A DNA stretch of 64,000 nucleotides from contig NC_089431.1 of the NCBI RefSeq assembly GCF_026210795.1, positions 1,674,001-1,738,000 of the forward strand, written 5' to 3'. A model generated the notes under the pieces. It worked only from the letters and a program-made list of their open reading frames with translations, did no database searches and had not been told where the DNA came from. The stretch comes from Rhizophagus irregularis (Eukaryota). Positions within the stretch are counted from its first letter, which is position 1. Each line of letters starts with the position of its first letter. The position numbers and the translations under genes are program-made. Shown here one piece after another: positions 1-64,000 of this stretch.

Positions 1-805
1 GCGGAATAATTCGCAAATTTACGCATTATAGCAAAATTTAAAATATGCGAAACACTTAGCAATTTTGCTGCCAGGAACTTGCCGAGTTCGTGAGCTGGCA
101 AATTTTGAATTTGCTGTAACGGGCTGTAAGAATCCGGATGGCTAATACGGCTTATTCAATCGGCTAATCATCTGATAATCAGCCACAAATTTATTGGCTT
201 AACACATTTTACAATAATGGACGGATGATCAGCCACAAATTTATGCGATAATCAGTTATAAGCGTTCAAGATCACTATCAATCTAATCAGCCAAATGAAT
301 TCACTCGCTGCAACTTTTTTTTGCCATGCATACAAGCCCCAACATGTGTAACATGTTATTTTTTTATAAATGGATGTTGATTAATACTTCAATTGTACTA
401 TATGCTTTTACGAGAGTTTTTTTAAAAATTCTCTCATGAAAGTGTTACAATTTTTTTTTCATAATATCACAATGCAAAATTTTTGCATTAGTTCATTCAT
501 TTTTCGTAATATTTCGCATTAGTTCATCCATTTTTCGCAATATTTCGCAAGTTTTTTTTCTTTTTTAGTATAGAATGGCGGAAATGACGTTATGACAACT
601 TGCCTCCTTTTTCTGAACCTCTGGTTCATGTATTCCCCCTTTTTCGTATTTTTAGTTCCTCATTTTCAAATTTCTGATTCATGTCTTTCCCCTTTTTCTC
701 ATATTTTTCTCCTTTCGTATTTCTAGTTCCTCTTCAAATTTCTAGTAATATCTTTTTCTCCCTTTCGAGTTTAGTTCATATTTCCTCCCTCACATATTAT
801 CCCGA

Positions 806-2235
806 TAGCTACAAAACGTGGTGAAAAACGAAATATTGATGATAATGAAAGAATCTCAAGACGTAATACTGAGAAGAGTAGTGAAGCCGAGAAACGAATA
901 AGATTATCAGACGATAATGTTGAAGGTATATATGACATGATATGTATCATATTTTTTATAAGAAATTATATAATATATAGTAATTATATTTTATTGTTAA
1001 AGTTAATAAAAAAACAATAGAAAAACTATTAAGAACCAATTCGCAGATAATTTCTAAGCTTGAAGTTCTTATTACCAGACAAAAAAATCTTGAAACCCGT
1101 CTCTCGGGTATAGAAAAAAAGCTCAACGATGATAACAAAAATAATAATACAATAGATCCGGAGTATATAAAGGTAATAAAGATGAATATTATTTAATGTA
1201 AACCTGAAATGCTAACCTCATTTGATTAGGAGCTTGTTAAGAAGGTGTCAAAAATTTTATTTGAAAATTTTGTTTATCCTTCGCAAGAAGAGTACAGACT
1301 TGCTACCGAAAAATATTTAAAAGATGAAAATCCAGAATTTATACGCCAGTTCAAAAAAAATCAATGGATTCTTTTTTTCGAAAAAAAAAATTGCCCAACT
1401 GTAAGTTAAAGCAATTATGAATTTTATTAAATTTCATACTAATATTTTTTTTAATAGTTAGTACAACAACATAGGAGTATAAGAGGGACGTTCACGTCCA
1501 GAGTAAAAGATGTAATGTATTCCGTTTATGAAGCAACTGGGCATAAATTACCGTCCATTAACACTCAGGCTAGTCCGTCAAAGATTCAGGAATGGAAGAG
1601 TAAGCCGGAGGTGAAAAGATGTTACAACATCCTATTTAAAAAGGTTAAAGATGGACAACCTACGACATATATGTCGCTGATAATTGATAAGTTGCGAAAA
1701 GATAATAAAAATCCCTCAAAAACACAAATAGCGTATGCGATTAGCATATGTGAAACGTACTTAAATCCTAATAATCAAAACATTCAAATGAGTGAAAGTA
1801 TAATGAAGTCGAAGATAATCAACAACTTAGTAAGTTTTTAATTTACAATTTGCAAAATGTGAATTATTTGAATTACAGTTTATTTATTTATTTGTTGGTT
1901 TTTAGCAAAAGTTGGAAAATAGGGATAAATTTACACATTCGGACGATGATTCTCATGATGGTAATGATGTAGATGATGGTGGTAATGGAGCAGCTGACGA
2001 TGGAGCAGGTGCTGCGACTAACGATGGAGCAGATGCTGCGGTTAACGATGGAACAGGTGCTGCGGTTAACGATGGAACAGGTGCTACGACTAACGATGGA
2101 GCAGGTGCTGCGGTTAATGATGGCATAGCTGACGATGATATACTTTCTAGTGACTCTTATAATACAGAGGAGGAAGATCGGTATGTAGATAGTTTATTAG
2201 AGAATTATGGGTTGCATAGGAAACAAAAGAAATAA
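806..2235 (+). CDS. Multi-exon hypothetical protein with acidic, repeat-containing C-terminus (exon limits approximate, start not identified)
   Basis: Open segments at ~806-926, ~1002-1172, ~1230-1400, ~1458-1829 and ~1906-2235 are separated by AT-rich GT..AG intervals; track ORFs 1515-1841 and 1912-2235. Confidence 0.55.
1985..2130 (+). repeat. 24-bp coding tandem repeat (NDG[AT]GAAV-like units, ~5-6 copies)
   Basis: Repeated aacgatgga(g/a)caggtgctgcggtt-like units. Confidence 0.85.
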
Positions 2236-2689
2236 ATATTATTTTTTATATATATCACACGTAATAGCATTTTTTTTACTATAATAATATAGTTTTAATA
2301 AATAAAATGGTTATTAATTCTTAACAATACGGGTGTGACATAAATAAATCGTGGCTGAAATTTGTGTTCAATTTGTGTTGATAATTCTGGTAAAAAATTT
2401 GTTAATTTTGGCCAAATTTCGTTAAATTTATTAAATTTGTATTGAATTTGTGTTGATAATTTTTAATTTATCACGAGGGGATGATATTTAGTAATTGTTT
2501 TTCTGGCCAATCAAAATTAGGCTGATCCTTGCATGTGATTTAATCATTTAATCATGCACGCGTTTTTTGTCTTATTTATTTTTGTCTCTTATTTCTTTAT
2601 TCTTTTGTTCAATATTTTTAATTTTTTTGTCTCTTCTTTCTATTATTTCTTTAATTATATACAAACAATATATTTACATATATTTCATA

Positions 2690-3200
2690 ATTTATTGCTT
2701 TGCAGGTATAGAAATATTTGTTTATTAATACTAATTATTTTCATTTTTTTTTACCTCTTTGTTACTTTGTATCGTAATACTAACAATAATATCCATGTTT
2801 TCTTTATTCCTTTTTACTTGTACTTTAATACTAACGATACTAACGATACTAACAATACTAACAACATGTTTATTTTTTCCTTTCTCTTTATTTCTTTATT
2901 CTTTTGTTCAATTACTTTGCAGGTATAGAAATATTTATTTATTAATACTAATTATTTTAATATTAACGCGTTTTTTTTTACCTCTTTGTTACTTTATGTC
3001 GTAATACTAACAATACTATCTACGTTTCCTTTATTCCTTTTTACTTGTACTTTAATACTAACGATAATATCCATGTTTCTTTTACTCCTTTTACTGTTTC
3101 TTTAACTCTTTTTACCTTAATACTAACAATATTTCTTTTATCTTTATATCTAATACTAACGTTACTATAGCTGTTTCTCTTCTTTTTACGTCTAATAATA
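2690..3200. repeat. AT-rich degenerate duplication (~218-bp period) with tactaac(g/a)a repeats
   Basis: tttgcaggtatagaaatattt..ttaatactaattatttt occurs at ~2699 and ~2917. Confidence 0.7.
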
Positions 3201-3463
3201 TTGTTACTCTTTACTCTTTCTTTTTTTTACTTTTATGTATTCTGTATATTAATAAATACTTGTAATTTTTTATGGTTTAATAAAATTATATCTAATAAAA
3301 CATACATTATATAAACTTATAGTACAGAAAATGAAGTATTATTTTTGAAACATTACGAAATATTAAGTTGTGTAAAATCACAGAATATTACGAATCGTCA
3401 AATTATGGAGCATTACGCATCATAGAATTTCGAAATATTTTAAAAAGTTGCGAAGTATTACGC

Positions 3464-4700
3464 TGTAAACGGCCAAATATCAAGTACGAAAAGAAGATAA
3501 AATTCAACCACCAAATGTAATTATCAAGTATTAAGAATGAACGAATTAATCGTGGATTGGCGTGGATGGATAAATAATTAGCCGAAAAGGATAAACATTT
3601 AAGAAGAGTAATGATCTACATGATGTAATATTTATTGAATGATTGACAAAGAACCAATAGGATAAATAGAGTCGATCATTTGCGGCTTAGCGATCTTTAA
3701 CAATGAGAACGACAAGAAAGAATAATTATAAGCCACAAAAGGTAGATTATGAGCGAAACACATAAAGTGGATTAAAAGAATATATAAAATAATGTCGGAA
3801 AGATTGGAGAACACAAAATAATATAGAAGATAATATGAAAAGATGGCATAAAGATGGAATATAAAAGATAACATATTAAAAAGAACATATATAAAAGATA
3901 ACACAGCCACAAAAGATGAATTATATCTTTACGACATAATATTTGAAAGATTATTTTAAAGAAAAGATAGCACAGCCATAAAAGATGGGTTATAAATTAT
4001 TTCTTTACGATGTAATATTTGAATAATAGAAAAGATAATATATAAAATAATATATAAGATAGCATATTAAAAGATAGCGTATTTAAAATATAGATAGTAT
4101 ATTAGAAAGATAGTTCAAAGATAATATGTAAAGAACATAAAAGATAGTATATAGATAGAATAGAAAGTAGCATAAAAATTGTATATATAGAGAACGGAAT
4201 TCAAAGTAATTCCACAGTTCGCATCCACAGAACTCAATAAAATATAAGTTTTATTTTTTAATTATTAATGAAGTTTAATATTAATTAAAGGTAATAGGTT
4301 CGCCCTAAACTTTAATTAATGTTTGATTAATTAATTTTAATTAATGAAAATTTAAGATGAATTAAATATATACCTTTGGAAGATAATAATTCGTAGCGAG
4401 AGCTATCGCAGTTTGAAATCGAAAGTGGATATAAATTGAGGAAAATTCAGAGAAGTTAATTTTATTTTATACCGTTCAACGCTTTATATTACTAACGCTA
4501 TTTATTTTGTGAACCAAGAATGTTGTTGTATATTGTTCGCTGATGTTATTGTTTGTTAATTATGTTTTGATCACGTGTTTGTTCGTTTGATTGCTCGTTC
4601 GTTCGTTTGTTTGTTCGCTCATTCGTTCGTTCGACCATGAGAACGCCCGTTCGATGTGGCAACCTTGTAAATCGATGACAGGGGGAATTGGGGGATCTCA
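3464..4700 (+). repeat. 5' LTR
   Basis: tgtaaacggcc...ggggatctca; near-identical to 13859-15095 (three transitions spotted by eye). Confidence 0.97.
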
Positions 4701-4702
4701 TA

Positions 4703-4712
4703 TGGTGCATGC
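4703..4712 (+). promoter_or_regulatory. Putative primer binding site (TGGTGCAT..)
   Basis: TGG two nt after the LTR; complementary to a tRNA 3' end ..UGCACCA (Gly-like, not verified). Confidence 0.55.
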
Positions 4713-6271
4713 TCGCAAGAAAGGAAATGATCATCATCACATGATTATTATTATAATGAATATGAAAATTTAATTTCGTTAGTAAGTCACTGATAGGTAT
4801 TATTAATCAATATTTTATTTTAGAATTTATTTTTAGATTTCAGGTTTTGACGAGTTCAAAAGGAACCAATAAATCAACAAGGATTTAATCGAGTTAAAAA
4901 CTTGAAAAGGTGAAAGATTGAAGTTTGAAGTTGTGCAAGTAATCATTTAATCGATAGAAAGCACAAGAATATTTCTTTCGGGAATAAAGTACCTGAGAAA
5001 TTTCATAAGGAGATGTGGAAGTGAAAGATGGATTTTGAAATAAAGATTAATAATGGGAGAACACCAATGTATTATCCGGGGTTCATCTGTGTGGTATGGG
5101 TTACCTCTGAGTTTGAATTTTGGATAAATGTTCGAGATTGGAAAATTTTTATTCTTCGACATTAAAGATTATAACGTATGGGTTACGTCAAATCTGGATA
5201 CCCAGCTCAATAATGCGCAAATTGCTTTGGGGACGGGGAATGAAGATTGTAAAGACACCTACTATCAAGAAACATTGAATGGATAAAATGGGACAAACCT
5301 GAAAACTGTCGTGCTTTTATTTCAATGTGAGGTATCTCCAACGGGTAAGAGATAGAGATAAGCTCAGTATAGGTCCACCAATTTGAGGAAAGATAAGTTG
5401 GTTTAGATGAGTTTTATGGATAGCTGATGACTTTTGAAACTGGATTTTGGAAGGTTAGATTCACCCGTTAAGAGACAAGTCGGCCAACGAAGGAGGAAAA
5501 ATGGATACGTTGTATTGTTACAGGTCCTAGGCTACATTTCAGATGAGGGTTCCTGGTGTAGTGTCCTAGTTCACGCTTTCATTACAATGTTCCGTTAAAA
5601 GAAGAAAAAATAGAAGGATATTTACACATTAACGAGCCGTATAATGAACATTACGTGCAGTATTTAATAATAGAGTAAAATCCGAAAAGAAGGATATTTA
5701 TTTAAAAGAAGAACATTTATTTGAAAAAGAATATTTATTTGAAAAAGAACATTTATTTGAAAAGAAAGACATTTATCTGAAAAGAACGACATTTTGTGTG
5801 TTATAGATTAATTTATATAATATAGAATATATAGTAAGAAGGATTTATGTGGACGATAAGAAAGATTGGAAATTCGCAAACCTTAAGACTCCAAAATTTT
5901 CATAAAGTTTGTGATATGTGAAACTATGAATCACGGTGACGAAAAGATGCGACATGTGAAATTAGGGAAATCGGTGATAAAAGATAAATTTTATGGCGCA
6001 GTAAAAAACCTCCGCAGCCTGAGGAGATCGTGGACTTAGAAAGATTTTTGAAATTTCGAGGCGCAGCAAAAATTAATAGTAAAATATGACGAAGTAAATA
6101 TATAGAACCGAAAGATGGAATCTAAGATTGAAAGAAGTAATCTATTTAAAGATGAAAGAATGTTTAGAAGATCAAAAATAGAAATGATAAGAGTGAAATA
6201 TATATATATAGAAAGAGGAATCCGATTGAGATTCTGGATGGATATTCATAGCAATTTAACTAAAGCATATA

Positions 6272-9200
6272 ATGGAATGGTACCATCAATGGGAAAGCGA
6301 ATATAGAACACATAAAGAAGAACACGAATTAGGAACGGAAGAATTGAATGAATGTTTAAATTGTGAATTATGTTATCCAATAGTAAATGAACCAATAGTA
6401 TTCAAGAAATTTTGGGACGCGTTATTTAAATTTGAAGATGCAATAATAATATACAATGACGTAACGATTAAGGGAGTATTAGATTTATTAAGTATGAATA
6501 ATTCAGAAAGGGAAGATACAATACATAAAGGGAAATGTAGAGACATAATGGATAGAATAACGGAATCAATAAGATATAGAATACAACCAAAAATGAAAGA
6601 AAGGGGATTACGAACAATTATATTAGTAATTGTAAGAGACTGTATTGAAAGAAATCTGGGGAATGAAGTATTTGATAGATTAATTGGAAATCCTGAATTA
6701 ATAGAACACAAATATATTTTGGAAGATTGGGATGTTGAAAGAAGGTTTGAGAAATTTTGGCAATGGTATAGAATCACATCAAAAGAAATTGGACCATTAC
6801 GAGTAAAGACGGGAGCAATAGAGACGTTTAGGGAGTTACTATATGAAGAAGAAGGAATAGCTATGAATGAGGAGAAAGTAAAGGAACTAATGTCCAAAAT
6901 AGAATATGAGAACATACATATAGAAAATGTTCACGAATATCACAAGAATATGATGCAAAAGATAATAAGAATATTTATAGATACTAGGGGATTTACAAAA
7001 GAACCAGAAGATTCAGAAAGTGAAGATAGTCCGGCAAGTTACGAATTGGAAAATGATTCCGAGGAAGAATTAGAGATAATAATAGGAGATAAATCATGGA
7101 AATTTAGTGAATTAAGAAGAAGGTCAAATGTTATGGATGAAGACCAACTGAGGTACATTTGGAAAATAGGAATAAAGTTGATGATAGAAATGGATATATT
7201 GGTAACGAGAATATTTATGGATAAAATTCAAGAGATAGAGGAATTGGATGAAAGGGAAAAAGAATTGAGGATAAAAGAATGGTTAGAAAAAGAAACAATA
7301 AGATGTGAAAAATGTGGTAATAGAAGGTTCGAAATGGACGAAGCGGATAGCGAATGCGGGGAATGTGTTAAAGAAGCGCAGAAGAATGAACAAGATGAGC
7401 TAATAGAATTAAGAAACAACTTAGAAAAATTGGGATATGAAATAGATGTGTCAGAAATTCAAAGAATGAAGAGTTTTGGGGTAAATAATCGAATAATAGT
7501 AACTAAAGAATTTGTGGAAGAATATATGGAAATGATAGATTTGGAAGATAAAGAATTAAGAAAAGAAATTCATAAGTGGTTAAACCAGAATACAACTTGG
7601 TGCGAAAGATGCGAAATAAGATGGATGAATGATATGTTTAGATTAGGATGGATGGATGATATGTCTAGAGTAAGAGGAATGGTATGCAAAGATTGTGAAG
7701 AAGAAAATATCGATGAAATTGATAATCGGGTAAAAAGATTACAGAAGATTTTTGAAGATATTGGAACAATAATAACTGAAGAAGAATTGTTAAGATTAAC
7801 TAGTATGGGATATACAGATGGAGAAATTTTAGATAAAGAATTCATTGAAATCTTTCAAGAAAATAAAAATGAGTCGGAAAATGAATTAAAGAAAAAGTTA
7901 GATAAGTTGTTGAAAGAACAAGCGGGAATAATAGATAGTGAAGAAAGTGGCGAAAGAAGCGATAATGAAGAATCAGAAGAAGATAATACAGATGATTCAG
8001 AAAAGATTGGAGAAATACTAAGTCCGGATGAAAGATGGGACGAAGATATTGAAAATTTTAACGAAGAAGAGTTTGAAGATGAAGTTGAAAATGTTATAAA
8101 TAGAGGGGATAGCGACTTAAGTCAAAATTCAGATACGAATAGTTCATTAAATATTAAAAATTCTGACAACGAAAGTGAATTATCTGATTACAATTTACAA
8201 GATTTATTTCAAGAGAATATATTGAATATGGCAACTGAGGGTCAAGTAAAGAGAATGTTAGAGAACGCTTTAGGCTATCCGGCTAATACTTTGAACGCAG
8301 CAGTAGGAGCAGAAGGAAGTTTGATAGATAGGATCGAAAATGCAGGAAATGAAGCAGGAGGAACAATTAGTATACCACTCTTTTATGGAAGAGAAGATGA
8401 AGATGTTACTGATTGGGTTAGACAATTCGAGGTAGCATTTGCAGCAGTTGGAAAAGCAGCGGGAGCTAATGGCGTAAGACAAGCGGTATACGCAGCAGCA
8501 CATTTAAGAGGAGCAGCAGCGCAATGGTATAATGAAATGAAAGAAGTAAATGCAGGTCACTTAGTGAATTGGGCAGATGCAGATAATGATAATGATTTAA
8601 AGCATAGAATAAAAAGAAGATTTACCAGAGAGGATGTTAGAAGAAAGAAAATGCTAGAATTAAGAAAAACTCGACAAGGAACAAATGAAAGTGTTGAAGA
8701 ATATACAAGAAGATTTAGACAAATATTAAGAATAGCAACTAGAGGACATGCATTAGCAGATGAATATCAAGTAGATTTTTACATCGAAGGATTAGAACCA
8801 ACAATAGGATATCAAGTTAGAAGACAGAATCCAGCGAACTTAAATGGGGCGATAGAAATAGCAGTAAGAGAAGAAGGTGCAAAAGACGAATTTTTAAGAA
8901 AAGCAATAGGAACACCAATTAGTACGAAAATAGATATCGGAAAAGATGACAATAGACAAAATATGTTCGCAAAACCATTGAACGAAAATTATGAGGACGA
9001 ATTAGCTGAAATGTTTAAAGAGAAGGCGAAAATTAGTAAATTAGAAAGAATGGTAGCAAATATGGAGAGAAGATTAAACAATGATAATAGGGATAGGTAT
9101 CAACCAAATATGGGAAGGAGATTAAATAATGGTAATAGGAATAGTTATCAATCAAACCAGAATAGGGTACCAACGTGTTTCGGATGTAATAGAATGGGGC

Positions 9201-9865
9201 ATTACAAGAATAATTGTCCCGAAGGAAGGAATGCGAGAGTAAATATGATGGACGAATATGATGATCAAGAAGAATATTATTATGATGAATATGGATACGA
9301 GGATCCACAATATAACGAAGTATATTATGCACAAGGCTATTACAATGATTATGAAGATAGAGAATTAAATTATCATAATGAGTTATACGCAAAGGATGAC
9401 GCAGTAAAAGGAAGAAGACAATCAAGAAGGACGAGTCCAATAGTGGGATATAAAAATAATAATGAAGAGGGAAATTTACAGGAAGAATTAAGAGAAGCAG
9501 GAAATAGAATGGATGATAGAGAAATACCAACTGGTATGATAGCACCAAATTATATACCTGAACGAACTGAACAAAATGGGGATAGACCAATAGGACCAAA
9601 AGGAATGAGATGGAGTAATAAAAGGCAAGCTTATTATGACCCAACGGAAGGACTAAGAAAATGGAGAGAAGCAGGAGGACCAATGAAGCCCAGGGAGTAT
9701 GGACCAAGATTAACTGACGGAATACCACCTTATGATATTGTAGGGGATGTGAAAAATTGTAGAGCGAATATAACATATGGACAATTAATAAATGGGAATC
9801 CTAAGTATCATAAACAATTGAGAGAAGCAACATATAGACCAAGAAGTATAAACGAAAAAAATTGA
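6272..9865 (+). CDS. gag: Gag polyprotein with ~650-aa N-terminal extension
   Basis: Capsid-like IPLFYGREDEDVTDWVRQFE...HLRGAAAQWY; MHR-like QGTNESVEEYTRRF; CCHC knuckle CFGCNRMGHYKNNC. Confidence 0.9.
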   Translation: MEWYHQWESEYRTHKEEHELGTEELNECLNCELCYPIVNEPIVFKKFWDALFKFEDAIIIYNDVTIKGVLDLLSMNNSEREDTIHKGKCRDIMDRITESIRYRIQPKMKERGLRTIILVIVRDCIERNLGNEVFDRLIGNPELIEHKYILEDWDVERRFEKFWQWYRITSKEIGPLRVKTGAIETFRELLYEEEGIAMNEEKVKELMSKIEYENIHIENVHEYHKNMMQKIIRIFIDTRGFTKEPEDSESEDSPASYELENDSEEELEIIIGDKSWKFSELRRRSNVMDEDQLRYIWKIGIKLMIEMDILVTRIFMDKIQEIEELDEREKELRIKEWLEKETIRCEKCGNRRFEMDEADSECGECVKEAQKNEQDELIELRNNLEKLGYEIDVSEIQRMKSFGVNNRIIVTKEFVEEYMEMIDLEDKELRKEIHKWLNQNTTWCERCEIRWMNDMFRLGWMDDMSRVRGMVCKDCEEENIDEIDNRVKRLQKIFEDIGTIITEEELLRLTSMGYTDGEILDKEFIEIFQENKNESENELKKKLDKLLKEQAGIIDSEESGERSDNEESEEDNTDDSEKIGEILSPDERWDEDIENFNEEEFEDEVENVINRGDSDLSQNSDTNSSLNIKNSDNESELSDYNLQDLFQENILNMATEGQVKRMLENALGYPANTLNAAVGAEGSLIDRIENAGNEAGGTISIPLFYGREDEDVTDWVRQFEVAFAAVGKAAGANGVRQAVYAAAHLRGAAAQWYNEMKEVNAGHLVNWADADNDNDLKHRIKRRFTREDVRRKKMLELRKTRQGTNESVEEYTRRFRQILRIATRGHALADEYQVDFYIEGLEPTIGYQVRRQNPANLNGAIEIAVREEGAKDEFLRKAIGTPISTKIDIGKDDNRQNMFAKPLNENYEDELAEMFKEKAKISKLERMVANMERRLNNDNRDRYQPNMGRRLNNGNRNSYQSNQNRVPTCFGCNRMGHYKNNCPEGRNARVNMMDEYDDQEEYYYDEYGYEDPQYNEVYYAQGYYNDYEDRELNYHNELYAKDDAVKGRRQSRRTSPIVGYKNNNEEGNLQEELREAGNRMDDREIPTGMIAPNYIPERTEQNGDRPIGPKGMRWSNKRQAYYDPTEGLRKWREAGGPMKPREYGPRLTDGIPPYDIVGDVKNCRANITYGQLINGNPKYHKQLREATYRPRSINEKN

Positions 9866-10378
9866 CTACACTCGGTGGGAACTATGAAAAATGAAGAGAA
9901 GAAAACTACAGCAATGAGAACAGAATTAGAAGTTGAAGATCAATTAGTGAGCGTAATAATAGATACCGGAGCAGCAGTAAGTGTGATAACAGATAAATTA
10001 AGAAGAAGATTGAATATACCTATATTTGGAAAAAGTAAATTTAGATGTATAATAGCAAATGGGCAAAAGATAGCAGCGTTAGGAAAAGCAAATATAACTT
10101 TAAGATACAAAGATGAATTAGAGACACTAAAAGAAGTTGAAGTAATAGATTCAGAAGAAGAGGATCTAATTTTGGGAAATGATATATGGAAGCTGTATAA
10201 TGCAAAAATAAATTTCGAAGATCATACCTTAAGGATAGAAGAAAAGGGAGAAATAATAACGATCCCAGTAGGATATGAAAGAGAAGCAATATATGAAAGC
10301 GAAGAGAGTGAGGACGATGAAGAATATGAAAGTAACGATGAGGGAGAGGTATTCAAAATGCACCAGAATTTTAAATAG
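9866..10378 (+). CDS. Retropepsin aspartic protease, in frame with gag after one TGA
   Basis: IIDTGAAVS and DLILGND motifs. Confidence 0.92.
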   Translation, partial: LHSVGTMKNEEKKTTAMRTELEVEDQLVSVIIDTGAAVSVITDKLRRRLNIPIFGKSKFRCIIANGQKIAALGKANITLRYKDELETLKEVEVIDSEEEDLILGNDIWKLYNAKINFEDHTLRIEEKGEIITIPVGYEREAIYESEESEDDEEYESNDEGEVFKMHQNFK

Positions 10379-10413
10379 AGAGTCTTGGCTCTGAAGAGAG
10401 AGAGACGGAAAAG

Positions 10414-12495
10414 ATGCTCGAACCAAGTGAAAAATTTATGCAAAAATTAAGTATAGGGAAAGTGGAAGAACCAATTTGGGAAAATATGGTAAAATTATTA
10501 TTAGAATACCAAGATATTTTGGAATATGACAAAGAAATAGAAGGGAGAACAAAAGCGGCGCAACATGAGATAAAGATAAAAGATGGAGTAGAACCGATAA
10601 AACAAAGAAGATACAAGGAAACAGACGAAAAAGCAAAATTTATAAGCGAAGAAGTAGATAAATTATTAAGACAAGGAAGGATAAGAAAATCAAAAAGTCC
10701 GTGGAGTTCACCGGTTACATTAGCAGGAAAGAAAACGGGAAAATATAGATTCTGTATTGATTACAGAAAGTTAAACAAGATAACTATAATGGATAGTTTT
10801 CCTTTACCAAGAATGGATGAATTGTTAGACAAATATAGAAAAGCAAAATGGTTTTCAAGCATAGATTTAGCAGCAGGATTTAATCAAGTAGAAATGAAAG
10901 AAGAAGACAAAGAAAAAACAGCATTTGTATGTTCAAAGGGATTATTTGAGTATAATGTAATGCCATTCGGTTTAACGAACGCACCAGCAACATTTCAAAG
11001 ATTAATGGATGAAATATTAGAAGAATACATAAATGATTTTGTGGTAGTATATATTGACGATATTATGATATATTCAGGAAATTTGAAAGACCATATGGAA
11101 CATGTGGAAAAAGTATTAAAGAAGTTACAAGAGAATAATTTGATAATAAAATTAAAGAAATGTAGATTTTTGGAAAGAAATATCGAATTTTTAGGACATA
11201 TAGTAGGAAATGATGGATTGAGGCCGGACGATAAAAAGATAGAAAAGATAAAAGAAATGAAGGCACCAACAACGGTGAAAGAAGTAAGATCATTTTTAGG
11301 ACTTTGTTCATATTACAGAAAATTTGTGAAGAATTTTTCAAAGATAGCAAGACCAATAAGCGACTTGAGAAAGAAAGGAGTACCTTTCATTTGGGGAAAA
11401 GAACAACAAGAAGCGTTTGAAAAATTAAAAGAAAAGTTAATACAATATCCAATATTGCGACATCCAGATTGGAAGAAAGAATTTCTATTAATAACAGATG
11501 CATCAGGAAAAGGATTAGGTGCAGTATTAAGTCAAAAAGATGAAAAAGGAAAAGAAGTAGTAATAGCATATGCAAGTAGAAGTTTATTACCAGCAGAAGA
11601 AAATTACCCGATAACAGAATTGGAATGTTTAGGAATAGTTTGGGGAATTCAACATTTTCATAAGTATCTAATCGATAGAAAATTTAAAGTAATAACAGAT
11701 CACAGTGCATTAAAAGGATTAATGAACGCAAAAATACCGAAAGGAAGAAGAGCAAGATGGGTAATGGAATTACAGCAATATAATTTCGAAGTAGTACATA
11801 GGTCGGGAAAAGAAAATACGAACGCCGACGCACTAAGTAGATTATTAAAGATAGTGGAGGAACAACCAGAAATAGTAATAATCGATGGAGTAGACGGATT
11901 GGGAAAAACAAGTATAGTACAAAATTTAATTAAAGAATGGGAAGAACAAGGATTAAAAGTAAGATTCAATACTTATAAAAGAAGAAGAAAAGATAAAGAT
12001 GAATTTCACGAATCAAAGATGGATACAGAATGGAAATTCAGAAAAGAAGTAGTGGAACAAATAAATAGAAGAATGGTAGAATACGATGAAGATACAGATA
12101 TAATAATTTTGGACAAATCACCATATTGTGAATATTATTACCAAAAGACGAAAAGTTTTGACAGAGGATTAATTACTCCACATGGAAATCATGAGATGGA
12201 GAAAGAAATATTCAGACTGAAAGAAACAATAGATAAATCAATAGTGATATTTTTAGAAAAAGATGGCAATGTATGTTGGGAAAATTACATTGGAAGAGAA
12301 ACAAAGAAAACGGAAAAACCATCATATCCAACATTAAAGAAGGATGAATATTTGGACATGGTTAAAATGTTTGAAGAAAATCAAAGTGTGTATAAAGATA
12401 CCAAAAGATACAGTCGAGTAAAAGTTAAAAATGACAATAGTAGTTGGAGAAAAGTATTTAAAGAGGTGGAAAAATGGAGAAGAGCACAGAACTAA
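10414..12495 (+). CDS. pol: Reverse transcriptase-RNase H fused to a P-loop nucleotide-kinase-like domain
   Basis: RFCIDYRKLN, YIDD, TDAS..GAVL, NADALSR; then IIDGVDGLGKTS and IILDKSPYCEYYYQ. Confidence 0.93.
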   Translation: MLEPSEKFMQKLSIGKVEEPIWENMVKLLLEYQDILEYDKEIEGRTKAAQHEIKIKDGVEPIKQRRYKETDEKAKFISEEVDKLLRQGRIRKSKSPWSSPVTLAGKKTGKYRFCIDYRKLNKITIMDSFPLPRMDELLDKYRKAKWFSSIDLAAGFNQVEMKEEDKEKTAFVCSKGLFEYNVMPFGLTNAPATFQRLMDEILEEYINDFVVVYIDDIMIYSGNLKDHMEHVEKVLKKLQENNLIIKLKKCRFLERNIEFLGHIVGNDGLRPDDKKIEKIKEMKAPTTVKEVRSFLGLCSYYRKFVKNFSKIARPISDLRKKGVPFIWGKEQQEAFEKLKEKLIQYPILRHPDWKKEFLLITDASGKGLGAVLSQKDEKGKEVVIAYASRSLLPAEENYPITELECLGIVWGIQHFHKYLIDRKFKVITDHSALKGLMNAKIPKGRRARWVMELQQYNFEVVHRSGKENTNADALSRLLKIVEEQPEIVIIDGVDGLGKTSIVQNLIKEWEEQGLKVRFNTYKRRRKDKDEFHESKMDTEWKFRKEVVEQINRRMVEYDEDTDIIILDKSPYCEYYYQKTKSFDRGLITPHGNHEMEKEIFRLKETIDKSIVIFLEKDGNVCWENYIGRETKKTEKPSYPTLKKDEYLDMVKMFEENQSVYKDTKRYSRVKVKNDNSSWRKVFKEVEKWRRAQN

Positions 12496-12555
12496 AAATA
12501 TAGAACACATAACGAAAATAACAAATTCAGAAGTAGAATCAATTAAAGAAATATT

Positions 12556-13782
12556 ATGGAGGAAAATAATTATAAGAGAATAATTGACAATATCGAAAAA
12601 GAGAATAAATATGAATTGAAAGAAGGAATTTTATATAGAATAAAAGGACAAAACAGATTTAGAGTAATCAGGGATTATGAATACGAGGGATTGATGTACA
12701 TGATGCATGATAATGAATTATCAGGACATTTTGGGATAGAAGCGACATTAGATAGAATAAAAGAAAATTATTGGTGGAAAAATATGAAAGAAGATGTAGA
12801 AGAATATGTAAGGACGTGTTGGAATTGTCAAATGAGAGGAAAACCAAGAGGAAAGAACGAATTAACGCCAATAAAGATAAATGAACCATTTGAGATGATT
12901 GGGATAGATATAGTTGGACCGTTAAAAGAGACAGAAAAGGGAAATAAGTACATTGTAGTAGCAATGGATTATTTTACAAAATGGCCCGAGGCCGCACCAC
13001 TAAAAGAAGCTACAGCAAAAGAGGTAGTAGAATTTATTTGGAGGGACATAATTTGTAGACATGGATGTCCAAAGAAAATAATTAGCGATAGAGGGACTCA
13101 CTTTAACAATAAAATGATGGAGGAATTAGTAGAAAGATGTGGGATAAATCATAGATTAAGTACACCATATAGGCCACAAACAAATGGTTTGGTCGAAAGA
13201 TTCAATAAAACCTTATGCGAAGGATTAGCCAAATTAGGAGAAGAAGATTGGGATAAACATATACCATCCGTATTATTTGCATACAGAACAAAGAAGCAAT
13301 CGTCAACAAGAATTAAACCTTTTTATGCAACGTACGGAAGGAGAGCGAAATTACCATTAGACAGAGATGAAAACAAGATAACGTTAGCTAATAGAGTAAA
13401 AATACTAATTGAGGAGCTACCGGTAATAAGAAGAAAAATAAAAGAAAATGTGAAAGAAGCTCAAGAAAAACAAAAACAACAACACGACAAAAGGGGAATT
13501 AGAAAACCTAAATTTGAAATAGGAGAAAAAGTATTATTATATGAAGCATGGAGAGAGAAACAATGGTCTGGAAAATTACAGAGCAAATGGAAAGGACCAT
13601 ATTTAATTCACGAAGAATTTGGAAACGGAGCATATAAACTCAAAGAATTAGACGGAAGAATATTGAAAACACCACAAAATGGAGAATGGTTAAAGAAATT
13701 TTATGATCGAAGGGAATTTACACCAAAAATAGTAATCAAAGGAAAAGAGGTATTCGATAAGACCCGAGTTCGATTCAATTAG
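12556..13782 (+). CDS. Gypsy integrase (HHCC, DDE, GPY/F)
   Basis: H..GH..CWNC, GIDIVGP, SDRGTHF, NGLVERFN, WKGPY. Confidence 0.95.
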   Translation: MEENNYKRIIDNIEKENKYELKEGILYRIKGQNRFRVIRDYEYEGLMYMMHDNELSGHFGIEATLDRIKENYWWKNMKEDVEEYVRTCWNCQMRGKPRGKNELTPIKINEPFEMIGIDIVGPLKETEKGNKYIVVAMDYFTKWPEAAPLKEATAKEVVEFIWRDIICRHGCPKKIISDRGTHFNNKMMEELVERCGINHRLSTPYRPQTNGLVERFNKTLCEGLAKLGEEDWDKHIPSVLFAYRTKKQSSTRIKPFYATYGRRAKLPLDRDENKITLANRVKILIEELPVIRRKIKENVKEAQEKQKQQHDKRGIRKPKFEIGEKVLLYEAWREKQWSGKLQSKWKGPYLIHEEFGNGAYKLKELDGRILKTPQNGEWLKKFYDRREFTPKIVIKGKEVFDKTRVRFN

Positions 13783-13844
13783 AATTATTATGAACGAGAC
13801 CCGAGTTTGATTCTTTTAAAGTTATTTGTGAGGTCACAAATAGC

Positions 13845-13855
13845 GAAGAGGGGGA
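13845..13855 (+). promoter_or_regulatory. Polypurine tract
   Basis: gaagaggggga just before the 3' LTR. Confidence 0.85.
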
Positions 13856-13858
13856 TAA

Positions 13859-15095
13859 TGTAAACGGCCAAATATCAAGTACGAAAAGAAGATAAAATTC
13901 AACCACCAAATGTAATTATCAAGTATTAAGAACGAACGAATTAATCGTGGATTGGCGTGGATGGATAAATAATTAGCCGAAAAGGATAAACATTTAAGAA
14001 GAGTAATGATCTACATGATGTAATATTTATTGAATGATTGACAAAGAACCAATAGGATAAATAGAGTCGATCATTTGCGGCTTAGCGATCTTTAACAATG
14101 AGAACGACAAGAAAGAATAATTATAAGCCACAAAAGGTAGATTATGAGCGAAACACATAAAGTGGATTAAAAGAATATATAAAATAATGTCGGAAAGATT
14201 GGAGAACACAAAATAATATAGAAGATAATATGAAAAGATGGCATAAAGATGGAATATAAAAGATAACATATTAAAAAGAACATATATAAAAGATAACACA
14301 GCCACAAAAGATGAATTATATCTTTACGACATAATATTTGAAAGATTATTTTAAAGAAAAGATAGCACAGCCATAAAAGATGGGTTATAAATTATTTCTT
14401 TACGATGTAATATTTGAATAATAGAAAAGATAATATATAAAATAATATATAAGATAGCATATTAAAAGATAGCGTATTTAAAATATAGATAGTATATTAG
14501 AAAGATAGTTCAAAGATAATATGTAAAGAACATAAAAGATAGTATATAGATAGAATAGAAAGTAGCATAAAAATTGTATATATAGAGAACGGAATTCAAA
14601 GTAATTCCACAGTTCGCATCCACAGAACTCAATAAAATATAAGTTTTATTTTTTAATTATTAATGAAGTTTAATATTAATTAAAGGTAATAGGTTCGCCC
14701 TAAACTTTAATTAATGTTTGATTAATTAATTTTAATTAATGAAAATTTAAGATGAATTAAATATATACCTTTGGAAGATAATAATTCGTAGCGAGAGCTA
14801 TCGCAGTTTGAAATCGAAAGTGGATATAAATTGAGGAAAATTCAGAGAAGTTAATTTTATTTTATACCGTTCAACGCTTTATATTACTAACGCTATTTAT
14901 TTTGTGAACCAAGAATGTTGTTGTATATTGTTCGCTGATGTTGTTGTTTGTTAATTATGTTTTGATCACGTGTTTGTTCGTTTGATTGCTCGTTCGTTCG
15001 TTTGTTTGTTCGCTCATTCGTTCGTTCGACCATGAGAACGCCCGTTCGATGTGGCAACCTTGTAAATTGATGACAGGGGGAATTGGGGGATCTCA
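13859..15095 (+). repeat. 3' LTR
   Basis: Direct repeat of 3464-4700. Confidence 0.97.
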
Positions 15096-15099
15096 ACGC

Positions 15100-15400
15100 A
15101 GTAAAATTACGGAATATTACGAATCGTAAAATTACGAAGCCTTGCATATAGTAATATTTCGAAATATTTTAAAAAGTTACAAAATATTACGCTTACGCAA
15201 ACTTGCGGCGGGTCTGAAAACTTACGAAATATTATGTAAAATTACGAAATATTGCGAACTGCAAAATTACGGAATATTACAAATCGTAAAATTACGAAGC
15301 TTTGCATATCGTAATATTTCGAAATATTTTAAAAAGTTACAAAATATTACGCTTACGCAAACTTGCGGCGGGTCTGGAAGCTTACGAAATATTATGATGT
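15100..15400. repeat. 160-bp-period tandem duplication of a gaaatattacg-rich repeat; continues at ~3350-3463 on the other side of the Gypsy insertion
   Basis: Units start at 15101 and 15261; a related copy lies at ~3371-3463. Confidence 0.8.
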
Positions 15401-15994
15401 GTAAACTTGCGCAACTTTTTGCACTATATAATTTCCTGATGTATGAAAAATATAGTTATGACAAATACACGTAATTTTTATTAAATCGGGTTAAATTCTC
15501 TTTTCGCGCATAGTAGGCATACAGTATAAAATAAACCTTTTTCCCAGCGCATTTACGCAAGATAACTATTGCTATTAAAAAAATCAAGCGATATTATCTA
15601 AAAAACTTGATCCACCAATAAAATCTCAATAAAATTACTACGCCTAATCATGTCCAGTTTGTTATTGCTCAACTCTTCGGGAGTCATGCCTTTTTTGACC
15701 TTAACCGCTGTTTTTTTGTTCATTGGTCCAATTTTCCCCTGCGTAACTGTGAAAAGTGCGTTTTCACGTGATCACCCACTTTATTCATCACGAGGCATCA
15801 CACCTGCCTCTAAACGTGAAATACTATTTATCTAAGGGACTTAAGGTTTTTTCGAGTGGGCAAAAACTTATTTGTCATCTTTATTTGTCACATGCACTTT
15901 CACGTAATGCCGTAATGCCAGCCCTGTAGGTGCTTTTTTTCACGGTTACGCAGGGGTAGTTATTGGTCCAGTGTTAATCATAGGGATCGCTACC

Positions 15995-16816
15995 ATGTGG
16001 TCAAATCTCAAACAAAAAATTTCCGATGAACTTTCTGCACGTGTCATTAAAATTCTCATCGATCTTGGTATACTAAATAATATACCGGGAAAGAGGTCAC
16101 TTCATGACCAGATCTCTACTGAACTTAATGATAAATTTGACACATGTATTTCCGATATTAATTCTATTTTCACTGAGAAGCTCGACAGAATCAATAATGA
16201 TCTTAATAATAAACTTACCGCGAAAGCCGAAAAAAACAAGGCACGTGATGATGACTTCACTAAGGAGATGCAGAAAATCTTTTCAATGATCAGTACTGTT
16301 ACCGAAAGGCTTGATAGGATCGAAGAAGCCTGTCATAATGATTTTGGAAACATTTCGTCCGAATTTACATCAATCAAAGCTTCTATTGAAATTCTTCAAA
16401 ATGATTTGGCCCAACGTTATGCGGTTGTCTGAAGAGCCGATTTTGATCAACAAAGCGTGTCCAATGAATCTGAAACTAATGTATCTGGACTGGGAAGTTC
16501 GCTAGACTCTGCCTCAGCTTCAACTAGTTCAAGCTCTTCATCTGAAGGTTCCAATTTATCTGGAATTTTTGATATTACTGGAGACATTAAAATTCGCTTT
16601 AAACAACACTTTGATCGACTTATGAAGGCGAGGAATTATACTGTTGATGAGATGTGTTTCTCGGTAGTAATGGATATTCGTAGTTTTGGAGGGAATATTA
16701 AAATCTCAACAGTGAAAACTTTTTATAGTGGTGTTAGTGGTAGTAAAGTTAGCACAGTTAGCACAGTTAATCAGATAAACGCATGGGTAGCTAGTTTTAA
16801 TAATAATGCGGAGTAG
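15995..16816 (+). pseudogene. Hypothetical coiled-coil protein split by one in-frame TGA
   Basis: ORFs 15971-16432 and 16457-16816 share a frame and are joined by GTC TGA AGA GCC GAT...GTG. Confidence 0.6.
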
Positions 16817-17694
16817 CGGGTAAGGAACTGCCAATATATGGGTTAGGGCTCGGCAGGCATTTATGCTTTATTCCTACCTTGAAACAACCTGCTACTCTAT
16901 TGTTTTTTTATTTTCATTTTTTACTTAGCCGGCCGGCCCTTTCTCATGTATTACTTTGCAATAAAGAATGTTTTGATTGATTTTTAAAATGTGTGCGTTT
17001 TGCAAATGTAAATATAAATCTATACATGTGTTATCAGGTGATTATTAACTCTCATGATAGTAAATTAAATGATTCCCGATTTATACTTTCATTTGAGAGA
17101 AATGCATGATAGCGTCATTATGCGTGTAAACAAACGAAACTGAGTGATTCCTGTTTTATATCTTCATTTGAGAGTGTTACGCTCTTATTATTGAGCCTTT
17201 CAAGATTGAGATTTTTTTCATCTCCAAATATAATTGATTATCATAATATATCTTGTCCATTAAAATGTTTGAGATTTCTGCAAATATATAAAGGCCCAGA
17301 TTACTTGAAAAAAGCCTTTTTCGCAATCATGGCAGATCAAGATCAAGATCGATGTCGTAATCTAAATCCTTATCCAACAACATTTAACTTATTAAATGAG
17401 GCAGTTAATAATAATGATAATTTGAAAAAAGATTATGATGCGAGAAAGTTTATGCGGATAGACGAAAATACAATTAAAGCAATATAACAACGTAAGACAC
17501 TTCATTAAGTAATATAAGCAAAAAACTTTTTATTCATGATGATTCATGTGATTATATTAATTAAAGCTATGAGGAGATAATTATTTTTACAATATAAAAA
17601 AGATACAATCTTTATGAAAAACTTTTATCGCATTTGAGTGAATTTTGAATTCCCTTACTAAATTTTCTTCATTGCTAGCACAGAGTATTGAAAT

Positions 17695-18996
17695 CTAATT
17701 ATTTAAAACAGCATAATGAGCATAAAACATATCAATGGGAATGAGATTAGGTAAAGTAGCAAAGGGGTTAGGTGGAGGAAGTTGAGGAGGTGGTGGTGGT
17801 GGTGGATTCAAAACATTGGCCGGTACCCCATGGTAAAGGCATGCCAATTGAATGTTGATAACGCATTGCCCAGGTTGCAGTTGGATCTGAGCTCCATTAC
17901 GATTAATAGTTCCAAATTCATACTAAATAAAAGAATACCTTAAATTTATTTTCTACGGATTTAACTTTTACTAAAAGCATATAAAAATATAACATACCAT
18001 CGTGGGATTAAATGCACCGGTAGCCGTTCGCGGATGATTAATGCAATAGTGCCAAGCCTATTAAGAATATAACAACAATCGGACATTACTAAAGAAATTG
18101 AGCAGAAATCGAATTCTTGTCATTTCTTACCGTCATCACTGAAGGCCTTGTAGCAGGTGCGACGGGTTCCTCTATTTTAATTGCGATGGCATCATGAGCC
18201 CGACCAGCTTGAAGCCAGTAAGTTTCGACTTTTCTTTTGACATCCGCTTCAGATTGTGTGTACGCAATTTCGATTACTAGATTCGGCCAGGGCTGAGTCT
18301 AAAAATGTAGTGTCAAATTAATACTGTTAAATCTTAAATAAAATCAGAAAATGATAAAGACAATAACTCTTCATACCCCATTTCTGTCACATCCGCCCCT
18401 AATCAATCGAGGTTTCGCTGATGGTGTCCATGCGTTGTCAGATTCTTTGCCTGTTCTACGAGTTTTTGTTGCTTTTACCAAGGGTTAGAGATAGACTTAG
18501 CTAACGCTAATAGTATCAAAGGAAACTAACAAACACTCACTTGTAGATCCATCATTAAGCATGCCGAGATTAGTGCCCCTCACACTTCTCATTGCTATAG
18601 CAATTTCATCGATTATGGAACCAACACAACGTTCATGAAATTTGGTGGGTAATTCAATGACACGGACGGTCCCATTTTCCCACTCCCACCAGCCGTGAAT
18701 ATTATATTTATCCGTACGTTCGACATAAGTATCAAAAGGTACCTCAGTAGCTAGCTCATACGGTAAACTTGAACAATAAATCAACAATTAGCTTACAAAA
18801 ATAGTCAAGTTGTTGAAGTAAATAACAAAATGACTTACGTTGCCTCTTCCCACCTGGCCTTCGAGTGCATTTGACCAGTTTTCCACCAGTAATTGCGATA
18901 TCTTTTCAGTTCGCCGGGCTCAAAAACATCGGAAGTGGATGTAAAAGAGGTGGTTGCAGTATTTTGGGTTGATTGGGTACTTTGACTAGTTGACAT
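17695..18996 (-). CDS. Multi-exon Uma2-like PD-(D/E)XK restriction-endonuclease-fold protein
   Basis: Spliced reading gives VIELPTKFHE...GKESD...WPNLVIEIAYTQS; ~6 exons with GT-AG introns. Confidence 0.7.
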
Positions 18997-19576
18997 ATTT
19001 CCCGGAATAGTAAAATCGTCGTTCCCGTACATGTTTATGTGTACAGTTTTATATACTTGGAGAAAAGAGTGATCACAAATATTACGCAATTTCAAAGGCT
19101 ACAGTAATTATATTGATTATTAATTATTCTATAACTTTCCGTCGCACAATTCAAGTTTGATGATTTAATCGAAAAATAACGGTGGCTTAGCTATCATTAA
19201 TGGAGGTGAAATCTGATTGGTCGATCAATCTCGTGATTTATGGAAACTCGGAACTCTCCTAAAACTATCGAGGAACTGGCAGGGAACTGGTGGAGATCAC
19301 TTGTGATACTATATACAGTACATCATGCCACAAACTGATTTAGCCGAAGATGCTGTGCATATGCATGTAAATATAAAATTAGCATAGCCGGCTAGATATG
19401 ACCCTATATAAATCCCATAAAAATGAATTTGAGTTTAGTCTCACTAAATCGGCTACAAATCGATAAAATCGCTTATAAAATTGAATCTGATATTTATTAG
19501 AGTATAATATTGCTAAATCAGCTAAAAACACTATAAATCAACAAAACACTATTTTATCGCTTAAACATTTATAAAG

Positions 19577-22436
19577 ATGGATTTAGATAGTAATGCTTAC
19601 TATAAGCTTTGTTTGCCTGATCGTGATAATAAATATAATAAGATATTAAAAGCAATACAGCTTTTACAACATAAATATGATCATGAAACACCAGAAATGT
19701 GGTGCTCTCGTATTCGTGATCCATTTAGGAAAATACTAGAAGAGAACTATTCCAGGGAAATCCTTTCTAAGAATGGATATATCACAATCCCTATAAAAAA
19801 TTTTTTATGAAAGTATTCCGAATTTTATCTGGTTTTTGTATTCCGAAAATGTTCCGATTTTTACTATTATGATTCCATTCCGAAAAGTGATCATTTTTCG
19901 GAATAATACTTTAGGTTATTACCCGGAAACACTCAAATTATACTCAGTAAATTTATGAAATTTAAACGGAATATTATCAGATAATTTACACAGATATTAT
20001 CCGAAAGTATTCAGTAAGTTTTATTGAATGCAATCAAGATACACTTCAATTATATTTGTAGGATATTATCTGAAAGTATTCATGAATGTGACCTATGTAT
20101 TTTTCAATAATACATAAATAAATTGATACATTAATAATAGGACTCTCTATATTAATAAGATTCTCCATCATTATTTCTAGCTTTCTTACAAGTGTTGTGT
20201 GACCTTTGTTGTTTTGGTTATGTTGACCTTCTTTTCCTTTCTCGTAAAGGTAATTGGGCGTCATTAGTTTTTATTTTAGTAAGAACTATACTTGATGATC
20301 ATTAAGAAATAGACATGGATGAAATAGCAATATCAGTATGTGGAAATGATTCAGAAATTGGAGTATTTTCGTCCATTTTTGGAGATATTGGTATATCAGG
20401 TGACGTTCTTAGAAATTGGAATAGGTAGTGATACCACTTTCTCGAGTTTTTTATTAGGTGTGATATTTTTGCACTTAAGAGGTGGATTGATACCTTGGAT
20501 AAAAGCTTCTTAGTTTTTTTTTGAAGGGTTTCACTTAGAAAACATACTAGGTTTCGCTTATAGATCAAAAATAAGATGCCAAAACCTACAAAAGAAAATA
20601 GTAAACGTGTCATACTAACGTATTTTATTAAAGTTTCAGACTTTTTTCAAAAACTCACCCAAGATTCAGAATCAAGATTTAACCAGATCTCTATAAAGTA
20701 GAAATAATGAAATGTTACAGTAATAAACATTTTTTTAAATTAGTTTTTGAAAGATTCCAAAAACTCACTATGATTCCAGTGCTTTGAAATCAGAAGTCGT
20801 CTAAAAAATAAAAAAACATGTTAGCAATCATTTTATTTTAAAATAGAATTAATTCAAAGGAAAAATATTTACTCATCGAATTTTCCTGCATGTCCAGATA
20901 CTCCAAAGAACAAAAAAAAAAATGAAATGTTCTTTGTTAAAATACTTTACTAATGCACACTCCAGAGACCAAAAGAGCCACTAAAAAAGAAATGAAATGA
21001 ACTGTTAGTACCGTTTGTTAACATAGATGAATTATAAAAAGAACAGGAAAATAGCTCGCCAGATTCTTACACGTCCAAAAACCCTTCCTACCATTTAAAA
21101 GATTAATGATTCCACGCAAAATTTCCATATGTTCAAGGCTAGTCCATTAAAAAAAGAGAAAAAATGAAACATTAATAAGACATTTGTTAAATGAATAATT
21201 AAAAAGAAAAAAGACAAACTGCTATAAAGTTCGTTAAAATAAAATAAAAAAATTTTGAAAAACTTATCAAAATTTCGCGTTCAAGGAGACCGAAAAAATG
21301 GCTAAAAGTTTCGTTTAGGATTTTTTTTCAACAGAAAGTACGAGGTGGGAAAGGAGAAAGAAAGACAAAGAAAAGGAAATGGTAGGGAAAGGACAAAAAG
21401 AGGGAAGGACAAAGAAAGGACGAAGGGAAGGGAAAGAAAAATGAAGGAGAGTTTAAAAAGTTAAAAAAAAGTGTAAATTAATTGATTTAGGAGTCTAATT
21501 GCTGATCTTTACCGTTACTAATTGAGGTCAAATATGGGCCAAATTGTATTATTGAAATATATTGTAAATAAAAATATTTTAAATAATCGGGATATAATCG
21601 GAACATTTTCAATTTGAATACAAATTCGGAATATCTTCAAAATTTTTTCGGAGTATTTCCTAATACTTTTTACCATATCAAAACTTCTAAATTTTAACTT
21701 GAAATATAATCAGAATGTTATCAGTATAATCGGAGTATTTTCAACAAATTCGGAAAAAAATTGGAATGTATCCGACAAAAATTTTTTATAGGGAATGTAT
21801 GGAAAGCTATATGTAGATGATAAGATTCATAATCGTCCAACCAATTATATATATTGCAGTGTATGTAACTCCTTAGTTTTCACACCTGCAAATAGTCTTT
21901 TTGAGGATCGCTATGGAGATAATCACTTGAAGAGATGTATTTCTGGAAATACTATTTCGAATGAACATGCAAGAAGAAATGAAATTCTCCAAACTATTGA
22001 TAGAAGGGAATTTCAGATCTGGCAATATAAACAATACATATTACAAAAAGAGGCTAAAATTAATCGTCTTCAGCTAGAGCTTTCATCCCAATCTACTCCA
22101 CATTCAGAAAAGGATAAATTGGCATCGGTATCATATGATATTGATGGAAATTTTACGGCTAGCTATGAAAATTATGCACAATCTAAAGCAAAATATACTA
22201 TGCCAAATGCTCCAAATTTCGAGCCAGCTTATATTTCACCTACTAGACAAGAAATGATTTTACCAACTTCTTATCAATCATCAAGTTCTAGCCAAAGGCG
22301 CTCAGAGCAAGGGATTACAAGTGAAATATTTATCTCATCTCAGTATGCTAAACAAAATAACTTATTACCATCTATAGACCATCTTAATCAGCCCACATTA
22401 AGATTGAGAGATGGTACAAAAATCACATTCGTTTAA
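19577..22436 (+). pseudogene. Intronless hypothetical gene (~283 aa, CxxC) disrupted by a 2-kb TIR element
   Basis: Removing 19789-21793 and one AAT restores ...NGYIT-MYGKLY... in frame. Confidence 0.8.
19789..21793. mobile_element. Non-autonomous DNA transposon, 2005 bp
   Basis: TIR CCCTATAAAAAATTTTT; 3-bp TSD AAT; subterminal ttccga/tcggaa repeats; no transposase seen. Confidence 0.88.
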
Positions 22437-22837
22437 CGACTGAGAAATATATTAATTATAGACTATTGAAGATTAATATCATTTAGCTAAAAGCGCAATG
22501 TATAACTTATACTTTATTTTTTATGCTAAATAATCTGCATATATGATAGCCTAGTAAAATTGGTTGAAGGCGCTATACATTTCATGTATTACCTGCCAAA
22601 TTTTCCAGATTAGTCTTTAACCCAGATCTCGAATATTGCCTTAATAAAATAATATATTGTCCACACCTTATGGCCTAGGCATGTGTGACATAAATTTTTG
22701 ATCCATCTAGCGTGTCTCTTCTTATTTATAAAAAGGCCATAAATGTATTATTTGTATTATAATAAAACTGATCCTGGTGGTCTATTTTTTTGAAATTTCA
22801 TGGAATTCCATTTTTTTGCGCCATGTATAAATATATA

Positions 22838-23395
22838 ATGGCATTTAACCAAGCATATTCTGAATTGCTAGCTAAGTTACCAGCTTCCATAATAAATGAG
22901 GCATGGATTCGTCTCACATCACGGAAGCATAACCCATTATCTGAGAAAGAGGCCAGTGAAATTAATCCAATTGTAGAGTCATTTTTAAAACATGAAGCTA
23001 TTAGATATCAGAAAAGATTAATACGCCAGAGACGAACCCAAAGTTGGCCAGAATGCCCGACATCGTTCAAAAAAATACCATTTATATTTGTCTCAGATAA
23101 TGATACTCAAACTGATAATATCACTTGGCCGGAGGCGCTAAAGTATGATCACAAGGAAGAGAATAATCGCCGGGTTATGAATGAGCTTAAAGTACTATCC
23201 CAGCACCTGCTCGATTATAATAAAAGAACTTTCGAGAAGTTCATGCGAGATGTAAATCTAGAGTACAATGAGTGGGTTAATACAAATAAGAAAATGCGCT
23301 ATGAGATCAAAGATCTGAAGATGTAGGTGCAGGAGGCGGAAAAAGAGCTGGCATCCATGAAGTCAGATTCTACTCGTCCAGCTTCAAAGGAGTAG
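22838..23395 (+). pseudogene. Hypothetical protein (MAFNQAYSELLAKLP...), probable premature TAG at 23324-23326
   Basis: Track ORF 22790-23326; the frame stays open for ~22 codons after the TAG. Confidence 0.5.
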
Positions 23396-23526
23396 CCCAA
23401 CCTAGTCTAATCGCTAATGGATCATCTATCGCCTTAGTAAAATCAAAAACTATAAAATTCTGATTTCGCAAATGCTTGTCAATAATCTTGGATGTCTTTT
23501 TCGGATCATCCGTATATTGACGCACA
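23370..23526 (-). pseudogene. 3' part of the outer element's A32-like ATPase, separated from 46045-46645 by the inner element
   Basis: RQYTDDPKK...FIVFDF...DPLAIRLGW resembles the inner ATPase RLYTEE...FVVFDL...DPLSIRVRW; joins in frame across the TSD. Confidence 0.9.
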
Positions 23527-23990
23527 GTCGTCGGGCTGGGTGTGGGAGGTGCAAGCACCACCCACCTCCGGGTCTACGACCCGTCGCAGTACCTCCTTCC
23601 CCCTACGGGGGATCAGGAATCCCCTATATCTGTCACCATCTGTCAATAACATCAGTCATATAACAATATACTAAAAAAGGATAAATAAGGGAAAAGAGAG
23701 GAAAATACGATAGAATCAGAGGGGTATGACAGATATGACGGATATGACAGACGTTTCAGAAAAATCGGGAGAGGGGTATCCCCAGAAAAAAGTTTTGATT
23801 TTACCCCCCAGATCTGTCATTCTGTCATAGTTATGTCATATGATCAGGATTCCGTCTAATAATCTGTTGGAAGCAGTGAGATAGCAAACCAGATAAGTTA
23901 GCAGGTAAGCCCCTAGAAGGTCTATAAAGCCAGTAAGACCAACCCCGTCCCGCCCCCGTCAGAAAAAATAAGTAATTGAATAATGAGTAT
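23527..23990 (+). repeat. Left TIR
   Basis: Reverse complement of 45581-46044 with few mismatches; starts GTCGTCGGGCTGGG. Confidence 0.95.
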
Positions 23991-24029
23991 TGAGAATAGA
24001 GCATATCCAGATAAGTTTAGAAGACAGTA

Positions 24030-24350
24030 CTAATCCGTCTTCCTCTTTTTTGCCTCCTTAAGGCATTTATCAATACACTGTTTACACGCGTCATCAGAAT
24101 CTAAGATTTTCTGTCCAAGTTTTTTGCATTGCCGATTGTAAGCCGTCTGCTGTCTCTTAGCAGCGGTTTCTTTCCTTTTCTCCTTAGTCTTCTTCTTGAT
24201 CACCCAGTCTATTCCAGTAAAAGTATTCTTATGCATACCACAAATTGTGCAGTCACCATGCAGCCGGTAACGCCCATTTGTAGTCATATCTTGTATTTCA
24301 CTAGCCGTCTCAGTTTCCTTCTTGCACTTTAGGCAGTAAAAACGTGTCAT
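24030..24350 (-). CDS. Small zinc-ribbon protein (DUF5679-like)
   Basis: FYCLKCK...NGRY..GDCTICG. Confidence 0.65.
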   Translation of the reverse strand: MTRFYCLKCKKETETASEIQDMTTNGRYRLHGDCTICGMHKNTFTGIDWVIKKKTKEKRKETAAKRQQTAYNRQCKKLGQKILDSDDACKQCIDKCLKEAKKRKTD

Positions 24351-24394
24351 TTTAAGATTTGAAGTCTAAAACCATTCCTTTAATTTGTCGTAAT

Positions 24395-25486
24395 ATGTCA
24401 CACTTAGAGAATTACTATAAGTACTACAATCTCTCCAGAATATCAGCACGAATTCTAAAAGGTGAAGAGCACTACAACCTATACAAAAAGCCCCTAAAGG
24501 AAAAGTCAACAGAACGCCCAAAGGTAATTGTATGGAAACCAAATGCAACACATCAGGCAGATCTTGCAGAGATGCCAGTTGACCCCAAAGGATTCCACTA
24601 TTTTCTCGTAGTGGTGGAAGTTGCAGGAAAGAGAGTTGATGCAGAACCCCTAAAGGATAAGACTGCAAATAGAGTTCTAAACGGGTTTGTCAAAATCTAC
24701 AGAAGAAATCGTATCAAGCCTCCAACACACTGACTGGAGACGGACTCCGGATCAGAATTCACTAACGACCAGGTACGTGATTTTTTCCTGAACAGCCTAG
24801 GGGTAATGATGAGGTTCGGAGAGCCAGGAAGGCATAAACAGCAATCTTATGCTGAAAGAGCTATCCAAGCCATCCAAGAACCCCTTCTTAAACGAATGGT
24901 AGCACAGGAGTTGAAAACCGGGGTGACATCCATGGAATGGTCAGAAGATTTCCATAATATAGTGAGTAAAGTAAATGAACTCTGGCAGAGAAATCCCCCA
25001 GACATTCCGACAGGGTCACCCAAAGTGTCAAAAAAGACAGACCTCCTCTCTGAAGGAGCACGTGTCCGAGTAAAGTTAGATGAACCTATCTCAGTACTCG
25101 GTAATAAACTTCATGGAAAATTTCGTACAGGAGACATAAGATGGAATCCCAATATCCGTGTCATCAAAAAAATGATCCTCTCACCCGAACAGCCTCCTAC
25201 GTATCTTCTTGATGGGCCATATGGTCGATTAGGTGTATCCAGATGTGCATATACCCGAAAGGAATTGCAAGTAGTTCCTATTAATGAAAAGCCTCCACCT
25301 GACTCTGTGATAAGAGGACAACCTGAAAGATTTGTTCCTGAGCAGATACTTCGGCATCGCATTAGAAAAGGTCAAGACCAGTATTTGGTTAAGTGGGAGC
25401 GCTATCCAGACACTGAGGCTACTTGGGAACCTGCTGACCGGTTGAAGGAGGATGTCCCTGACTTAATTCGCAAATTTTGGGAATAA
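24395..25486 (+). pseudogene. rve-type integrase with C-terminal chromodomain, one in-frame TGA (24731-24733)
   Basis: HQADLAEM, H*LETDSGSEF, SYAERAI; chromo PEQILRHR...QYLVKWERY...TWEP. Confidence 0.9.
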
Positions 25487-25511
25487 AAAAAAATAGAAGA
25501 ATTAAAAGGTC

Positions 25512-26243
25512 TTATTTTTTGTCTCCTCGATTCACGTCAGAAACTATCGGGATAAAAACATTCTTCTCATTACAAGTAAGGGCGATATGTTCACGTGATT
25601 CATGGACATCATAATTGTAACGTTTCAGACACGTCCGGCTCAATCCAATCTCCCTATGCTTGTAATCGCTTAAAACCGCAAGATTCTCAGTGATTACACA
25701 ATCAGGGGTTAGTTTGATTGACACACCTTTTACCATGCCGAATGTCCTACCAGAACCCGGAGCGCCGGATATGTTATGTGTAATACTCTTGTCGATATCC
25801 AACCCTAATTCTTCAGCGGCTTCCCTCTGAATAAAAGACGCGTTAGCACAAGTGTCTGCTAAACACTGAATTGCTATCCCATTGACCTCCCCATCCAGCG
25901 CTAAAAGATCTTTAGTATTCTCCAAACGAGCTATGTCAATATCCATCAGGTCATCTTCCCTGATATCCTCTTCTTGTTTTTCCTCAACTAGGTCTTCAGG
26001 AATCTCCGTACTTTTACGAGCAGACTTTAATTCTTCCCGAAGAATCTCGCGGAGTAATTTTCTAAAATCTGCAGACCTTAATAAACTTAATGAATCATTT
26101 TTGGTGACGGCTTTTATAAGTGTGGGCTTACTACTAGTAACCTTCACAGGAATCTTAATAGGAGTCATTTTAACTGATTTTTTTGGAACAGATTTAAGAA
26201 GTTTCGAGATACTTACACCCTTATCCGAGTTTACTTTTTTTTT
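25512..26243 (-). CDS. Retropepsin-like aspartic protease, in -1 frame relative to the Gag-like ORF
   Basis: VNGIAIQCLADTCANASFI...AEELGL; no ATG near the start; overlaps the A9G-TAA site. Confidence 0.8.
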   Translation of the reverse strand, partial: KKKVNSDKGVSISKLLKSVPKKSVKMTPIKIPVKVTSSKPTLIKAVTKNDSLSLLRSADFRKLLREILREELKSARKSTEIPEDLVEEKQEEDIREDDLMDIDIARLENTKDLLALDGEVNGIAIQCLADTCANASFIQREAAEELGLDIDKSITHNISGAPGSGRTFGMVKGVSIKLTPDCVITENLAVLSDYKHREIGLSRTCLKRYNYDVHESREHIALTCNEKNVFIPIVSDVNRGDKK

Positions 26244-28413
26244 GTACTTCGAACCGCACAAATCCGAAAACCACCTTCCTCATCGGGAACAATTTTCAAG
26301 TCATCAAAACTTGCGGTATTAGTATCAATATCCATAGCATCATCATTAAGATCGAGGTTTCTCATTGCTCGGGCTAATTCCAGATCATCGCGTCTATCTT
26401 TAGCCTTCTGAAGTCTCTTTGGAAATCTTTTAGACGTCTCATATCCCATAATAAGATCAATAACATGTTGATCATCCTCACTAGTCCACTCAGGAGCATC
26501 AGGGTTACCAGGGTCATCACCAAAATCATGATCTACATAACCATCATCCCAATCAGGATCCTGATGATCCTGAACAACGCGTGGCCGTGGCTTTGGCCGA
26601 ACAGGTTTAATCTGTTGTCTATAGACCGGTGGTTTACGAACTGGCTTAGATGCTTGTAATTGTTTAAATTGTGCCTGGAAATTCTTGGTAAGTTCCTCGG
26701 CTTGTGCCATTGAGCAATTCTTGTAATCGTTCTTGAGTAATAACGTCTGTCGACCTTTGTATTACAGCACCTTTGTGTGGAGTCACGGGATGAGTATAGC
26801 CAGCCAATTCCTCTTTTTTAGCCTTTTCAATACCCTGACGCCTTTGTAATCCATAGAACATTTCGCCCTTTCGTCGCTCAAGATCACTCAATCTATCAAT
26901 TAATGTATTAAGAGGTGCCACCCCGATTCTGGAAGCTTCAATAACGTTTTCCGGCAAAAGTCCTCTATAGAACTGGTCAGTAACCATAATTCGATTATAT
27001 CCTACAATATCCCCAGCCCTCTCAACTCGCTTGTAGTAAGATCGAACAGGTTCACCTTGTTCCTGGTAAAGGTTACTAAATCGTATTTGAAGTCTTTCTT
27101 CCACGACGGTTGGAAAATTTGTGCGCATATGCATAAATGCTTGATCCAGGAGAATCCCCTGTAAGACTATTGGTTGATTCTGGACAGCAGCATTAAATGG
27201 ACCTCCATGATTTCCCAACCCATTAACGGGTTGATGAGTAGGACGTCCGCCCACACGTTTCCACTGCTCTTCAACTTTAAAATTCGTTCTAACGATATCA
27301 GCGCGTGATGGGAAAAATGCATTTCCAACGGTTACCGCCGCATTACCTGCAACCCTTGAATATACATCAGCATCAGACCCGGGTAAGTAAGTACCAACAT
27401 GTAATCCATTAGCAACCTCAGGAACAGCTAAAGCTCTGAACGCTCGGCGAGTAGCACCGGCTCCACCATTTGCAGTAGCCACTAACCGAATATTCGAGAG
27501 TTCCCAATTTTTTCCAGTAAGTTCTGCATCAAACCACCTCGCCGCTTCATCTCTCATACAGCTACGAAGAACCCCATCGCTCGCACCCGACCCGGAGGCG
27601 CACCGGCATCGTCCAATGGATCAATACCAACGGTATTAATATACCCTAAAAAGTTATCAATAAAAAGATTAAGATCTTCATCTTCCCGACCATGAAATAT
27701 AGGGGCAGCTATACCAACGGCAGCCATATCGTATTTTGTGGATGGTTGAGAGGAGGTGGAGGAGGGTTCAATTGTCTAATCCGAAACCATTGTACTTGGA
27801 TACGCAGAGCGGCTATTTGTTGGAAAAGTCAATTCCTAAGACGTCCCAATGTCCGAATTCCAAAAAGAACCCGATTATTGGCATATACAAGCCGATTTCG
27901 TGCCGCATCACGCTCGCCTATAGCTCTATTACGTTCACCTATAGCTCTATTACGTTCTCCTCTCATAAGATTATATTGCTGCTGAAGACGACAATTAGTC
28001 GTCCGCATACCACCAAACTCACGTTCCAATTCAGCCAAATTAGCTTCTAAACCAGTAATAGTATCTTGTACGTTATTTAGCTCATCTTGTGTAAGACCTA
28101 ACAAACCCGTTTGAACCTCGAGTTCATCTTGTAATTCATCACGTTCTTTTCGAGATCGATCGCGTTCTGCTTTTAATATATCGCGTTCTTCGTATGTTTC
28201 TCTACAGCGATGAATTAATAAATTAAGAGCATGTTTAAGACGATGGTTTGCATTTTGTACATCTCGATTAACAACCATGCGATCACTGACAGTTAAAAAA
28301 TCTGTTAGATCCTTAATTACCGCAACTAATGGTATATTATTCATATCACGCAAATCCCTAGGAGGCGGTCCAGTAGGCTCTGAAGGAGTATAAATTGCAA
28401 TTGGTGTCGACAT
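26231..28413 (-). pseudogene. Gag-like polyprotein (coiled coil + retroelement capsid), one stop and ~3 frameshifts
   Basis: PIFHGREDEDLNLFIDNF (~27650-27705), SCMRDEAARWF, MHR-like YQEQGEPVRSYYKRV, QFYRGL. Confidence 0.8.
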
Positions 28414-28444
28414 CGTATTTAAACTAAGTTAGAATAAAATTCAA

Positions 28445-29668
28445 ATGGATCTTTATGTATACAATTTGGACGAGTACACGACCGACTCGAGACAGGGTAA
28501 TGAGTTTGCCCCATCATGGCCTTTCCGTCTTGCCGTAGTAGGAAGTTCTGACTCGGGTAAGACAACTATGATTATTAATTTGTTAATGGGAGACAAGAAG
28601 GCAAAGGAGGATGGCGAAAGGTACATATTATGTGATGCGGTAATTCTAGTTGGCAGATACCTCGATGAACCGAAGTGGGCAGTCGTACGTGATTTTTTCA
28701 AAGAAGAAGAAATTCCATTTACCACAGTATCCCATAGTGAGATTCCAAATGTTAAGGACTTCAACTCCACCCAGGCTACTGTGGTAATCTTCGAGGATTT
28801 GATGGATGCGCCTAAAAAAACCCAGGATCTCATCACTGGATTTTTTACACACGGGCGTCACAAAAATATCTCGTGTATCTATGTGGTCCAAAGATTCTTT
28901 GCCATTCCTAAGGCTATTCGAGAAAATGTTAACTACATCTCACTGCATGGAAATCATGAGAGCCTTACAGATACCAAGAGAATCATCCGCCTATATACAG
29001 AAGAATCAGAGTCATTAGCACCAGTAATTGATGATCTTACTCTGCAACGTGAATTTGTAGTGTTTGATCTTAAACGGTCCAAAAGTGATCCACTGTCCAT
29101 TCGAGTAAGATGGGATACTAGTCTCAGTTCGATCACAGAGCAATCTCAGTTCAATTCTAGTTCGATCTCAGTTCAATCTCAGTTTGATCCAAGTTTGAAC
29201 CCAGTTCGATCTCAGTCTGAACCCAGTTCAATCACAGTTCGATCCAAGTTTAGTCCCTATGGTCAGAAAGCTGTATTTGAAGCAAAAAAAGGTGGACACT
29301 TGATTGAATTTGCTCGGGTATTTCCATCCCCTAAAGAACGTCAACATTTACTTGTACCTAGTGTCTTAGCCAAGAATGCAGATACCTGGATTAAATATGT
29401 CTTTCGGGAAGCTTATGGACTCTCTGGTAAGACCCTAGGAGCTGACTTTCAGGATTTCTTAGCAAAAGTACAGGGTAGGACTGCAAAGACTGAAACTCTG
29501 AAAACTGAGAATGTGAAGGAGTTATTCTCCCGATATGAAGCCCTGAAGTCTAGTCGCCCTCTGGATAATAAACAAATAATAGAAGGTATTGAAGTCCTTC
29601 TACAGATCTTTTCTAAGAGCCACATGGACCGTCGAGCATTACAAGTAGGGATTAATAGTATCTTGTGA
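28445..29668 (+). CDS. A32/FtsK-HerA-like viral DNA packaging ATPase
   Basis: Walker A VVGSSDSGKTT, Walker B VVIFEDL, GRH arginine finger, Q sensor, IREN. Confidence 0.88.
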   Translation: MDLYVYNLDEYTTDSRQGNEFAPSWPFRLAVVGSSDSGKTTMIINLLMGDKKAKEDGERYILCDAVILVGRYLDEPKWAVVRDFFKEEEIPFTTVSHSEIPNVKDFNSTQATVVIFEDLMDAPKKTQDLITGFFTHGRHKNISCIYVVQRFFAIPKAIRENVNYISLHGNHESLTDTKRIIRLYTEESESLAPVIDDLTLQREFVVFDLKRSKSDPLSIRVRWDTSLSSITEQSQFNSSSISVQSQFDPSLNPVRSQSEPSSITVRSKFSPYGQKAVFEAKKGGHLIEFARVFPSPKERQHLLVPSVLAKNADTWIKYVFREAYGLSGKTLGADFQDFLAKVQGRTAKTETLKTENVKELFSRYEALKSSRPLDNKQIIEGIEVLLQIFSKSHMDRRALQVGINSIL

Positions 29669-30212
29669 GAATATCAAGTAATTCGTCTGCAGAAGCTCTA
29701 AGAATCATAGCACTTTTTTTACGGCCTTCAAAGTCAATCCTTAACATCTTAGCCTTCAACCCTATTGCTCCTAAAGCACGAGAAGCGAAGTTCTTAGTCA
29801 TTGGATTACTTATATGATTTACATAGTTCTCATAGAATGTAGTGAAAGGCTCGTCAATACCATCTGGATATGTATCCCTTAGAAATTGATATAAAGCAAT
29901 TTCTCCACTGTCATAACCTATGGCTATAAGCTGTTCGAGAAGCCACTTCCTAATATCTTCATATGGCTCTCCATCCATAATATTCATATCCAGTCTTTGT
30001 GTAAACAATCGTGTAAAGTCCACATTACTTCCCCGACGAATGATCTGAACTAACTTATCCCTAGCAAGTCCCAAGGCTTGTAGAGGGTCATTCTCATCAC
30101 TAATCTTTTTTATAATCTGTCTGTATAATACACTGGATAATCCTCTATATGCTGTTTTTGGAGTGATTACTCCATAGTTTTGGCATTGGTTTATTACGAT
30201 TGATGTTGACAT
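29652..30212 (-). CDS. Hypothetical protein; C-terminus resembles the helicase's post-ATPase (winged-helix-like) segment
   Basis: LYQFLRDTY..FTTFYENY..MTKNFASRAL versus helicase LFQFIKDTY..VQEFYRVY..LSKINASRIL. Confidence 0.6.
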   Translation of the reverse strand: MSTSIVINQCQNYGVITPKTAYRGLSSVLYRQIIKKISDENDPLQALGLARDKLVQIIRRGSNVDFTRLFTQRLDMNIMDGEPYEDIRKWLLEQLIAIGYDSGEIALYQFLRDTYPDGIDEPFTTFYENYVNHISNPMTKNFASRALGAIGLKAKMLRIDFEGRKKSAMILRASADELLDILTRYY

Positions 30213-30257
30213 GGCTATCTTTCTTTATGTAAAAAAGAATTATTCAAAATTAAGTAA

Positions 30258-30836
30258 CTATTCGGAGCAGTCCTTGCACAACTTGTCCGTTAAGTCACTT
30301 GGGCTTACAGGCATGAGACATTCCCTACACAACTCAATATTAAGCTCTGCAAGTCTCGGGGTATGGTCCTCCAAAATTCGTGGACGACCGGAAGGACCGA
30401 TAGTTGTCATATCAGTCATATCCTGCTGTAAGATAAAATCATCATATTCATCTTGATCAGCCTGAATAGCAGTCCTGATTTGTTGTATATCATTGAAAGT
30501 TAACCGCTGTCCATCAAGATTTTCCTCATTATAGCGTGTTTCATTGATGATTTCCTCTATAAGCGCCTCTTCTTCATAATGGACAAGGTAGTAATCCTCA
30601 ACTACCTCATAGTCACTCTCAATCAGTCTATGATATGTTTTAGTACCACGTCGAACATAACGTCCTGTATCTGTATTTAAATATACAGGTTGCTCTTCAG
30701 GTGGAGGTGCAGTTTGTCTACGGACAAGCCTTCCATCAATATAATCATGGGATTCCATAACTATTCGATTAAAGGTATCTCCACCGATAATAATTGGACG
30801 TCCAGTTATAGGGTTAGCTATATAAGGGTAAGACAT
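30258..30836 (-). CDS. Protein with two NPxTGR motifs (2-cysteine-adaptor-like) and a C-terminal CxxC..CxxC
   Basis: NPITGRPIIIGGDTFNRI and NTDTGRYVRRGTKTYHRL; CREC..CKDC. Confidence 0.6.
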   Translation of the reverse strand: MSYPYIANPITGRPIIIGGDTFNRIVMESHDYIDGRLVRRQTAPPPEEQPVYLNTDTGRYVRRGTKTYHRLIESDYEVVEDYYLVHYEEEALIEEIINETRYNEENLDGQRLTFNDIQQIRTAIQADQDEYDDFILQQDMTDMTTIGPSGRPRILEDHTPRLAELNIELCRECLMPVSPSDLTDKLCKDCSE

Positions 30837-31186
30837 GTCTTTTTTCTGTATGTGTCTACATACCTAATAGTTTTCTTCAATTTACAATAACCAAGTGACA
30901 CGGTCATCAGTCCTTATTAAGGCAAACATGGCATAGTAGCCTTTATCTTTATTAAAATTATTTATCGAACTTACAAAAATAATATAAAATTTTCAAAGTA
31001 CAAAAAAAAAATAAAATTAACTAAAAACAAAACTATATAGTCTCCAAAACAGTAATAAAGCTATAAAATTAATTCGAAAAGGAAAAAATCGCATAACACT
31101 AAAACTATCCTGATCCTCCGCCTAGATATATTCCAACCTAAGAAGAAGCAACTATGCAAACAAACCAACGAACAATGCGCCCATTG

Positions 31187-34100
31187 TTAAAATCGACACA
31201 CCACCCTGCTAAAGCTGTTAGTAAGTTGCACCGTTAGACGACCCATAAAACCCGAATAGTGATTAAACCAAGGCAAACCATATTTCATCGAGTTCTTTAA
31301 ATAATCAACGTCGGAGTCACGTGCGGCGTCAGAAAGGGTCGGAGGAGGTAAAGTTGAGAAAGGTAAGTACGTGGACTTTGGCAAATTTGAAGGCCGAGAA
31401 AGTTTGAGTTTATGAGTAATATTCATCGTGTCTTCCCATATAGATTTATCATAGGAGCGCGGTAGCCAAATTCGTTTTCTGATCTTTTGGATAAAGTGAT
31501 TGTGAATAGCAGAGATAACCTTCATCGCAGAATTTCGTGGAATAGAAAGTTCTTCAAAAAATTCGACAAAGGATTTCGGAAGGCAGCCACGGACAAGGCT
31601 ATATGAAGTCCAATTTGAAGAAGAAAAGGACCAACAAGGAAGAGATTTAAATTTGTTAATAATTAGAGACGGATCTTTGTTAACAAGATCACCAGCTTCT
31701 TGAAGTTTGTTGATAAAATGATTTTGGTAAGAGAGGAGAATCTGTTCCATAATGATTCGTCTACATTTGCACATAAATAAGTGCATGAAATCTTCCTTGG
31801 AGTCGAGGCATGAACGACATAATAAGATGTCGATATACAAGTCCGGGCGGATTCTTTTAAGATGTTCCAAGATAGGTAAATCATCCAAAAAGAGTTTGAA
31901 TTTGAAGGTTCGATGAGAAGAAGCATGAGCACGAGTAAAAGAAGCATCATGCTGAGGTTCAGCATTTAACGTGAACCAGGTAAGATCCCAATCGATTACA
32001 AAGTCTGAGATGGAAGATAAAGCAATGGTAAAGTTAAATCGCGATAAACGCGTTAATCTATGCATCCACAGCATTTGCGAATATTGCTTGAATAGGCGTC
32101 GTGGGTTAGATTCTCATAAAATATCATCATATTTTAATAAGAAATCGTGAGGAGATACTTGATCCAGATCAGAAAGAAGAATTGCTGAAGAGGAAGTATG
32201 CGCAGAGTTGGCCAGTGAGTCCGCGTAGTCATTGTAGAAATTACCAGAGTGACCTTTCACTTTAACGGCCATGACGGTTAAAGATTTGGATGAAATGAGA
32301 CGTTCAATAATAGCCCAAAGTTCAAAATTGGTGGTCTTGTAATAAAGCCTACTATTAGAATAAGAAAAGGTAGCACATAGACGAAGACCGTCTATGGCAG
32401 ATTGAGAGTCAGTATGAATAGTGACCGTTGAAGAGGGAGGAGTGACTGTAAGAGCAGCATGTATAGTGGCGATTTCAGCTCTTGTAGAAGAAGGCCAATT
32501 GTGAATAATTCCATGAGCGTGAGCAGCGATAGATTGGAAAAAGCCAGCGCCATCAAGGACTTGAACCCAAGACCAACCCATAGAAACATCAGGAGTGCCA
32601 AGGTTAATTAAAGAACCATCGGTATAAAAACAATAATGGTTATCAGGAGGAGTCGCTAACGGTGAGGCAGCAAAAGCAAGAGGGGCAGCCGAACTCAAAG
32701 AGGGAGGAGGAAAAGGAGAGGGGAGAATAACCACATCTTCTTGTGAAAAATTAGGTTGAATGTCCAAATGACCATAATAGGATCTTACAGTCTCGTCAAG
32801 GTCCGCCCAAGTAAAAGGAGAAGTAATAGTGGTGGTGTCATGTCTAATACGCTCCTGCGTTGTTGGGAGAAGTAAAGATCTAAGAGGAGAGAGTTTTGGG
32901 ATGATACATAAAGGAGTAACATCTGTTGGATTACTTTTAGTATGGGTAACCGGTACATGTTTAGAACAACCGGGACAAGGAGTAAGCGTGATAACATCAT
33001 TAGGTCGAATCACACAATCAGAGGTCCAATGGACAATCTTGCAGGAATATTGTTGTTTACTGAGCTGTTTTCCAAAAAGAGGAGAGCCATCATCATCCAA
33101 AGTTACGATCCATTTCATGGATTTGTGAGAGGAACCAAAGGCGGGGACCAAGTCGATATTGGAAGGAATAGCATCAGAAAAGAACCGATCCAAAAGAAGA
33201 GAGTTGGAATCTGGAGTAGTGACGCATTGATGAATGTCATTGAACCATTTGTGTGGGAGGACACGATGACCTTTCTTGCTCGATAAATTGGATAGATAAA
33301 TGTTCCAAGTAATCATATGGGTTCCTTGAGGCGTAATAAATTGTGATAGGTAATAAAGTTGCAAGCTTCTAAGACGTCGGAAGTAAGAAATAAAAATTTT
33401 TGGAGTCATAACATCATATAAAGGTGTATGACCATTGGACATAGTAAGGTCAGGCAAGGTTGAAAGTTGTGAACGCAACAACTTGAAGGGAGTGGTGGTC
33501 AGGAGAGCAATAGTACAAGCGATATAATCCTGTTTAAAAGCAAAAAGTTTAGACCATATAGTCCAATCTTTAACCAACAATGGGGAAATAGGAATTAAAA
33601 AAGAAAATTGAATTAAACGTAATCTATATAGAAATAAAATTTTCATAAAGGAAGAAGAAGAATTAGCTAATAAAAACAAATTAGTTAAATGTGTTTGTGA
33701 TTGGTGAAAAAATAAATTAATCAATCCCAAGCCCTGAGATAAGAACAAAATAGAATCAGGGAGTACTCGTGAAAAGTTGGCCTTATGTTTAACCAAGGAA
33801 CGGATACTGCTGGTTGCCGAGGCACATTCAGATTCGGAGAGGTGAGTGACTTGCATACGATATTCCAGCTTCGGAATAAGGACGGTATTGTGCAGATAAA
33901 CAACTTGTTTTGCAGATAGTTTGGCAGGGCGAACGATAGCCGCGAAGGAATTGCATTCACGAGCAACTTGCTTCTTGACAAAATCACGAGAACCGGTGAC
34001 ATTGAACCAGACGCCTAGGAAGCGAAAAGAGCTATTCATGGAGATAGGCACAATAGAAATGGAAGGAACTTTGTTCAGTCCAGATAATTGCAAGTCAAAC

Positions 34101-36808
34101 ACGACTGGAGAAGGCGAAGAAACTGAAGTGGGAGGCAATGAATTAGTAATTAAAACATATTTGTTGTGATTAGCGGAAGTGTTATTGATTTGATAAAATT
34201 CTTCCGTAATAGAAAGCATTGATTCCATTCCAGATTTGGATGACGAAATTAAAGTAGAGTCATCCATAAAGACCAAATTATTGATACGTAATCCATCTGA
34301 ATTAGTCTGAGCTGAAGGATCGATTAAAGGGGGAGCATGAAGCGTATATGGATCCATCATTTCTTTTTTGAGAACAGTCAATAGAGGGTCTATATATATG
34401 ACCCAGAGTAAAGGAGAGATAACTTCGCCTTGATCTATACCAATGCGAACACGGTAAGAAGGAGTAGTTCCATGAGCAGTAAAAATGCGATTAGAGCGTT
34501 TCATGAACAGGGATAAAATAAACTTGGTAGCAGAAGCAGGAAGTTTAATGCGTTCTAGAGCGAAACGCAACATCTTGAGTTCAACCGAGTCGAAAGCCTT
34601 TGAAATATCTTGCGAAAGGATCCAAAGCGGCGATTTGTTGACATGAGCATCATGGATAATAGATTCAAGAACGACAATAGGGTCGCGACAAGAACCACCT
34701 GGGAGACCGGCGAAGTTACCTCCTTTGAGAACTTCATTTGAAGCCAAAATGGAAGCGAGACGATTATAAAAAAGTTTGACCAAAGATTTTCTAATTACTT
34801 CAAGCAGAGTAATAGGTCTTGTATTCTTTAGTTGACATTTCCATTCGTGAGGTTTAGGGATAGGAAAGACCATAGCCTGACGCCATAAATCAGGAATATC
34901 TGCAGTGCGAAGACATGATTGGACAAGGATTAAAACCAAAGCAGAAGCATTTGAACCCAGACGCTTGAGCATCTCATAAGTAATCATAGAAGGACCAGGA
35001 GCTTTGTCATTAGGCATAGAAGAGACCGTAGACAACCATTCTTCTAGAGTAGGAGGATCCAATAAAGAATTATAAATAGAGGGATCTATATCGTCCATAG
35101 AGTGATAAGCAGAAGACCATCGTTCAGGGAGAGCTGAAATGTTTTCTGGAGACGATGATTTCATAGGAACGGAATTTTGGAAGTGGTCGATAACGGCATC
35201 GTCAATATCATGTGGGTCTGTCAATAATTTTGGATGTGTAGGGTGGTCGATAAACACACGATCCAAGGTAATACGACGTCGAGTTCTTGAAAGAGCGGAA
35301 TCAATAAATGAAGAAATGTCAGTTGCAAAATTGTTATCCCTATCATCCAATTTAGCACGAATGGAAGAATCTTGAAAATCTTTTTCTTTAAGAAGAAGAA
35401 GGCCATAAAGGGCGGTAGAAATAATCTTTAAAGAGTCTAATAGAAATTTAAAATCGTCTTGCCTACAAATGGATAAAGAAACAGGCAAAACAGGGGGAGA
35501 AGGAATAACCTTCTTATAAAGATATAGAATATTTTGAAGTCTAATGAAATGGGTGGACCAAGTACGTTCATATCTATTATAATAAGTAGAAGGATATTTT
35601 CGCAATAAACGTATCGAATGCAAAAGACGGCTGAGGAAACGATAATGTTGAGTTAAGGCTTCCAAATCCTTGGGCATCGTGGGTGTATGCTGATTACCAA
35701 CTATAACAGATGGAAGGGAAGCATTAGCAGCTTTCAATATACGAGAATGTAAATATTCGCATTGTTGATTAATATGCCATGTTGAGAAGGTTGATGGCGG
35801 TACGTCGCATAAAGAGTCAGTATGAGCAGAGAAGAATTCACATTGTTGATCAGCCACTGAATCAAATTTGAATATGCGGCGATTTTGACGTTGAAGTTGT
35901 TTAGCGCGAGCAACCTTGATAGACGCAAACAAGAGTGAATCATCGAAATAAGCGATGATGGAATTATGATCAGAAGAGCAGGTGTCTTGAGCGTCAAATA
36001 TATAGGAGGTGAGAGCAAAGCTTTTAAGCATTGGACAAGACCAAACATAGTCGATACGAGTAACTTGATCGTCACGGTGAAAAGTGCCTAAGGAATCAGA
36101 AGCGTTAACAGGAATAGTTTCTTCATATCCATGAGATAAAAGATGATGTAGCAAACGATAAGTTCGTTGGGAAGCAACAGAAGGGCGGTTAAAATAAATA
36201 GGATAATAGGCATCTAAATGCATATTGAAATCGCCACAAATGGCGTGATAAAAATTTTGTTGTTTAGTTTGCACTAATAATTGTAAAAGGAGATCAATGG
36301 TTTCAGATCGTAATTTAGAATCGGAAATAGGAGGGATATATATAACAAAAATACGCAATTTAATGTTGCCTTTAAAATAAAGGTCAACAGATAAAATACG
36401 TGAGGAATGTGAAACAAAATCTTGTACATGAGAAGCAAGAGATTTTTCAATAAAAAGGGAAACGCCACCAGTAGATTTGACTTGTTTAGTTTTATCTATG
36501 TCAGAGGAAAAGACAGTATAATTAGGAAGGCGTTTAGATAAAAAATGAATTTGCTTGGGGGATAAATGGGTATCTACAATACCACCAAAGGAAATATGTT
36601 TAAGGTTGAAAAAGTTTGAAATTTGTTCAATTTTAACTTGGCTATTATGTCGAAGGCCATTAATATTAAAGGATGAAATATTAAAGGAATTGGGGATAGG
36701 GGAAGAATTTAATGTAGTAAATAAAGATTCATGTTCTGAAAAATTATAAGTATCTACAGGATTGAGTGGGTTTCGAACAAGCGTATCATAATTAAAATTG
36801 TCAGACAT
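31187..36808 (-). pseudogene. LINE ORF2 (APE endonuclease, RT, RNase H, C-terminal zinc finger), one in-frame TGA at 32114-32116
   Basis: SFNINGL, GDFN, RIDY, SSDH; DISKAFD, QGEVISP, FMDD; YTDGS, TDSQ, VKGHSG; CRSC..H..C after the stop, same frame. Confidence 0.93.
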
Positions 36809-36855
36809 TAGAACACTATGATAATAAAGTACGGGGAAAGGAGGTGAGAAATCAG

Positions 36856-38988
36856 TTATTGCGAAGGAGCAGAAGCTCGATCGGAGGGAGAACCACCAAG
36901 AGAAGCAATAAAACCTTGGATGGAACCAGTGAGCGATTGTAAAGTATCTTTAATCACTTTTTGATCTTGAATAACGGAGTTCAATTCGTCTTGCGGGGAA
37001 GGGTTAGAAGTGGATGCAGAAGTAGAGTGTGGAGCTTTGTTGGAAGTAGATGGAGGGGAAGAGGATTTCATTGAACCAGCAGATAAGGGAGCATTGGGGT
37101 GCTGGATTAAGGTACCAGTGGTTTCAGGAGGGTCTTCTTCCATTCGATCAGGTTCAGTATTAACGACAGGTGCAGAGGGAGGATTAATGCCTAAATGGGC
37201 TTCTATAGCAGAGAGCCGTTGGTTGTTAAGTTCAAGGGATGAGATGCGGGATTCCACACGAGCAACATCTAGCTGAAGGTTCTTCAAAACATTAAGAATG
37301 TTGAGAGCAGCATCAAGGGCACTAGAAGAATTTGGATCAAGGAGCGGAGCACGAGCATTGGACGAAAAGGAAACAGATCTATCTTTGCCTTTACGGTTGT
37401 TGGAAGGTGTACGTCCATGAGCAGTTGAGGAGGAGTTAGTTGAGCCAGAGGAGGAGGAGGGCTTAGCATTAATATTGGAATTATTATTATTAGATCTATT
37501 GGAGTTGGAATTAGAACGATGAGCTGAGGCCAAACGATCCCGAGATTTAGATCGAGATCGAGAATGAGAATTATTGCGTGGCGTTCTTTGTTGGGCGGGC
37601 CTTTGGCCAATATTGAAGCGTTCTTTAAGAGCAGCCACAGGGTCACGTGTACGTGAACGACCACGGCGTTGATTAAGTGGACAGGAAGTAGGAGCACAAC
37701 CGAGTTTACCACAACGGTGGCAAAAAGCTTTCGAATCGTTGGATGTACCCCATCGAAGAGTACGACCTTGGAAACCAATAGTCTGCTCCATAGCGGCATC
37801 CATTGTCTCTTGCGAGTTGAAAGTAACATAAGCCCAAGGCTTGGGTTTATAAGAATTTAGGGAAAGGGGAATGTTAATAGCTTTTGCTCCATGTTCCTTG
37901 ACCAAGGGAGCGAGATGGATATCTTTGGTATTAGCGGGAAGTCCAGAGAGAACAGCTACGAACGCTCTACGAGCAGCTTTTTGATCCAAAGAGTAATGGC
38001 ATGGGGTAACACGTAAGCAGGTGGAAAAGCAGTAAACTGCCCATTGAGTTGTGAAACGGGAGATGGCATCGGCATGATCATAGACAATGCGAGCTTGTTG
38101 CATCTTAGCACCTTTCCTTGAGTAGAGATGAAGGGCAAGGAGATTGCCGAATTTCTTGAAGTAGGATTGGAGTTGCGGTTTAGTAATGAAGAACGGTATA
38201 TCCGTGACTTGAATTGCACGGAGGTCTTCATCGGACCGGAGCTGTTTGGGATCGTACAAGTGGAATTGTAGGTCCGGAAATTCAGAGTGCGTACTACCGA
38301 CGCACAGGTCACGAGCCTCCGCAGTGTGAAAATGAATGATAAGACGTTTAGCGTCCCCTGAACCAGTCATACGAGCCCGACCGGTATATGATTCATATGT
38401 TTCTAAAAACAAATTGTTAACGGCATCAATGATTGCCTTATTAGTTTTAAGTTTCTCTAGAGTTTGGGGAGCAGAGTTGGGCGCAGCCGCAGCCAGGAAA
38501 TCTTGGCGATTAATGGTAATGGTAGGGGAGGGATCAACAGCCTGATCGGGTGATGTACCATCATTCACGTCCATATTAGGGGACGCGTTAGGGGATGAGT
38601 TATTTTCTTTGTTTCGAGGTGCATGAATAGACGCGTTAGCTCCAGTGGACGCGTCTTGGCCAGGCGCAGTAGGCGCAGCAGAAATATTCGGGGTAGAAGC
38701 TTGAGTATTTTCTTGGGCGGTGCTGCGGGAATTATTTTGTTGAGGAATAGCGGTCAAAGTTGAACCAACTAAACCACCGTCAGCCGGCGCGTCGGCAACG
38801 AAATCTTCATAGTCTTCATCCATGGAGTCCTTTGTAAGTATACGGGAACGTTTTTGGGAATTATTATCACTATCAGAACCAGAGTTGTCAGAGAGTTGTT
38901 TTTTATTATTTTTCTTTTCTTGACGAGCAGCCTTATTACTATTAGGATTATAACTGCCGCCACCTCTTCTAGCAAGGTTTCTAGACAT
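36856..38988 (-). CDS. LINE ORF1 (RRM-like domains, zinc-knuckle-like motif, coiled coil)
   Basis: IQVTDIP..YFKKFG, VLSGLP..WAYVTF, CHRCGKLGC. Confidence 0.85.
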   Translation of the reverse strand: MSRNLARRGGGSYNPNSNKAARQEKKNNKKQLSDNSGSDSDNNSQKRSRILTKDSMDEDYEDFVADAPADGGLVGSTLTAIPQQNNSRSTAQENTQASTPNISAAPTAPGQDASTGANASIHAPRNKENNSSPNASPNMDVNDGTSPDQAVDPSPTITINRQDFLAAAAPNSAPQTLEKLKTNKAIIDAVNNLFLETYESYTGRARMTGSGDAKRLIIHFHTAEARDLCVGSTHSEFPDLQFHLYDPKQLRSDEDLRAIQVTDIPFFITKPQLQSYFKKFGNLLALHLYSRKGAKMQQARIVYDHADAISRFTTQWAVYCFSTCLRVTPCHYSLDQKAARRAFVAVLSGLPANTKDIHLAPLVKEHGAKAINIPLSLNSYKPKPWAYVTFNSQETMDAAMEQTIGFQGRTLRWGTSNDSKAFCHRCGKLGCAPTSCPLNQRRGRSRTRDPVAALKERFNIGQRPAQQRTPRNNSHSRSRSKSRDRLASAHRSNSNSNRSNNNNSNINAKPSSSSGSTNSSSTAHGRTPSNNRKGKDRSVSFSSNARAPLLDPNSSSALDAALNILNVLKNLQLDVARVESRISSLELNNQRLSAIEAHLGINPPSAPVVNTEPDRMEEDPPETTGTLIQHPNAPLSAGSMKSSSPPSTSNKAPHSTSASTSNPSPQDELNSVIQDQKVIKDTLQSLTGSIQGFIASLGGSPSDRASAPSQ

Positions 38989-39092
38989 GTTAGAAGGTAT
39001 GAGTTGGGTAAAATATAAGAGTTGTTAGTACGAAGATATAAAATTTTCTTTCCGAAAATTTTTGGTCAATAGATCGGCGGTAAGAGATCTAT

Positions 39093-39275
39093 ATCAGTCC
39101 TTATTAAAAAATGCAAGGATACCTGATGATAAGGTTACATGGTCATCAATCCTTGTCGAAAAAATGCAAGGATACCTGATGATAAGGTTACATGGTCATC
39201 AATCCTTGTCGAAAAAATTCAAGGATACCTGATGATAAGGTTACATGGTCATCAATCCTTGTCAAGAAATATGAG
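39093..39275. repeat. 53-bp tandem array of hairpin units; first unit split by the LINE (starts at 30902)
   Basis: ggtcatcaatccttgtcgaaaaaatgcaaggatacctgatgataaggttacat at 39141 and 39194, partial at 39247. Confidence 0.9.
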
Positions 39276-39292
39276 AATACCCAATAAATAAG

Positions 39293-39709
39293 CTACTCCT
39301 GTTGAGTCCATTCGTTCCACTCCCAGTTCAGTCCCCAAGGGTCGCCTCCCCATCTTTGTTCACTTAATGCATGCTCTATGGTTTCTCTCTCTTGGGGGTC
39401 CACGACCATCCCATTCCTAAGCATTTTCTCCATAATATAAAGCTGATCCTCGGTGAGGCGGTCTATCCATCTTTTATAGAAGTCGTTTACATCTTCAAAT
39501 GATATCCAGTCAATATTCCCTTTTTCAAACGGCTTTCTAAGAGCTTGGACATGCCCAATTGTAGTAGCGTAATTTTTCCATCTCTTATATGCTTCTTGAC
39601 GAACCTCCTGCCACCACACACTATCTACTTTACTCGCTGCAATAAGGTCAGTATCTGGGATCTTTGCAACAATGCGTTCGACTATTTCTACTGGTAATCG
39701 GTCCAACAT
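39293..39709 (-). CDS. F-box-like protein
   Basis: N-terminal LDRLPVEIVERIVAKIP..DLIAASKVDSVW. Confidence 0.75.
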   Translation of the reverse strand: MLDRLPVEIVERIVAKIPDTDLIAASKVDSVWWQEVRQEAYKRWKNYATTIGHVQALRKPFEKGNIDWISFEDVNDFYKRWIDRLTEDQLYIMEKMLRNGMVVDPQERETIEHALSEQRWGGDPWGLNWEWNEWTQQE

Positions 39710-39802
39710 GATGTTATGTTACTTATACTATAGCCATCTTCAATTACTGTATGCCCATTACAAATGGATAAAAAATATAAACTAAATTCGTACAGGAGCC
39801 GC

Positions 39803-40273
39803 TTATACAAGAAGTTCTGCTAAGGTTTTCTCAGCCTCATTTATAGTGACAGCTCGCTTTGGGGGACCTGTTAATGAGTCCTTAGTTACATTATAATACA
39901 ACTCGAAGAGGGCCTCAAGTTTGTCTAAAAGAGCTTGTTTATTCTTGTATGATTCACGAATCTTTGCTATCTTAGCAGTATATGCTGCATTATCTGGGAA
40001 GAGTTTTCTGGCCACGAACTTCACATATGATACAGGAGACTTTGCTGTCTGGATTCTCTTGATATACTTCACATGATCCTGGACAAGGTAGCTGGTTTTG
40101 CTAAACCCAGATACTAATGCGACTACTATAGTGTCTTTCAATGCACGGATAATCTTGAGGACAGTTTCATCAGAGACAATGGTGAACTGATTGTGTGATG
40201 CATCATAAATAACTTTATCACTAATGCTGTCAGTGCTGTTAATAATGCTTGCTAATTCGGTATATGTTGACAT
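39803..40273 (-). CDS. Hypothetical protein
   Basis: Intact 156-aa ORF in a co-directional gene run. Confidence 0.6.
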   Translation of the reverse strand: MSTYTELASIINSTDSISDKVIYDASHNQFTIVSDETVLKIIRALKDTIVVALVSGFSKTSYLVQDHVKYIKRIQTAKSPVSYVKFVARKLFPDNAAYTAKIAKIRESYKNKQALLDKLEALFELYYNVTKDSLTGPPKRAVTINEAEKTLAELLV

Positions 40274-40386
40274 GATTCCTTATACTTTTTTGTACTTTGT
40301 AATAAATAGAAATCTTCAAATTGACTTTACATTCAAGCAAGAAAAAATATATATACCTACTGTAAATCCAACCGCATTCTTGGCAA

Positions 40387-42266
40387 TCATGTCCAGATAA
40401 CCTTGTTTGCATTTTTCACATGGCAGTATCCTGCGGTTTCAAACTTGAGAGCTTTCAATGCTTTGGATGCATTTTCTGGACAAGTGATAAGTGTAGGACT
40501 ACTCGGCTGTTCCTCTAGAATAAATCCATCTGTATGGATGCGTCGTACTTTATCCTTATATGGTTCTAATAACTCTGAAGTCGTCTTCCATCCATGTGCT
40601 AATAAGAATGGAGCGATCCTAGGATACTCACCCTTGAAGGGACTACCTGGGTTTGTGAACTGGAATCGCCACTGGTCAGATCCTACTGGTACGATGGAGT
40701 CAAGTGTGTGGCCTTCTGGAAACTTGAATGGATCTGTTTGATCTGTGGTGAGTGTCTTGTAATTGCGTTTTCTCTGGCAGAGTGCTCCCCATAGTGTATT
40801 GAGAACTCTCTTTGCAACACGACCGGCCACGCCACCCTGGTTCTTTATATTGAAGAGAAAGTGGACATACTCACCAAATATTACAGTCCCAGGAATTCTT
40901 GCTTCTCTGTCATATATCAAGGCATTTGGCTTTCCATCCTGGATTAACTGTATATCGAGACCAAGTTTCTTTGCTCGTTGTAAGTCAATGAATGTATAGA
41001 CTCCCTCTTATTCTGTCGGAAGAGAATATCATTACCACTTACCTTGCCCTTGGGCGCTCCCTGGGAGCTAGCACGAAATAATCCATACAAGGCATAACCT
41101 CTATGGTCTACAAAGTCTTTGAGTATTTGAAACTTACCTTGTCGGATTGGAAAGTTTGCATTTGATTGCTGAATACTTGGATACAAACTTGTCACGTCGT
41201 ATTGCCTTCCATAGCCCTTCCATTCATTGTCTGCCCAGATAAGACCTCCCATTATTGCATCACTTATCCACTCTGCTTCGACTGGGTCAAGAGGATCATT
41301 GGCTGGAACCCCTACACTAAACCGTTCAAAAAGCCAGAGTGCAGTTCTCTTGTACGACCAGTTGTGGTAAGATAAGTCAATTCCTAGACCGAACTTCTTT
41401 GTAGCCTGTAGGAAGGAATCCCGCTCTTCATGGATCCTCTGGTATGTTTCCTCAAGTGTTTCATATATTCCAGTTTTACAATTCTTCTCGATAGGGATGA
41501 AGGAGTAACTATCAGAGTTCTTACCTTTCTGAAACTGTCCAACTGTAAGAGACTTAACTGTCTTACCATTGTATATTGTTACTACATTATTAACCCCATC
41601 TTCACGATAAACAAAGGGAGACTTTTGTTTTCTATCTAATTTGCTAGGGTGGAGTCTTCCGGGATTCAGTGCAAGAGAGTAGTGGCCTTCAGACAGGATA
41701 AGTGTTGCACGTCTGTCAGATTTGCTCTTAGAAATTCGAGTGGAATCCCCTACAATATTAAGTGCAAGGCTTCCTGCAAGTTGTTCAACCTTATCCATAT
41801 ATGAGACTGGAACTGGAGCATCACGATTGAGACCTAATGCCTTTTTGATATACTCGGGCTTTTCGATTGACTTTGGCATTTTAGAGAATGTGCCGTAGAT
41901 ATATTTCAGGCGTTCATACAGGCAATCATTTAGCTCCCCGTTGCAACCCCCTGCAACCGGTGGGGCATCTCTCACATAAATTATGAATCGTTCAAAATAA
42001 TCAGGGTCTGCGTCATCCGGTAGTTGTGCTTCGTCGTAGTGGTCCAAGAGTGAGAAGAGGCTGGCTGGTTGGTTTCCTGATGTCCATCCACCGGGTTTCC
42101 AGTTTTCATAGGGGAGCAGGATCTGAAATTTATGTGTCGGATACCGGGATTGGAGTCGCTGTCCAAGTCTTGCTATTGCTCCTCTGGAAAATCTTGCACC
42201 TGAATACTGTAATTCTTTGATATCCGGTCTTGTAGGTAAAGCACGGACAATCTCTGAATAAACCAT
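40387..42266 (-). pseudogene. Short family B DNA polymerase, protein-primed-like, one frameshift near 41005
   Basis: MGGL..YDVTSLYPS, KRVLNTLWG, RIHTDGF; the frameshift-corrected reading gives GVYTFIDLQRAKKLG. Confidence 0.85.
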
Positions 42267-42388
42267 TTGATGTATTTATGAATTGTGTTCAGTTGTAATA
42301 TAGGTTTTTTATACAAAAAATATAAGATAACTAAGAAGTGCTTATCTTATTAAAAGGAGTCAATCTTGCTGCATACACGATCAAGATC

Positions 42389-44971
42389 CTATTCATCCCA
42401 GTCGTCGACAATTCCATTGGCGGCTTCCCATTCACGTTCCATATCAGTTTTTGGACGTTCCTCTGGAATTTCTCGTGCTTTACCCTTATTCATCTTCATA
42501 GTTTCATAACCAGAGGTGGTAGGGATAATCTCGGCATCACGATCCTCCTTGTATACTCTTATTAGATCTGCGAGTTCTTTACGGCTAGGTGTTTTAGGTA
42601 AGTTCCCATTATATTCGATCCAGTCCTTGAAGCGGTCTACTACCTCCCTAAGGTAGTACTGGTACTCGTCCTCAATACGTGTTGTGGGACATTCCTCTAC
42701 TTCAAACGCGAGTATTTCCCAGTCATAGTCATCTGACACGTCTTGGTACTTAGCCCATAAATTCTTACCTGTATTGTAGAGATCATTAAAGACCTGGTCC
42801 TTTGAATTCTTGACCCATGGCTTACGATCCCATCGGTGCCTTTCATGCCAAGTCCAGTGTGCTCGAGTACCTTCCTTTGGTTCAGGGTCCCAGTCAACTT
42901 CTAGTTCTGTGTCAGGTTCTGAGATAGGTTGCTCTTCAGGAGCCGGTTCTGGGTCAGGCTTAGTGACAGATGCAGAAAATTCTGCAGGAGACTCGGGTTG
43001 TTGTTCAGGAGCCGGTTCTGGGTCAGGCTTAGTGACAGATGCAGAAAATTCTGCGGGAGACTCGGGTTGTTGTTCAAGAGCTGGGTTCACAGTTGTAAAA
43101 TCTGAGTCAGATAGCAAGTCATCTAAAACGTCGTAGTCATCATCAGCTTTAAATGCAGGTTCTTCAGCAGGCGGCTCATTTTCTTGATCAGGTTCCTCAT
43201 CAGATAGATAACAGTCCGAGAAGCTATCTATAGGTTCATCAGTATCTGATTCTATAGGAGCTGGAGATTCCTCAGGAATAGGATCCTCATTGATGACAGG
43301 TGCGGGTTTTACCTTCAAGCAATCGGGCTTAAGTGGTACTGGTGGTGGAGTCTTTTTAGTCTCTTCAGTAGGCTTCTTCTCGACAGGAGCGGGTTTTTCC
43401 TCAGCAGGTTTAACAACAACTAACTCCACTTTCTCTTGATCTACTTGCGACTTACTAGCTGGATTATATATATTTGCCAAGAACTTCTCCAAGGCATTTG
43501 GATCAGATGCGGGCTTCTCAGGAGTTTCTATATCTATTCCTTCTATATTGATTTCATCTGTTTCATGGATCCATTTTTTGCCAAGGTATTTCTTGTAAAG
43601 ATCCTCCCTGGATATGCTATATACTCGGGTTAACTTTTTATTTATATAAGTCCGATTACTATTTATACTCAACTCATTTGATAGGATTCTAGAAGCGTTT
43701 ATCTTTGATAATGGTGAGATGCAATGAGTTTCACAGTATGAAGTATATACCCTATAAAATTCTTGAACAGGTAGGTTGGTTATATGATTTTTTACTATGA
43801 GGTAAGTGTCCTTTATGAATTGAAATAGGGGTGGAAGAGTCGATATGATGTGATCCTGCTTAGATGTTGTCATAGGTGGTGGATTCCCATTGAAGTCTGG
43901 GTAAGCGTCTGCAATGGCTCTCAAGTAAGCATAGAATGCCTCACTGGCGCCTGGGTATTTCATAGCGTCACTGAGTTTCTTAAAGTAGTTGAGGTCTCCC
44001 TTGCGGGATGGTGACACATCCAAGAACACTGTACGCCTATCGTTATTCTCCACTCTGAGAGCATTTTCATTAGTGAGTACAATGGTGGATATAAAGTTTT
44101 TGTAATGTGTTGGCGTCTTGTATTTTTCATGGATTTCCATTATATCGCCTGTTACCTTATCCTTCAACGATCGATACAGATTATTCCACTGGCTTTTTTC
44201 TGTAGGCATTTCCTCGAGGAGGAGAAGAACCTTACCCTGTAATTGCCCATTGAAACTTCCAAGAATCGTTTGAGGATCGCTGGTCTTATAAACAAGTTGA
44301 GTACCTAAAACACTACGTTGAATGAAATTTGTTATAATACTCTTACCCCAACCCTGTCCAGATTTCAGGTAGAGAATCGAATACATTTTCCTTCCAGCTG
44401 CCACACCGGCCAACCACTTTATGATATACTCAGTAAGATTCCAATCGCCTGAACACCAGATATCCTTTATGTGGGAGAAGATAAATTTAACCGCGAGGTG
44501 GGTTGTAGATTCAAAAGTGGATATCGGACACAGGATATGGAGGAATCCTGGAAAGATATTGAGATAAAGTTGGCCACCTAGTTTAAAGATACGGGATTTT
44601 TGAGGGTCACAGGTAGCTACACATACAGTACTATATTCGATCATAAACCATTTGTTGATATTAAATTCAACCTTTTGTGAAGGACCCTGTTCAGATTGTG
44701 TGTAAAAGACTTTGGTAATTGGACGGATAAGTTTATTAATATTTTTATCAGGGATGTGCTCGAGGTTTTTGATTTCTGATCGCCACATGAAGACTCCATG
44801 TGGGTTGGAGCAGGGGATAAAGTAACTGCAAAAATAACCTTTAGCTTGATTGAGATCCCTCATATTTTTTGCAGCGTTAATGAGCCGTTTAAGCTCATCA
44901 ATACTAAAAGCCTTCTTCTGTTCACCGAACTTGGGGATAACTTGAGCTTGAGTGCTAGTTTGGGCAGTCAT
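42389..44971 (-). CDS. D5-like/SF3 helicase with acidic Pro-rich C-terminal region
   Basis: SGQGWGKS, FNGQL..LLLEE, VLTN..DRR; 69-bp tandem duplication at ~42935-43076. Confidence 0.85.
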   Translation of the reverse strand: MTAQTSTQAQVIPKFGEQKKAFSIDELKRLINAAKNMRDLNQAKGYFCSYFIPCSNPHGVFMWRSEIKNLEHIPDKNINKLIRPITKVFYTQSEQGPSQKVEFNINKWFMIEYSTVCVATCDPQKSRIFKLGGQLYLNIFPGFLHILCPISTFESTTHLAVKFIFSHIKDIWCSGDWNLTEYIIKWLAGVAAGRKMYSILYLKSGQGWGKSIITNFIQRSVLGTQLVYKTSDPQTILGSFNGQLQGKVLLLLEEMPTEKSQWNNLYRSLKDKVTGDIMEIHEKYKTPTHYKNFISTIVLTNENALRVENNDRRTVFLDVSPSRKGDLNYFKKLSDAMKYPGASEAFYAYLRAIADAYPDFNGNPPPMTTSKQDHIISTLPPLFQFIKDTYLIVKNHITNLPVQEFYRVYTSYCETHCISPLSKINASRILSNELSINSNRTYINKKLTRVYSISREDLYKKYLGKKWIHETDEINIEGIDIETPEKPASDPNALEKFLANIYNPASKSQVDQEKVELVVVKPAEEKPAPVEKKPTEETKKTPPPVPLKPDCLKVKPAPVINEDPIPEESPAPIESDTDEPIDSFSDCYLSDEEPDQENEPPAEEPAFKADDDYDVLDDLLSDSDFTTVNPALEQQPESPAEFSASVTKPDPEPAPEQQPESPAEFSASVTKPDPEPAPEEQPISEPDTELEVDWDPEPKEGTRAHWTWHERHRWDRKPWVKNSKDQVFNDLYNTGKNLWAKYQDVSDDYDWEILAFEVEECPTTRIEDEYQYYLREVVDRFKDWIEYNGNLPKTPSRKELADLIRVYKEDRDAEIIPTTSGYETMKMNKGKAREIPEERPKTDMEREWEAANGIVDDWDE

Positions 44972-45191
44972 TTTTTGTTCTATCAAATCGAGTACTAATT
45001 TATAGTTACCTAATCTTCAATTGCCGAATATTTTTTCCAAAGATCTGCACTCCTACCAGGTTATCCTCCTGTAGTCCTGTGGTCCTGCGATTCTGCGGTC
45101 CTCCGGTTATATCTGGTTATCTTCTAGGGGTAAAAAAAAAAATATAAACCACGAACCTTTACGACTGCTCTAAATCTTCCCTTCCCCTTTT

Positions 45192-45551
45192 TCAAACTAC
45201 ATATATCTGAAATCCAAACCGCTCAAGAGCTCCTTTTACTATAGTTAGCTCTTTTCTAGTGTCCGTTAACTCTTTACAAGCCTTTTGATATGCCTCCCAT
45301 TCAAGTTCACGGAGGATACCCTCCTCATCCAATGATTGGCCAAGAGCATCATTTGCTTTTTCCTTCTTTTCTACTGCCCTGTCGTATGCCTCCTCAGCTT
45401 TTTTATGCCGCTTCCAGAGTACTCGTTCAGCTTCGGCTTTTCAGATTGGGCTGACTTTTAAAAGATATAGCCCGAAATTGCTACTTGGAATGTGTTCCAG
45501 GATATGGCTTACAAGTTCGGGGATTACTGATACTGCGTGCGGGGTATACAT
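45192..45551 (-). pseudogene. Second F-box-like gene (119 codons) with an internal TGA at 45441-45443; absent from the ORF track
   Basis: MYTPHAVSVIPELVSHILEHIP..LLKVSPI*KAEAERVLWKR, similar to the 39293-39709 N-terminus. Confidence 0.65.
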
Positions 45552-45580
45552 GTTATCTGTCCTTATAGGTTACTTATGGT

Positions 45581-46044
45581 ATACCCATTGTTCAATTACT
45601 TATTTTTTCTGATGGGGCGGGACGGGGTTGGTCTTACTGGCTTTATAGACCTTCTAGGGGCTTACCTGCTAACTTATCTGGTTTGCTATCTCATTGCTTC
45701 CAACAGATTATTAGACGGAATCCTGATCATATAACAGAACTATGACAGAATGACAGATCTGGGGGGTAAAATCAAAACTTTTTTCTGGGGATACCCCTCT
45801 CCCGATTTTTCTGAAACGTCTGTCATATCCGTCATATCTGTCATACCCTCTGATTCTATCGTATTTTCCTCTCTTTTCCCTTATTTTATCCTTTTTTAGT
45901 ATATTGTTATATGACTGATGTTATTGACAGATGGTGACAGATATAGGGGATTCCTGATCCCCCGTAAGGGGGAAGGAGGTACTGCGACGGGTCGTAGACC
46001 CGGAGGTGGGTGGTGCTTGCACCTCCCACACCCAGCCCGATGAC
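45581..46044 (-). repeat. Right TIR
   Basis: Inverted copy of 23527-23990. Confidence 0.95.
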
Positions 46045-46645
46045 GCACAACCTTACATATGTCTTCTCTAGATCCACTCCCTCGGAACATGACTAGATGT
46101 GAGATATTTTCACGAATTATCTTTAGTACAGCTTGATATTTCTGAGTTACATATATTGGTGAGATGTTTTGATGCCGACCGCTAATAAAGTAAGGGACGA
46201 TACGTTCTTGTATTTTTTTTGATTCAGCGCAGAGATCTTCAAAAACAATAACAGTGCTTCTTTTTGGGGAGAATTTGCTTATATCTGGAATTTTTTCGGC
46301 CTTTATTGTTTGAAATGAGATATTCTTCCGATATGGGTCAGGGCTATTTGCAAAAATATGGAAAGCATTTTTAACCAGCTCCCATTTAGGCTCAGCATGT
46401 TTTCCAACCAATACGAGGTGATCATTTTTAATATATCTATTCCCCTTCTTGCCTTTAAACATACGCTGAAGTTTGTTGCCAAGAATAAGGTTTATAACCA
46501 TATTAGTTTTTTCACTATGTGAGCCTCCAGTCACTAAAAGGCGAAAAGGCCAATCTGGACTATATTTATTACCCTTCATTCGATCCAAAGATTTTCTGGG
46601 GATCTCATTAACGTTATACACAAAGAATTCCATACAGTATTGCAT
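46045..46645 (-). pseudogene. 5' part of the outer element's A32-like packaging ATPase
   Basis: WPFRLLVTGGSHSEKT (degenerate Walker A), VIVFEDL, GRHQNIS, IIRENI. Confidence 0.88.
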
Positions 46646-46692
46646 ATTATGCCAAAATGAATTTCTTAGCCCAAAAAATTTCTGGGATGGAC

Positions 46693-48345
46693 CTATTCCT
46701 TCGCTTTATCCAAGAATCCTTTCTCGATCAGTGTATGCTTAATGAAAGGCAAAAGGTCACATGTGTATGGCACTTCGATAAGGCATATATCTTGGTTGTT
46801 GCATATATCCCGCTTCTTTTGATCGCGCATATTTTGTGATTTTAGATTTTCATTCCCCCGGTGATAAAAATTATTGTGATGATAGTGTTGAGGACCCTGG
46901 AATTCAAATGCAAGATGCAATTTCTCATTATATCCATCCAAGTGTAGCCCATCTAAGAACTTACCCCTACATGGTGGAAATTTCTTGCCTAACAAATCCT
47001 CAAAAATATATCGTACAGTTCTTTCAGTAGTATGATGGCAAAGAGGACACCATTCAAATTTTTTCATAATATATTTTAATGGATACTCCCACTGATGCGC
47101 ACCATTCTTACAAGACCAAAGATATATGCTATGGCCATTTGTTTGTCCGGTCTTTCCTAGACATTGACCATTGCGCTTCTTAGCATAATTCTTCGCTTGA
47201 TCTAGCTCGCTATTAGTAGGGGAAGCATATGCAATATGTACAGACAATATGCTTTGAGGCGGACGACCAACCCTTTCTGGATCAGCTATTAACATAAGTT
47301 CTTCTCGCACAAACCCGCGAGATGGTGCAAATTCACCATCGAGATAATATAAAACTGGCTCATTCTTTATAACAACAACTTTTTGAATTTTATGAATAGA
47401 AGGCGACCATATAGGGTCAGTTGCTCTTTTCTGATTCTCCATACCCCCTTCCCATTCTGCATTGGCAAGTAGGTAGCGGATAGAATCACCTTTCTTTAAT
47501 GCTATTTCATCTTTTCCAACTGGGCGCTTATATTTTGTAGATGGTTTAGATTCTACTCGATCTAATAATACAATGGCTTTCACTGGCTCGAGTCTCCACT
47601 TTTCTGATCCTGGTTCTCGAATAAGGCGCGTGGGATAATTATTTAGATAATCAATAACTACTGGTATATATCTAACCCATGCTCTTATTAATTGAGGATC
47701 AGAAGTTATTGATTCAATAGCATACTGGATTTTGTATAGAATTTTTGAGAGTGTTTGGTTGAAACGCTCCACAAAAGCAAGTCCTCTATGACTATATGGG
47801 CCAATCACTCGAATTATAACATTGTGCTCTTGCATTAGTCGGGAAGTCTCGCCCATCCATTCTCGCCCATTATCTGTTTGAAGTAATTTAGGATAGGTAA
47901 GAGGATTACTAGGGTCATCATATATTTTCCTAAATGCTTTAGCAACCTCAGAACTTTTCTTCGATCTAAGTGGAACTGAAGCTTTGTATCTGGAGGCACA
48001 GTCTATTATATTAAGCACTGCTTTATATTTTTTACCTCTATAACGATCATGTGTGAGAAATAGTATATCGCACTGATGTACGCAATTGGGACGTGTTATT
48101 CGTCCATAGCTGACTCTAGGGATGTATTTTGGAGAGGTTTTATTAATTTGGTATGACTCTTGATTTTCTAAAAAATCTTTACATTCACTTAGGCGGAATT
48201 GGTGCCCCTCTTTTTTACATACATCTCTTAACGATTTGGGATTAGAATAATAGCCAGTTGGGCGATAATATATTCCACGCAATATGATATTTTTTTCAAT
48301 TCTCTGAGCCTCAATAGGGTCTATCAAGATTTGTGGTTGGCTCAT
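46693..48345 (-). CDS. rve integrase fused to a zinc ribbon and Vsr/DUF559-like endonuclease
   Basis: [68 protein letters not shown]. Confidence 0.85.
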
Positions 48346-48375
48346 TCTGATTCTCTTTTATAATCACAAAAAAGA

Positions 48376-50853
48376 ATGGCATTTCGGAGGCCCCATCTAA
48401 GGCAGAGAAGAACATGTGAAGAATATAAAGCTGAGCTGGAGGAGGAGAACTACCATCTTCGTAGTGAATTGCAAGCAGAAGTTGATAGTAACTGCCAAAA
48501 TGAAAAGCAGATCAGAGAGCTGGAACGTGAATGTGTCCGTTGTGAACAAGAAATCCAAACTCTTAGTGGTGAGATAGAACGTCTTGAGAATGCTTCGAAA
48601 AAGGAGATAGTAGAGCTAAAATCTGAAATTTCCAGCCTAAAAAAGCAACTATATCAAGCTAAGAAGGATATTCGTGATAATGAAAAACATATTTCTAGTA
48701 TAGAGAGTCTGTTAGTAGATTCCGAGGAGCAGGTAGAGAAATTGCGATGCCGAATCAGAACCATCTTATCACGAAAAAATTCACCAGAAAGAGGTAATTC
48801 TCCAGACTTGTATAATTCTGATGATAATATGGCCACAATCACAGAGCTAGCAAATGCTATAGATGGTTATCTGAATAATAGGACAATGACCAGAGATATT
48901 CTAATAGACCAAATTAAAAGGGCGACAAGGCAGATACGTCAAAAAGAGAATAATTTGCATCAGGATTTAGTCTGTGAGCAAAGAAGGCGCTATGATGCAG
49001 AAGGTGAGCGAGATCTTGCTATTACGTGAAGAGATCTTGCTGAAGGTGGGATGGCTAATGTTATTGGTGATCTCCATCAGTTGCGGACCAATGCTCAAAA
49101 CCAGGTAAATAGAATGATAGGTAATATAGCAAGAAAGCAAACCCGTATAGGTGTACTGGTACAAGAAAAATTTGCCTTACAGTTATTGTATCAGCGAAAT
49201 GCCCATCACCTATAGCGATGTAGAAGGGATATGGGTTTATTGGAGTACAATCGTGACAGGCTTTATGAGAGATATGAGAAATGGAAAAATAAGACCCAAG
49301 CAGAACGCCAGAATAATTTAAATTTGCAGGGACAAATTTTGGCGCTACAGAATAACCCACCTAATATACAACAAATAGGAATGGTAGGATATGGACCCCC
49401 AATATTTTATGGACGTCCTGGAGAAGATCCAGAGGACTTTCTCAGAGACTTTCAAAGATATGTAGTAGCTAGTCGAATAAATATAGCTCCTGGAGCAGGT
49501 CAGGTCACCGGAAGAGCGGAGGCTTTAGGTTTATTAATATCTTGCCTTGAAGGACCTGCTAAGCAATGGTATGAAACTAACATCAAAGGCAAGAATTGGA
49601 AATGTAGTAATATCTCAGATAATTTAGGTGTAGCTACTTTAACTGCTGTTCGAGCTTTGGCCGCCGGAAATGGTGGTGGTCAGGTTGGTGCTTTGAATAC
49701 TGCAGGAGAATTTCAAGGTAAGGCGGCCGCCAAAATTGGTAGAATTGGTGCAGGTATTGCAACTGGTGCTAATATTATTCCAAATGGTACTTGGGATGAA
49801 GACTGGTCCATAGCTGGTGGCGAACCTGAAGCTAATGCACCAGTGGTACCTAATGCTGGTGGAGGTTTTCCTGCTGTTACAATAGCACCTAACATCACAC
49901 TTGGTCAACTTATATACTTACTCAATACTGCCTATACAACCGTAGAACATTTAAAACAGACGACAGTTTTCGGTCAGCTCATGCAAGGTGATATGTCAGT
50001 TGAGCAGTTTTCTGCCTGAATTAAAAAGGTTGGTAAATTGGCTGAAATGACTCCAGAACAGCAAAGAGAGCAATTTATTCGTAGCTTAAATCCTATGAAC
50101 CAATATAATATTCGAATGATGGCTAAATTTTATGATACACAGGATAATATTACAAAAGCTCTGGCTGAAGCGGAAAAATTTACATTATCTCAAAAGAGTG
50201 TACCATCTTCTCTTCCTATTTTTCCGACAGCCAATCCATATGCAGATACTAACAGATCAGGGGGTGGGATGACTAAAAATGAAATCGAGGACTTGATAAA
50301 AACCACAATGGCTTCCTCACAGCCTCAAACAGCTTATCAAAATACCGATTTACAATCTTCTATTAAATCATTGCAGGAGACTATGTCTCGAGCGACTAAG
50401 ACTCTAGATAATAGTAAAAAATCGGCCAATAAGAGAGGGGAAGACATTATTAGATGATTTTTAAGTGAGCTACTAAGGACAAAATCAAATAAGCAACCTG
50501 AAGATGATTATAATTATGACCCTGTGGATGATATTACTGACAGTATGGCTGGTATGACACTAAATAGTGCCACAATAAATGCTATCAATTCCGCCGTTAA
50601 AAGTGCCGTTAAGAAAAAATGTACCAAGTATGGTAGATTTGGACATACTTCCTGTAAGTGCCCTCGAAAGAAGAAAAAGAAAAGCAAGAAGTCGAAGAAA
50701 GGTAAGGTCAATCTCGCTATAGAACCAGATTCAGATTCTTCTTCAAACGATACTTCTTCTAGTGATAGTTCTGATTCTGATACAAGTTCCTCTGATTCTT
50801 CCGATTCTGATGGTGATCTTAATGTTCATATAGCTAAGTCAAAAAAAAAGTGA
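48376..50853 (+). pseudogene. Gag-like polyprotein (~825 codons; coiled coil, capsid, degenerate CCHC), four in-frame stops
   Basis: Four track ORFs share one frame; stops at 49027, 49213, 50017, 50455; PIFYGRPGEDPEDFLRDF, CLEGPAKQWY, QGDMSVEQF, QFIRSL, CTKYGRFGHTSCKC. Confidence 0.85.
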
Positions 50854-51933
50854 AGAAGGAGAGTGAATCCGAGAAATTATCCTCTAAAGAGATGTCTAGT
50901 GCCAAGCTGAGAGAAATACCACTAGAGGAGACTATTCGTAAAGTCCTTCATAGTGAGCTTAAACTAATCTTCCCCCACATTTTTTCCAAGATTCTGGTCT
51001 CATTGCGTCCAAACAGATAGTGGCTTCTACGGAGGCAAAGATAGTATCCCAAAATGATGTATCATCATCTTCAAAAGATTCGGATGAGTCCAGTCTGGAA
51101 GAGGAGTCTTTAGATGATCCTATAGAGATCGACTTCGTCAAGAAGAAGGAGCCGAAAACTAGTGTTGCCACTATAAAGTGCAAAATCAGGCGCTTGAAGA
51201 TTCCAGCCATGACTCTAGACTCCAGAGCTGAGCCTCCAATTATAACGAAAAACATTGTTGATCGTACTAAGGACAAAATAGATAAATCTGAAAAACATGA
51301 CCTTAGCGGTGTAGCTACTGTCCCGATTGAATCTATTGGTATTGTCCGCAATCTGCCTATTACTCTAGCTCCTGGGTGCATCATTTATGAAGATTTTGTA
51401 GTTGTGGATTATCACAAGCCAACGCTAATATTTTCTAATCAACTCCTAAAGAAATATGGATGCGCAGTGGATTGGAATACAAATGAGCTAAAGATCCCTC
51501 TTAATGGGAAGGACTATATTATCCCAGTCACTTTCACTGGTAAAAAAATGGTCTATCCTACATATATCCTACATATATCTTACACATATCGGGTACTTAA
51601 AATGTAGAACACAAATAATACACATATCATACACATATCGGGTACTTATATATATAGTATACCTATCAGGTACCTGATATATGTATGATATATATATTAG
51701 TACCCGATATGTGTATGATATGTGTATTATTTGTGTATGATTTTCTACATTTTAAGTACCCGATATGTGTAAAATATGTGTAAAATAAATCATTTTTTTA
51801 CCAGTGTATGCATAAGGTCAAGAACAAGCTTGAGGTGAATTGTGCGACCACTACTTCTGAATGTGATGATCTGTCAACCCCAGACTGCATTTCGCAGGAC
51901 TTAAGTGAGGATGGCGCATTAAAAAAAAAGTGA
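50841..51933 (+). pseudogene. Aspartic protease in -1 frame after the Gag-like ORF; frameshift near 50975 and MITE insertion
   Basis: TLDSRAEPPII (DSG degenerate), LIFSNQLLKKY; resumes MHKVKN.. after 51806. Confidence 0.78.
51535..51806. mobile_element. 272-bp MITE with CACTG ends (CMC/CACTA-like)
   Basis: TIR CACTGGTAAAAAAATG; internal inverted acacatatcgggtact repeats; flanks TTT/TAT (3-bp TSD, one mismatch); removal restores PVT-MHK. Confidence 0.85.
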
Positions 51934-52059
51934 GTTATGAAGAGCTCGAAAAAATGTTATTTAGCGCTCTTAAGTCTAAAGAGGATCTTAACGAATTGTG
52001 TGAGAAATTATTAGTACGCTATGATAAACTAAATGGGAAATATCTTCTACACGGCTAGA

Positions 52060-52510
52060 CGTCTATTCACCTCTGCTTTATTTTTTTCGTCTCTCTTAGC
52101 TTCTTTTTCATAAAATGCATTCAGATCCTCTCTGCTAATATTTAAACCTTCAGAACCCTCTGGGCTTGTAGACGTTGGCTGATTCTGGGTAATAGATGGT
52201 TCAGAGATTCTAACGGATTTGGACTTGGGTTTCTTTCCTCCGGTCTTTTTACCTTACTCCCAGAAATAACATTGCATTCCACAGGATCTGCTTGCTGATA
52301 TGAACCAGGTTCTTCTGACAGTGGTTTTATATCTTTAGGGTCTATTGGTAGGTGAGCTCCTCTCCAAATTTGATACACCCGCCGTGTTGATATTTTGTAT
52401 TTGTTAGCCATGACTTCTGATGCCCGCTTCGTTGAATTTTTAGCTTTAATAATATCCTGGATATCTTCAGCAGATAGGGGGTTGCATCTGAACGCAAATA
52501 CTGAAGCATT
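52060..52510 (-). pseudogene. Degraded helix-turn-helix-like protein (limits approximate)
   Basis: LSAEDIQDII...MANKYKISTRRVYQIW. Confidence 0.5.
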
Positions 52511-52730
52511 TTTTACAAATAGACAAAAAAAAATCTTTCGAAAAATTACCGGTATATTTTTGATATTTTTTCGGTATTCGTTTAATCTCTGTTCGGTATT
52601 ATCGATATATTTTCGGTAGATTCGGTGTATTCGGTGTATTCGATATATTCGGTCTAAAAAATTTGCCAAGTAAAAAATTTTCAATCGCATGTTTTTTTTA
52701 ATATACTAGCAACTAAGCCGAAAAAAGGCT

Positions 52731-53729
52731 ATGACCAATGTGTATACCTTGAAAGATATTAATAATAAAGGTCATCGGCTTGGTAGTGCGTATGAGCAAG
52801 AGCTCGAAAAAAAATTGTATACCACTCTTAGTTCTAAAGCCGAAATTAATGATCTTTGTGAAAAGTTGTTGGCTAAAAATTCAGAGTATTCGGAGCGAGA
52901 GGAGGATATTGAAAATAAGATTAGCCAGTTAAATACGTCCAGTACTAAAGTTAGATCCCAACTCATTTCTGAACGGAAGTCTCATTCTGAAAGTCAACGT
53001 GGACTTGAAGCCAAATATACTGCTGAAATCCAATCGCTCAAATCAGAGATTAAAACACTGAAGAGAAAGGCGACTTTGGCCCAGAAAGCTTCGTCCGCTG
53101 ACAAGGTCCAGATTCTTTCTCTTGAAACTAAAATACGCGAATTGGAAGGTAAGTTGGAGGACATAGATCTAGAGCGTACATATCATGATTTGGATGTAAT
53201 GGGAGGGGTGGTAGAAGAGCCGGCCCAAATAAGCTCATCCGAAATAGAATCTCTCAGGCTTAAATTGGAACGAGCGAATGAGGACCGTAATTCGAAAGAA
53301 TATACAATAGAATATATGGAAAAAGGGATAGAAGCAACACATGAGATAACCAGTCGGAAAATAGATAGCCGGTCTTCAGAACGATTAAAATTAATGGAGG
53401 AAAATAGGTCCCTCAAGGACCAGTTAGCGTTAAAGAAAAATACTTCGTCCCAAATAATTTCAAGTGAGGGGATTCCTTTGGAATCAGGTGGCGCAGAAGC
53501 AGTACCATTGTCCCAAGAAATATCTCTAGCACCGGCTATTCCTGTCGTTGCGAGTTCTCTAATATTGCCGATGATAACATATTCCATGCTTGCCTTACTA
53601 CTGATTGTGGTTATATGGCTCGTGGTCAGGAAATGGTGGAATCTATGGGGTATGAATAAAAAAAATGATCGATATTTCACACACGAAAAATATATAAATA
53701 GGCCAGATATTTATTATCTCAATACCTAA
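52731..53729 (+). CDS. Coiled-coil protein with a C-terminal transmembrane segment
   Basis: Heptad-rich body; ILPMITYSMLALLLIVVIWLVVRKWW. Confidence 0.7.
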   Translation: MTNVYTLKDINNKGHRLGSAYEQELEKKLYTTLSSKAEINDLCEKLLAKNSEYSEREEDIENKISQLNTSSTKVRSQLISERKSHSESQRGLEAKYTAEIQSLKSEIKTLKRKATLAQKASSADKVQILSLETKIRELEGKLEDIDLERTYHDLDVMGGVVEEPAQISSSEIESLRLKLERANEDRNSKEYTIEYMEKGIEATHEITSRKIDSRSSERLKLMEENRSLKDQLALKKNTSSQIISSEGIPLESGGAEAVPLSQEISLAPAIPVVASSLILPMITYSMLALLLIVVIWLVVRKWWNLWGMNKKNDRYFTHEKYINRPDIYYLNT

Positions 53730-53733
53730 TCGA

Positions 53734-54072
53734 CTACCGTATAAGTACTGGCGCGAGCGGGACTTCTCTGAATCTTCTTTGGATGTGGGCTAATACCTTT
53801 TTTGATAAATCTTCGGGTGGATTTATTAATATCTTTTTAGCTTGAGCCAGTGTACATGCAAATAACCATCCAATATGGATCTGGTTACCTCCCTTACCAT
53901 TATGACCGTGTTGTAGTAAATATTGATAGTCATCCATTACGATATCTCTCATCCCTTCCTGATCCGCTATTATTTTGCGAAATAACCATCTATCATCTTC
54001 TGTGATTGGGAAATGGATTTTGTTGGGTTCGAAGCCTATGTACTGGGAAACTTGGTCACGTAGTTCAGCCAT
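53734..54072 (-). CDS. Hypothetical protein
   Basis: ORF starting MAELRDQV. Confidence 0.5.
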   Translation of the reverse strand: MAELRDQVSQYIGFEPNKIHFPITEDDRWLFRKIIADQEGMRDIVMDDYQYLLQHGHNGKGGNQIHIGWLFACTLAQAKKILINPPEDLSKKVLAHIQRRFREVPLAPVLIR

Positions 54073-56999
54073 TATATCAATAAAACTTATGTTTAAAAAC
54101 ACTAGTGATCCATAATAGCCGTTAAGGCGTTTCGCAAAAATAGGCCTTAGCCACGGAGTATATCACATGTTTTTGGCCGGCCCCAGCTGAAAAATACTAA
54201 TGATCATCTCCGGGCATATCCGTGGCCAGGCTATATGATCGGAGGTCAGAAGTTTGAAGATAAAAATTGAAGTTAGCCGGTATTATTGCAAGAGAAAAAT
54301 ATATATATATAAATAATATTGTATGGATTCTTAGCCGGAATTGCCACACCCCGTTAAGAGTACTTAACAATATTATCTATTTAAGTACTTTGCTAGCACC
54401 TCTGACCCAGTTATATCCTCAAGATGGAAATACCATAAATTATTAATGTCGTCTAATGCCCCAATTTCTGATATATGAGGTAAGGCAGGTAGGTCAGCAA
54501 TTATCTCATTTTTTCGCATGGATGAAACTGGGCCGATTTCTTCTGGAATTGATACATGCTCTTTATAACGCATATGATAGACCAATTTGTGAAAGAATAA
54601 ATTATACTCTTCAATACATTTTGCAAGCTCGCTAGGATATCGAGCAAAATCAGAGCATATTTTTTCCCTCATTTCGTCATCTACTGAGAGGTTTTTATCT
54701 TTTGAAATTTTCCTAACGCATTTCATAAATGTCTCCCATAATACCTCGATAGGGTTGCTTGCCATGAAAATCTCATAGCTAAGCCATTTACCATAAAATA
54801 TTTCATATGAACTACCTATCTTTTGATACAACATTTCTTGTGCTTCTATGACAGCGTTTCTATAGGCGCATTTATAAGCATTTCCACGGGATACCATTAT
54901 CTTGGAAGTAATACCATTAACTATGATATTCTCCTTCACAAAACCCTCAAGCCATGATTTGGCTTTCTTTTGAGCATGGTCATCTATTTGCTTATATTTC
55001 TCATCCGGATCCTTAATTTGCATTATTTTATCTGAGGGGGTCGGCTCATGTCTTTTATCATACATGATAAATCGGGCACAGAGACCAATGATAGTTTTTT
55101 CGTAATAATGATATAAATCTAACTCCTTACCCAATTCCTTAGCTACGTCCACAAATTCCATTTTCTCGCCTTTAGTTGGTTCTAACTTTCTACCATGTAA
55201 ATCAAAAGTCGTATCTGGATGAGTTACTACGTAACTAAAGCGCCCACCTGGTACCAGAATCTTAGTATCATATTTTCCTTTCATTCATCCTATAAAACGC
55301 TGAACAGCTTTGTTATCTTTATCAGGTTTCCAAGCGTCAGTCTCTATAAATTGTTCAAAATTCCACTGCTCATGATTAATTATAGCATCCCTGAGAACGT
55401 CTTCAACAATCTCATGGAGTGATTAGACGTTATTAATATCCATAGCCCTTCGCATAATACGATCCATATAGTTTTGAAAACTTGGGATTTACCCTGCTTC
55501 ACAGTATCTATTCCCCTTATAAAAGGCTCTCTTGGTTCGAAGTTAGGAGTCTCTTCATGGTCAATGCCAAAATATTTTTTCTTTTCGGTAAACGCTACTG
55601 GAAATAGTACTTCCTCGTAGGCTATTTTAAGATAATCCGACCTAGTCTTGAGTCTGAGGAAAGTGTTCACATCATTGCGCAATTTTTCCATTACACCCAT
55701 AGTAGTCTTGACCATCTCAGTCCAATACTCTAGTTTAGAGATTTCTCCCTCCCCATCATTATAAGCCAGTTCGTATTTCTCATAGCAGGAATCTGGACAA
55801 ATGAGATATAAGGAATCGGTATCACCGTATTTTATCCTAAAGCCTTTCTTTCTAACGTACTCTGCAACACGTTTGATAATTTCTTGCCCAGCCAAAGTAA
55901 CACCTCCAGCAAGTTCGAGTATGTAGAATGGGGAACCACTTCTGCCCGTCACACCATAGAATGAATTCATATACAATTTAATGGCTTTCTGCTTAGAATT
56001 TAAAGAATCATAGGCAAAGCAGACAGAACTGTATTCTTTTATAAAATTATCATATGATAAATCAATAAAAGGATCTAAGATTTTAACCATCTCAGCACGC
56101 TTCTTCACATTCTTCGTCGAGGACAAAACATCTTTGATTGCGTCCGCTATTGAGATAGATCCGCTGGCATGATCCCAAAGGGATCCATCCATTCTACTTT
56201 TGACCTTTCCCATATATTTCTTTTTCTTTCCAACATCAGCAAGTTTGAAAAGCGTTGATTCACACCAGTATACGCGTTGATCAACACCAGCTAGTTGTTC
56301 AACATGATTAACAATATTAATCAACACCCATATATTGGAGTATATCAGCGCATAATGTTAATATACGCGTCGTTCAACTCTAATTTGTAGTGCAACACAT
56401 TATGCATTGTTGTTCAACGCACTGTATATTAACGCATATATATGATTACATGTGTATATTTTAATTAAATTATATTTATTTATTTATTTTTACTCACCTT
56501 AGGAACCGAACCGGTTACCTCAACTTACAATATCATATCTCACGATCTAACCACTGTACTATTTAATTTAAGTATAATATACATTTATTAAAATTAGTAT
56601 TTAAAAAAAAAATCATTTCGTCAATACTATAATGGCCGTACTCTATATCACATGTATCACGTGATACTGGATTACTGCTGCGGACTGCGGTATAGCAAAA
56701 AAAGAAATTAAGCTTTTTTTAGCAAAGCTTAATTTTTTTTTGCTTTTCTTCGTTCTCTCCTTCCCTTTCGTTTTCCCATTACCCCTTCGTTCTCCCCTTC
56801 CCTTTCGTTTCATTCTTTTCCCTTTCGTTCTCCCCTTTCTCCCCTTTCCTTTATAAAAGTTTTATCCATTATTTCTATAAAAACTCCGTAAAAATGAGCC
56901 TTCACGGATCCATTCACAGAAAATGTAATAAGTGGATAAATTCCGTAATATAAGGTCATTAATTCCGGAGATATGAGCCTTTTACGGAAAAAAGTTTGG

Positions 57000-58010
57000 T
57001 GAGTTTCGCAACGAAACGTTGCGAAACTATTTATTCATTTTTTAACGAAACGTTTTTTAACGTTTCGAAATATTTTTTTAAAAATTCTTTTAATCGGAAC
57101 GTTGGCTAACGTTCCGATTATTTTTTTTATTTCATTTTTAATCGGAACGTTGAAAAACATTCCGAAATATTATTTTTTTTTAAAATTATTTTAATCGGAA
57201 CGTTGGCTAACGTTCTGATTAATTTTTTTACTTCATTTTTAATCGGAACGTTGAAAAACGTTCCGAAATATTGTTTTTTAAAAAATTCTTTAATCGGAAC
57301 GTTGGCTAACGTTCCGATTTTTCATTAAAAATATTTTGAAATGTTTTTAGCGTTTGAAATATTTGTTTTATTTTTTTAATCGGAGCGTTGTCTGCGTTCG
57401 AAATATTTGTTTTTTCATTTTTTTAATCGGACGTTGGCTAAGCGTTCCGATTTTTCATTAAAATTATTTTGAAAGCGTTTTTAACGTTTGAAATATTTGT
57501 TTTATTTTTTTTAATCGAAGCGTTGGTTAGCGTTCCGATTTTTCATTTTTAGCAAAGCGTTTTTTAGCGTTTGAAAATATTTTTTTTTCTTTTTTTTAAT
57601 CGGAGCGTTTTTAGCGTTCGAAACAATTTTTTTTAATTTTTTTAATCGGAACGTTGGCGTTCCGATTATTTTTTTATTTTACTTTTTTAACGAAACGTTG
57701 AAAAACGTTTCATTTATTCTTTTTTTTTAACTTCTTTAATCGGAACGTTGTCTAACGCTTCTGATTTTTTTATTTTTCATTTTTTTTAACGAAACGCTTT
57801 TTAACGCTTTCGAAAATACATTTTTTTTTATTTTTTTCTTAATCGGAACGTTGGCTAACGTTCCGATTTTTTTTGTATTTCATTTTTAATGAAACGTTTT
57901 TTAACGTTTCGAAACTTTTTTTTTTGATTTTTTTTTTAATCGGAACGTTGGCTAACGTTCCGATTTTTTTTATTACATTTTTTAACGAAATGCTTATTAA
58001 CGTTTCGTAA
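57000..58010. repeat. Degenerate array of palindromic aatcggaacgtt..aacgttccgatt units
   Basis: About 20 variants separated by T/A tracts. Confidence 0.85.
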
Positions 58011-58039
58011 TTTTTTTTCATTTTTTTTTCCTTTCTTCT

Positions 58040-58790
58040 TTTAGGTCAGCGGGTGGACTTCCGAGTTCCGAAGAACGGAAAACCAAGATTTGTAAGATAA
58101 GTACGAATCTTGGTTTAATTTTTTTTTTCTTTTTTTTTTAATATTATTAATGAACGGTTACTAATAACCGTTCTTTTCTTTTTTAGGTTTCGGGCGGCTT
58201 CCTGGTTCCGAAGAACGGAAAAGAACCAAGATTCGTAAGTATATACGAATCTTGGTTTTGTTTTTTTTTGTTTTTTTTTTAAAAAAATATTATGAACGGT
58301 TACTAATAACCGTTCTTTACTTCTATTTTTTAGGTTTCGGGCGGCTTCCTGGTTCCGAAGAACGGAAAAGAACCAAGATTCGTAAGTATATACGAATCTT
58401 GGTTTTGTTTTTTTTATTTTTTTTTAATATTATGAACGGTTACTAATAACCGTTCCTTTCTTTTTTATAGGTTCGGGTGGACTTCGGACAAACGGGAGAA
58501 CCAAGATTCGTAAGTACGAGTACGAATTTTGGTTTTTGTTTTTTTTTTAATATTTTGGAACGGTTTACTAACCGTTCCTTTCTTTTTTCTTTTATAGGTT
58601 CGGGTGGGCTTCCCAAGAACGGAAAAACCCAAAGATTCGTAAGAATCTTTATTTTTTTTCTTTCTTTGTTTATTATTATGAACGGTTTACTAACCGTTCT
58701 TTCTTTTTTCTTTTATAGGTTCGGGTAGGCTTCCCAAGAACGGAAAACCCAAAGAATCGGTAAGTTTTGAATAAAACACGTTTTTTATTT
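58040..58790 (+). repeat. Tandem ~130-145-bp units resembling micro-exon plus intron
   Basis: ttag|gttcggg..ccaagattc|gtaag..gaacggttactaataaccgttc..ttag repeated about six times. Confidence 0.75.
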
Positions 58791-61700
58791 TTATTTTTTT
58801 TATTTTTTTTTAATTTTCTCTTTTCTTTTTGTAGGTATCGATTCTTTCGGCTTTGGGACTTGGATATGCCGATATGGTAAGTTTCGATATTCGAAACTTA
58901 CATTTTTTTAATTATTTTTTTTAATTTTATTCTTTAAGAAACGTTCTAACTGAACGTTTCTCTTTTTTGTAGGCCTAGATTTTCTTTTCGGCGCTCTGGA
59001 TTTTTCTTTTGTAGGTCAGCTTGATGGTTATTTCGACCCTTGAGCGAATGAATAATGGAAGATAATTCCTCAATCCTCAATGTGAATATTAAACCACTTG
59101 ATGTTGTTAAGACACATACGACGAGATTTGGTTTTGATTTTTATCATGAAGGAGCATAATATTAATATAATTATCGAGGGAAAGTTCATATTTCCACCTT
59201 GTTATGGTTGTGTCACTAGGGGCGCTATGTCAACGGAATTTTAGTACGTTAATCGCTTAAAAATCCGCGGCAATCCAATTATAACAAGAGGATGAATTTT
59301 TACAATTTTACATGATTAGATATTGTATTTGTATTGTACTGTATTCTATAAATAAATTTACAATGTTTTACAATTTAAAAATTTTAAAATATACACGTTA
59401 ATAATATACAATAATATATATGTTAATAAATTACTAATACTACAATTAAAGTTAACTATCGTACGATGACTAAAAAATACTATTGCTACCATTGCTATAC
59501 GTGTTTTTAATATCAATATACGCGTTTTTATACATTGTATACGCATTTTTAAACTATCGTTGTTTTACTATGTGTAGCTTTACACTTAAATGGGTGTTGT
59601 TTTACACGTTTTTAAACATTTTTAAGTGGTGTTGATTGACAAAGGGTTCGTTTCCCTACGTTTTTTGGCGTTAAGCAACACATGGTGTTTTTCAACACTT
59701 TATACACCTGTTTAAAACTTGCTGATGAATGGGCTTTAGCTGGGCTTTTATTTCATTTCGCATTCTCCCCAATCTCTCCAATATCTTTGGGAAAAGACCT
59801 TTCTGATCAGGCTTATTGCCGTATAGTCCAGGCTCGTATAGGATTACCATTATACTTGAACTCGATATTGTGGAGTACTTTATTTTCTCTTTCTAACTCA
59901 TCTACTTCCGAAAGTGTTGAGACCATCTTCTCGGGTGAGAGGTTGTAAGTCATAATTATGCTAGGGTATAAGGAAGCGAAGTCCAAACCTGTGACAGGAC
60001 GTTTATTTTCGAGACCCTTTACTGGCGGGAAAACATATGCTCCCGGAAACTTCCAGATGCTTTCTGATCGGAAGTTTTCATGCTGAATAGTATGTCCTGG
60101 GTCCATGCTTCAGCACCCAAGAGGTTGGATACTTTTGTCCTTATGGCATAATAATGTGTATCAAATAGAGTTATATATGCTATCGAAGCAACTTCTCTAT
60201 AATCATTTATTATATTATGCCTGACCGCGAGCTCCTGACAACGTAAGGCGTCTATGGTACAGTAATTAGCTATTTCGTGCATATTTTCAGTGGAAGAGTC
60301 TGAAATCCTACCCCTCGCTTCTGAATAGTACTTCCATAATTTGCTTATAGGTAAATCGGCTTTGCTGTCGAGACCACAATCTTCTAAGAAGTATTTGAGT
60401 GATCTTCTCTCTGAACGGGGGAAAAGTTGCAACAAACTCGCGCAAACGTCAATTGGTACGCATCCGGGAAGCTTAAGAAAAGATGATTCAAAGTTCAAAT
60501 TATTGGTACCAAATTTGATGTTAATAGATTCACGACCTTCTGTTCTTCTGAAGTTCCTGTCCGTTTTCTTCGCCCATTGGTCCCTATGAAAGAAACCACT
60601 GCTTAATGGCTTTTCAGTTCCACTGAAATAATTCCAAATGAGGATGGATTGAATATTGGCTGTCTTATGCAGATTTGCTGACATTTGTTGGACCATCCAG
60701 TCGAGAACCTTTAATTTTGTAGCCTTCTCCACTATAAATGGCCAATCATATCCAGAATCGTTAAAGCCAAGCTGGATGTCTGGGGCAAAGATTTCCAACA
60801 TAGAGCAAATGCCTTTAAGAGATTGGTCTGATTCCCGCATATGATGATCATGCAACGTGGATCTGGTGCCGTCTCAACATCAACGAGACGTATTTGTTCT
60901 AGTGGTTTTGGGTCATCTTTCCAGTGAACCATCATACAGATCATAAAAACTTGAGCTGTATCATTTTCTGCTTGTGGGAAATTACCTAACTCACGCGAAT
61001 CGTATGTTTCTATGTCCCATGTTAGAACTAATGCTCGGTCACGAGAAAAGAGAGAAGATGGATAAATTTTATAAAGTGGTTCAAAATCAACTATGGGTTG
61101 GAAATTACCAATGTGAACATAAAATGCATGCGGACAATGTTGGGATTTTGCATAATAAGGTGCACTGAAATTATATTTGTAGTCGCTTATTAACCCCATC
61201 CGGAAAGTGGTATTCTATACTTTCTTGCGACTTTACGGTAATATGTGCCCGTATCATCTGAAGCGGTTTCTATTCTATTTTCTTGATCGACCTTCGAATT
61301 ATAGTTTGAAATGATATTGAGAGCAGTGAACCTTATATCTTTATTAGGTGCAATGATGCGAAGATAAGACTTTTTTTCCGCATGGTAGCCACGAATAGGA
61401 TATGCCTTTATGCACTCCCTTCAGATCAGATTCATGTTTACTCTATTCCCCTGGCTGTCTTTTTTAGTAGCGAGTAAGTGCTTTATTTTGGACCAGAATT
61501 TAGGAATACTTGCATTTTCAGGAACGCGAATATCAAAAAATATCTTGATACTAGTAATGGTGACGACTGCCTTCTGGCCATTAACGAGATGTCCATAGAT
61601 TCGAAGAACATAATGGGGGATTTTATTAACATTCTCTTTGGCTTCTTCTATGTCGTATGACACGAATGGAATATCTCGACGATTCGCTATCTCAACTTTG

Positions 61701-61994
61701 AGAGTTAAAGTTGACCCCTCATCATTTCTCATAGCTAATTTATTACGGGTTGAGAAACCCGCCAAGTAATTCTCACCGCCATATCTGATTACCTGACCCA
61801 ATGATGTTTTTTCTTTTTCAGCCTCTAGGTGAAAAAGGGTGGGGGTGTTAGAGGAGAGGAACTCTGAAAGCTCGAAATGTTCGGCCATTTTTTTCGAAAG
61901 ATTTATAGTTATACCAAATCTCAAGGTATATTATTCGCAAGAAAAAAGTTTAAAATGAAAATAATTCCCCAACATTATTAATTGATATATACAA

Positions 61995-62306
61995 ATGGGA
62001 GGCAGAAAAAAGCTGACACCTTGGAATTTTTATTATTATCCATATATTCTTAGGACTGGAGAAGTGTGCAATCGGAGATGCTATGATCCAAAGGGATGTA
62101 AAGTCCATCGAAATTCTAGGCAAGTTCTTTGCAAAGAACCCAGGTGTAAAGAGAATACAAGATCCAAATATGACTATTGCGATACGCATGCAAAAAAACA
62201 TAGATCAAGGGAACATTATCATCAGAAAAAGCAGGCTAAGTTGGCTTCGACAGAGATACTGGTAGGTAATTTAGATATAAACAAAAATAATACGACTTGT
62301 CACTAG
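61995..62306 (+). CDS. Small Cys/His-rich basic protein
   Basis: C..C....C..H pattern twice; divergent from PolB. Confidence 0.55.
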   Translation: MGGRKKLTPWNFYYYPYILRTGEVCNRRCYDPKGCKVHRNSRQVLCKEPRCKENTRSKYDYCDTHAKKHRSREHYHQKKQAKLASTEILVGNLDINKNNTTCH

Positions 62307-62327
62307 TGATACGATCCCTTTGGGATT

Positions 62328-62757
62328 CACTAGAAAAATCCGTCCAAGTTTACTGGGACGAGTTAGGATGGAAACCAGGACGGAAAATTATAGCTAAATG
62401 GCATTGTCGAATCGAACTAAAGGGAATTTGAATACCCGTCCTAGTTGTCATAGTTGTTCTAGAAAAAACGCAAGATCCCAGACTTTTTTATTTTTTTACA
62501 TATAGGTATATATAGCATACATATATAACATACATACATAGCATGCATACATAACATACATACATAGCATGCATAAGATATAAAAAATCGGTTTTTCCTA
62601 GAACTTTACTTTTTACTAGGACAACTATGACAACTAGGACATAGTATATAAGAACAAGTTAGATCAAAGAAAGAAGCTTTTCTCCTATATCAAAACCCGT
62701 CCTAGTTCCCGTCCTAGTTGACCCAATAACTTAGACAACTAGGACAGAATTTTTAGA
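62328..62757. repeat. Imperfect nested inverted repeat (MITE-like)
   Basis: gtcctagttgtcatagttgt (~62438) versus acaactatgacaactaggac (~62621); outer arms also inverted. Confidence 0.6.
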
Positions 62758-63639
62758 ACGAAATCCATCTCAAAAATATGTTTACATATTGCACCTCCAA
62801 TTCTTTACTAACCAACCATCCGCCAGACTGGAGCTAGGAAGATTTCAGAAATATATGGATACAAAAATATGTGATACAAATGCATATATATTGGATTCCA
62901 GAAATGTTCCAGAAATGTTTCCATTACTAGCCCGTAACTATGAATGGCTGTTCTGGTGATGGAACAGTATCACGTGTCTGGCGCAGTACCGGCCAGCATT
63001 ATTCCACAATTTCGGTCAGAACTTTGGGTATAAGAAGTCGGCATCCAAGCTGACATTCCATAACACTTCCATGATGGTTCCTCACTAGTTCCATGACAGC
63101 TTCACAGAAGTTCTAGGACACTATCAAGTCACCATCATGGTACTAAGCTGGATCCTCGAATCATATGCCCAAAAGATCGGCCAAAATTATGGTATAGTGC
63201 TGGCCAAAATTAATCGCAGATCTACTGCACCACCTAACATGATATTTTTTTACCATATTTCAGCATTTTGATAGATAACAAAATAGGTAAAAAAGAAAAG
63301 CACCCTCGAATCCTTAACAGACAACCAAAGAGGCGCAGAATGGCAAAAACTTCATCATAAAACTTAGAATCCAAATAATTGCAGACAGGCTGGACCTCCA
63401 ACATAGAATTTAATAACCAATCAACCATAGAATCCCAATAACATAAATTATATTAGAAAACGATTATTGGCGCAGAGAACCAAACAAAAATAGGTACATT
63501 TTGATTATTTAGTAACAGTAATATTTAGGTTATTTAATCACATGATCACAAATAATAAATGGGAAAAAGCTAAAGAAAAGCGGATTCAAAGGGAAGGAAT
63601 AGTAAGAAAAATAACTAGGTATACAAAATTGTCACAAAC

Positions 63640-63886
63640 AGGTTATTTAGTTAGAGTATTTAATCATATTTAGGTTATTAACTTTAGATTATTTAGATAT
63701 ATTTAAATTATTTAGTTATATTTAGATTATTTATAGTCATACTTAGATTATTTAGTTATATTTAGATTATTTATAGTCATACTTAGATTATTTAGTTATA
63801 GTTAGATTATTTTATTATTAAATAACCTAGTCTAAGCCGTTTATGACTAAATAATATAATTATATTATTTAGTCATAAACGGCTAG
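63640..63886. repeat. ttagattatttagttata repeats ending in a perfect 50-bp palindrome and CTAG
   Basis: agccgtttatgactaaataatataa/ttatattatttagtcataaacggct at 63835-63884. Confidence 0.75.
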
Positions 63887-64000
63887 TGTATTTCTTTTAA
63901 AAAATACTGTGATATTTCATAAAAAATATTTTTTTTTACTATTTTTATTTTTAAACTACTTGAATTTATAATTAATGAAAGAATTAATTTAAAATTCATG

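Follow-up and report, generated by a model that had tools for sequence, protein, structure and literature searches.

A predicted kinase domain of the thymidylate/deoxynucleoside kinase fold in a Ty3/gypsy element of Rhizophagus irregularis

dUTPase is the nucleotide-metabolism cargo for which LTR elements and retroviruses offer a precedent, being described in elements of Postia, Phanerochaete and Tuber, in the bdelloid elements Juno, Vesta and TelKA and in non-primate lentiviruses (PMC2864245, PMC5408684, PMC4531489). Such cargo is thought to aid replication in non-dividing cells (PMC2864245, PMC4531489). The original prediction for the DNA considered here took dUTPase to be the usual cargo of this kind, in keeping with the fungal and rotifer elements just named (PMC2864245, PMC5408684), and proposed that a gypsy element carries a kinase, which it considered unusual. 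Within the literature searched, with Repbase, Dfam, GyDB and subscription journals outside the search, no LTR element with such a kinase, or with a split, stop-start-linked integrase, is described; in the main texts of PMC8647823, PMC11075540, PMC3248453, PMC13465315, PMC2864245, PMC5408684, PMC4531489 and PMC12440569 a kinase is either absent or a protein kinase only.

The element and its surroundings

The window, by which we mean the whole 64,000-nucleotide stretch of DNA that was analysed, contains at 3464-15095 a Ty3/gypsy LTR element of 11,632 nt that looks intact. A gypsy-type RT and capsid and the order PR-RT-RH-IN are present, the catalytic motifs of RT (YIDD), RNase H (acidic) and integrase are all intact, and the best PDB match of the RT-RNase H region is the Ty3 RT (E 2.6e-104). 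The features of the element are as follows:

3464..4700, plus strand: 5' LTR, TG...CA, 1237 nt
4701..6271, plus strand: leader of 1.57 kb, with 37 ATGs and several short ORFs
4703..4715, plus strand: probable primer-binding site, TGG start, 2 nt past the LTR, inferred from sequence
6272..9865, plus strand: gag ORF, Ty3 capsid and weak CCHC match; stop TGA, with CTA next in frame
9866..10378, plus strand: aspartic protease ORF in the gag frame; first ATG at 9884, stop TAG
10375..12495, plus strand: RT-RNase H-kinase ORF of 706 aa, counted from stop to stop, in the -1 frame relative to protease; first ATG at 10414
11866..12495, plus strand: predicted TMK/dNK-fold kinase domain, C-terminal to RNase H; TAA at 12493-12495
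11884..11913, plus strand: P-loop DGVDGLGKTS, TMK-type, with acidic residue D14
12112..12144, plus strand: DKSPYCEYYYQ, DR-type motif with Lys for Arg; conserved E93 and Y96
12274..12309, plus strand: predicted LID helix with conserved Y145, R148, E149 and K152, the LID assignment being inferred from the fold
12496..12555, plus strand: 60-nt spacer without ATG, probable relic of an 81-aa ORF seen in a related locus (L001)
12556..13782, plus strand: separate integrase ORF, 408 aa, with HHCC finger, rve core and weak SH3 match
13845..13858, plus strand: polypurine tract, 5' of the 3' LTR
13859..15095, plus strand: 3' LTR, 1237 nt

The two LTRs differ by 3 mismatches over 1237 nt, and a 4-nt target-site duplication (ACGC) lies at 3460-3463 and 15096-15099; the near-identity of the LTRs from which recent movement had been proposed is thus borne out, and a recent insertion of the element is supported. 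Both of the motifs on which the kinase assignment had been based lie in the RT-RNase H frame (ORF 10375-12495), IVIIDGVDGLGKTS at 11872-11913 and IILDKSPYCEYYYQ ending at 12144, with a linker of ~10 residues between the end motif of RNase H and the kinase motifs. The integrase gave no chromodomain match in Pfam. At the other end of the element, gag has an acidic N-terminal extension of ~650 aa (6272-8230) with several CxxC pairs and no Pfam match.

The remainder of the window also holds other mobile DNA. Inverted repeats at 23527-23956 and 45614-46044, 95-99% complementary and ~22 kb apart, flank ORFs for an integrase with chromodomain, a protease, an A32-like ATPase and a DUF5906 primase-helicase-like protein, and the unit that they bound is a Maverick/Polinton-like element, into which a LINE on the minus strand (31187-39024; RRM ORF1, endonuclease-RT ORF2) is inserted. 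At 45896-61930 lie the remains of another large DNA element, with a further A32 ATPase, an rve integrase and pieces of a family-B DNA polymerase, and AT-rich arrays of short palindromic repeats occupy 57032-58810.

Distribution, selection and reading frames of the kinase

Homologue searches recovered 55 near-length and 37 longer sequences (~90 in all) from Rhizophagus irregularis, R. clarus, Glomus cerebriforme and metagenomes, 40 of which are joined to RNase H. The closest kinase homologues, up to 97% identical, come from named R. irregularis assemblies, which makes that arbuscular mycorrhizal fungus, or one very closely related to it, the almost certain host; identity ranges down to 44%, and some homologues already bear the automatically assigned database name 'thymidylate kinase'. 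Among 25 metagenome loci, 22 are of gypsy type or are fragments of the gypsy-type kinase. No close relative was found in viral contigs and GTDB genomes, the searches of which were pattern-seeded and would miss distant relatives, nor in INPHARED phages.

Against the two closest loci, dN/dS of the kinase is 0.096 (L001; RNase H 0.05) and 0.098 (L002; RT 0.074, RNase H 0.091, integrase 0.119), with a binomial p < 1e-17 for both pairs, and it is below 1 in 24/24 loci scored (of 25), the distant pairs being near saturation. At ~0.10 the kinase is under purifying selection at a level within that of RT, RNase H and integrase (0.05-0.12) and, with ~90 homologues, it is widespread; the domain is therefore neither unique to one copy nor evolving neutrally, and is almost certainly a conserved cargo of the family that is kept by selection. 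The sub-threshold Pfam score reported below would suit a piece of host sequence that was captured recently and evolves neutrally, or an artefact of the assembly, but homologues with identity down to 44% in several species and metagenomes, the dN/dS value and independent Logan contigs that span both the RNase H-kinase and the kinase-integrase junctions rule this out, and we consider it hardly conceivable. RNase H and kinase distances are correlated (Mantel r 0.51, 0/2000 permutations, 26 sequences, some of them near-copies); they are discordant in some rows (P0067, P0088, L011), pointing to recombination or faulty gene models.

The one part of the original prediction that fell was the placement of the kinase inside a continuous Pol. 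The kinase forms the C-terminus of its ORF, which ends with the TAA at 12493-12495, and since integrase is a separate ORF from the ATG at 12556, the domain is not an insertion within one Pol polyprotein. The same arrangement, a kinase stop and a separate integrase ORF, occurs in 15/15 elements showing the junction (14 metagenome loci with both the kinase end and the integrase start, plus the window), and the integrase ATG is homologous in all 15 while its frames relative to the kinase are divided 5/5/5. A 1-nt deletion breaking an RNase H-kinase-integrase fusion in the window copy was considered and rejected, because the homologous ATG is found in all three frames. In 9/15 elements, three of which are close relatives, the integrase ATG lies at -11 to +3 nt from the kinase stop (four ATGA, one TAATG); as the chance of any ATG in a 15-nt window is ~35%, the argument rests on the conserved integrase start in varying frames.

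The window copy has no such overlap, its kinase and integrase being separated by the 60-nt ATG-free gap, which is probably what remains of the 81-aa ORF of L001 after loss of its start and an internal deletion. Longer spacers mostly hold a small ORF of 47-52 aa or 81 aa, often overlapping its neighbours. A conserved 47-52-aa ORF follows the kinase stop in L004, L006, L007, L010 and L016, usually overlapping or close to the flanking stops and starts, and a different, coiled-coil-like ORF of 81 aa lies between kinase and integrase in L001 and L005. On the other side, the 10 loci showing the RNase H junction are equally divided, with the kinase fused to RNase H in 5, as in the subfamily of the window, and free as its own ORF in 5. 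The fusion to be looked for in sister elements therefore exists on the RNase H side in some subfamilies and is absent from others, and the kinase is fused to integrase in none of the 15 elements showing that junction.

Production of integrase by termination-reinitiation past the kinase stop is the favoured mechanism and moderately likely, and stop-start coupling of this kind is described for the UAAUG of SART1 and for the fungal viruses CHV1 and HvV190S (PMC10275272); alternatively, integrase may be expressed by splicing or from a subgenomic RNA. Five database gene models (P0082-84, P0086, P0089) join kinase and integrase via predicted introns. Among 15 listed of 21 contig joints none has GT..AG ends, the contigs being patchy, from four runs guessed to be RNA, and thus no evidence against splicing. 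One joint, in contigs from two runs of a single study (also guessed RNA), connects 12498 to 13577 with 5-nt microhomology and is probably a genomic deletion, i.e. a copy that has lost most of integrase and kept the kinase.

The upstream junctions were compared between the window and L002. At gag/protease (9855-9885 versus 364-395) an in-frame TGA followed by CTA lies in 16 identical nt, and at protease/RT (10365-10415 versus 877-927), where the frame changes by -1, ~40 nt are nearly identical, so that the nucleotide sequence itself is conserved at both despite saturation of synonymous sites. The two junctions probably act as recoding signals, with readthrough at gag/protease; no canonical -1 slip accounts for protease/RT, since the site has a stop in the -1 frame, and hairpins at the two junctions are no better than those of shuffled sequences (z -1.4 to +0.6).

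Fold, active site and proposed function

An AlphaFold model of the kinase domain, built on a 35-row alignment, reached pLDDT 91.8 and pTM 0.88, and predicts membership of the TMK/dNK fold group. In a search of 48,161 PDB representatives its top matches were human dGK, with 197 residues aligned at Z 16.1, and S. aureus TMK, with 183 at Z 15.9, the rmsd being 3.2 for each; a second comparison placed TMK, AbmG, dGK and dCK level at Z 16.1-16.3, and the best matches overall span Z 15.9-16.3 over 181-207 residues. An S. tokodaii PPK3 homologue scored Z 14.1, PPK2 up to 12.2 and adenylate kinases up to 11.8. Foldseek against PDB and against viral models agrees with the TMK/dNK fold. The NMP-kinase-type fold anticipated for the domain is thus predicted, at Z ~16, although identity to solved kinases is 7-17%. 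Folding RNase H and kinase together from a single sequence was uninformative (pLDDT 38.8).

Profile searches give a graded answer. The phrog_761 thymidylate kinase profile matches residues 4-208 (E 6.6e-14) and is matched by 30/30 aligned family members, and thymidylate kinase is the best match in both Pfam (PF02223) and NCBIfam (TIGR00041); the scores are, however, below the curated cut-offs of both Pfam (20.4 versus 27 bits) and NCBIfam (20.4 versus 83 bits, with weak matches in 30/30 members). PF01712 (dNK) has no match in the window domain at E<=1, and one relative (L022) scores 25.9 against its cut-off of 27. PDB sequence searches returned P-loop-level matches such as FtsY and PPR noise, nothing more, and a protein language-model atlas placed phage, archaeal and bacterial clusters, partly labelled TMK/dNK/AAA_28, at 0.95-0.96. 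Since the Z scores are tied, the fold does not separate TMK from dNK, and the domain cannot be assigned to either enzyme.

Residue conservation was counted in an alignment of 86 gypsy-type sequences, a redundant set that includes partial ones, and 17 from the outgroup, rows with a gap being left out of each count. D14 (71/76 gypsy-type, 17/17 outgroup), K18 (72/74, 17/17), R63 (79/81, 17/17), Y96 (84/84, 17/17) and R148 (83/83, 15/15) are all conserved, as is K88 (83/84, 17/17), a lysine in place of the DR arginine, so that the motif reads DK. The P-loop carries the acidic residue of the TMK type (GxDGxGKT/S), K42-R45, R63, R73, K88, R148 and K152 make up a conserved basic cluster, and DK, R63 and N71 are specific to the family. 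An acidic residue stands at +6 from the DK aspartate, a spacing that we take to be dCK/dGK-like, and Y-Q at +9/+10 has what we take to be TMK-type spacing; D-K-S-x-Y-S/C-E as a whole presumably corresponds in spacing to the E-R-S motif of dNKs with its base-reading acid. No conserved Glu follows strand 2 in the alignment, the position being judged from sequence order and not from structural superposition. The active site, as read from these residues, is therefore atypical, combining a TMK-type P-loop and a DR to DK change with no dNK-type glutamate found. In dTMP kinases the DRX arginine is described as essential (PMC12995831).

The domain is very probably an active phosphotransferase, and would be an ATP-dependent kinase. 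The DR to DK change and the basic KRRR patch would also suit a domain whose catalysis is dead or secondary and which is retained to bind nucleic acid or to mediate dimerisation, in the service of RT or packaging; the catalytically inactive dUTPase-like protein needed by BIV is a parallel (PMC4261571), but conservation of the Walker A Lys, P-loop Asp and LID Arg across both subfamilies, and the occurrence of the kinase as a free ORF, untethered to RT, in half of the loci showing the RNase H junction, make such a role quite improbable.

The relatives of the domain bear on both its function and its origin. Kinases of this family, ~40% identical, occur in three loci (L022, L024, L025), in two of which (L022 and L025) the kinase is fused behind a Nudix hydrolase; 14 further hits were obtained, 10 of them with a Nudix Pfam match. 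A profile run against 1.84 billion representatives matched 135, of which 49 at E up to 1e-10; among 24 of the 135, the strong matches belong either to gypsy kinases or to relatives of the Nudix-kinase type, a Diversispora eburnea protein with Nudix and P-loop is weak, and canonical TMKs appear only at E > 1e-6. Most gypsy kinases have an N-terminal extension of 40-60 residues that aligns in exact register with the Nudix C-terminus (mean score +1.6 at shift 0, as against -13 to -35 at the 36 alternative shifts; HHalign E 0.0011 at a probability of 20%). An earlier test of this alignment, on a less varied set of sequences, had fallen short of significance (E 0.085). Many gypsy kinase copies thus probably keep a Nudix remnant, and it is likely that a Nudix-kinase module was captured and its Nudix part then lost stepwise and for the most part, the loss being complete in the subfamily, and so the copy, of the window. 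The kinase tree is quick and unrooted, with long Nudix branches, so it is the distribution among outgroups, together with the remnant, that speaks for a direction from Nudix-kinase to gypsy. Nudix-dNK fusions (subfamilies C/F) and Nudix-retrotransposon fusions (K) are described in Glomeromycota (PMC12210691), and fit such a capture.

The Nudix-kinase loci themselves (L022 579-2249, L024 1-4330, L025 775-1624) are mobile-element-like, with the order Nudix-kinase, a TAA followed directly by ATG, Mrr-like nuclease, coiled-coil ORF and CCHC gag-like ORF. The Mrr-like nuclease ORF directly follows the kinase in L022 and L024, the latter then also having the CCHC gag-like ORF, and there is no RT in the DNA at hand from the three loci.

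Taken as a whole, the original interpretation holds for the predicted fold, for the occurrence of the domain in sister elements, for selection of the purifying kind and for a recent insertion, and fails for a continuous Pol. Its functional core, which we restate as a dNMP kinase supporting the element's reverse transcription, we regard as evenly poised. The acceptor would be a dNMP and not a nucleoside, since the TMK P-loop carboxylate is present and the general-base Glu of dNKs was not found after strand 2, and since the conserved K42, R45 and K88 could hold the 5'-phosphate; specificity need not be for thymine, as the +6 acidic residue resembles that of dCK/dGK. Also relevant is the Nudix hydrolase borne by its nearest relatives, since Nudix too is an enzyme of the nucleotide pool. 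Lys in place of the DRX arginine throughout, the missed curated TMK thresholds, the low identity to solved kinases and the TMK/dNK tie count against a dNMP kinase, and the host presumably has its own essential TMK, so that what an extra one would add is not obvious. Host NDP kinase would complete the step from dNDP to dNTP, fusion to RT-RNase H would allow the kinase to be co-packaged into the particle, and the benefit, by analogy to dUTPase cargo, may be replication where dNTP pools are low, i.e. in non-dividing compartments.

Fungi generally salvage nucleosides poorly, and a deoxynucleoside (salvage) kinase would open nucleosides to the element. dGK, dCK, Giardia dAK and AbmG share the leading structural scores with TMK, the D-K-S-x-Y-S/C-E stretch resembles the dNK motif to which the base-reading Asp133 of dCK is relevant (PMC1802566), and Nudix-dNK fusions are reported in Glomeromycota (PMC12210691). 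No conserved Glu is found, however, where dCK has its general base Glu53 (PMC1802566), the P-loop is of the GxDGxGK type and Pfam matches across 35 members favour TMK (29/35) over dNK (8/35), all of which leave a salvage kinase unlikely. The Nudix fusion, which looks ancestral, the family-specific active site and the tie with AbmG, a modified-nucleoside kinase, could be accommodated by a kinase of non-standard nucleotides, which recycles or detoxifies damaged or modified ones or counters host nucleotide-based restriction, originally with its Nudix partner; the Nudix domain is, however, lost in the gypsy lineage, and we think this reading improbable. Arbuscular fungi hold large polyP stores, and these could feed a polyphosphate-dependent nucleotide kinase exapted in the manner of PPK2/PPK3. 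Such an enzyme would be in keeping with the match of the S. tokodaii PPK3 homologue, with the conserved basic cluster and with the account of PPK3 as an exaptation within the dTMP kinase superfamily (PMC12995831), but PPK2 scores lower, and PPK3 as described works as a heteromer, together with a partner subunit, and no such partner is evident here; we rate it as quite remote.

Significance and comparison with known systems

Tentatively, and with somewhat less than even confidence, we propose a gypsy lineage of arbuscular mycorrhizal fungi that is organised in an operon-like manner (gag, protease, RT-RNase H, kinase, small ORF, integrase; stop-start coupled) and has its own dNTP-supply kinase, drawn from a Nudix-kinase module circulating among Glomeromycota mobile elements. 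If true, an anabolic nucleotide enzyme would be met in a retrotransposon for the first time, and the kinase would possibly define a new, DK-motif class. Large DNA viruses build their own precursors; dUTPase removes a wrong substrate, and a kinase would mean that an LTR element builds precursors of its own. It would then be possible to test whether the supply of dNTPs is limiting for transposition in the multinucleate and often dormant cells of fungi, and the domain is of small size, has a high-confidence prediction and can be assayed directly. With an integrase ORF that stands alone and has stop-start overlaps, LTR elements would join the few eukaryotic cases of polycistronic RNA, and the annotation of such copies as a broken pol, or their joining through invented introns, would be explained.

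Considering the enzymes first, the domain is like thymidylate kinases (PF02223, TIGR00041, phrog_761) in its fold (Z ~16), GxDGxGK P-loop and LID arginine, and unlike them in the DR to DK change, the acidic +6 residue, an identity of ~10-15% and scores below curated cut-offs. With dCK/dGK (PF01712) it shares the fold (Z 16.1) and S-x-Y-S/C-E after a basic residue, but differs in its P-loop and in that the general-base glutamate was not found. The Nudix C/F/K proteins of Glomeromycota (PMC12210691) match it in showing Nudix-kinase and Nudix-retrotransposon fusions in the same fungal group, although, compared by description only, the accessible text places no kinase in a retrotransposon.

As a mobile element, it resembles Ty3/gypsy (Metaviridae) in LTRs, target duplication, PBS/PPT, the gag-PR-RT-RH-IN order and Ty3 as best RT match, and departs from it in the kinase added after RNase H and in the split into gag, PR, RT-RH(-kinase), (small ORF) and IN, with IN an ATG-started ORF of its own and not cut from one Pol. 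It shares with dUTPase-bearing LTR elements and retroviruses a nucleotide-metabolism enzyme in pol, where the position of dUTPase varies and includes RT-IN, but here the fold is unrelated and the chemistry opposite, a P-loop phosphotransferase as against a hydrolase. Finally, several relatives have ATGA/TAATG overlaps at the kinase/integrase junction like those of the stop-start coupling in SART1, CHV1 and HvV190S; the differences are that the window copy has its 60-nt gap, that the carrier is an LTR element and that several successive junctions are involved.

Follow-up and report, generated by a model that had tools for sequence, protein, structure and literature searches.

A Polinton-like element of Rhizophagus irregularis with a Gag-type capsid protein and a retropepsin, and no recognisable jelly-roll capsid module

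The window, that is, the whole stretch of 64,000 nucleotides of Rhizophagus irregularis DNA that was analysed, contains a Polinton-like element (element 1) that is bounded by terminal inverted repeats (TIRs) and a target site duplication (TSD), and is interrupted by a LINE. Its features are listed here with their positions in the window and their strand; labels such as L002 designate loci of the metagenome scan described below.

23522..23526, unstranded: left TSD, GCACA, on the most parsimonious reading
23527..23990, +: left TIR, 464 bp, begins GTCGTC
24030..24350, -: DUF5679 small protein (Pfam), also present after the integrase in L002
24395..25486, +: rve integrase with a C-terminal chromodomain and without H2C2 finger; internal stop at 24731
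25512..26243, -: retropepsin, in the -1 frame relative to Gag, predicted active site LADTCA
26235..26243, -: A9 run that immediately precedes the Gag stop and is the predicted site of a -1 frameshift
26231..27727, -: Gag with its own ATG; its two-domain CA carries a big insertion within the N-terminal domain and is followed by a charged tail that lacks the CCHC knuckle
26709 and 27571, -: frameshifts of Gag in the window copy
27709..28413, -: coiled-coil ORF, its end overlapping the Gag ATG; internal stop near 27830
28445..29668, +: A32/FtsK-HerA packaging-type ATPase with a helical C-terminal extension, intact
29652..30209, -: ORF of 185 aa, weakly suggestive of a D5-type winged helix, conserved beside the ATPase also in L002, L007 and L013
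30258..30836, -: ORF with a 2C_adapt domain and CxxC pairs at its C-terminus; it has a conserved counterpart in L007
30921..39092, -: inserted LINE (RRM ORF1; endonuclease-RT ORF2)
39293..39709, -: F-box-like small ORF, weak
39803..40273, -: 156-aa ORF, no assignment
40387..42263, -: PolB of a short, protein-primed type (relatives have about 625 aa), frameshifted near 41002 in the window copy
42389..44971, -: D5-like SF3 helicase with an acidic proline-rich tail (Pfam DUF5906/Pox_D5)
45581..46044, -: right TIR, 464 bp
46045..46049, unstranded: right TSD, GCACA

The two TIRs align with 455 identities over 462 aligned positions and 4 gaps, and the word GCACA at both flanks gives the element symmetric ends (GTCGTC.../...GATGAC). 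The length of the TSD is ambiguous, since a 9-nt word is common to both junctions, and is most likely 5 bp. Long TIRs with a short TSD, one of the criteria for a Polinton/Maverick transposon, are present in element 1, whose size without the LINE is 14.3 kb. An initial, sequence-only reading of this DNA had placed a PolB, an SF3 helicase, an integrase and an A32-like ATPase inside such repeats. This agrees with what we find: Pfam domains were assigned to each of the four proteins, with E-values of 4e-12 for Pox_A32 and 1e-4 for DNA_pol_B_2, and a weak rve match plus Chromo for the integrase. The retropepsin matches Asp_protease_2 (4e-8).

Element 1 sits within the A32 ATPase gene of a neighbouring, related element: residues 1-188 of the homolog P0325 correspond to window positions 46633-46040, and residues 186-233 to 23525-23382, on the same strand. 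Since the gene of the neighbour is split by element 1, the whole 22.5 kb came in as one unit.

The distances first given for the capsid and protease genes, 31 nt to the ATPase start and 25 nt to the integrase stop, are both exact. The second stands as it was; regarding the first, the spacing is right but the ORF found there is the coiled-coil ORF rather than Gag, the ATG of the capsid ORF being at 27727. The window copy is decayed, with stops in the integrase and in the coiled-coil ORF, two frameshifts in Gag and one in PolB. All five breaks are absent from the main contigs of other runs; the frameshifts fall in short homopolymers and the two stops are TGA (CGA in other runs). The breaks may also be long-read errors. 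Contigs from two RNA-seq runs have a depth of only about 2-7 and are scattered across genes and LINE alike, too sparse to reveal expression or splicing of element 1.

The LINE is flanked by its own 15-bp direct repeats (30906-30920 and 39093-39107), and no LINE-free junction was found among the contigs of other runs. One X2 contig connects 39082 back to 30904, and three 53-bp repeats whose unit resembles the LINE target word adjoin the LINE (39106-39269). Inside element 1, the RVT_1 Pfam match is confined to the LINE, so that the only reverse transcriptase is, as first proposed, that of a separate insertion.

The neighbouring element (element 2, window 23382-23521 and 46050-61930) is decayed and has the same ATPase-integrase-Gag-protease core. 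The PolB ascribed to it by proximity is of the large, RNA-primed type and is fragmented, its PF00136 and exonuclease matches lying at 54373-56357 and 60019-61930; no TIRs of element 2 were found. In its integrase (46693-47250), a C-terminal treble-clef/endonuclease-like domain, a weak Pfam lead, replaces the chromodomain. A nested, MITE-like inverted-repeat insertion (51535-51806) truncates its protease, and an array of AT-rich palindromic repeats of about 50 bp (57030-58950), likely the end of another transposon, interrupts its PolB. The window also contains a Ty3/gypsy retrotransposon (6260-13782, with 300-bp repeats at 3464 and 13859). The Gag of the latter ends GAAAAAAAT-TGA-CTA and its protease ORF lies in frame with it, which might allow read-through; its pol shows, by eye, a P-loop kinase-like stretch behind RNase H.

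The Gag fragment of the window has no Pfam match. Retrotrans_gag matches 29 of its 64 aligned relatives at E<=0.1 (best 2e-6). A PDB sequence search with a shallow Gag alignment returned nothing below E 0.7, and with a deep profile the C-terminal domain of PEG10 was found at E 0.0015. Aligned by hhalign with the gypsy Gag of the window, the Gag profile gives a probability of 88 and an E-value of 3e-6, with both domains covered. The structure was predicted for the Gag of L001, which is 83% identical to the CA of the window, and not for the broken window copy. For this CA model (pLDDT 87, pTM 0.79), ranks 1-37 of 48,161 chains are exclusively retroviral, retrotransposon or domesticated CA, including Arc. 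The best match is RSV (Z 9.7, rmsd 2.0 over 71 residues), with both CA domains matched, VIA Z scores remaining below 10 throughout for this helical protein; for the N-terminal domain, matches include Arc (Z 7.9, rmsd 2.1 over 66) and that of Ty3 has a Z of 6.3. Foldseek also places retroviral and retrotransposon families first, but with every E above 0.001. Judged from the model and the profiles, the Gag of element 1 is a genuine two-domain CA, and the retroviral fold that had been anticipated for it is the one predicted.

All 52 spanning rows of the 64 have an Ala/Gly/Asn-rich insertion of 80-125 aa in the N-terminal domain, which the gypsy Gag of the window lacks. The named homologs (55) are all from R. 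irregularis and are up to 97% identical; of ten deeper relatives looked at, eight have a name, six of them down to the species, and these are from R. clarus and Entrophospora, and the profile search gives 276 representatives at 50% clustering. Stand-alone Gags, such as that of element 1, form one supported clade (99/96; 30 of 47 rows), and 12 of the 13 that are full-length are without CCHC knuckle. In the other relatives, including element 2, coiled coil and CA are fused and many keep the knuckle. Scans of viral contigs with Gag, ATPase and PolB, plus one scan of genome contigs, returned no relatives.

The way in which Gag and protease are joined is also conserved. We compared six junctions, those of window elements 1 and 2 and of L002, L003, L007 and L008, these loci being from among the matches listed: in all six, Gag terminates over an A-run and the protease follows in the -1 frame. 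At three of these junctions a stop shortly before the A-run closes the -1 frame, which leaves the run itself as the sole place for a shift. An A8 run ahead of the stop occurs at 5 of 82 long ORF ends, all five being those of Gag, and KKK or KKR ends 11 of 13 full-length stand-alone Gag representatives. An independent X10 contig spans the site (25900-26360) with no gaps. As far as the sequences tell, the -1 offset between Gag and protease is not decay, and we infer a programmed -1 shift, ribosomal or transcriptional, at the A-run; no stable hairpin is predicted downstream of it. Among the matches listed, all 14 cases, which represent about eight distinct families, have a separate ATG for CA with the context purine-NN-ATG-G; the stop of the coiled-coil ORF comes 16 nt past this ATG in 13 of them and 13 nt past it in one. 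A programmed frameshift at this overlap was considered as a general mechanism and rejected, since an in-frame slippery heptamer is present in only 3 of 14.

Scanning metagenomes with the alignment of Gag yielded at least 14 loci (at least 564 stretches). All of these loci were found via Gag and so represent Gag-bearing copies only. Among the matches listed, nine of the 14 loci have the ATPase in head-to-head orientation to the coiled-coil ORF and CA, the other five having less than 700 nt upstream, too short to show an ATPase; as in the window, the integrase is convergent after the protease in the two loci that are long enough (L002 and L003). Several ATPases of these listed loci are only 50-61% identical to that of the window. 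The cassette of ATPase, coiled-coil ORF, Gag and protease is kept together across divergent families. In the comparisons among the listed loci, Gag dN/dS is 0.16-0.43 in 10 of 13; the three exceptions (0.8, 0.9 and 2.0) are near-identical pairs with few changes. In these Gag-bearing loci, the conserved position and the purifying selection for which a check had first been suggested are both found for gag-pro. CA and ATPase identities are correlated among the matches listed (Spearman 0.71, 45 non-independent pairs). In L004 (1-1679) they are discordant, the ATPase start being 98% identical to that of element 1 (over 47 aa only) and CA only 51%; this may be a case of module exchange between families.

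These results bear on the idea that an LTR retrotransposon once jumped into one Polinton and left gag-protease there as a passive remnant. Gag is indeed broken in the window copy and its kinship with Ty3/gypsy Gag is clear. Against the idea, the breaks are not seen in the main contigs of other runs, intact ORFs occupy the same place in families whose ATPases have diverged as far as stated above, and they are under purifying selection. LTRs are lacking, as had been claimed, and no LTR or TSD remnant was seen around gag-pro: the longest word common to its borders is 8 nt, and the cassette is not flanked by direct repeats of at least 30 nt. We regard this explanation as largely refuted.

No ORF fit for a double jelly-roll is found between the TIRs of the window copy, where all ORFs above about 200 aa are otherwise assigned and the largest without assignment has about 200 aa; the claim that no jelly-roll major capsid protein (MCP) is recognisable here holds in this respect. 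Among the matches listed, the printed flanks of L002, L007, L010 and L013 contain no large unassigned ORF. Sequence searches with the small ORFs of element 1 gave no match to a penton (weak leads or none), 25 ORFs gave no Pfam match to an adenain-type cysteine protease, the retropepsin being present instead, and no portal or vertex protein was identified in element 1. It may be that a jelly-roll capsid is encoded by other copies, or supplied by a helper virus, Gag being then an inner core or an accessory protein. One element only was read from TIR to TIR, and R. irregularis is reported to hold giant-virus DNA. The flanks and element 1 itself, as just described, speak against this alternative, and so do two studies that, in the accessible parts of their texts, give no MCP for Glomus Polintons (PMC4028283, PMC7805220); we consider it unlikely.

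The first of these studies describes the Polintons P_Gi1.1 and P_Gi1.2 of Glomus intraradices (R. irregularis) as being without MCP, penton and cysteine protease (Krupovic 2014, PMC4028283); P_Gi1.2 has an ATPase, and one Glomus Polinton is listed without it in the available part of Table S1. According to the relevant passage of the second, the MCP of Glomus Polintons is still unidentified (Bellas & Sommaruga 2021, PMC7805220). P_Gi1.1 and P_Gi1.2, which we compared by description only, resemble element 1 by their host group and by the lack of these three proteins, and measure 11-12 kb, versus 14.3 kb without the LINE. They differ in that no Gag or aspartic protease is reported in the text available and in that they were read as capsid-less transposons. 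Nine capsid-less Polintons are reported to have lost the ATPase and the protease as well; the ATPase is retained in element 1, which counts for the idea that Gag forms a shell.

The combination of genes has probably already been glimpsed: in the legend of Fig. 5 of Starrett et al. 2021 (PMC8502044), a Gag/retropepsin label appears in a PolB element, without discussion. The accessible text names neither host nor element and gives no analysis of fold, selection, synteny or frameshift; this element is probably of the same kind as element 1. In the full-text literature searched, no paper that discusses a Gag-bearing Polinton was found beyond this legend. In a 2026 preprint, whose available portion does not contain the word "gag", the A32 ATPases of Glomus/Rhizophagus fall close to Maverick-Polintons, and surveys of transposable elements in arbuscular mycorrhizal fungi, in the sections available, mention Mavericks only as expanded, recently in Glomerales.

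Among 87 relatives of the ATPase, Walker A is preserved in 85 and Walker B in 82; ATPase relatives include proteins of Diversispora. Its predicted fold is that of the FtsK-HerA/A32 packaging ATPases, with matches to STIV2 B204 (Z 12.7, rmsd 3.7 over 177) and to medusavirus A32 (E 2e-8). These data have to be considered together with the possibility that gag-protease is domesticated and has a function other than forming a virion, for instance as a scaffold of the replication or integration complex or as a restriction factor against LTR retrotransposons, the ATPase acting without capsid. The domesticated proteins Arc, PEG10, PNMA and Drt2 are among the fold matches of CA, and the large insertion and the loss of the zinc knuckle could signal a changed role. 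Yet none of the parts expected of a maturing particle has been lost, neither of the two CA domains, nor the protease, nor the -1 junction, and the ATPase remains adjacent and conserved. We find domestication rather improbable.

Regarding the polymerase, PF03175 (DNA_pol_B_2) matches the intact homolog P0210 with an E-value of 1.7e-7, and the cluster of intact 628-aa proteins has 103 members. The family is short, has no evident ExoI motif and has HTDGF as motif C, together with an OTU-like Cys/His pair. A PDB sequence search gave no match. The PolB of element 1 appears to be of the protein-primed type, short and atypical. Near the same cassette in L010 (371-904) there is a fragment of a PolB that has no Pfam match; its YTDTDS motif looks Polinton-like by eye, and it is possibly a third polymerase type.

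The conservation of this PolB family is relevant to another proposal, according to which the Gag shell packages the RNA of the element, with a reverse transcriptase borrowed in trans or from the nested LINE. Such a LINE is indeed present in the window copy, and the fused Gag family keeps the CCHC knuckle. But the LINE has a direct repeat of its own at its two ends, the element has TIRs and not LTRs, and the knuckle is missing from nearly all full-length stand-alone Gags. This proposal is in our opinion very unlikely.

The integrase of element 1 matches rve and Chromo and has no H2C2 match, unlike the gypsy integrase of the window, to which it is only 27% identical over 102 aa; that Polinton integrases lack the H2C2 finger is stated in PMC2836005. 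The predicted active site of the protease is DTC, not DTG, in element 1 and L007, and DSG in L002 and L003.

Compared to the canonical Polintons/Mavericks (Polintoviricetes, adintoviruses), element 1 agrees in having TIRs and a short TSD, a PolB of the protein-primed type, an A32 ATPase, and an rve integrase that bears a chromodomain and lacks the H2C2 finger. It differs by the absence of a recognisable MCP, penton and adenain, by the presence of Gag and retropepsin, and by its short PolB with the HTDGF motif and without evident ExoI. With Ty3/gypsy (Metaviridae), it shares a two-domain CA, an MHR-like motif and a retropepsin out of frame behind Gag; in contrast, its cassette has no LTRs, RT or RNase H, its integrase is on the opposite strand and its CA has the insertion. 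No RT-RNase H-integrase follows the protease, whose ORF stops and faces a convergent integrase (in the window, and in L002 and L003 among the matches listed). The chimeric anatomy first proposed, Polinton DNA genes with gag-pro and no LTRs, is supported, and none of the observations named at the outset as refuting it was made, the other copies having been sought via Gag. Element 1 qualifies as a Polinton in the transposon sense; it has the packaging-type ATPase of Polintoviricetes and falls outside that virus class for want of a double jelly-roll in this copy, and outside Metaviridae for want of LTRs and RT.

Other viruses offer partial parallels. Bidnaviruses have a Polinton-type PolB, as element 1 does, combined with a foreign capsid of the parvovirus-type jelly-roll. 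Caulimoviruses have a CA-related shell, as is proposed for element 1, and the DNA inside it is made by reverse transcription, without a packaging ATPase.

We propose that element 1 derives from a Polinton in which a Ty3/gypsy-type gag-protease replaced the jelly-roll module, and that it probably uses Gag as a shell for its DNA, because it has neither RT nor LTRs, and yet the packaging ATPase has been preserved jointly with CA, the protease and the frameshift signal. Against this reading stand the Foldseek E-values, the three near-identical Gag pairs with high dN/dS, the DTC site of the protease, the lack of a predicted hairpin after the A-run, the discordant L004, the Glomus Polinton listed without ATPase, and the fact that no portal or vertex protein was identified. 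The excised linear DNA would be copied from its TIR ends by PolB and the SF3 helicase. Translation of Gag would likely begin at the start codon of its own ORF; a minority of the ribosomes would likely slip by -1 on the A-run and give Gag-protease. Gag would assemble into a closed shell and be trimmed by the protease, the A32 ATPase would drive or organise the loading of DNA, and the integrase would insert the delivered DNA.

The Ty3 shell has a radius of about 24 nm to the CA layer, according to the relevant section of PMC6525542. With an assumed interior of 20-22 nm in a shell of this size, 14.3 kb of DNA is computed to fill 0.34-0.46 of the volume. At this density one would expect either a motor or a shell of larger size. 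We know of no CA shell that is filled by a motor.

In a broader and more tentative hypothesis, which we hold at slightly less than even, such elements would be RT-free dsDNA viruses of arbuscular mycorrhizal fungi, with a Gag-shell virion, a frameshift-expressed aspartic protease, a Varidnaviria-type ATPase and interchangeable polymerases (protein-primed in element 1, RNA-primed in element 2). Element 1 is real and conserved, and there is a strong chance that it represents a new virion type. Its Gag is a testable candidate for the missing capsid of Glomus/Rhizophagus Polintons. If such a particle exists, the capsid of a reverse-transcribing virus replaced the jelly-roll of a DNA virus while the motor was kept, so that two realms would meet in one virion, and such a shell could explain the spread of Mavericks between nuclei or strains of Glomerales.

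Follow-up and report, generated by a model that had tools for sequence, protein, structure and literature searches.

A 64,000-nucleotide window of contig NC_089431.1 of the root-symbiotic fungus Rhizophagus irregularis contains two nested elements that both carry an A32-type ATPase, an RVE integrase and a Gag-Pro (Table 1). The outer element also encodes an asfarvirus-like family B DNA polymerase (PolB), and the inner one is a Maverick/Polinton-type element with a divergent copy of the outer ATPase/integrase/Gag-Pro set. The set is paired with two unrelated polymerases. Each element combines an integrase and a DNA-virus-type packaging ATPase with a DNA polymerase, has Gag-Pro at the place of the DNA-virus coat genes and lacks a reverse transcriptase (RT) of its own; thus, packaging of DNA in a Gag shell is likely. 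We infer, with somewhat more confidence than doubt, that intact outer-type elements copy themselves as DNA, enclose the copies in a Gag shell and integrate anew.

Table 1. Features of the outer and inner elements and of later insertions (positions in the window)
Feature	Position	Strand	Basis or remark
Outer leftmost ORF, ~248 aa	19677..22436	+	split by later 2-kb insertion
Later insertion, 53-bp imperfect inverted ends (I7)	19784..21793		foreign to outer element
Outer accessory ORF	22823..23326	+	homologous segment in Gag-fused models
Outer A32-type ATPase, C-terminal part, displaced by inner element	23370..23526	-	homologue match
Inner Maverick/Polinton-type element	23527..46044		TIRs, target duplication
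Inner chromodomain RVE integrase, interrupted by one internal stop	24395..25486	+	rve E 0.003 (weak), Chromo E 2e-17
Inner Gag-Pro	25512..28413	-	coiled coil, capsid with insertion, A-run, stop, aspartic protease in -1 frame
Inner A32-type ATPase, intact	28445..29668	+	Pfam Pox_A32 E 4e-12
Later LINE insertion	30921..39092	-	RVT_1 and endonuclease
Inner protein-primed-type PolB, two frames	40387..42266	-	DNA_pol_B_2 E 1e-4, motifs
Inner D5-like/SF3 helicase	42389..44971	-	DUF5906 E 6e-17, Pox_D5 weak, PHROG DNA primase families
Outer A32-type ATPase, N-terminal 199 aa	46045..46645	-	Pox_A32 E 5e-9
Outer RVE integrase of 550 aa with D-D-E	46693..48345	-	rve E 2e-8, motif check
Outer Gag, a single frame of 825 codons with 4 internal stops	48376..50853	+	similarity to P0001
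~105-residue insertion in outer capsid NTD	49588..49902	+	predicted ordered subdomain
A9-G-stop, predicted -1 ribosomal frameshift into protease frame	50841..50853	+	end of Gag
Outer aspartic protease region	50850..51933	+	broken by frame change and MITE
Later CACTG-ended MITE, apparent 3-bp duplication	51535..51806		inside outer protease region
Outer 332-aa coiled-coil protein	52731..53729	+	a single membrane helix predicted near the C-terminus
Outer family B DNA polymerase, asfarvirus-like, 7 pieces	54373..61888	-	similarity to P0278
Later AT-rich insertion, short inverted ends	56234..59727		within outer PolB gene
Small Cys/His-rich ORF	61995..62306	+	probable last outer gene

Organisation of the two elements

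The preliminary description placed an element with ATPase, integrase and Gag-Pro at 46045-51933. The ORFs and a Pfam profile search bear out this core, which is only the middle part of a larger, decayed outer element that spans ~19.3 to at least 62.3 kb and amounts to ~15 kb once later insertions are subtracted. The gene orders given there, ATPase(-), INT(-), Gag-Pro(+) in the outer element (Gag-Pro at 48376-51933) and INT(+), Pro-Gag(-), ATPase(+) in the inner one, hold. Overlooked were the outer element's own polymerase and the inner Maverick that splits the outer ATPase.

The inner Maverick is 22.5 kb long (~14.4 kb without its LINE) and sits inside the outer ATPase, bounded by 464-bp TIRs of 97.6% identity (23527-23990 and 45581-46044) and by a 5-bp target duplication, GCACA (23522-23526 and 46045-46049). 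At each of its ends, five contigs of run X1 have other flanks. Its termini are GTC...GAC; those of Polintons are AG...CT. The LINE has a 15-bp duplication of its own (at 30906 and 39093). Of the defining Polinton features, the inner element has long TIRs, a short target duplication, a protein-primed PolB and an RVE integrase, with the DNA_pol_B_2 (E 1e-4) and rve (E 0.003) matches both under the Pfam curated cut-offs and in broken frames. The outer element has an RVE integrase with D-D-E motifs and an A32-type ATPase.

The outer ATPase (251 aa in total) has a frame unbroken across the insertion point of the inner element, with 23525-23382 matching residues ~181-228 of ATPase homologues, and is 42% identical to the inner ATPase. 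Its Walker A motif reads GGSHSEKT (GKT to EKT), and the window copy is likely inactive; the motif is GSSxSGKT in 105 of 120 inner-type ATPase homologues among the matches listed. In place of a chromodomain, the outer integrase ends in a zinc finger and an endonuclease-like domain (DUF4379, weak; PHROG endonuclease families, E 3e-15 to 1e-5). The outer copy in the window is broken by stops in Gag, the MITE in the protease and the altered Walker A and protease motifs. A MITE-free junction (51531-51807) occurs in contigs of three of four runs, and the insertion in the leftmost ORF is absent from contigs of run X13, where 19781/19782 is joined to 21793/21794. P0320 maps onto this ORF at 19677-19789 and 21753-22433; on a 68.6-kb contig, its record and that of an outer-type Gag are four accession numbers apart.

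Segments resembling other small outer ORFs also accompany Gag or the integrase elsewhere. The accessory ORF has a counterpart fused to Gag in P0026 and P0049, two gene models of R. clarus, and a member of its cluster shares a contig with an outer integrase. A segment like the 332-aa coiled-coil protein, which reaches a hydropathy of 2.69 at residue 280 and had no family match in domain searches, comes after Gag-Pro in the G. cerebriforme model P0056. The Cys/His-rich ORF, without an exact sequence match in the protein collection, is probably the final outer gene. Comparison of 19.1-19.8 kb with 62.3-64 kb gave no TIR or target duplication above the level of shuffles; with reads compared as far as 56400, the right end may be eroded or be located past the 64-kb window.

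A Gag with a predicted inserted capsid subdomain

The outer Gag comprises a coiled coil, a capsid NTD with the insertion, a CTD, a zinc knuckle (CCHC) and a basic/acidic tail, and matches P0001, an open frame of 797 aa, at 87% identity. As described before, both Gags have an N-terminal coiled coil; they carry the only two occurrences of GKNW-x2-SNI in six frames of the 64 kb (49588 and 27489), and an R-x-x-L-x-x-E-L-K segment upstream of the protease (50937 and 26025), for which the local Gypsy gave no match on its coding strand. The local Gypsy Gag indeed lacks the insertion, with ~20 residues there and flanks that align to both Gags (hhalign probability 91%). Outer and inner Gag share 30% identity over 181 aa (E 1e-12), and no zinc knuckle was seen in the inner Gag. 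The two insertions align with a score of 81 versus 32±6 for composition-preserving shuffles (0 of 2000 as high); without their first eight residues the score is 57 (2 of 2000 shuffles as high).

Structure models indicate that Gag has a retroviral capsid fold with a ~105-residue insertion (predicted to be ordered; model pLDDT 87.9, pTM 0.83). The top 35 structure matches of the P0012 model (Z 9.4-5.5) and the top 33 of the NTD model (Z 6.3-3.8, 53-100 residues aligned), at VIA Z-scores that are middling, consist entirely of capsid domains from retroviruses or retrotransposons, including HTLV-1 CA (Z 9.4, rmsd 3.2, 80 aligned) and PEG10 (Z 9.2, rmsd 2.7, 85 aligned) for P0012. Retrotrans_gag was matched in 6 of 31 Gag relatives.

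Gag and protease are presumably joined by the predicted frameshift. Its A9 signal is common to the outer Gag, the inner Gag and loci L002 and L005, and no stable fold was found downstream of A9-G-stop. Protease families were matched in both Gag-Pro, by Pfam for the inner and by homologue comparison for the outer, which matches R. clarus P0317 at 94% identity on either side of the MITE. The outer protease motif is changed from DSG to DSR in the window copy, and the inner family has DTC, not DTG. The frame breaks in the inner Gag-Pro are private to the window copy; other copies differ there.

Recurrence and selection

Recurring linkage and purifying selection on Gag support the earlier proposal of a conserved module rather than a chance retrotransposon remnant. 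Inner-family Gag lies one or two accession numbers from the ATPase at five other loci: of five pairs picked for contigs of the same length, four lie two numbers apart, and a sixth, unpicked pair is adjacent. At four other loci, outer-family Gag adjoins the integrase and is separated from a full-length PolB by 4-12 accession numbers, and a Gag-family record lies at this distance on the same contig for 4 of the 6 PolB records above 1000 aa among the matches listed. A 26.5-kb contig repeats the window order (PKY57253 integrase, PKY57254 Gag, PKY57259 PolB). ATPase linkage is direct for the inner family, and gene counts suggest it for the outer type beyond the window. Gag relatives occur in Rhizophagus, Entrophospora, Gigaspora, Cetraspora, Acaulospora and Glomus, with adjacency outside R. 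irregularis represented by three fused gene models. The dN/dS values (0.16-0.41 for Gag at all 11 metagenome loci and 0.12-0.34 for the insertion at all 10 measurable ones) indicate that Gag is under purifying selection.

Neither RT, LTRs nor a jelly-roll capsid gene was found in the outer element, and ORF sizes and a profile search revealed no jelly-roll major capsid, penton or cysteine protease in the inner one. Once later insertions are taken out, gaps reach at most 610 bp in the inner and 387 bp in the outer element. Unassigned ORFs of both elements are 103-332 aa, none capsid-sized, and those between the inner TIRs, LINE excluded, are at most 192 aa. The only RT within either element is that of the LINE, outside of which no RT-RNase H lies downstream of the protease, and the sole LTR pair in the window belongs to a separate Gypsy at 3.5-15.1 kb. 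The protease motif lies at most 170 aa from the protein end in 56 of the 59 Gag-family records carrying one. None of 275 Gag-family records matched RT, RNase H or integrase, which weighs little because the local Gypsy also has Gag, protease and RT as separate ORFs.

Neither Gag-Pro is flanked by LTRs or a target duplication, and the integrase is oriented away from Gag instead of lying downstream. We therefore disfavour, as very improbable, an origin of both Gag-Pro as remnants of RT-deleted or non-autonomous Gypsy elements that landed independently and are passively carried, even though the capsid core is similar to the local Gypsy Gag and RT-less LTR derivatives are common. The insertion and the A9 signal are common to both Gags, and insertion-bearing Gags form a continuum linking the inner and outer types, seen also in a quick tree in which a single RT-bearing Gypsy outgroup on a long branch limits the test of monophyly against RT-bearing Gags. 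Selection on Gag also argues against passive carriage, as does the match between the two integrases (E 2e-13), which is closer than that of the outer to the Gypsy integrase (E 2e-5).

Polymerases and a possible packaging cycle

The outer PolB pieces span residues 1-1283 of the 1284-aa P0278 (81-97% identity) and represent DNA_pol_B with an exonuclease, not the protein-primed PolB of Polintons. The best solved-structure match is 8ywg (E 4e-209; next polymerase type 5e-20), which appears in a cryo-EM paper on the ASFV polymerase (PMC11417396), and similarity assigns the outer PolB to the asfarvirus type. Four rows of the supplementary PolB alignment of Zhao et al. (PMC10640383) are near-identical to its N-terminal region, and by sequence it falls among the dispersed 'orphan asfarvirus polB' copies known from R. 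irregularis.

An asfarvirus-like provirus fragment (PolB, small ORFs) could lie by chance beside a Gag-integrase element, so that the outer element would not be one unit. The type of PolB fits this, as do an asfarvirus-related giant insertion in one R. irregularis strain, the failure to find shared termini and the lack of a Gag partner for 2 of the 6 long PolB records among the matches listed. However, the order integrase-Gag-...-PolB recurs on separate contigs, the genes from Gag to PolB are closely packed (gaps of 5-301 bp) and other giant-virus core genes are all absent, making chance proximity quite improbable. Among 41 window ORFs scanned there was no major capsid protein (MCP), RNA polymerase subunit or VLTF3, and the only D5 helicase was the inner D5-like one; the outer element, at ~15 kb, is also far from the >100 kb of a giant-virus genome.

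In the proposed cycle, an integrated copy would be released and copied by its own PolB, for the outer type with primase and helicase from host or helper, since none was found among the outer genes. Gag would be made alone, and Gag-Pro via -1 slippage on the A9 run. Gag would build a Ty3/Arc-type shell, trimmed by the protease, with the inserted subdomain on its surface or as an ATPase docking site. The ATPase would load the ~15-kb DNA, the integrase would insert it at a new site, and particles could move through the shared hyphal cytoplasm. Gag-Pro would take over the roles that the cysteine protease and the jelly-roll capsid have in Polintons.

The capsids served by A32/FtsK-type pumps are of the jelly-roll type, whereas a Gag shell normally forms together with RNA bound via the zinc knuckle, and we know of no Gag shell that is filled by an ATPase. 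Given this lack of precedent and the CCHC knuckle of the outer Gag, typical for RNA binding, Gag-Pro might instead be a genuine, selected part of the DNA elements that does not package their DNA. It could make RNA particles or granules, shield replication or hamper Gypsy retrotransposons, with the ATPase acting in another step or with a capsid supplied in trans. The genomic evidence (linkage, selection) is equally compatible with such roles. We consider them rather unlikely, since in two families with unrelated polymerases Gag-Pro lies beside the ATPase at the place of the missing capsid and protease genes, and five R. irregularis genomes contain no MCP gene (Zhao et al., PMC10640383), and therefore no known helper capsid.

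Building on DNA packaging in a Gag shell, we give even weight to a wider proposal, namely that these are integrating dsDNA viruses of Glomeromycota that replicate by DNA polymerase without reverse transcription and fill a Gag capsid with an A32 ATPase. Their morphogenetic set would have been exchanged between two kinds of replicon, the Polinton and one with an asfarvirus polymerase, the latter accounting for most 'orphan' Rhizophagus polB. If true, they would be a hybrid of retroviral and jelly-roll virion systems.

The elements share with Ty3/gypsy (Metaviridae) the two-domain helical capsid, zinc knuckle, aspartic protease and frameshift-type organisation, but differ in lacking RT/RNase H and LTRs, in having the integrase upstream of Gag on the opposite strand, in the 105-residue capsid NTD insertion and in encoding a DNA polymerase and an ATPase. 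Caulimoviruses have DNA-containing Gag-type capsids and need RT; the elements here have none of their own.

Mavericks are reported to be expanded in Glomerales (PMC11952901; PMC8647823), and Glomerales A32 ATPases have been described as Maverick-related (bioRxiv 10.64898/2026.06.19.733378). Like Polintons/Mavericks, including those of R. irregularis (Glomus intraradices), our elements have a chromodomain integrase, long TIRs, a short duplication and a protein-primed PolB (all inner), and an A32-type ATPase. Unlike them, they carry Gag-Pro and no detected jelly-roll major or minor capsid gene or cysteine protease, genes present in most, not all, Polintons along with the penton (PMC4028283); in addition, the outer PolB is asfarvirus-like and non-protein-primed, and no outer TIR was found. 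The 'related element' in Fig. 5 of Starrett et al. 2021 (PMC8502044), which the accompanying text does not take up, belongs to a treatment of elements with protein-primed PolB, unlike the outer type.

The R. irregularis polB copies ('fundsbetavirus'; PMC7017919, PMC10640383) number 15-33 per genome, vary in position and come without MCP. Gong et al. 2020 (PMC7017919) and Zhao et al. 2023 (PMC10640383), whose main text does not contain the words Gag, integrase, Polinton or Maverick, interpreted them as traces of giant-virus infection. In contrast to that reading, the polymerase here lies within a 15-kb integrase/Gag element.

Nested elements in the window

The window contains one ordinary Gypsy element, with nested elements to its right. 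In this Gypsy, Gag, protease, RT-RNase H and integrase each have an ORF of their own. Its Gag has about 700 acidic residues ahead of the capsid domain, as well as several Cys-x2-Cys pairs, and the RT-RNase H ORF has a C-terminal thymidylate-kinase-like P-loop domain (residues 490-630, E 2e-4), unusual in a retrotransposon.

Features of the Gypsy, inner and outer elements (positions within the window)
Feature	Position	Description
Gypsy LTRs	3464-4700 and 13859-15095	99.8% alike
Gypsy Gag	6272-8350	
Gypsy RT-RNase H ORF	10414-12495	
Leftmost outer ORF	starts at 19677	
Outer ATPase	46633-46040, resuming at 23525-23382	251 aa in total
Inner element	23527-46044	TIRs of 464 bp, 97.6% alike
Tandem copies inside the Maverick	39106-39269	three copies of 53 bp
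F-box-like ORF inside the Maverick	39293-39709	
End of outer protease	51920-52058	second A9-G-stop
Outer family B polymerase	54373-61888	7 pieces; residues 1-1283 of a 1284-aa database protein, 81-97%
AT-rich insertion	56234-59727	no long ORF
GTCCTAGTT / AACTAGGAC motif cluster	62350-62760	both orientations

The inner element is a variant of the Maverick type in which Gag-Pro stands where Polinton/Maverick elements normally have their virion genes. It is flanked on both sides by a GCACA duplication, and five contigs of the sequencing run X1 carry other flanking DNA at each end; these are thus the true termini of a multi-copy family. The genes encode a DUF5679 protein, an integrase-chromodomain protein, Gag-Pro, an A32 ATPase, small ORFs, a PolB of the protein-primed type and a D5-like helicase. 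The only RT is part of a LINE with its own 15-bp duplication, and the element is ~14.4 kb long without it. Outside the LINE, the largest gap is 610 bp and the unassigned ORFs reach at most 192 aa, which leaves little space for a jelly-roll capsid gene.

The preliminary description placed a second, divergent element at 46045-51933. This element is real, but the extent was too small: it reaches from ~19.3 kb to 62.3 kb or beyond, and is about 15 kb without later insertions. The left limit is approximate, set from contig ends and depth. A comparison of the two ends gave no TIR or target duplication, as neither inverted nor direct matches reached significance. The inner element splits the outer ATPase, as homologues match on both sides of it and the frame is unbroken across the insertion site. 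Left of the ATPase are two accessory ORFs, the leftmost of which is interrupted by 2 kb of inserted DNA absent from other copies. Right of Gag-Pro, four small ORFs are followed by the family B polymerase. Compared with solved structures, the matching 1284-aa protein finds 8ywg (E 4e-209) far ahead of the next polymerase type (5e-20); 8YWG occurs in the available text of the ASFV polymerase structure paper (PMC11417396).

Judged by its sequence, the outer copy in the window is dead, because Gag has four internal stops, the Walker A and protease motifs are altered, a MITE lies within the protease (other copies lack it in three of four runs) and PolB carries a 3.5-kb insertion. The AT-rich insertion contains short-palindrome arrays at 57.0-58.0 kb and, at 58.0-59.0 kb, tiny repeat units that resemble exons and have AG/GT borders. 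Directly past the last outer ORF, the GTCCTAGTT/AACTAGGAC cluster is a candidate MITE, origin or subterminal region.

A shared Gag with a predicted retroviral-type capsid fold

The gene order, strands and motifs of the preliminary description are all present in the sequence. GKNW-x2-SNI, said to be common to both Gags, has just two occurrences across the window, one in each Gag, and the R-x-x-L-x-x-E-L-K segment lies ahead of both proteases. The local Gypsy Gag does lack the insertion: ~20 residues stand in its place and both flanks match (hhalign). Inner and outer proteins share 30% identity in Gag (over 181 aa), 42% in the ATPase and 24% in the integrase. None of 2000 shuffles aligned the two insertions as well, and only 2 of 2000 did so when the opening motif was left out.

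Among 7997 candidates scored, 59 Gag relatives were found, in Rhizophagus, Entrophospora, Gigaspora, Cetraspora, Acaulospora and Glomus, and a profile search yielded 205 representatives (E up to 1e-30). Predicted structures suggest a retroviral-type capsid fold. For the database protein P0012 (pLDDT 63.8), the top 35 rows are exclusively retroviral or retrotransposon capsid domains. For the window Gag N-terminal capsid domain with insertion (pLDDT 87.9, pTM 0.83), the top 33 are all capsid domains; the alignments, of 53-100 residues, are not long enough to span the insertion, which the matches skip. The fold is supported despite middling Z-scores, since the uniform lists, the Pfam Retrotrans_gag matches (6 of 31 relatives) and the hhalign match agree. 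The Gag profile found only low-complexity matches among solved-structure sequences, and an atlas search with the insertion was uninformative (best 0.77).

Gag is under purifying selection, with dN/dS of 0.16-0.41 against all 11 metagenome loci (each <2 kb, too short for synteny); for the insertion the values are 0.12-0.34 in all ten measurable loci. In a tree of 87 capsid regions, many intermediate lineages link the inner and outer Gag types. The tree was made by a quick method with a midpoint root, leaves out four related Gags whose insertion is shorter and has no bearing on monophyly; its single Gypsy outgroup sits unplaced on a long branch. Two outer-family Gags, P0001 and P0030, are near-identical in the N-terminal coiled coil and behind the capsid, and ~44% alike in the capsid-plus-insertion region. 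These and P0037 seem to be mosaics whose capsid domains were exchanged between copies. Four further coiled-coil/Gag/protease proteins (P0443, P0454, P0463 and P0488) stop after the protease and have a shorter, different insertion; given these, the Gag family may be wider.

Both Gags close with A9-G-stop, and the protease follows in the -1 frame; loci L002 and L005 show the same arrangement, and a -1 slippage at the A9 run is predicted. No stable, stimulatory RNA fold was detected behind three A-runs (z -0.95, 0.58 and 0.02). Beyond the second A9-G-stop, which ends the outer protease, lies in the -1 frame a short ORF resembling the N-terminus of the outer element's 332-aa membrane protein, for which an atlas search returned uninformative generic coiled coils (best 0.90). 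Positions 51940-52012 match 52798-52870 at 74% in DNA, and a terminal lysine pair is present in 43 of 59 Gag-Pro records. This stop is possibly a second frameshift, at the former RT position.

Recurrence at other loci

At other loci, gene neighbourhoods were deduced through accession numbers and contig sizes rather than from DNA. In the inner family, four of five Gag/ATPase pairs picked for equal-sized contigs are two accession numbers apart and the fifth lies in a different number series; a sixth pair, not so chosen, is adjacent. Within the best 120 of 386 ATPase matches, at least 13 of 29 inner-Gag contigs ≥10 kb have the same size as an ATPase contig (at least 3 of 12 for contigs <100 kb). 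In the outer family, among six listed PolB records >1000 aa, four have a Gag-family record on the same contig, 4, 5, 5 and 12 numbers away; two have no Gag partner among the listed records. A 26.5-kb contig carries integrase (PKY57253), Gag (PKY57254) and PolB (PKY57259) in that order, and integrase and Gag are adjacent in PKB97302/301. On a 68.6-kb contig the leftmost outer ORF is four numbers from Gag, a gap that would fit exactly the three genes between them in the window. The outer ATPase is absent from the protein collection searched and the best 120 of 386 matches include none of its type, so its linkage to Gag is known from the window alone. Beyond R. irregularis, adjacency rests on three fused gene models from R. 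clarus and G. cerebriforme.

Across 275 Gag-family records, not one matched RT, RNase H or integrase. Of the 59 in which a protease motif is present, 56 stop no more than 170 aa beyond it; this is weak evidence against an RT, which split ORFs would conceal. Viral-contig scans with Gag and with PolB found no relative, that with the ATPase yielded three distant loci in which neither Gag nor integrase matched, and a prokaryote-genome scan found no relative.

The Gag-Pro module is real and conserved, and the outer element is larger than first described. The pairings of both families at other loci (by accession adjacency), the low Gag dN/dS and the insertion common to both sets bear out the proposal of a conserved module. 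We consider it very likely that Gag-Pro, ATPase and integrase belong to RT-less DNA elements as a conserved set under selection. That a giant-virus fragment came to lie beside a Gag element by chance is improbable, and that Gag-Pro represents passive Gypsy remnants is more improbable still; both fit poorly with the recurrence, the selection and the shared insertion.

Relation to known elements and viruses

The working plan of these elements is Polinton-like. The outer element is Maverick-like in its working, yet lies outside all three families tested: Polinton/Maverick, Ty3/gypsy (Metaviridae) and Asfarviridae/Nucleocytoviricota. We moderately favour elements that integrate and replicate themselves as DNA, in which Gag-Pro would form a particle and the ATPase would load DNA into it; each step past gene content is what we infer from sequence. 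The main rival, that Gag serves the element in some other role, appears rather unlikely.

To our knowledge, every known virus that builds a Gag-type capsid uses reverse transcription, and A32 pumps work with jelly-roll capsids. If true, a selected and widespread set uniting Gag-Pro with an A32 ATPase and a DNA polymerase would amount to the exchange of one capsid type for another between two virus realms.

The available texts report Mavericks in R. irregularis, expanded in Glomerales (PMC11952901; PMC8647823; PMC11296320), and the A32 ATPases of these Mavericks from fragmented assemblies (bioRxiv 10.64898/2026.06.19.733378); those of PMC4028283 and PMC11075540 add nothing on Gag. The Fig. 5 legend of Starrett et al. 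2021 (PMC8502044) labels 'Matrix/Capsid/NC/Pro' and S3H helicase on one PolB element, and the figure may already draw the inner type, without discussion in the text available. Since the working plan is Polinton-like and this legend labels Gag/retropepsin on a PolB element, we regard the elements as a variant of the Polinton-like plan.

Asfarvirus-like polB in R. irregularis (Gong et al. 2020; Gallot-Lavallee and Blanc 2017; Zhao et al. 2023) is described, in the portions available, as dispersed in 15-33 copies per genome without MCP, and read as traces of (ongoing) giant-virus infection. Four rows of the Zhao et al. 2023 alignment are near-identical to the outer PolB. A full-text search of openly accessible papers listed none linking this PolB to Gag-Pro, integrase and ATPase. 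The dispersed polB may largely represent copies of a 15-kb mobile element, not signs of giant-virus infection. A Funneliformis geosporum record shares a 90% cluster with the outer PolB (54373-55284; database proteins P0275 and P0317 are concerned), and the outer Gag-Pro shares 80-94% identity with its R. clarus counterpart; horizontal movement between fungi is possible.
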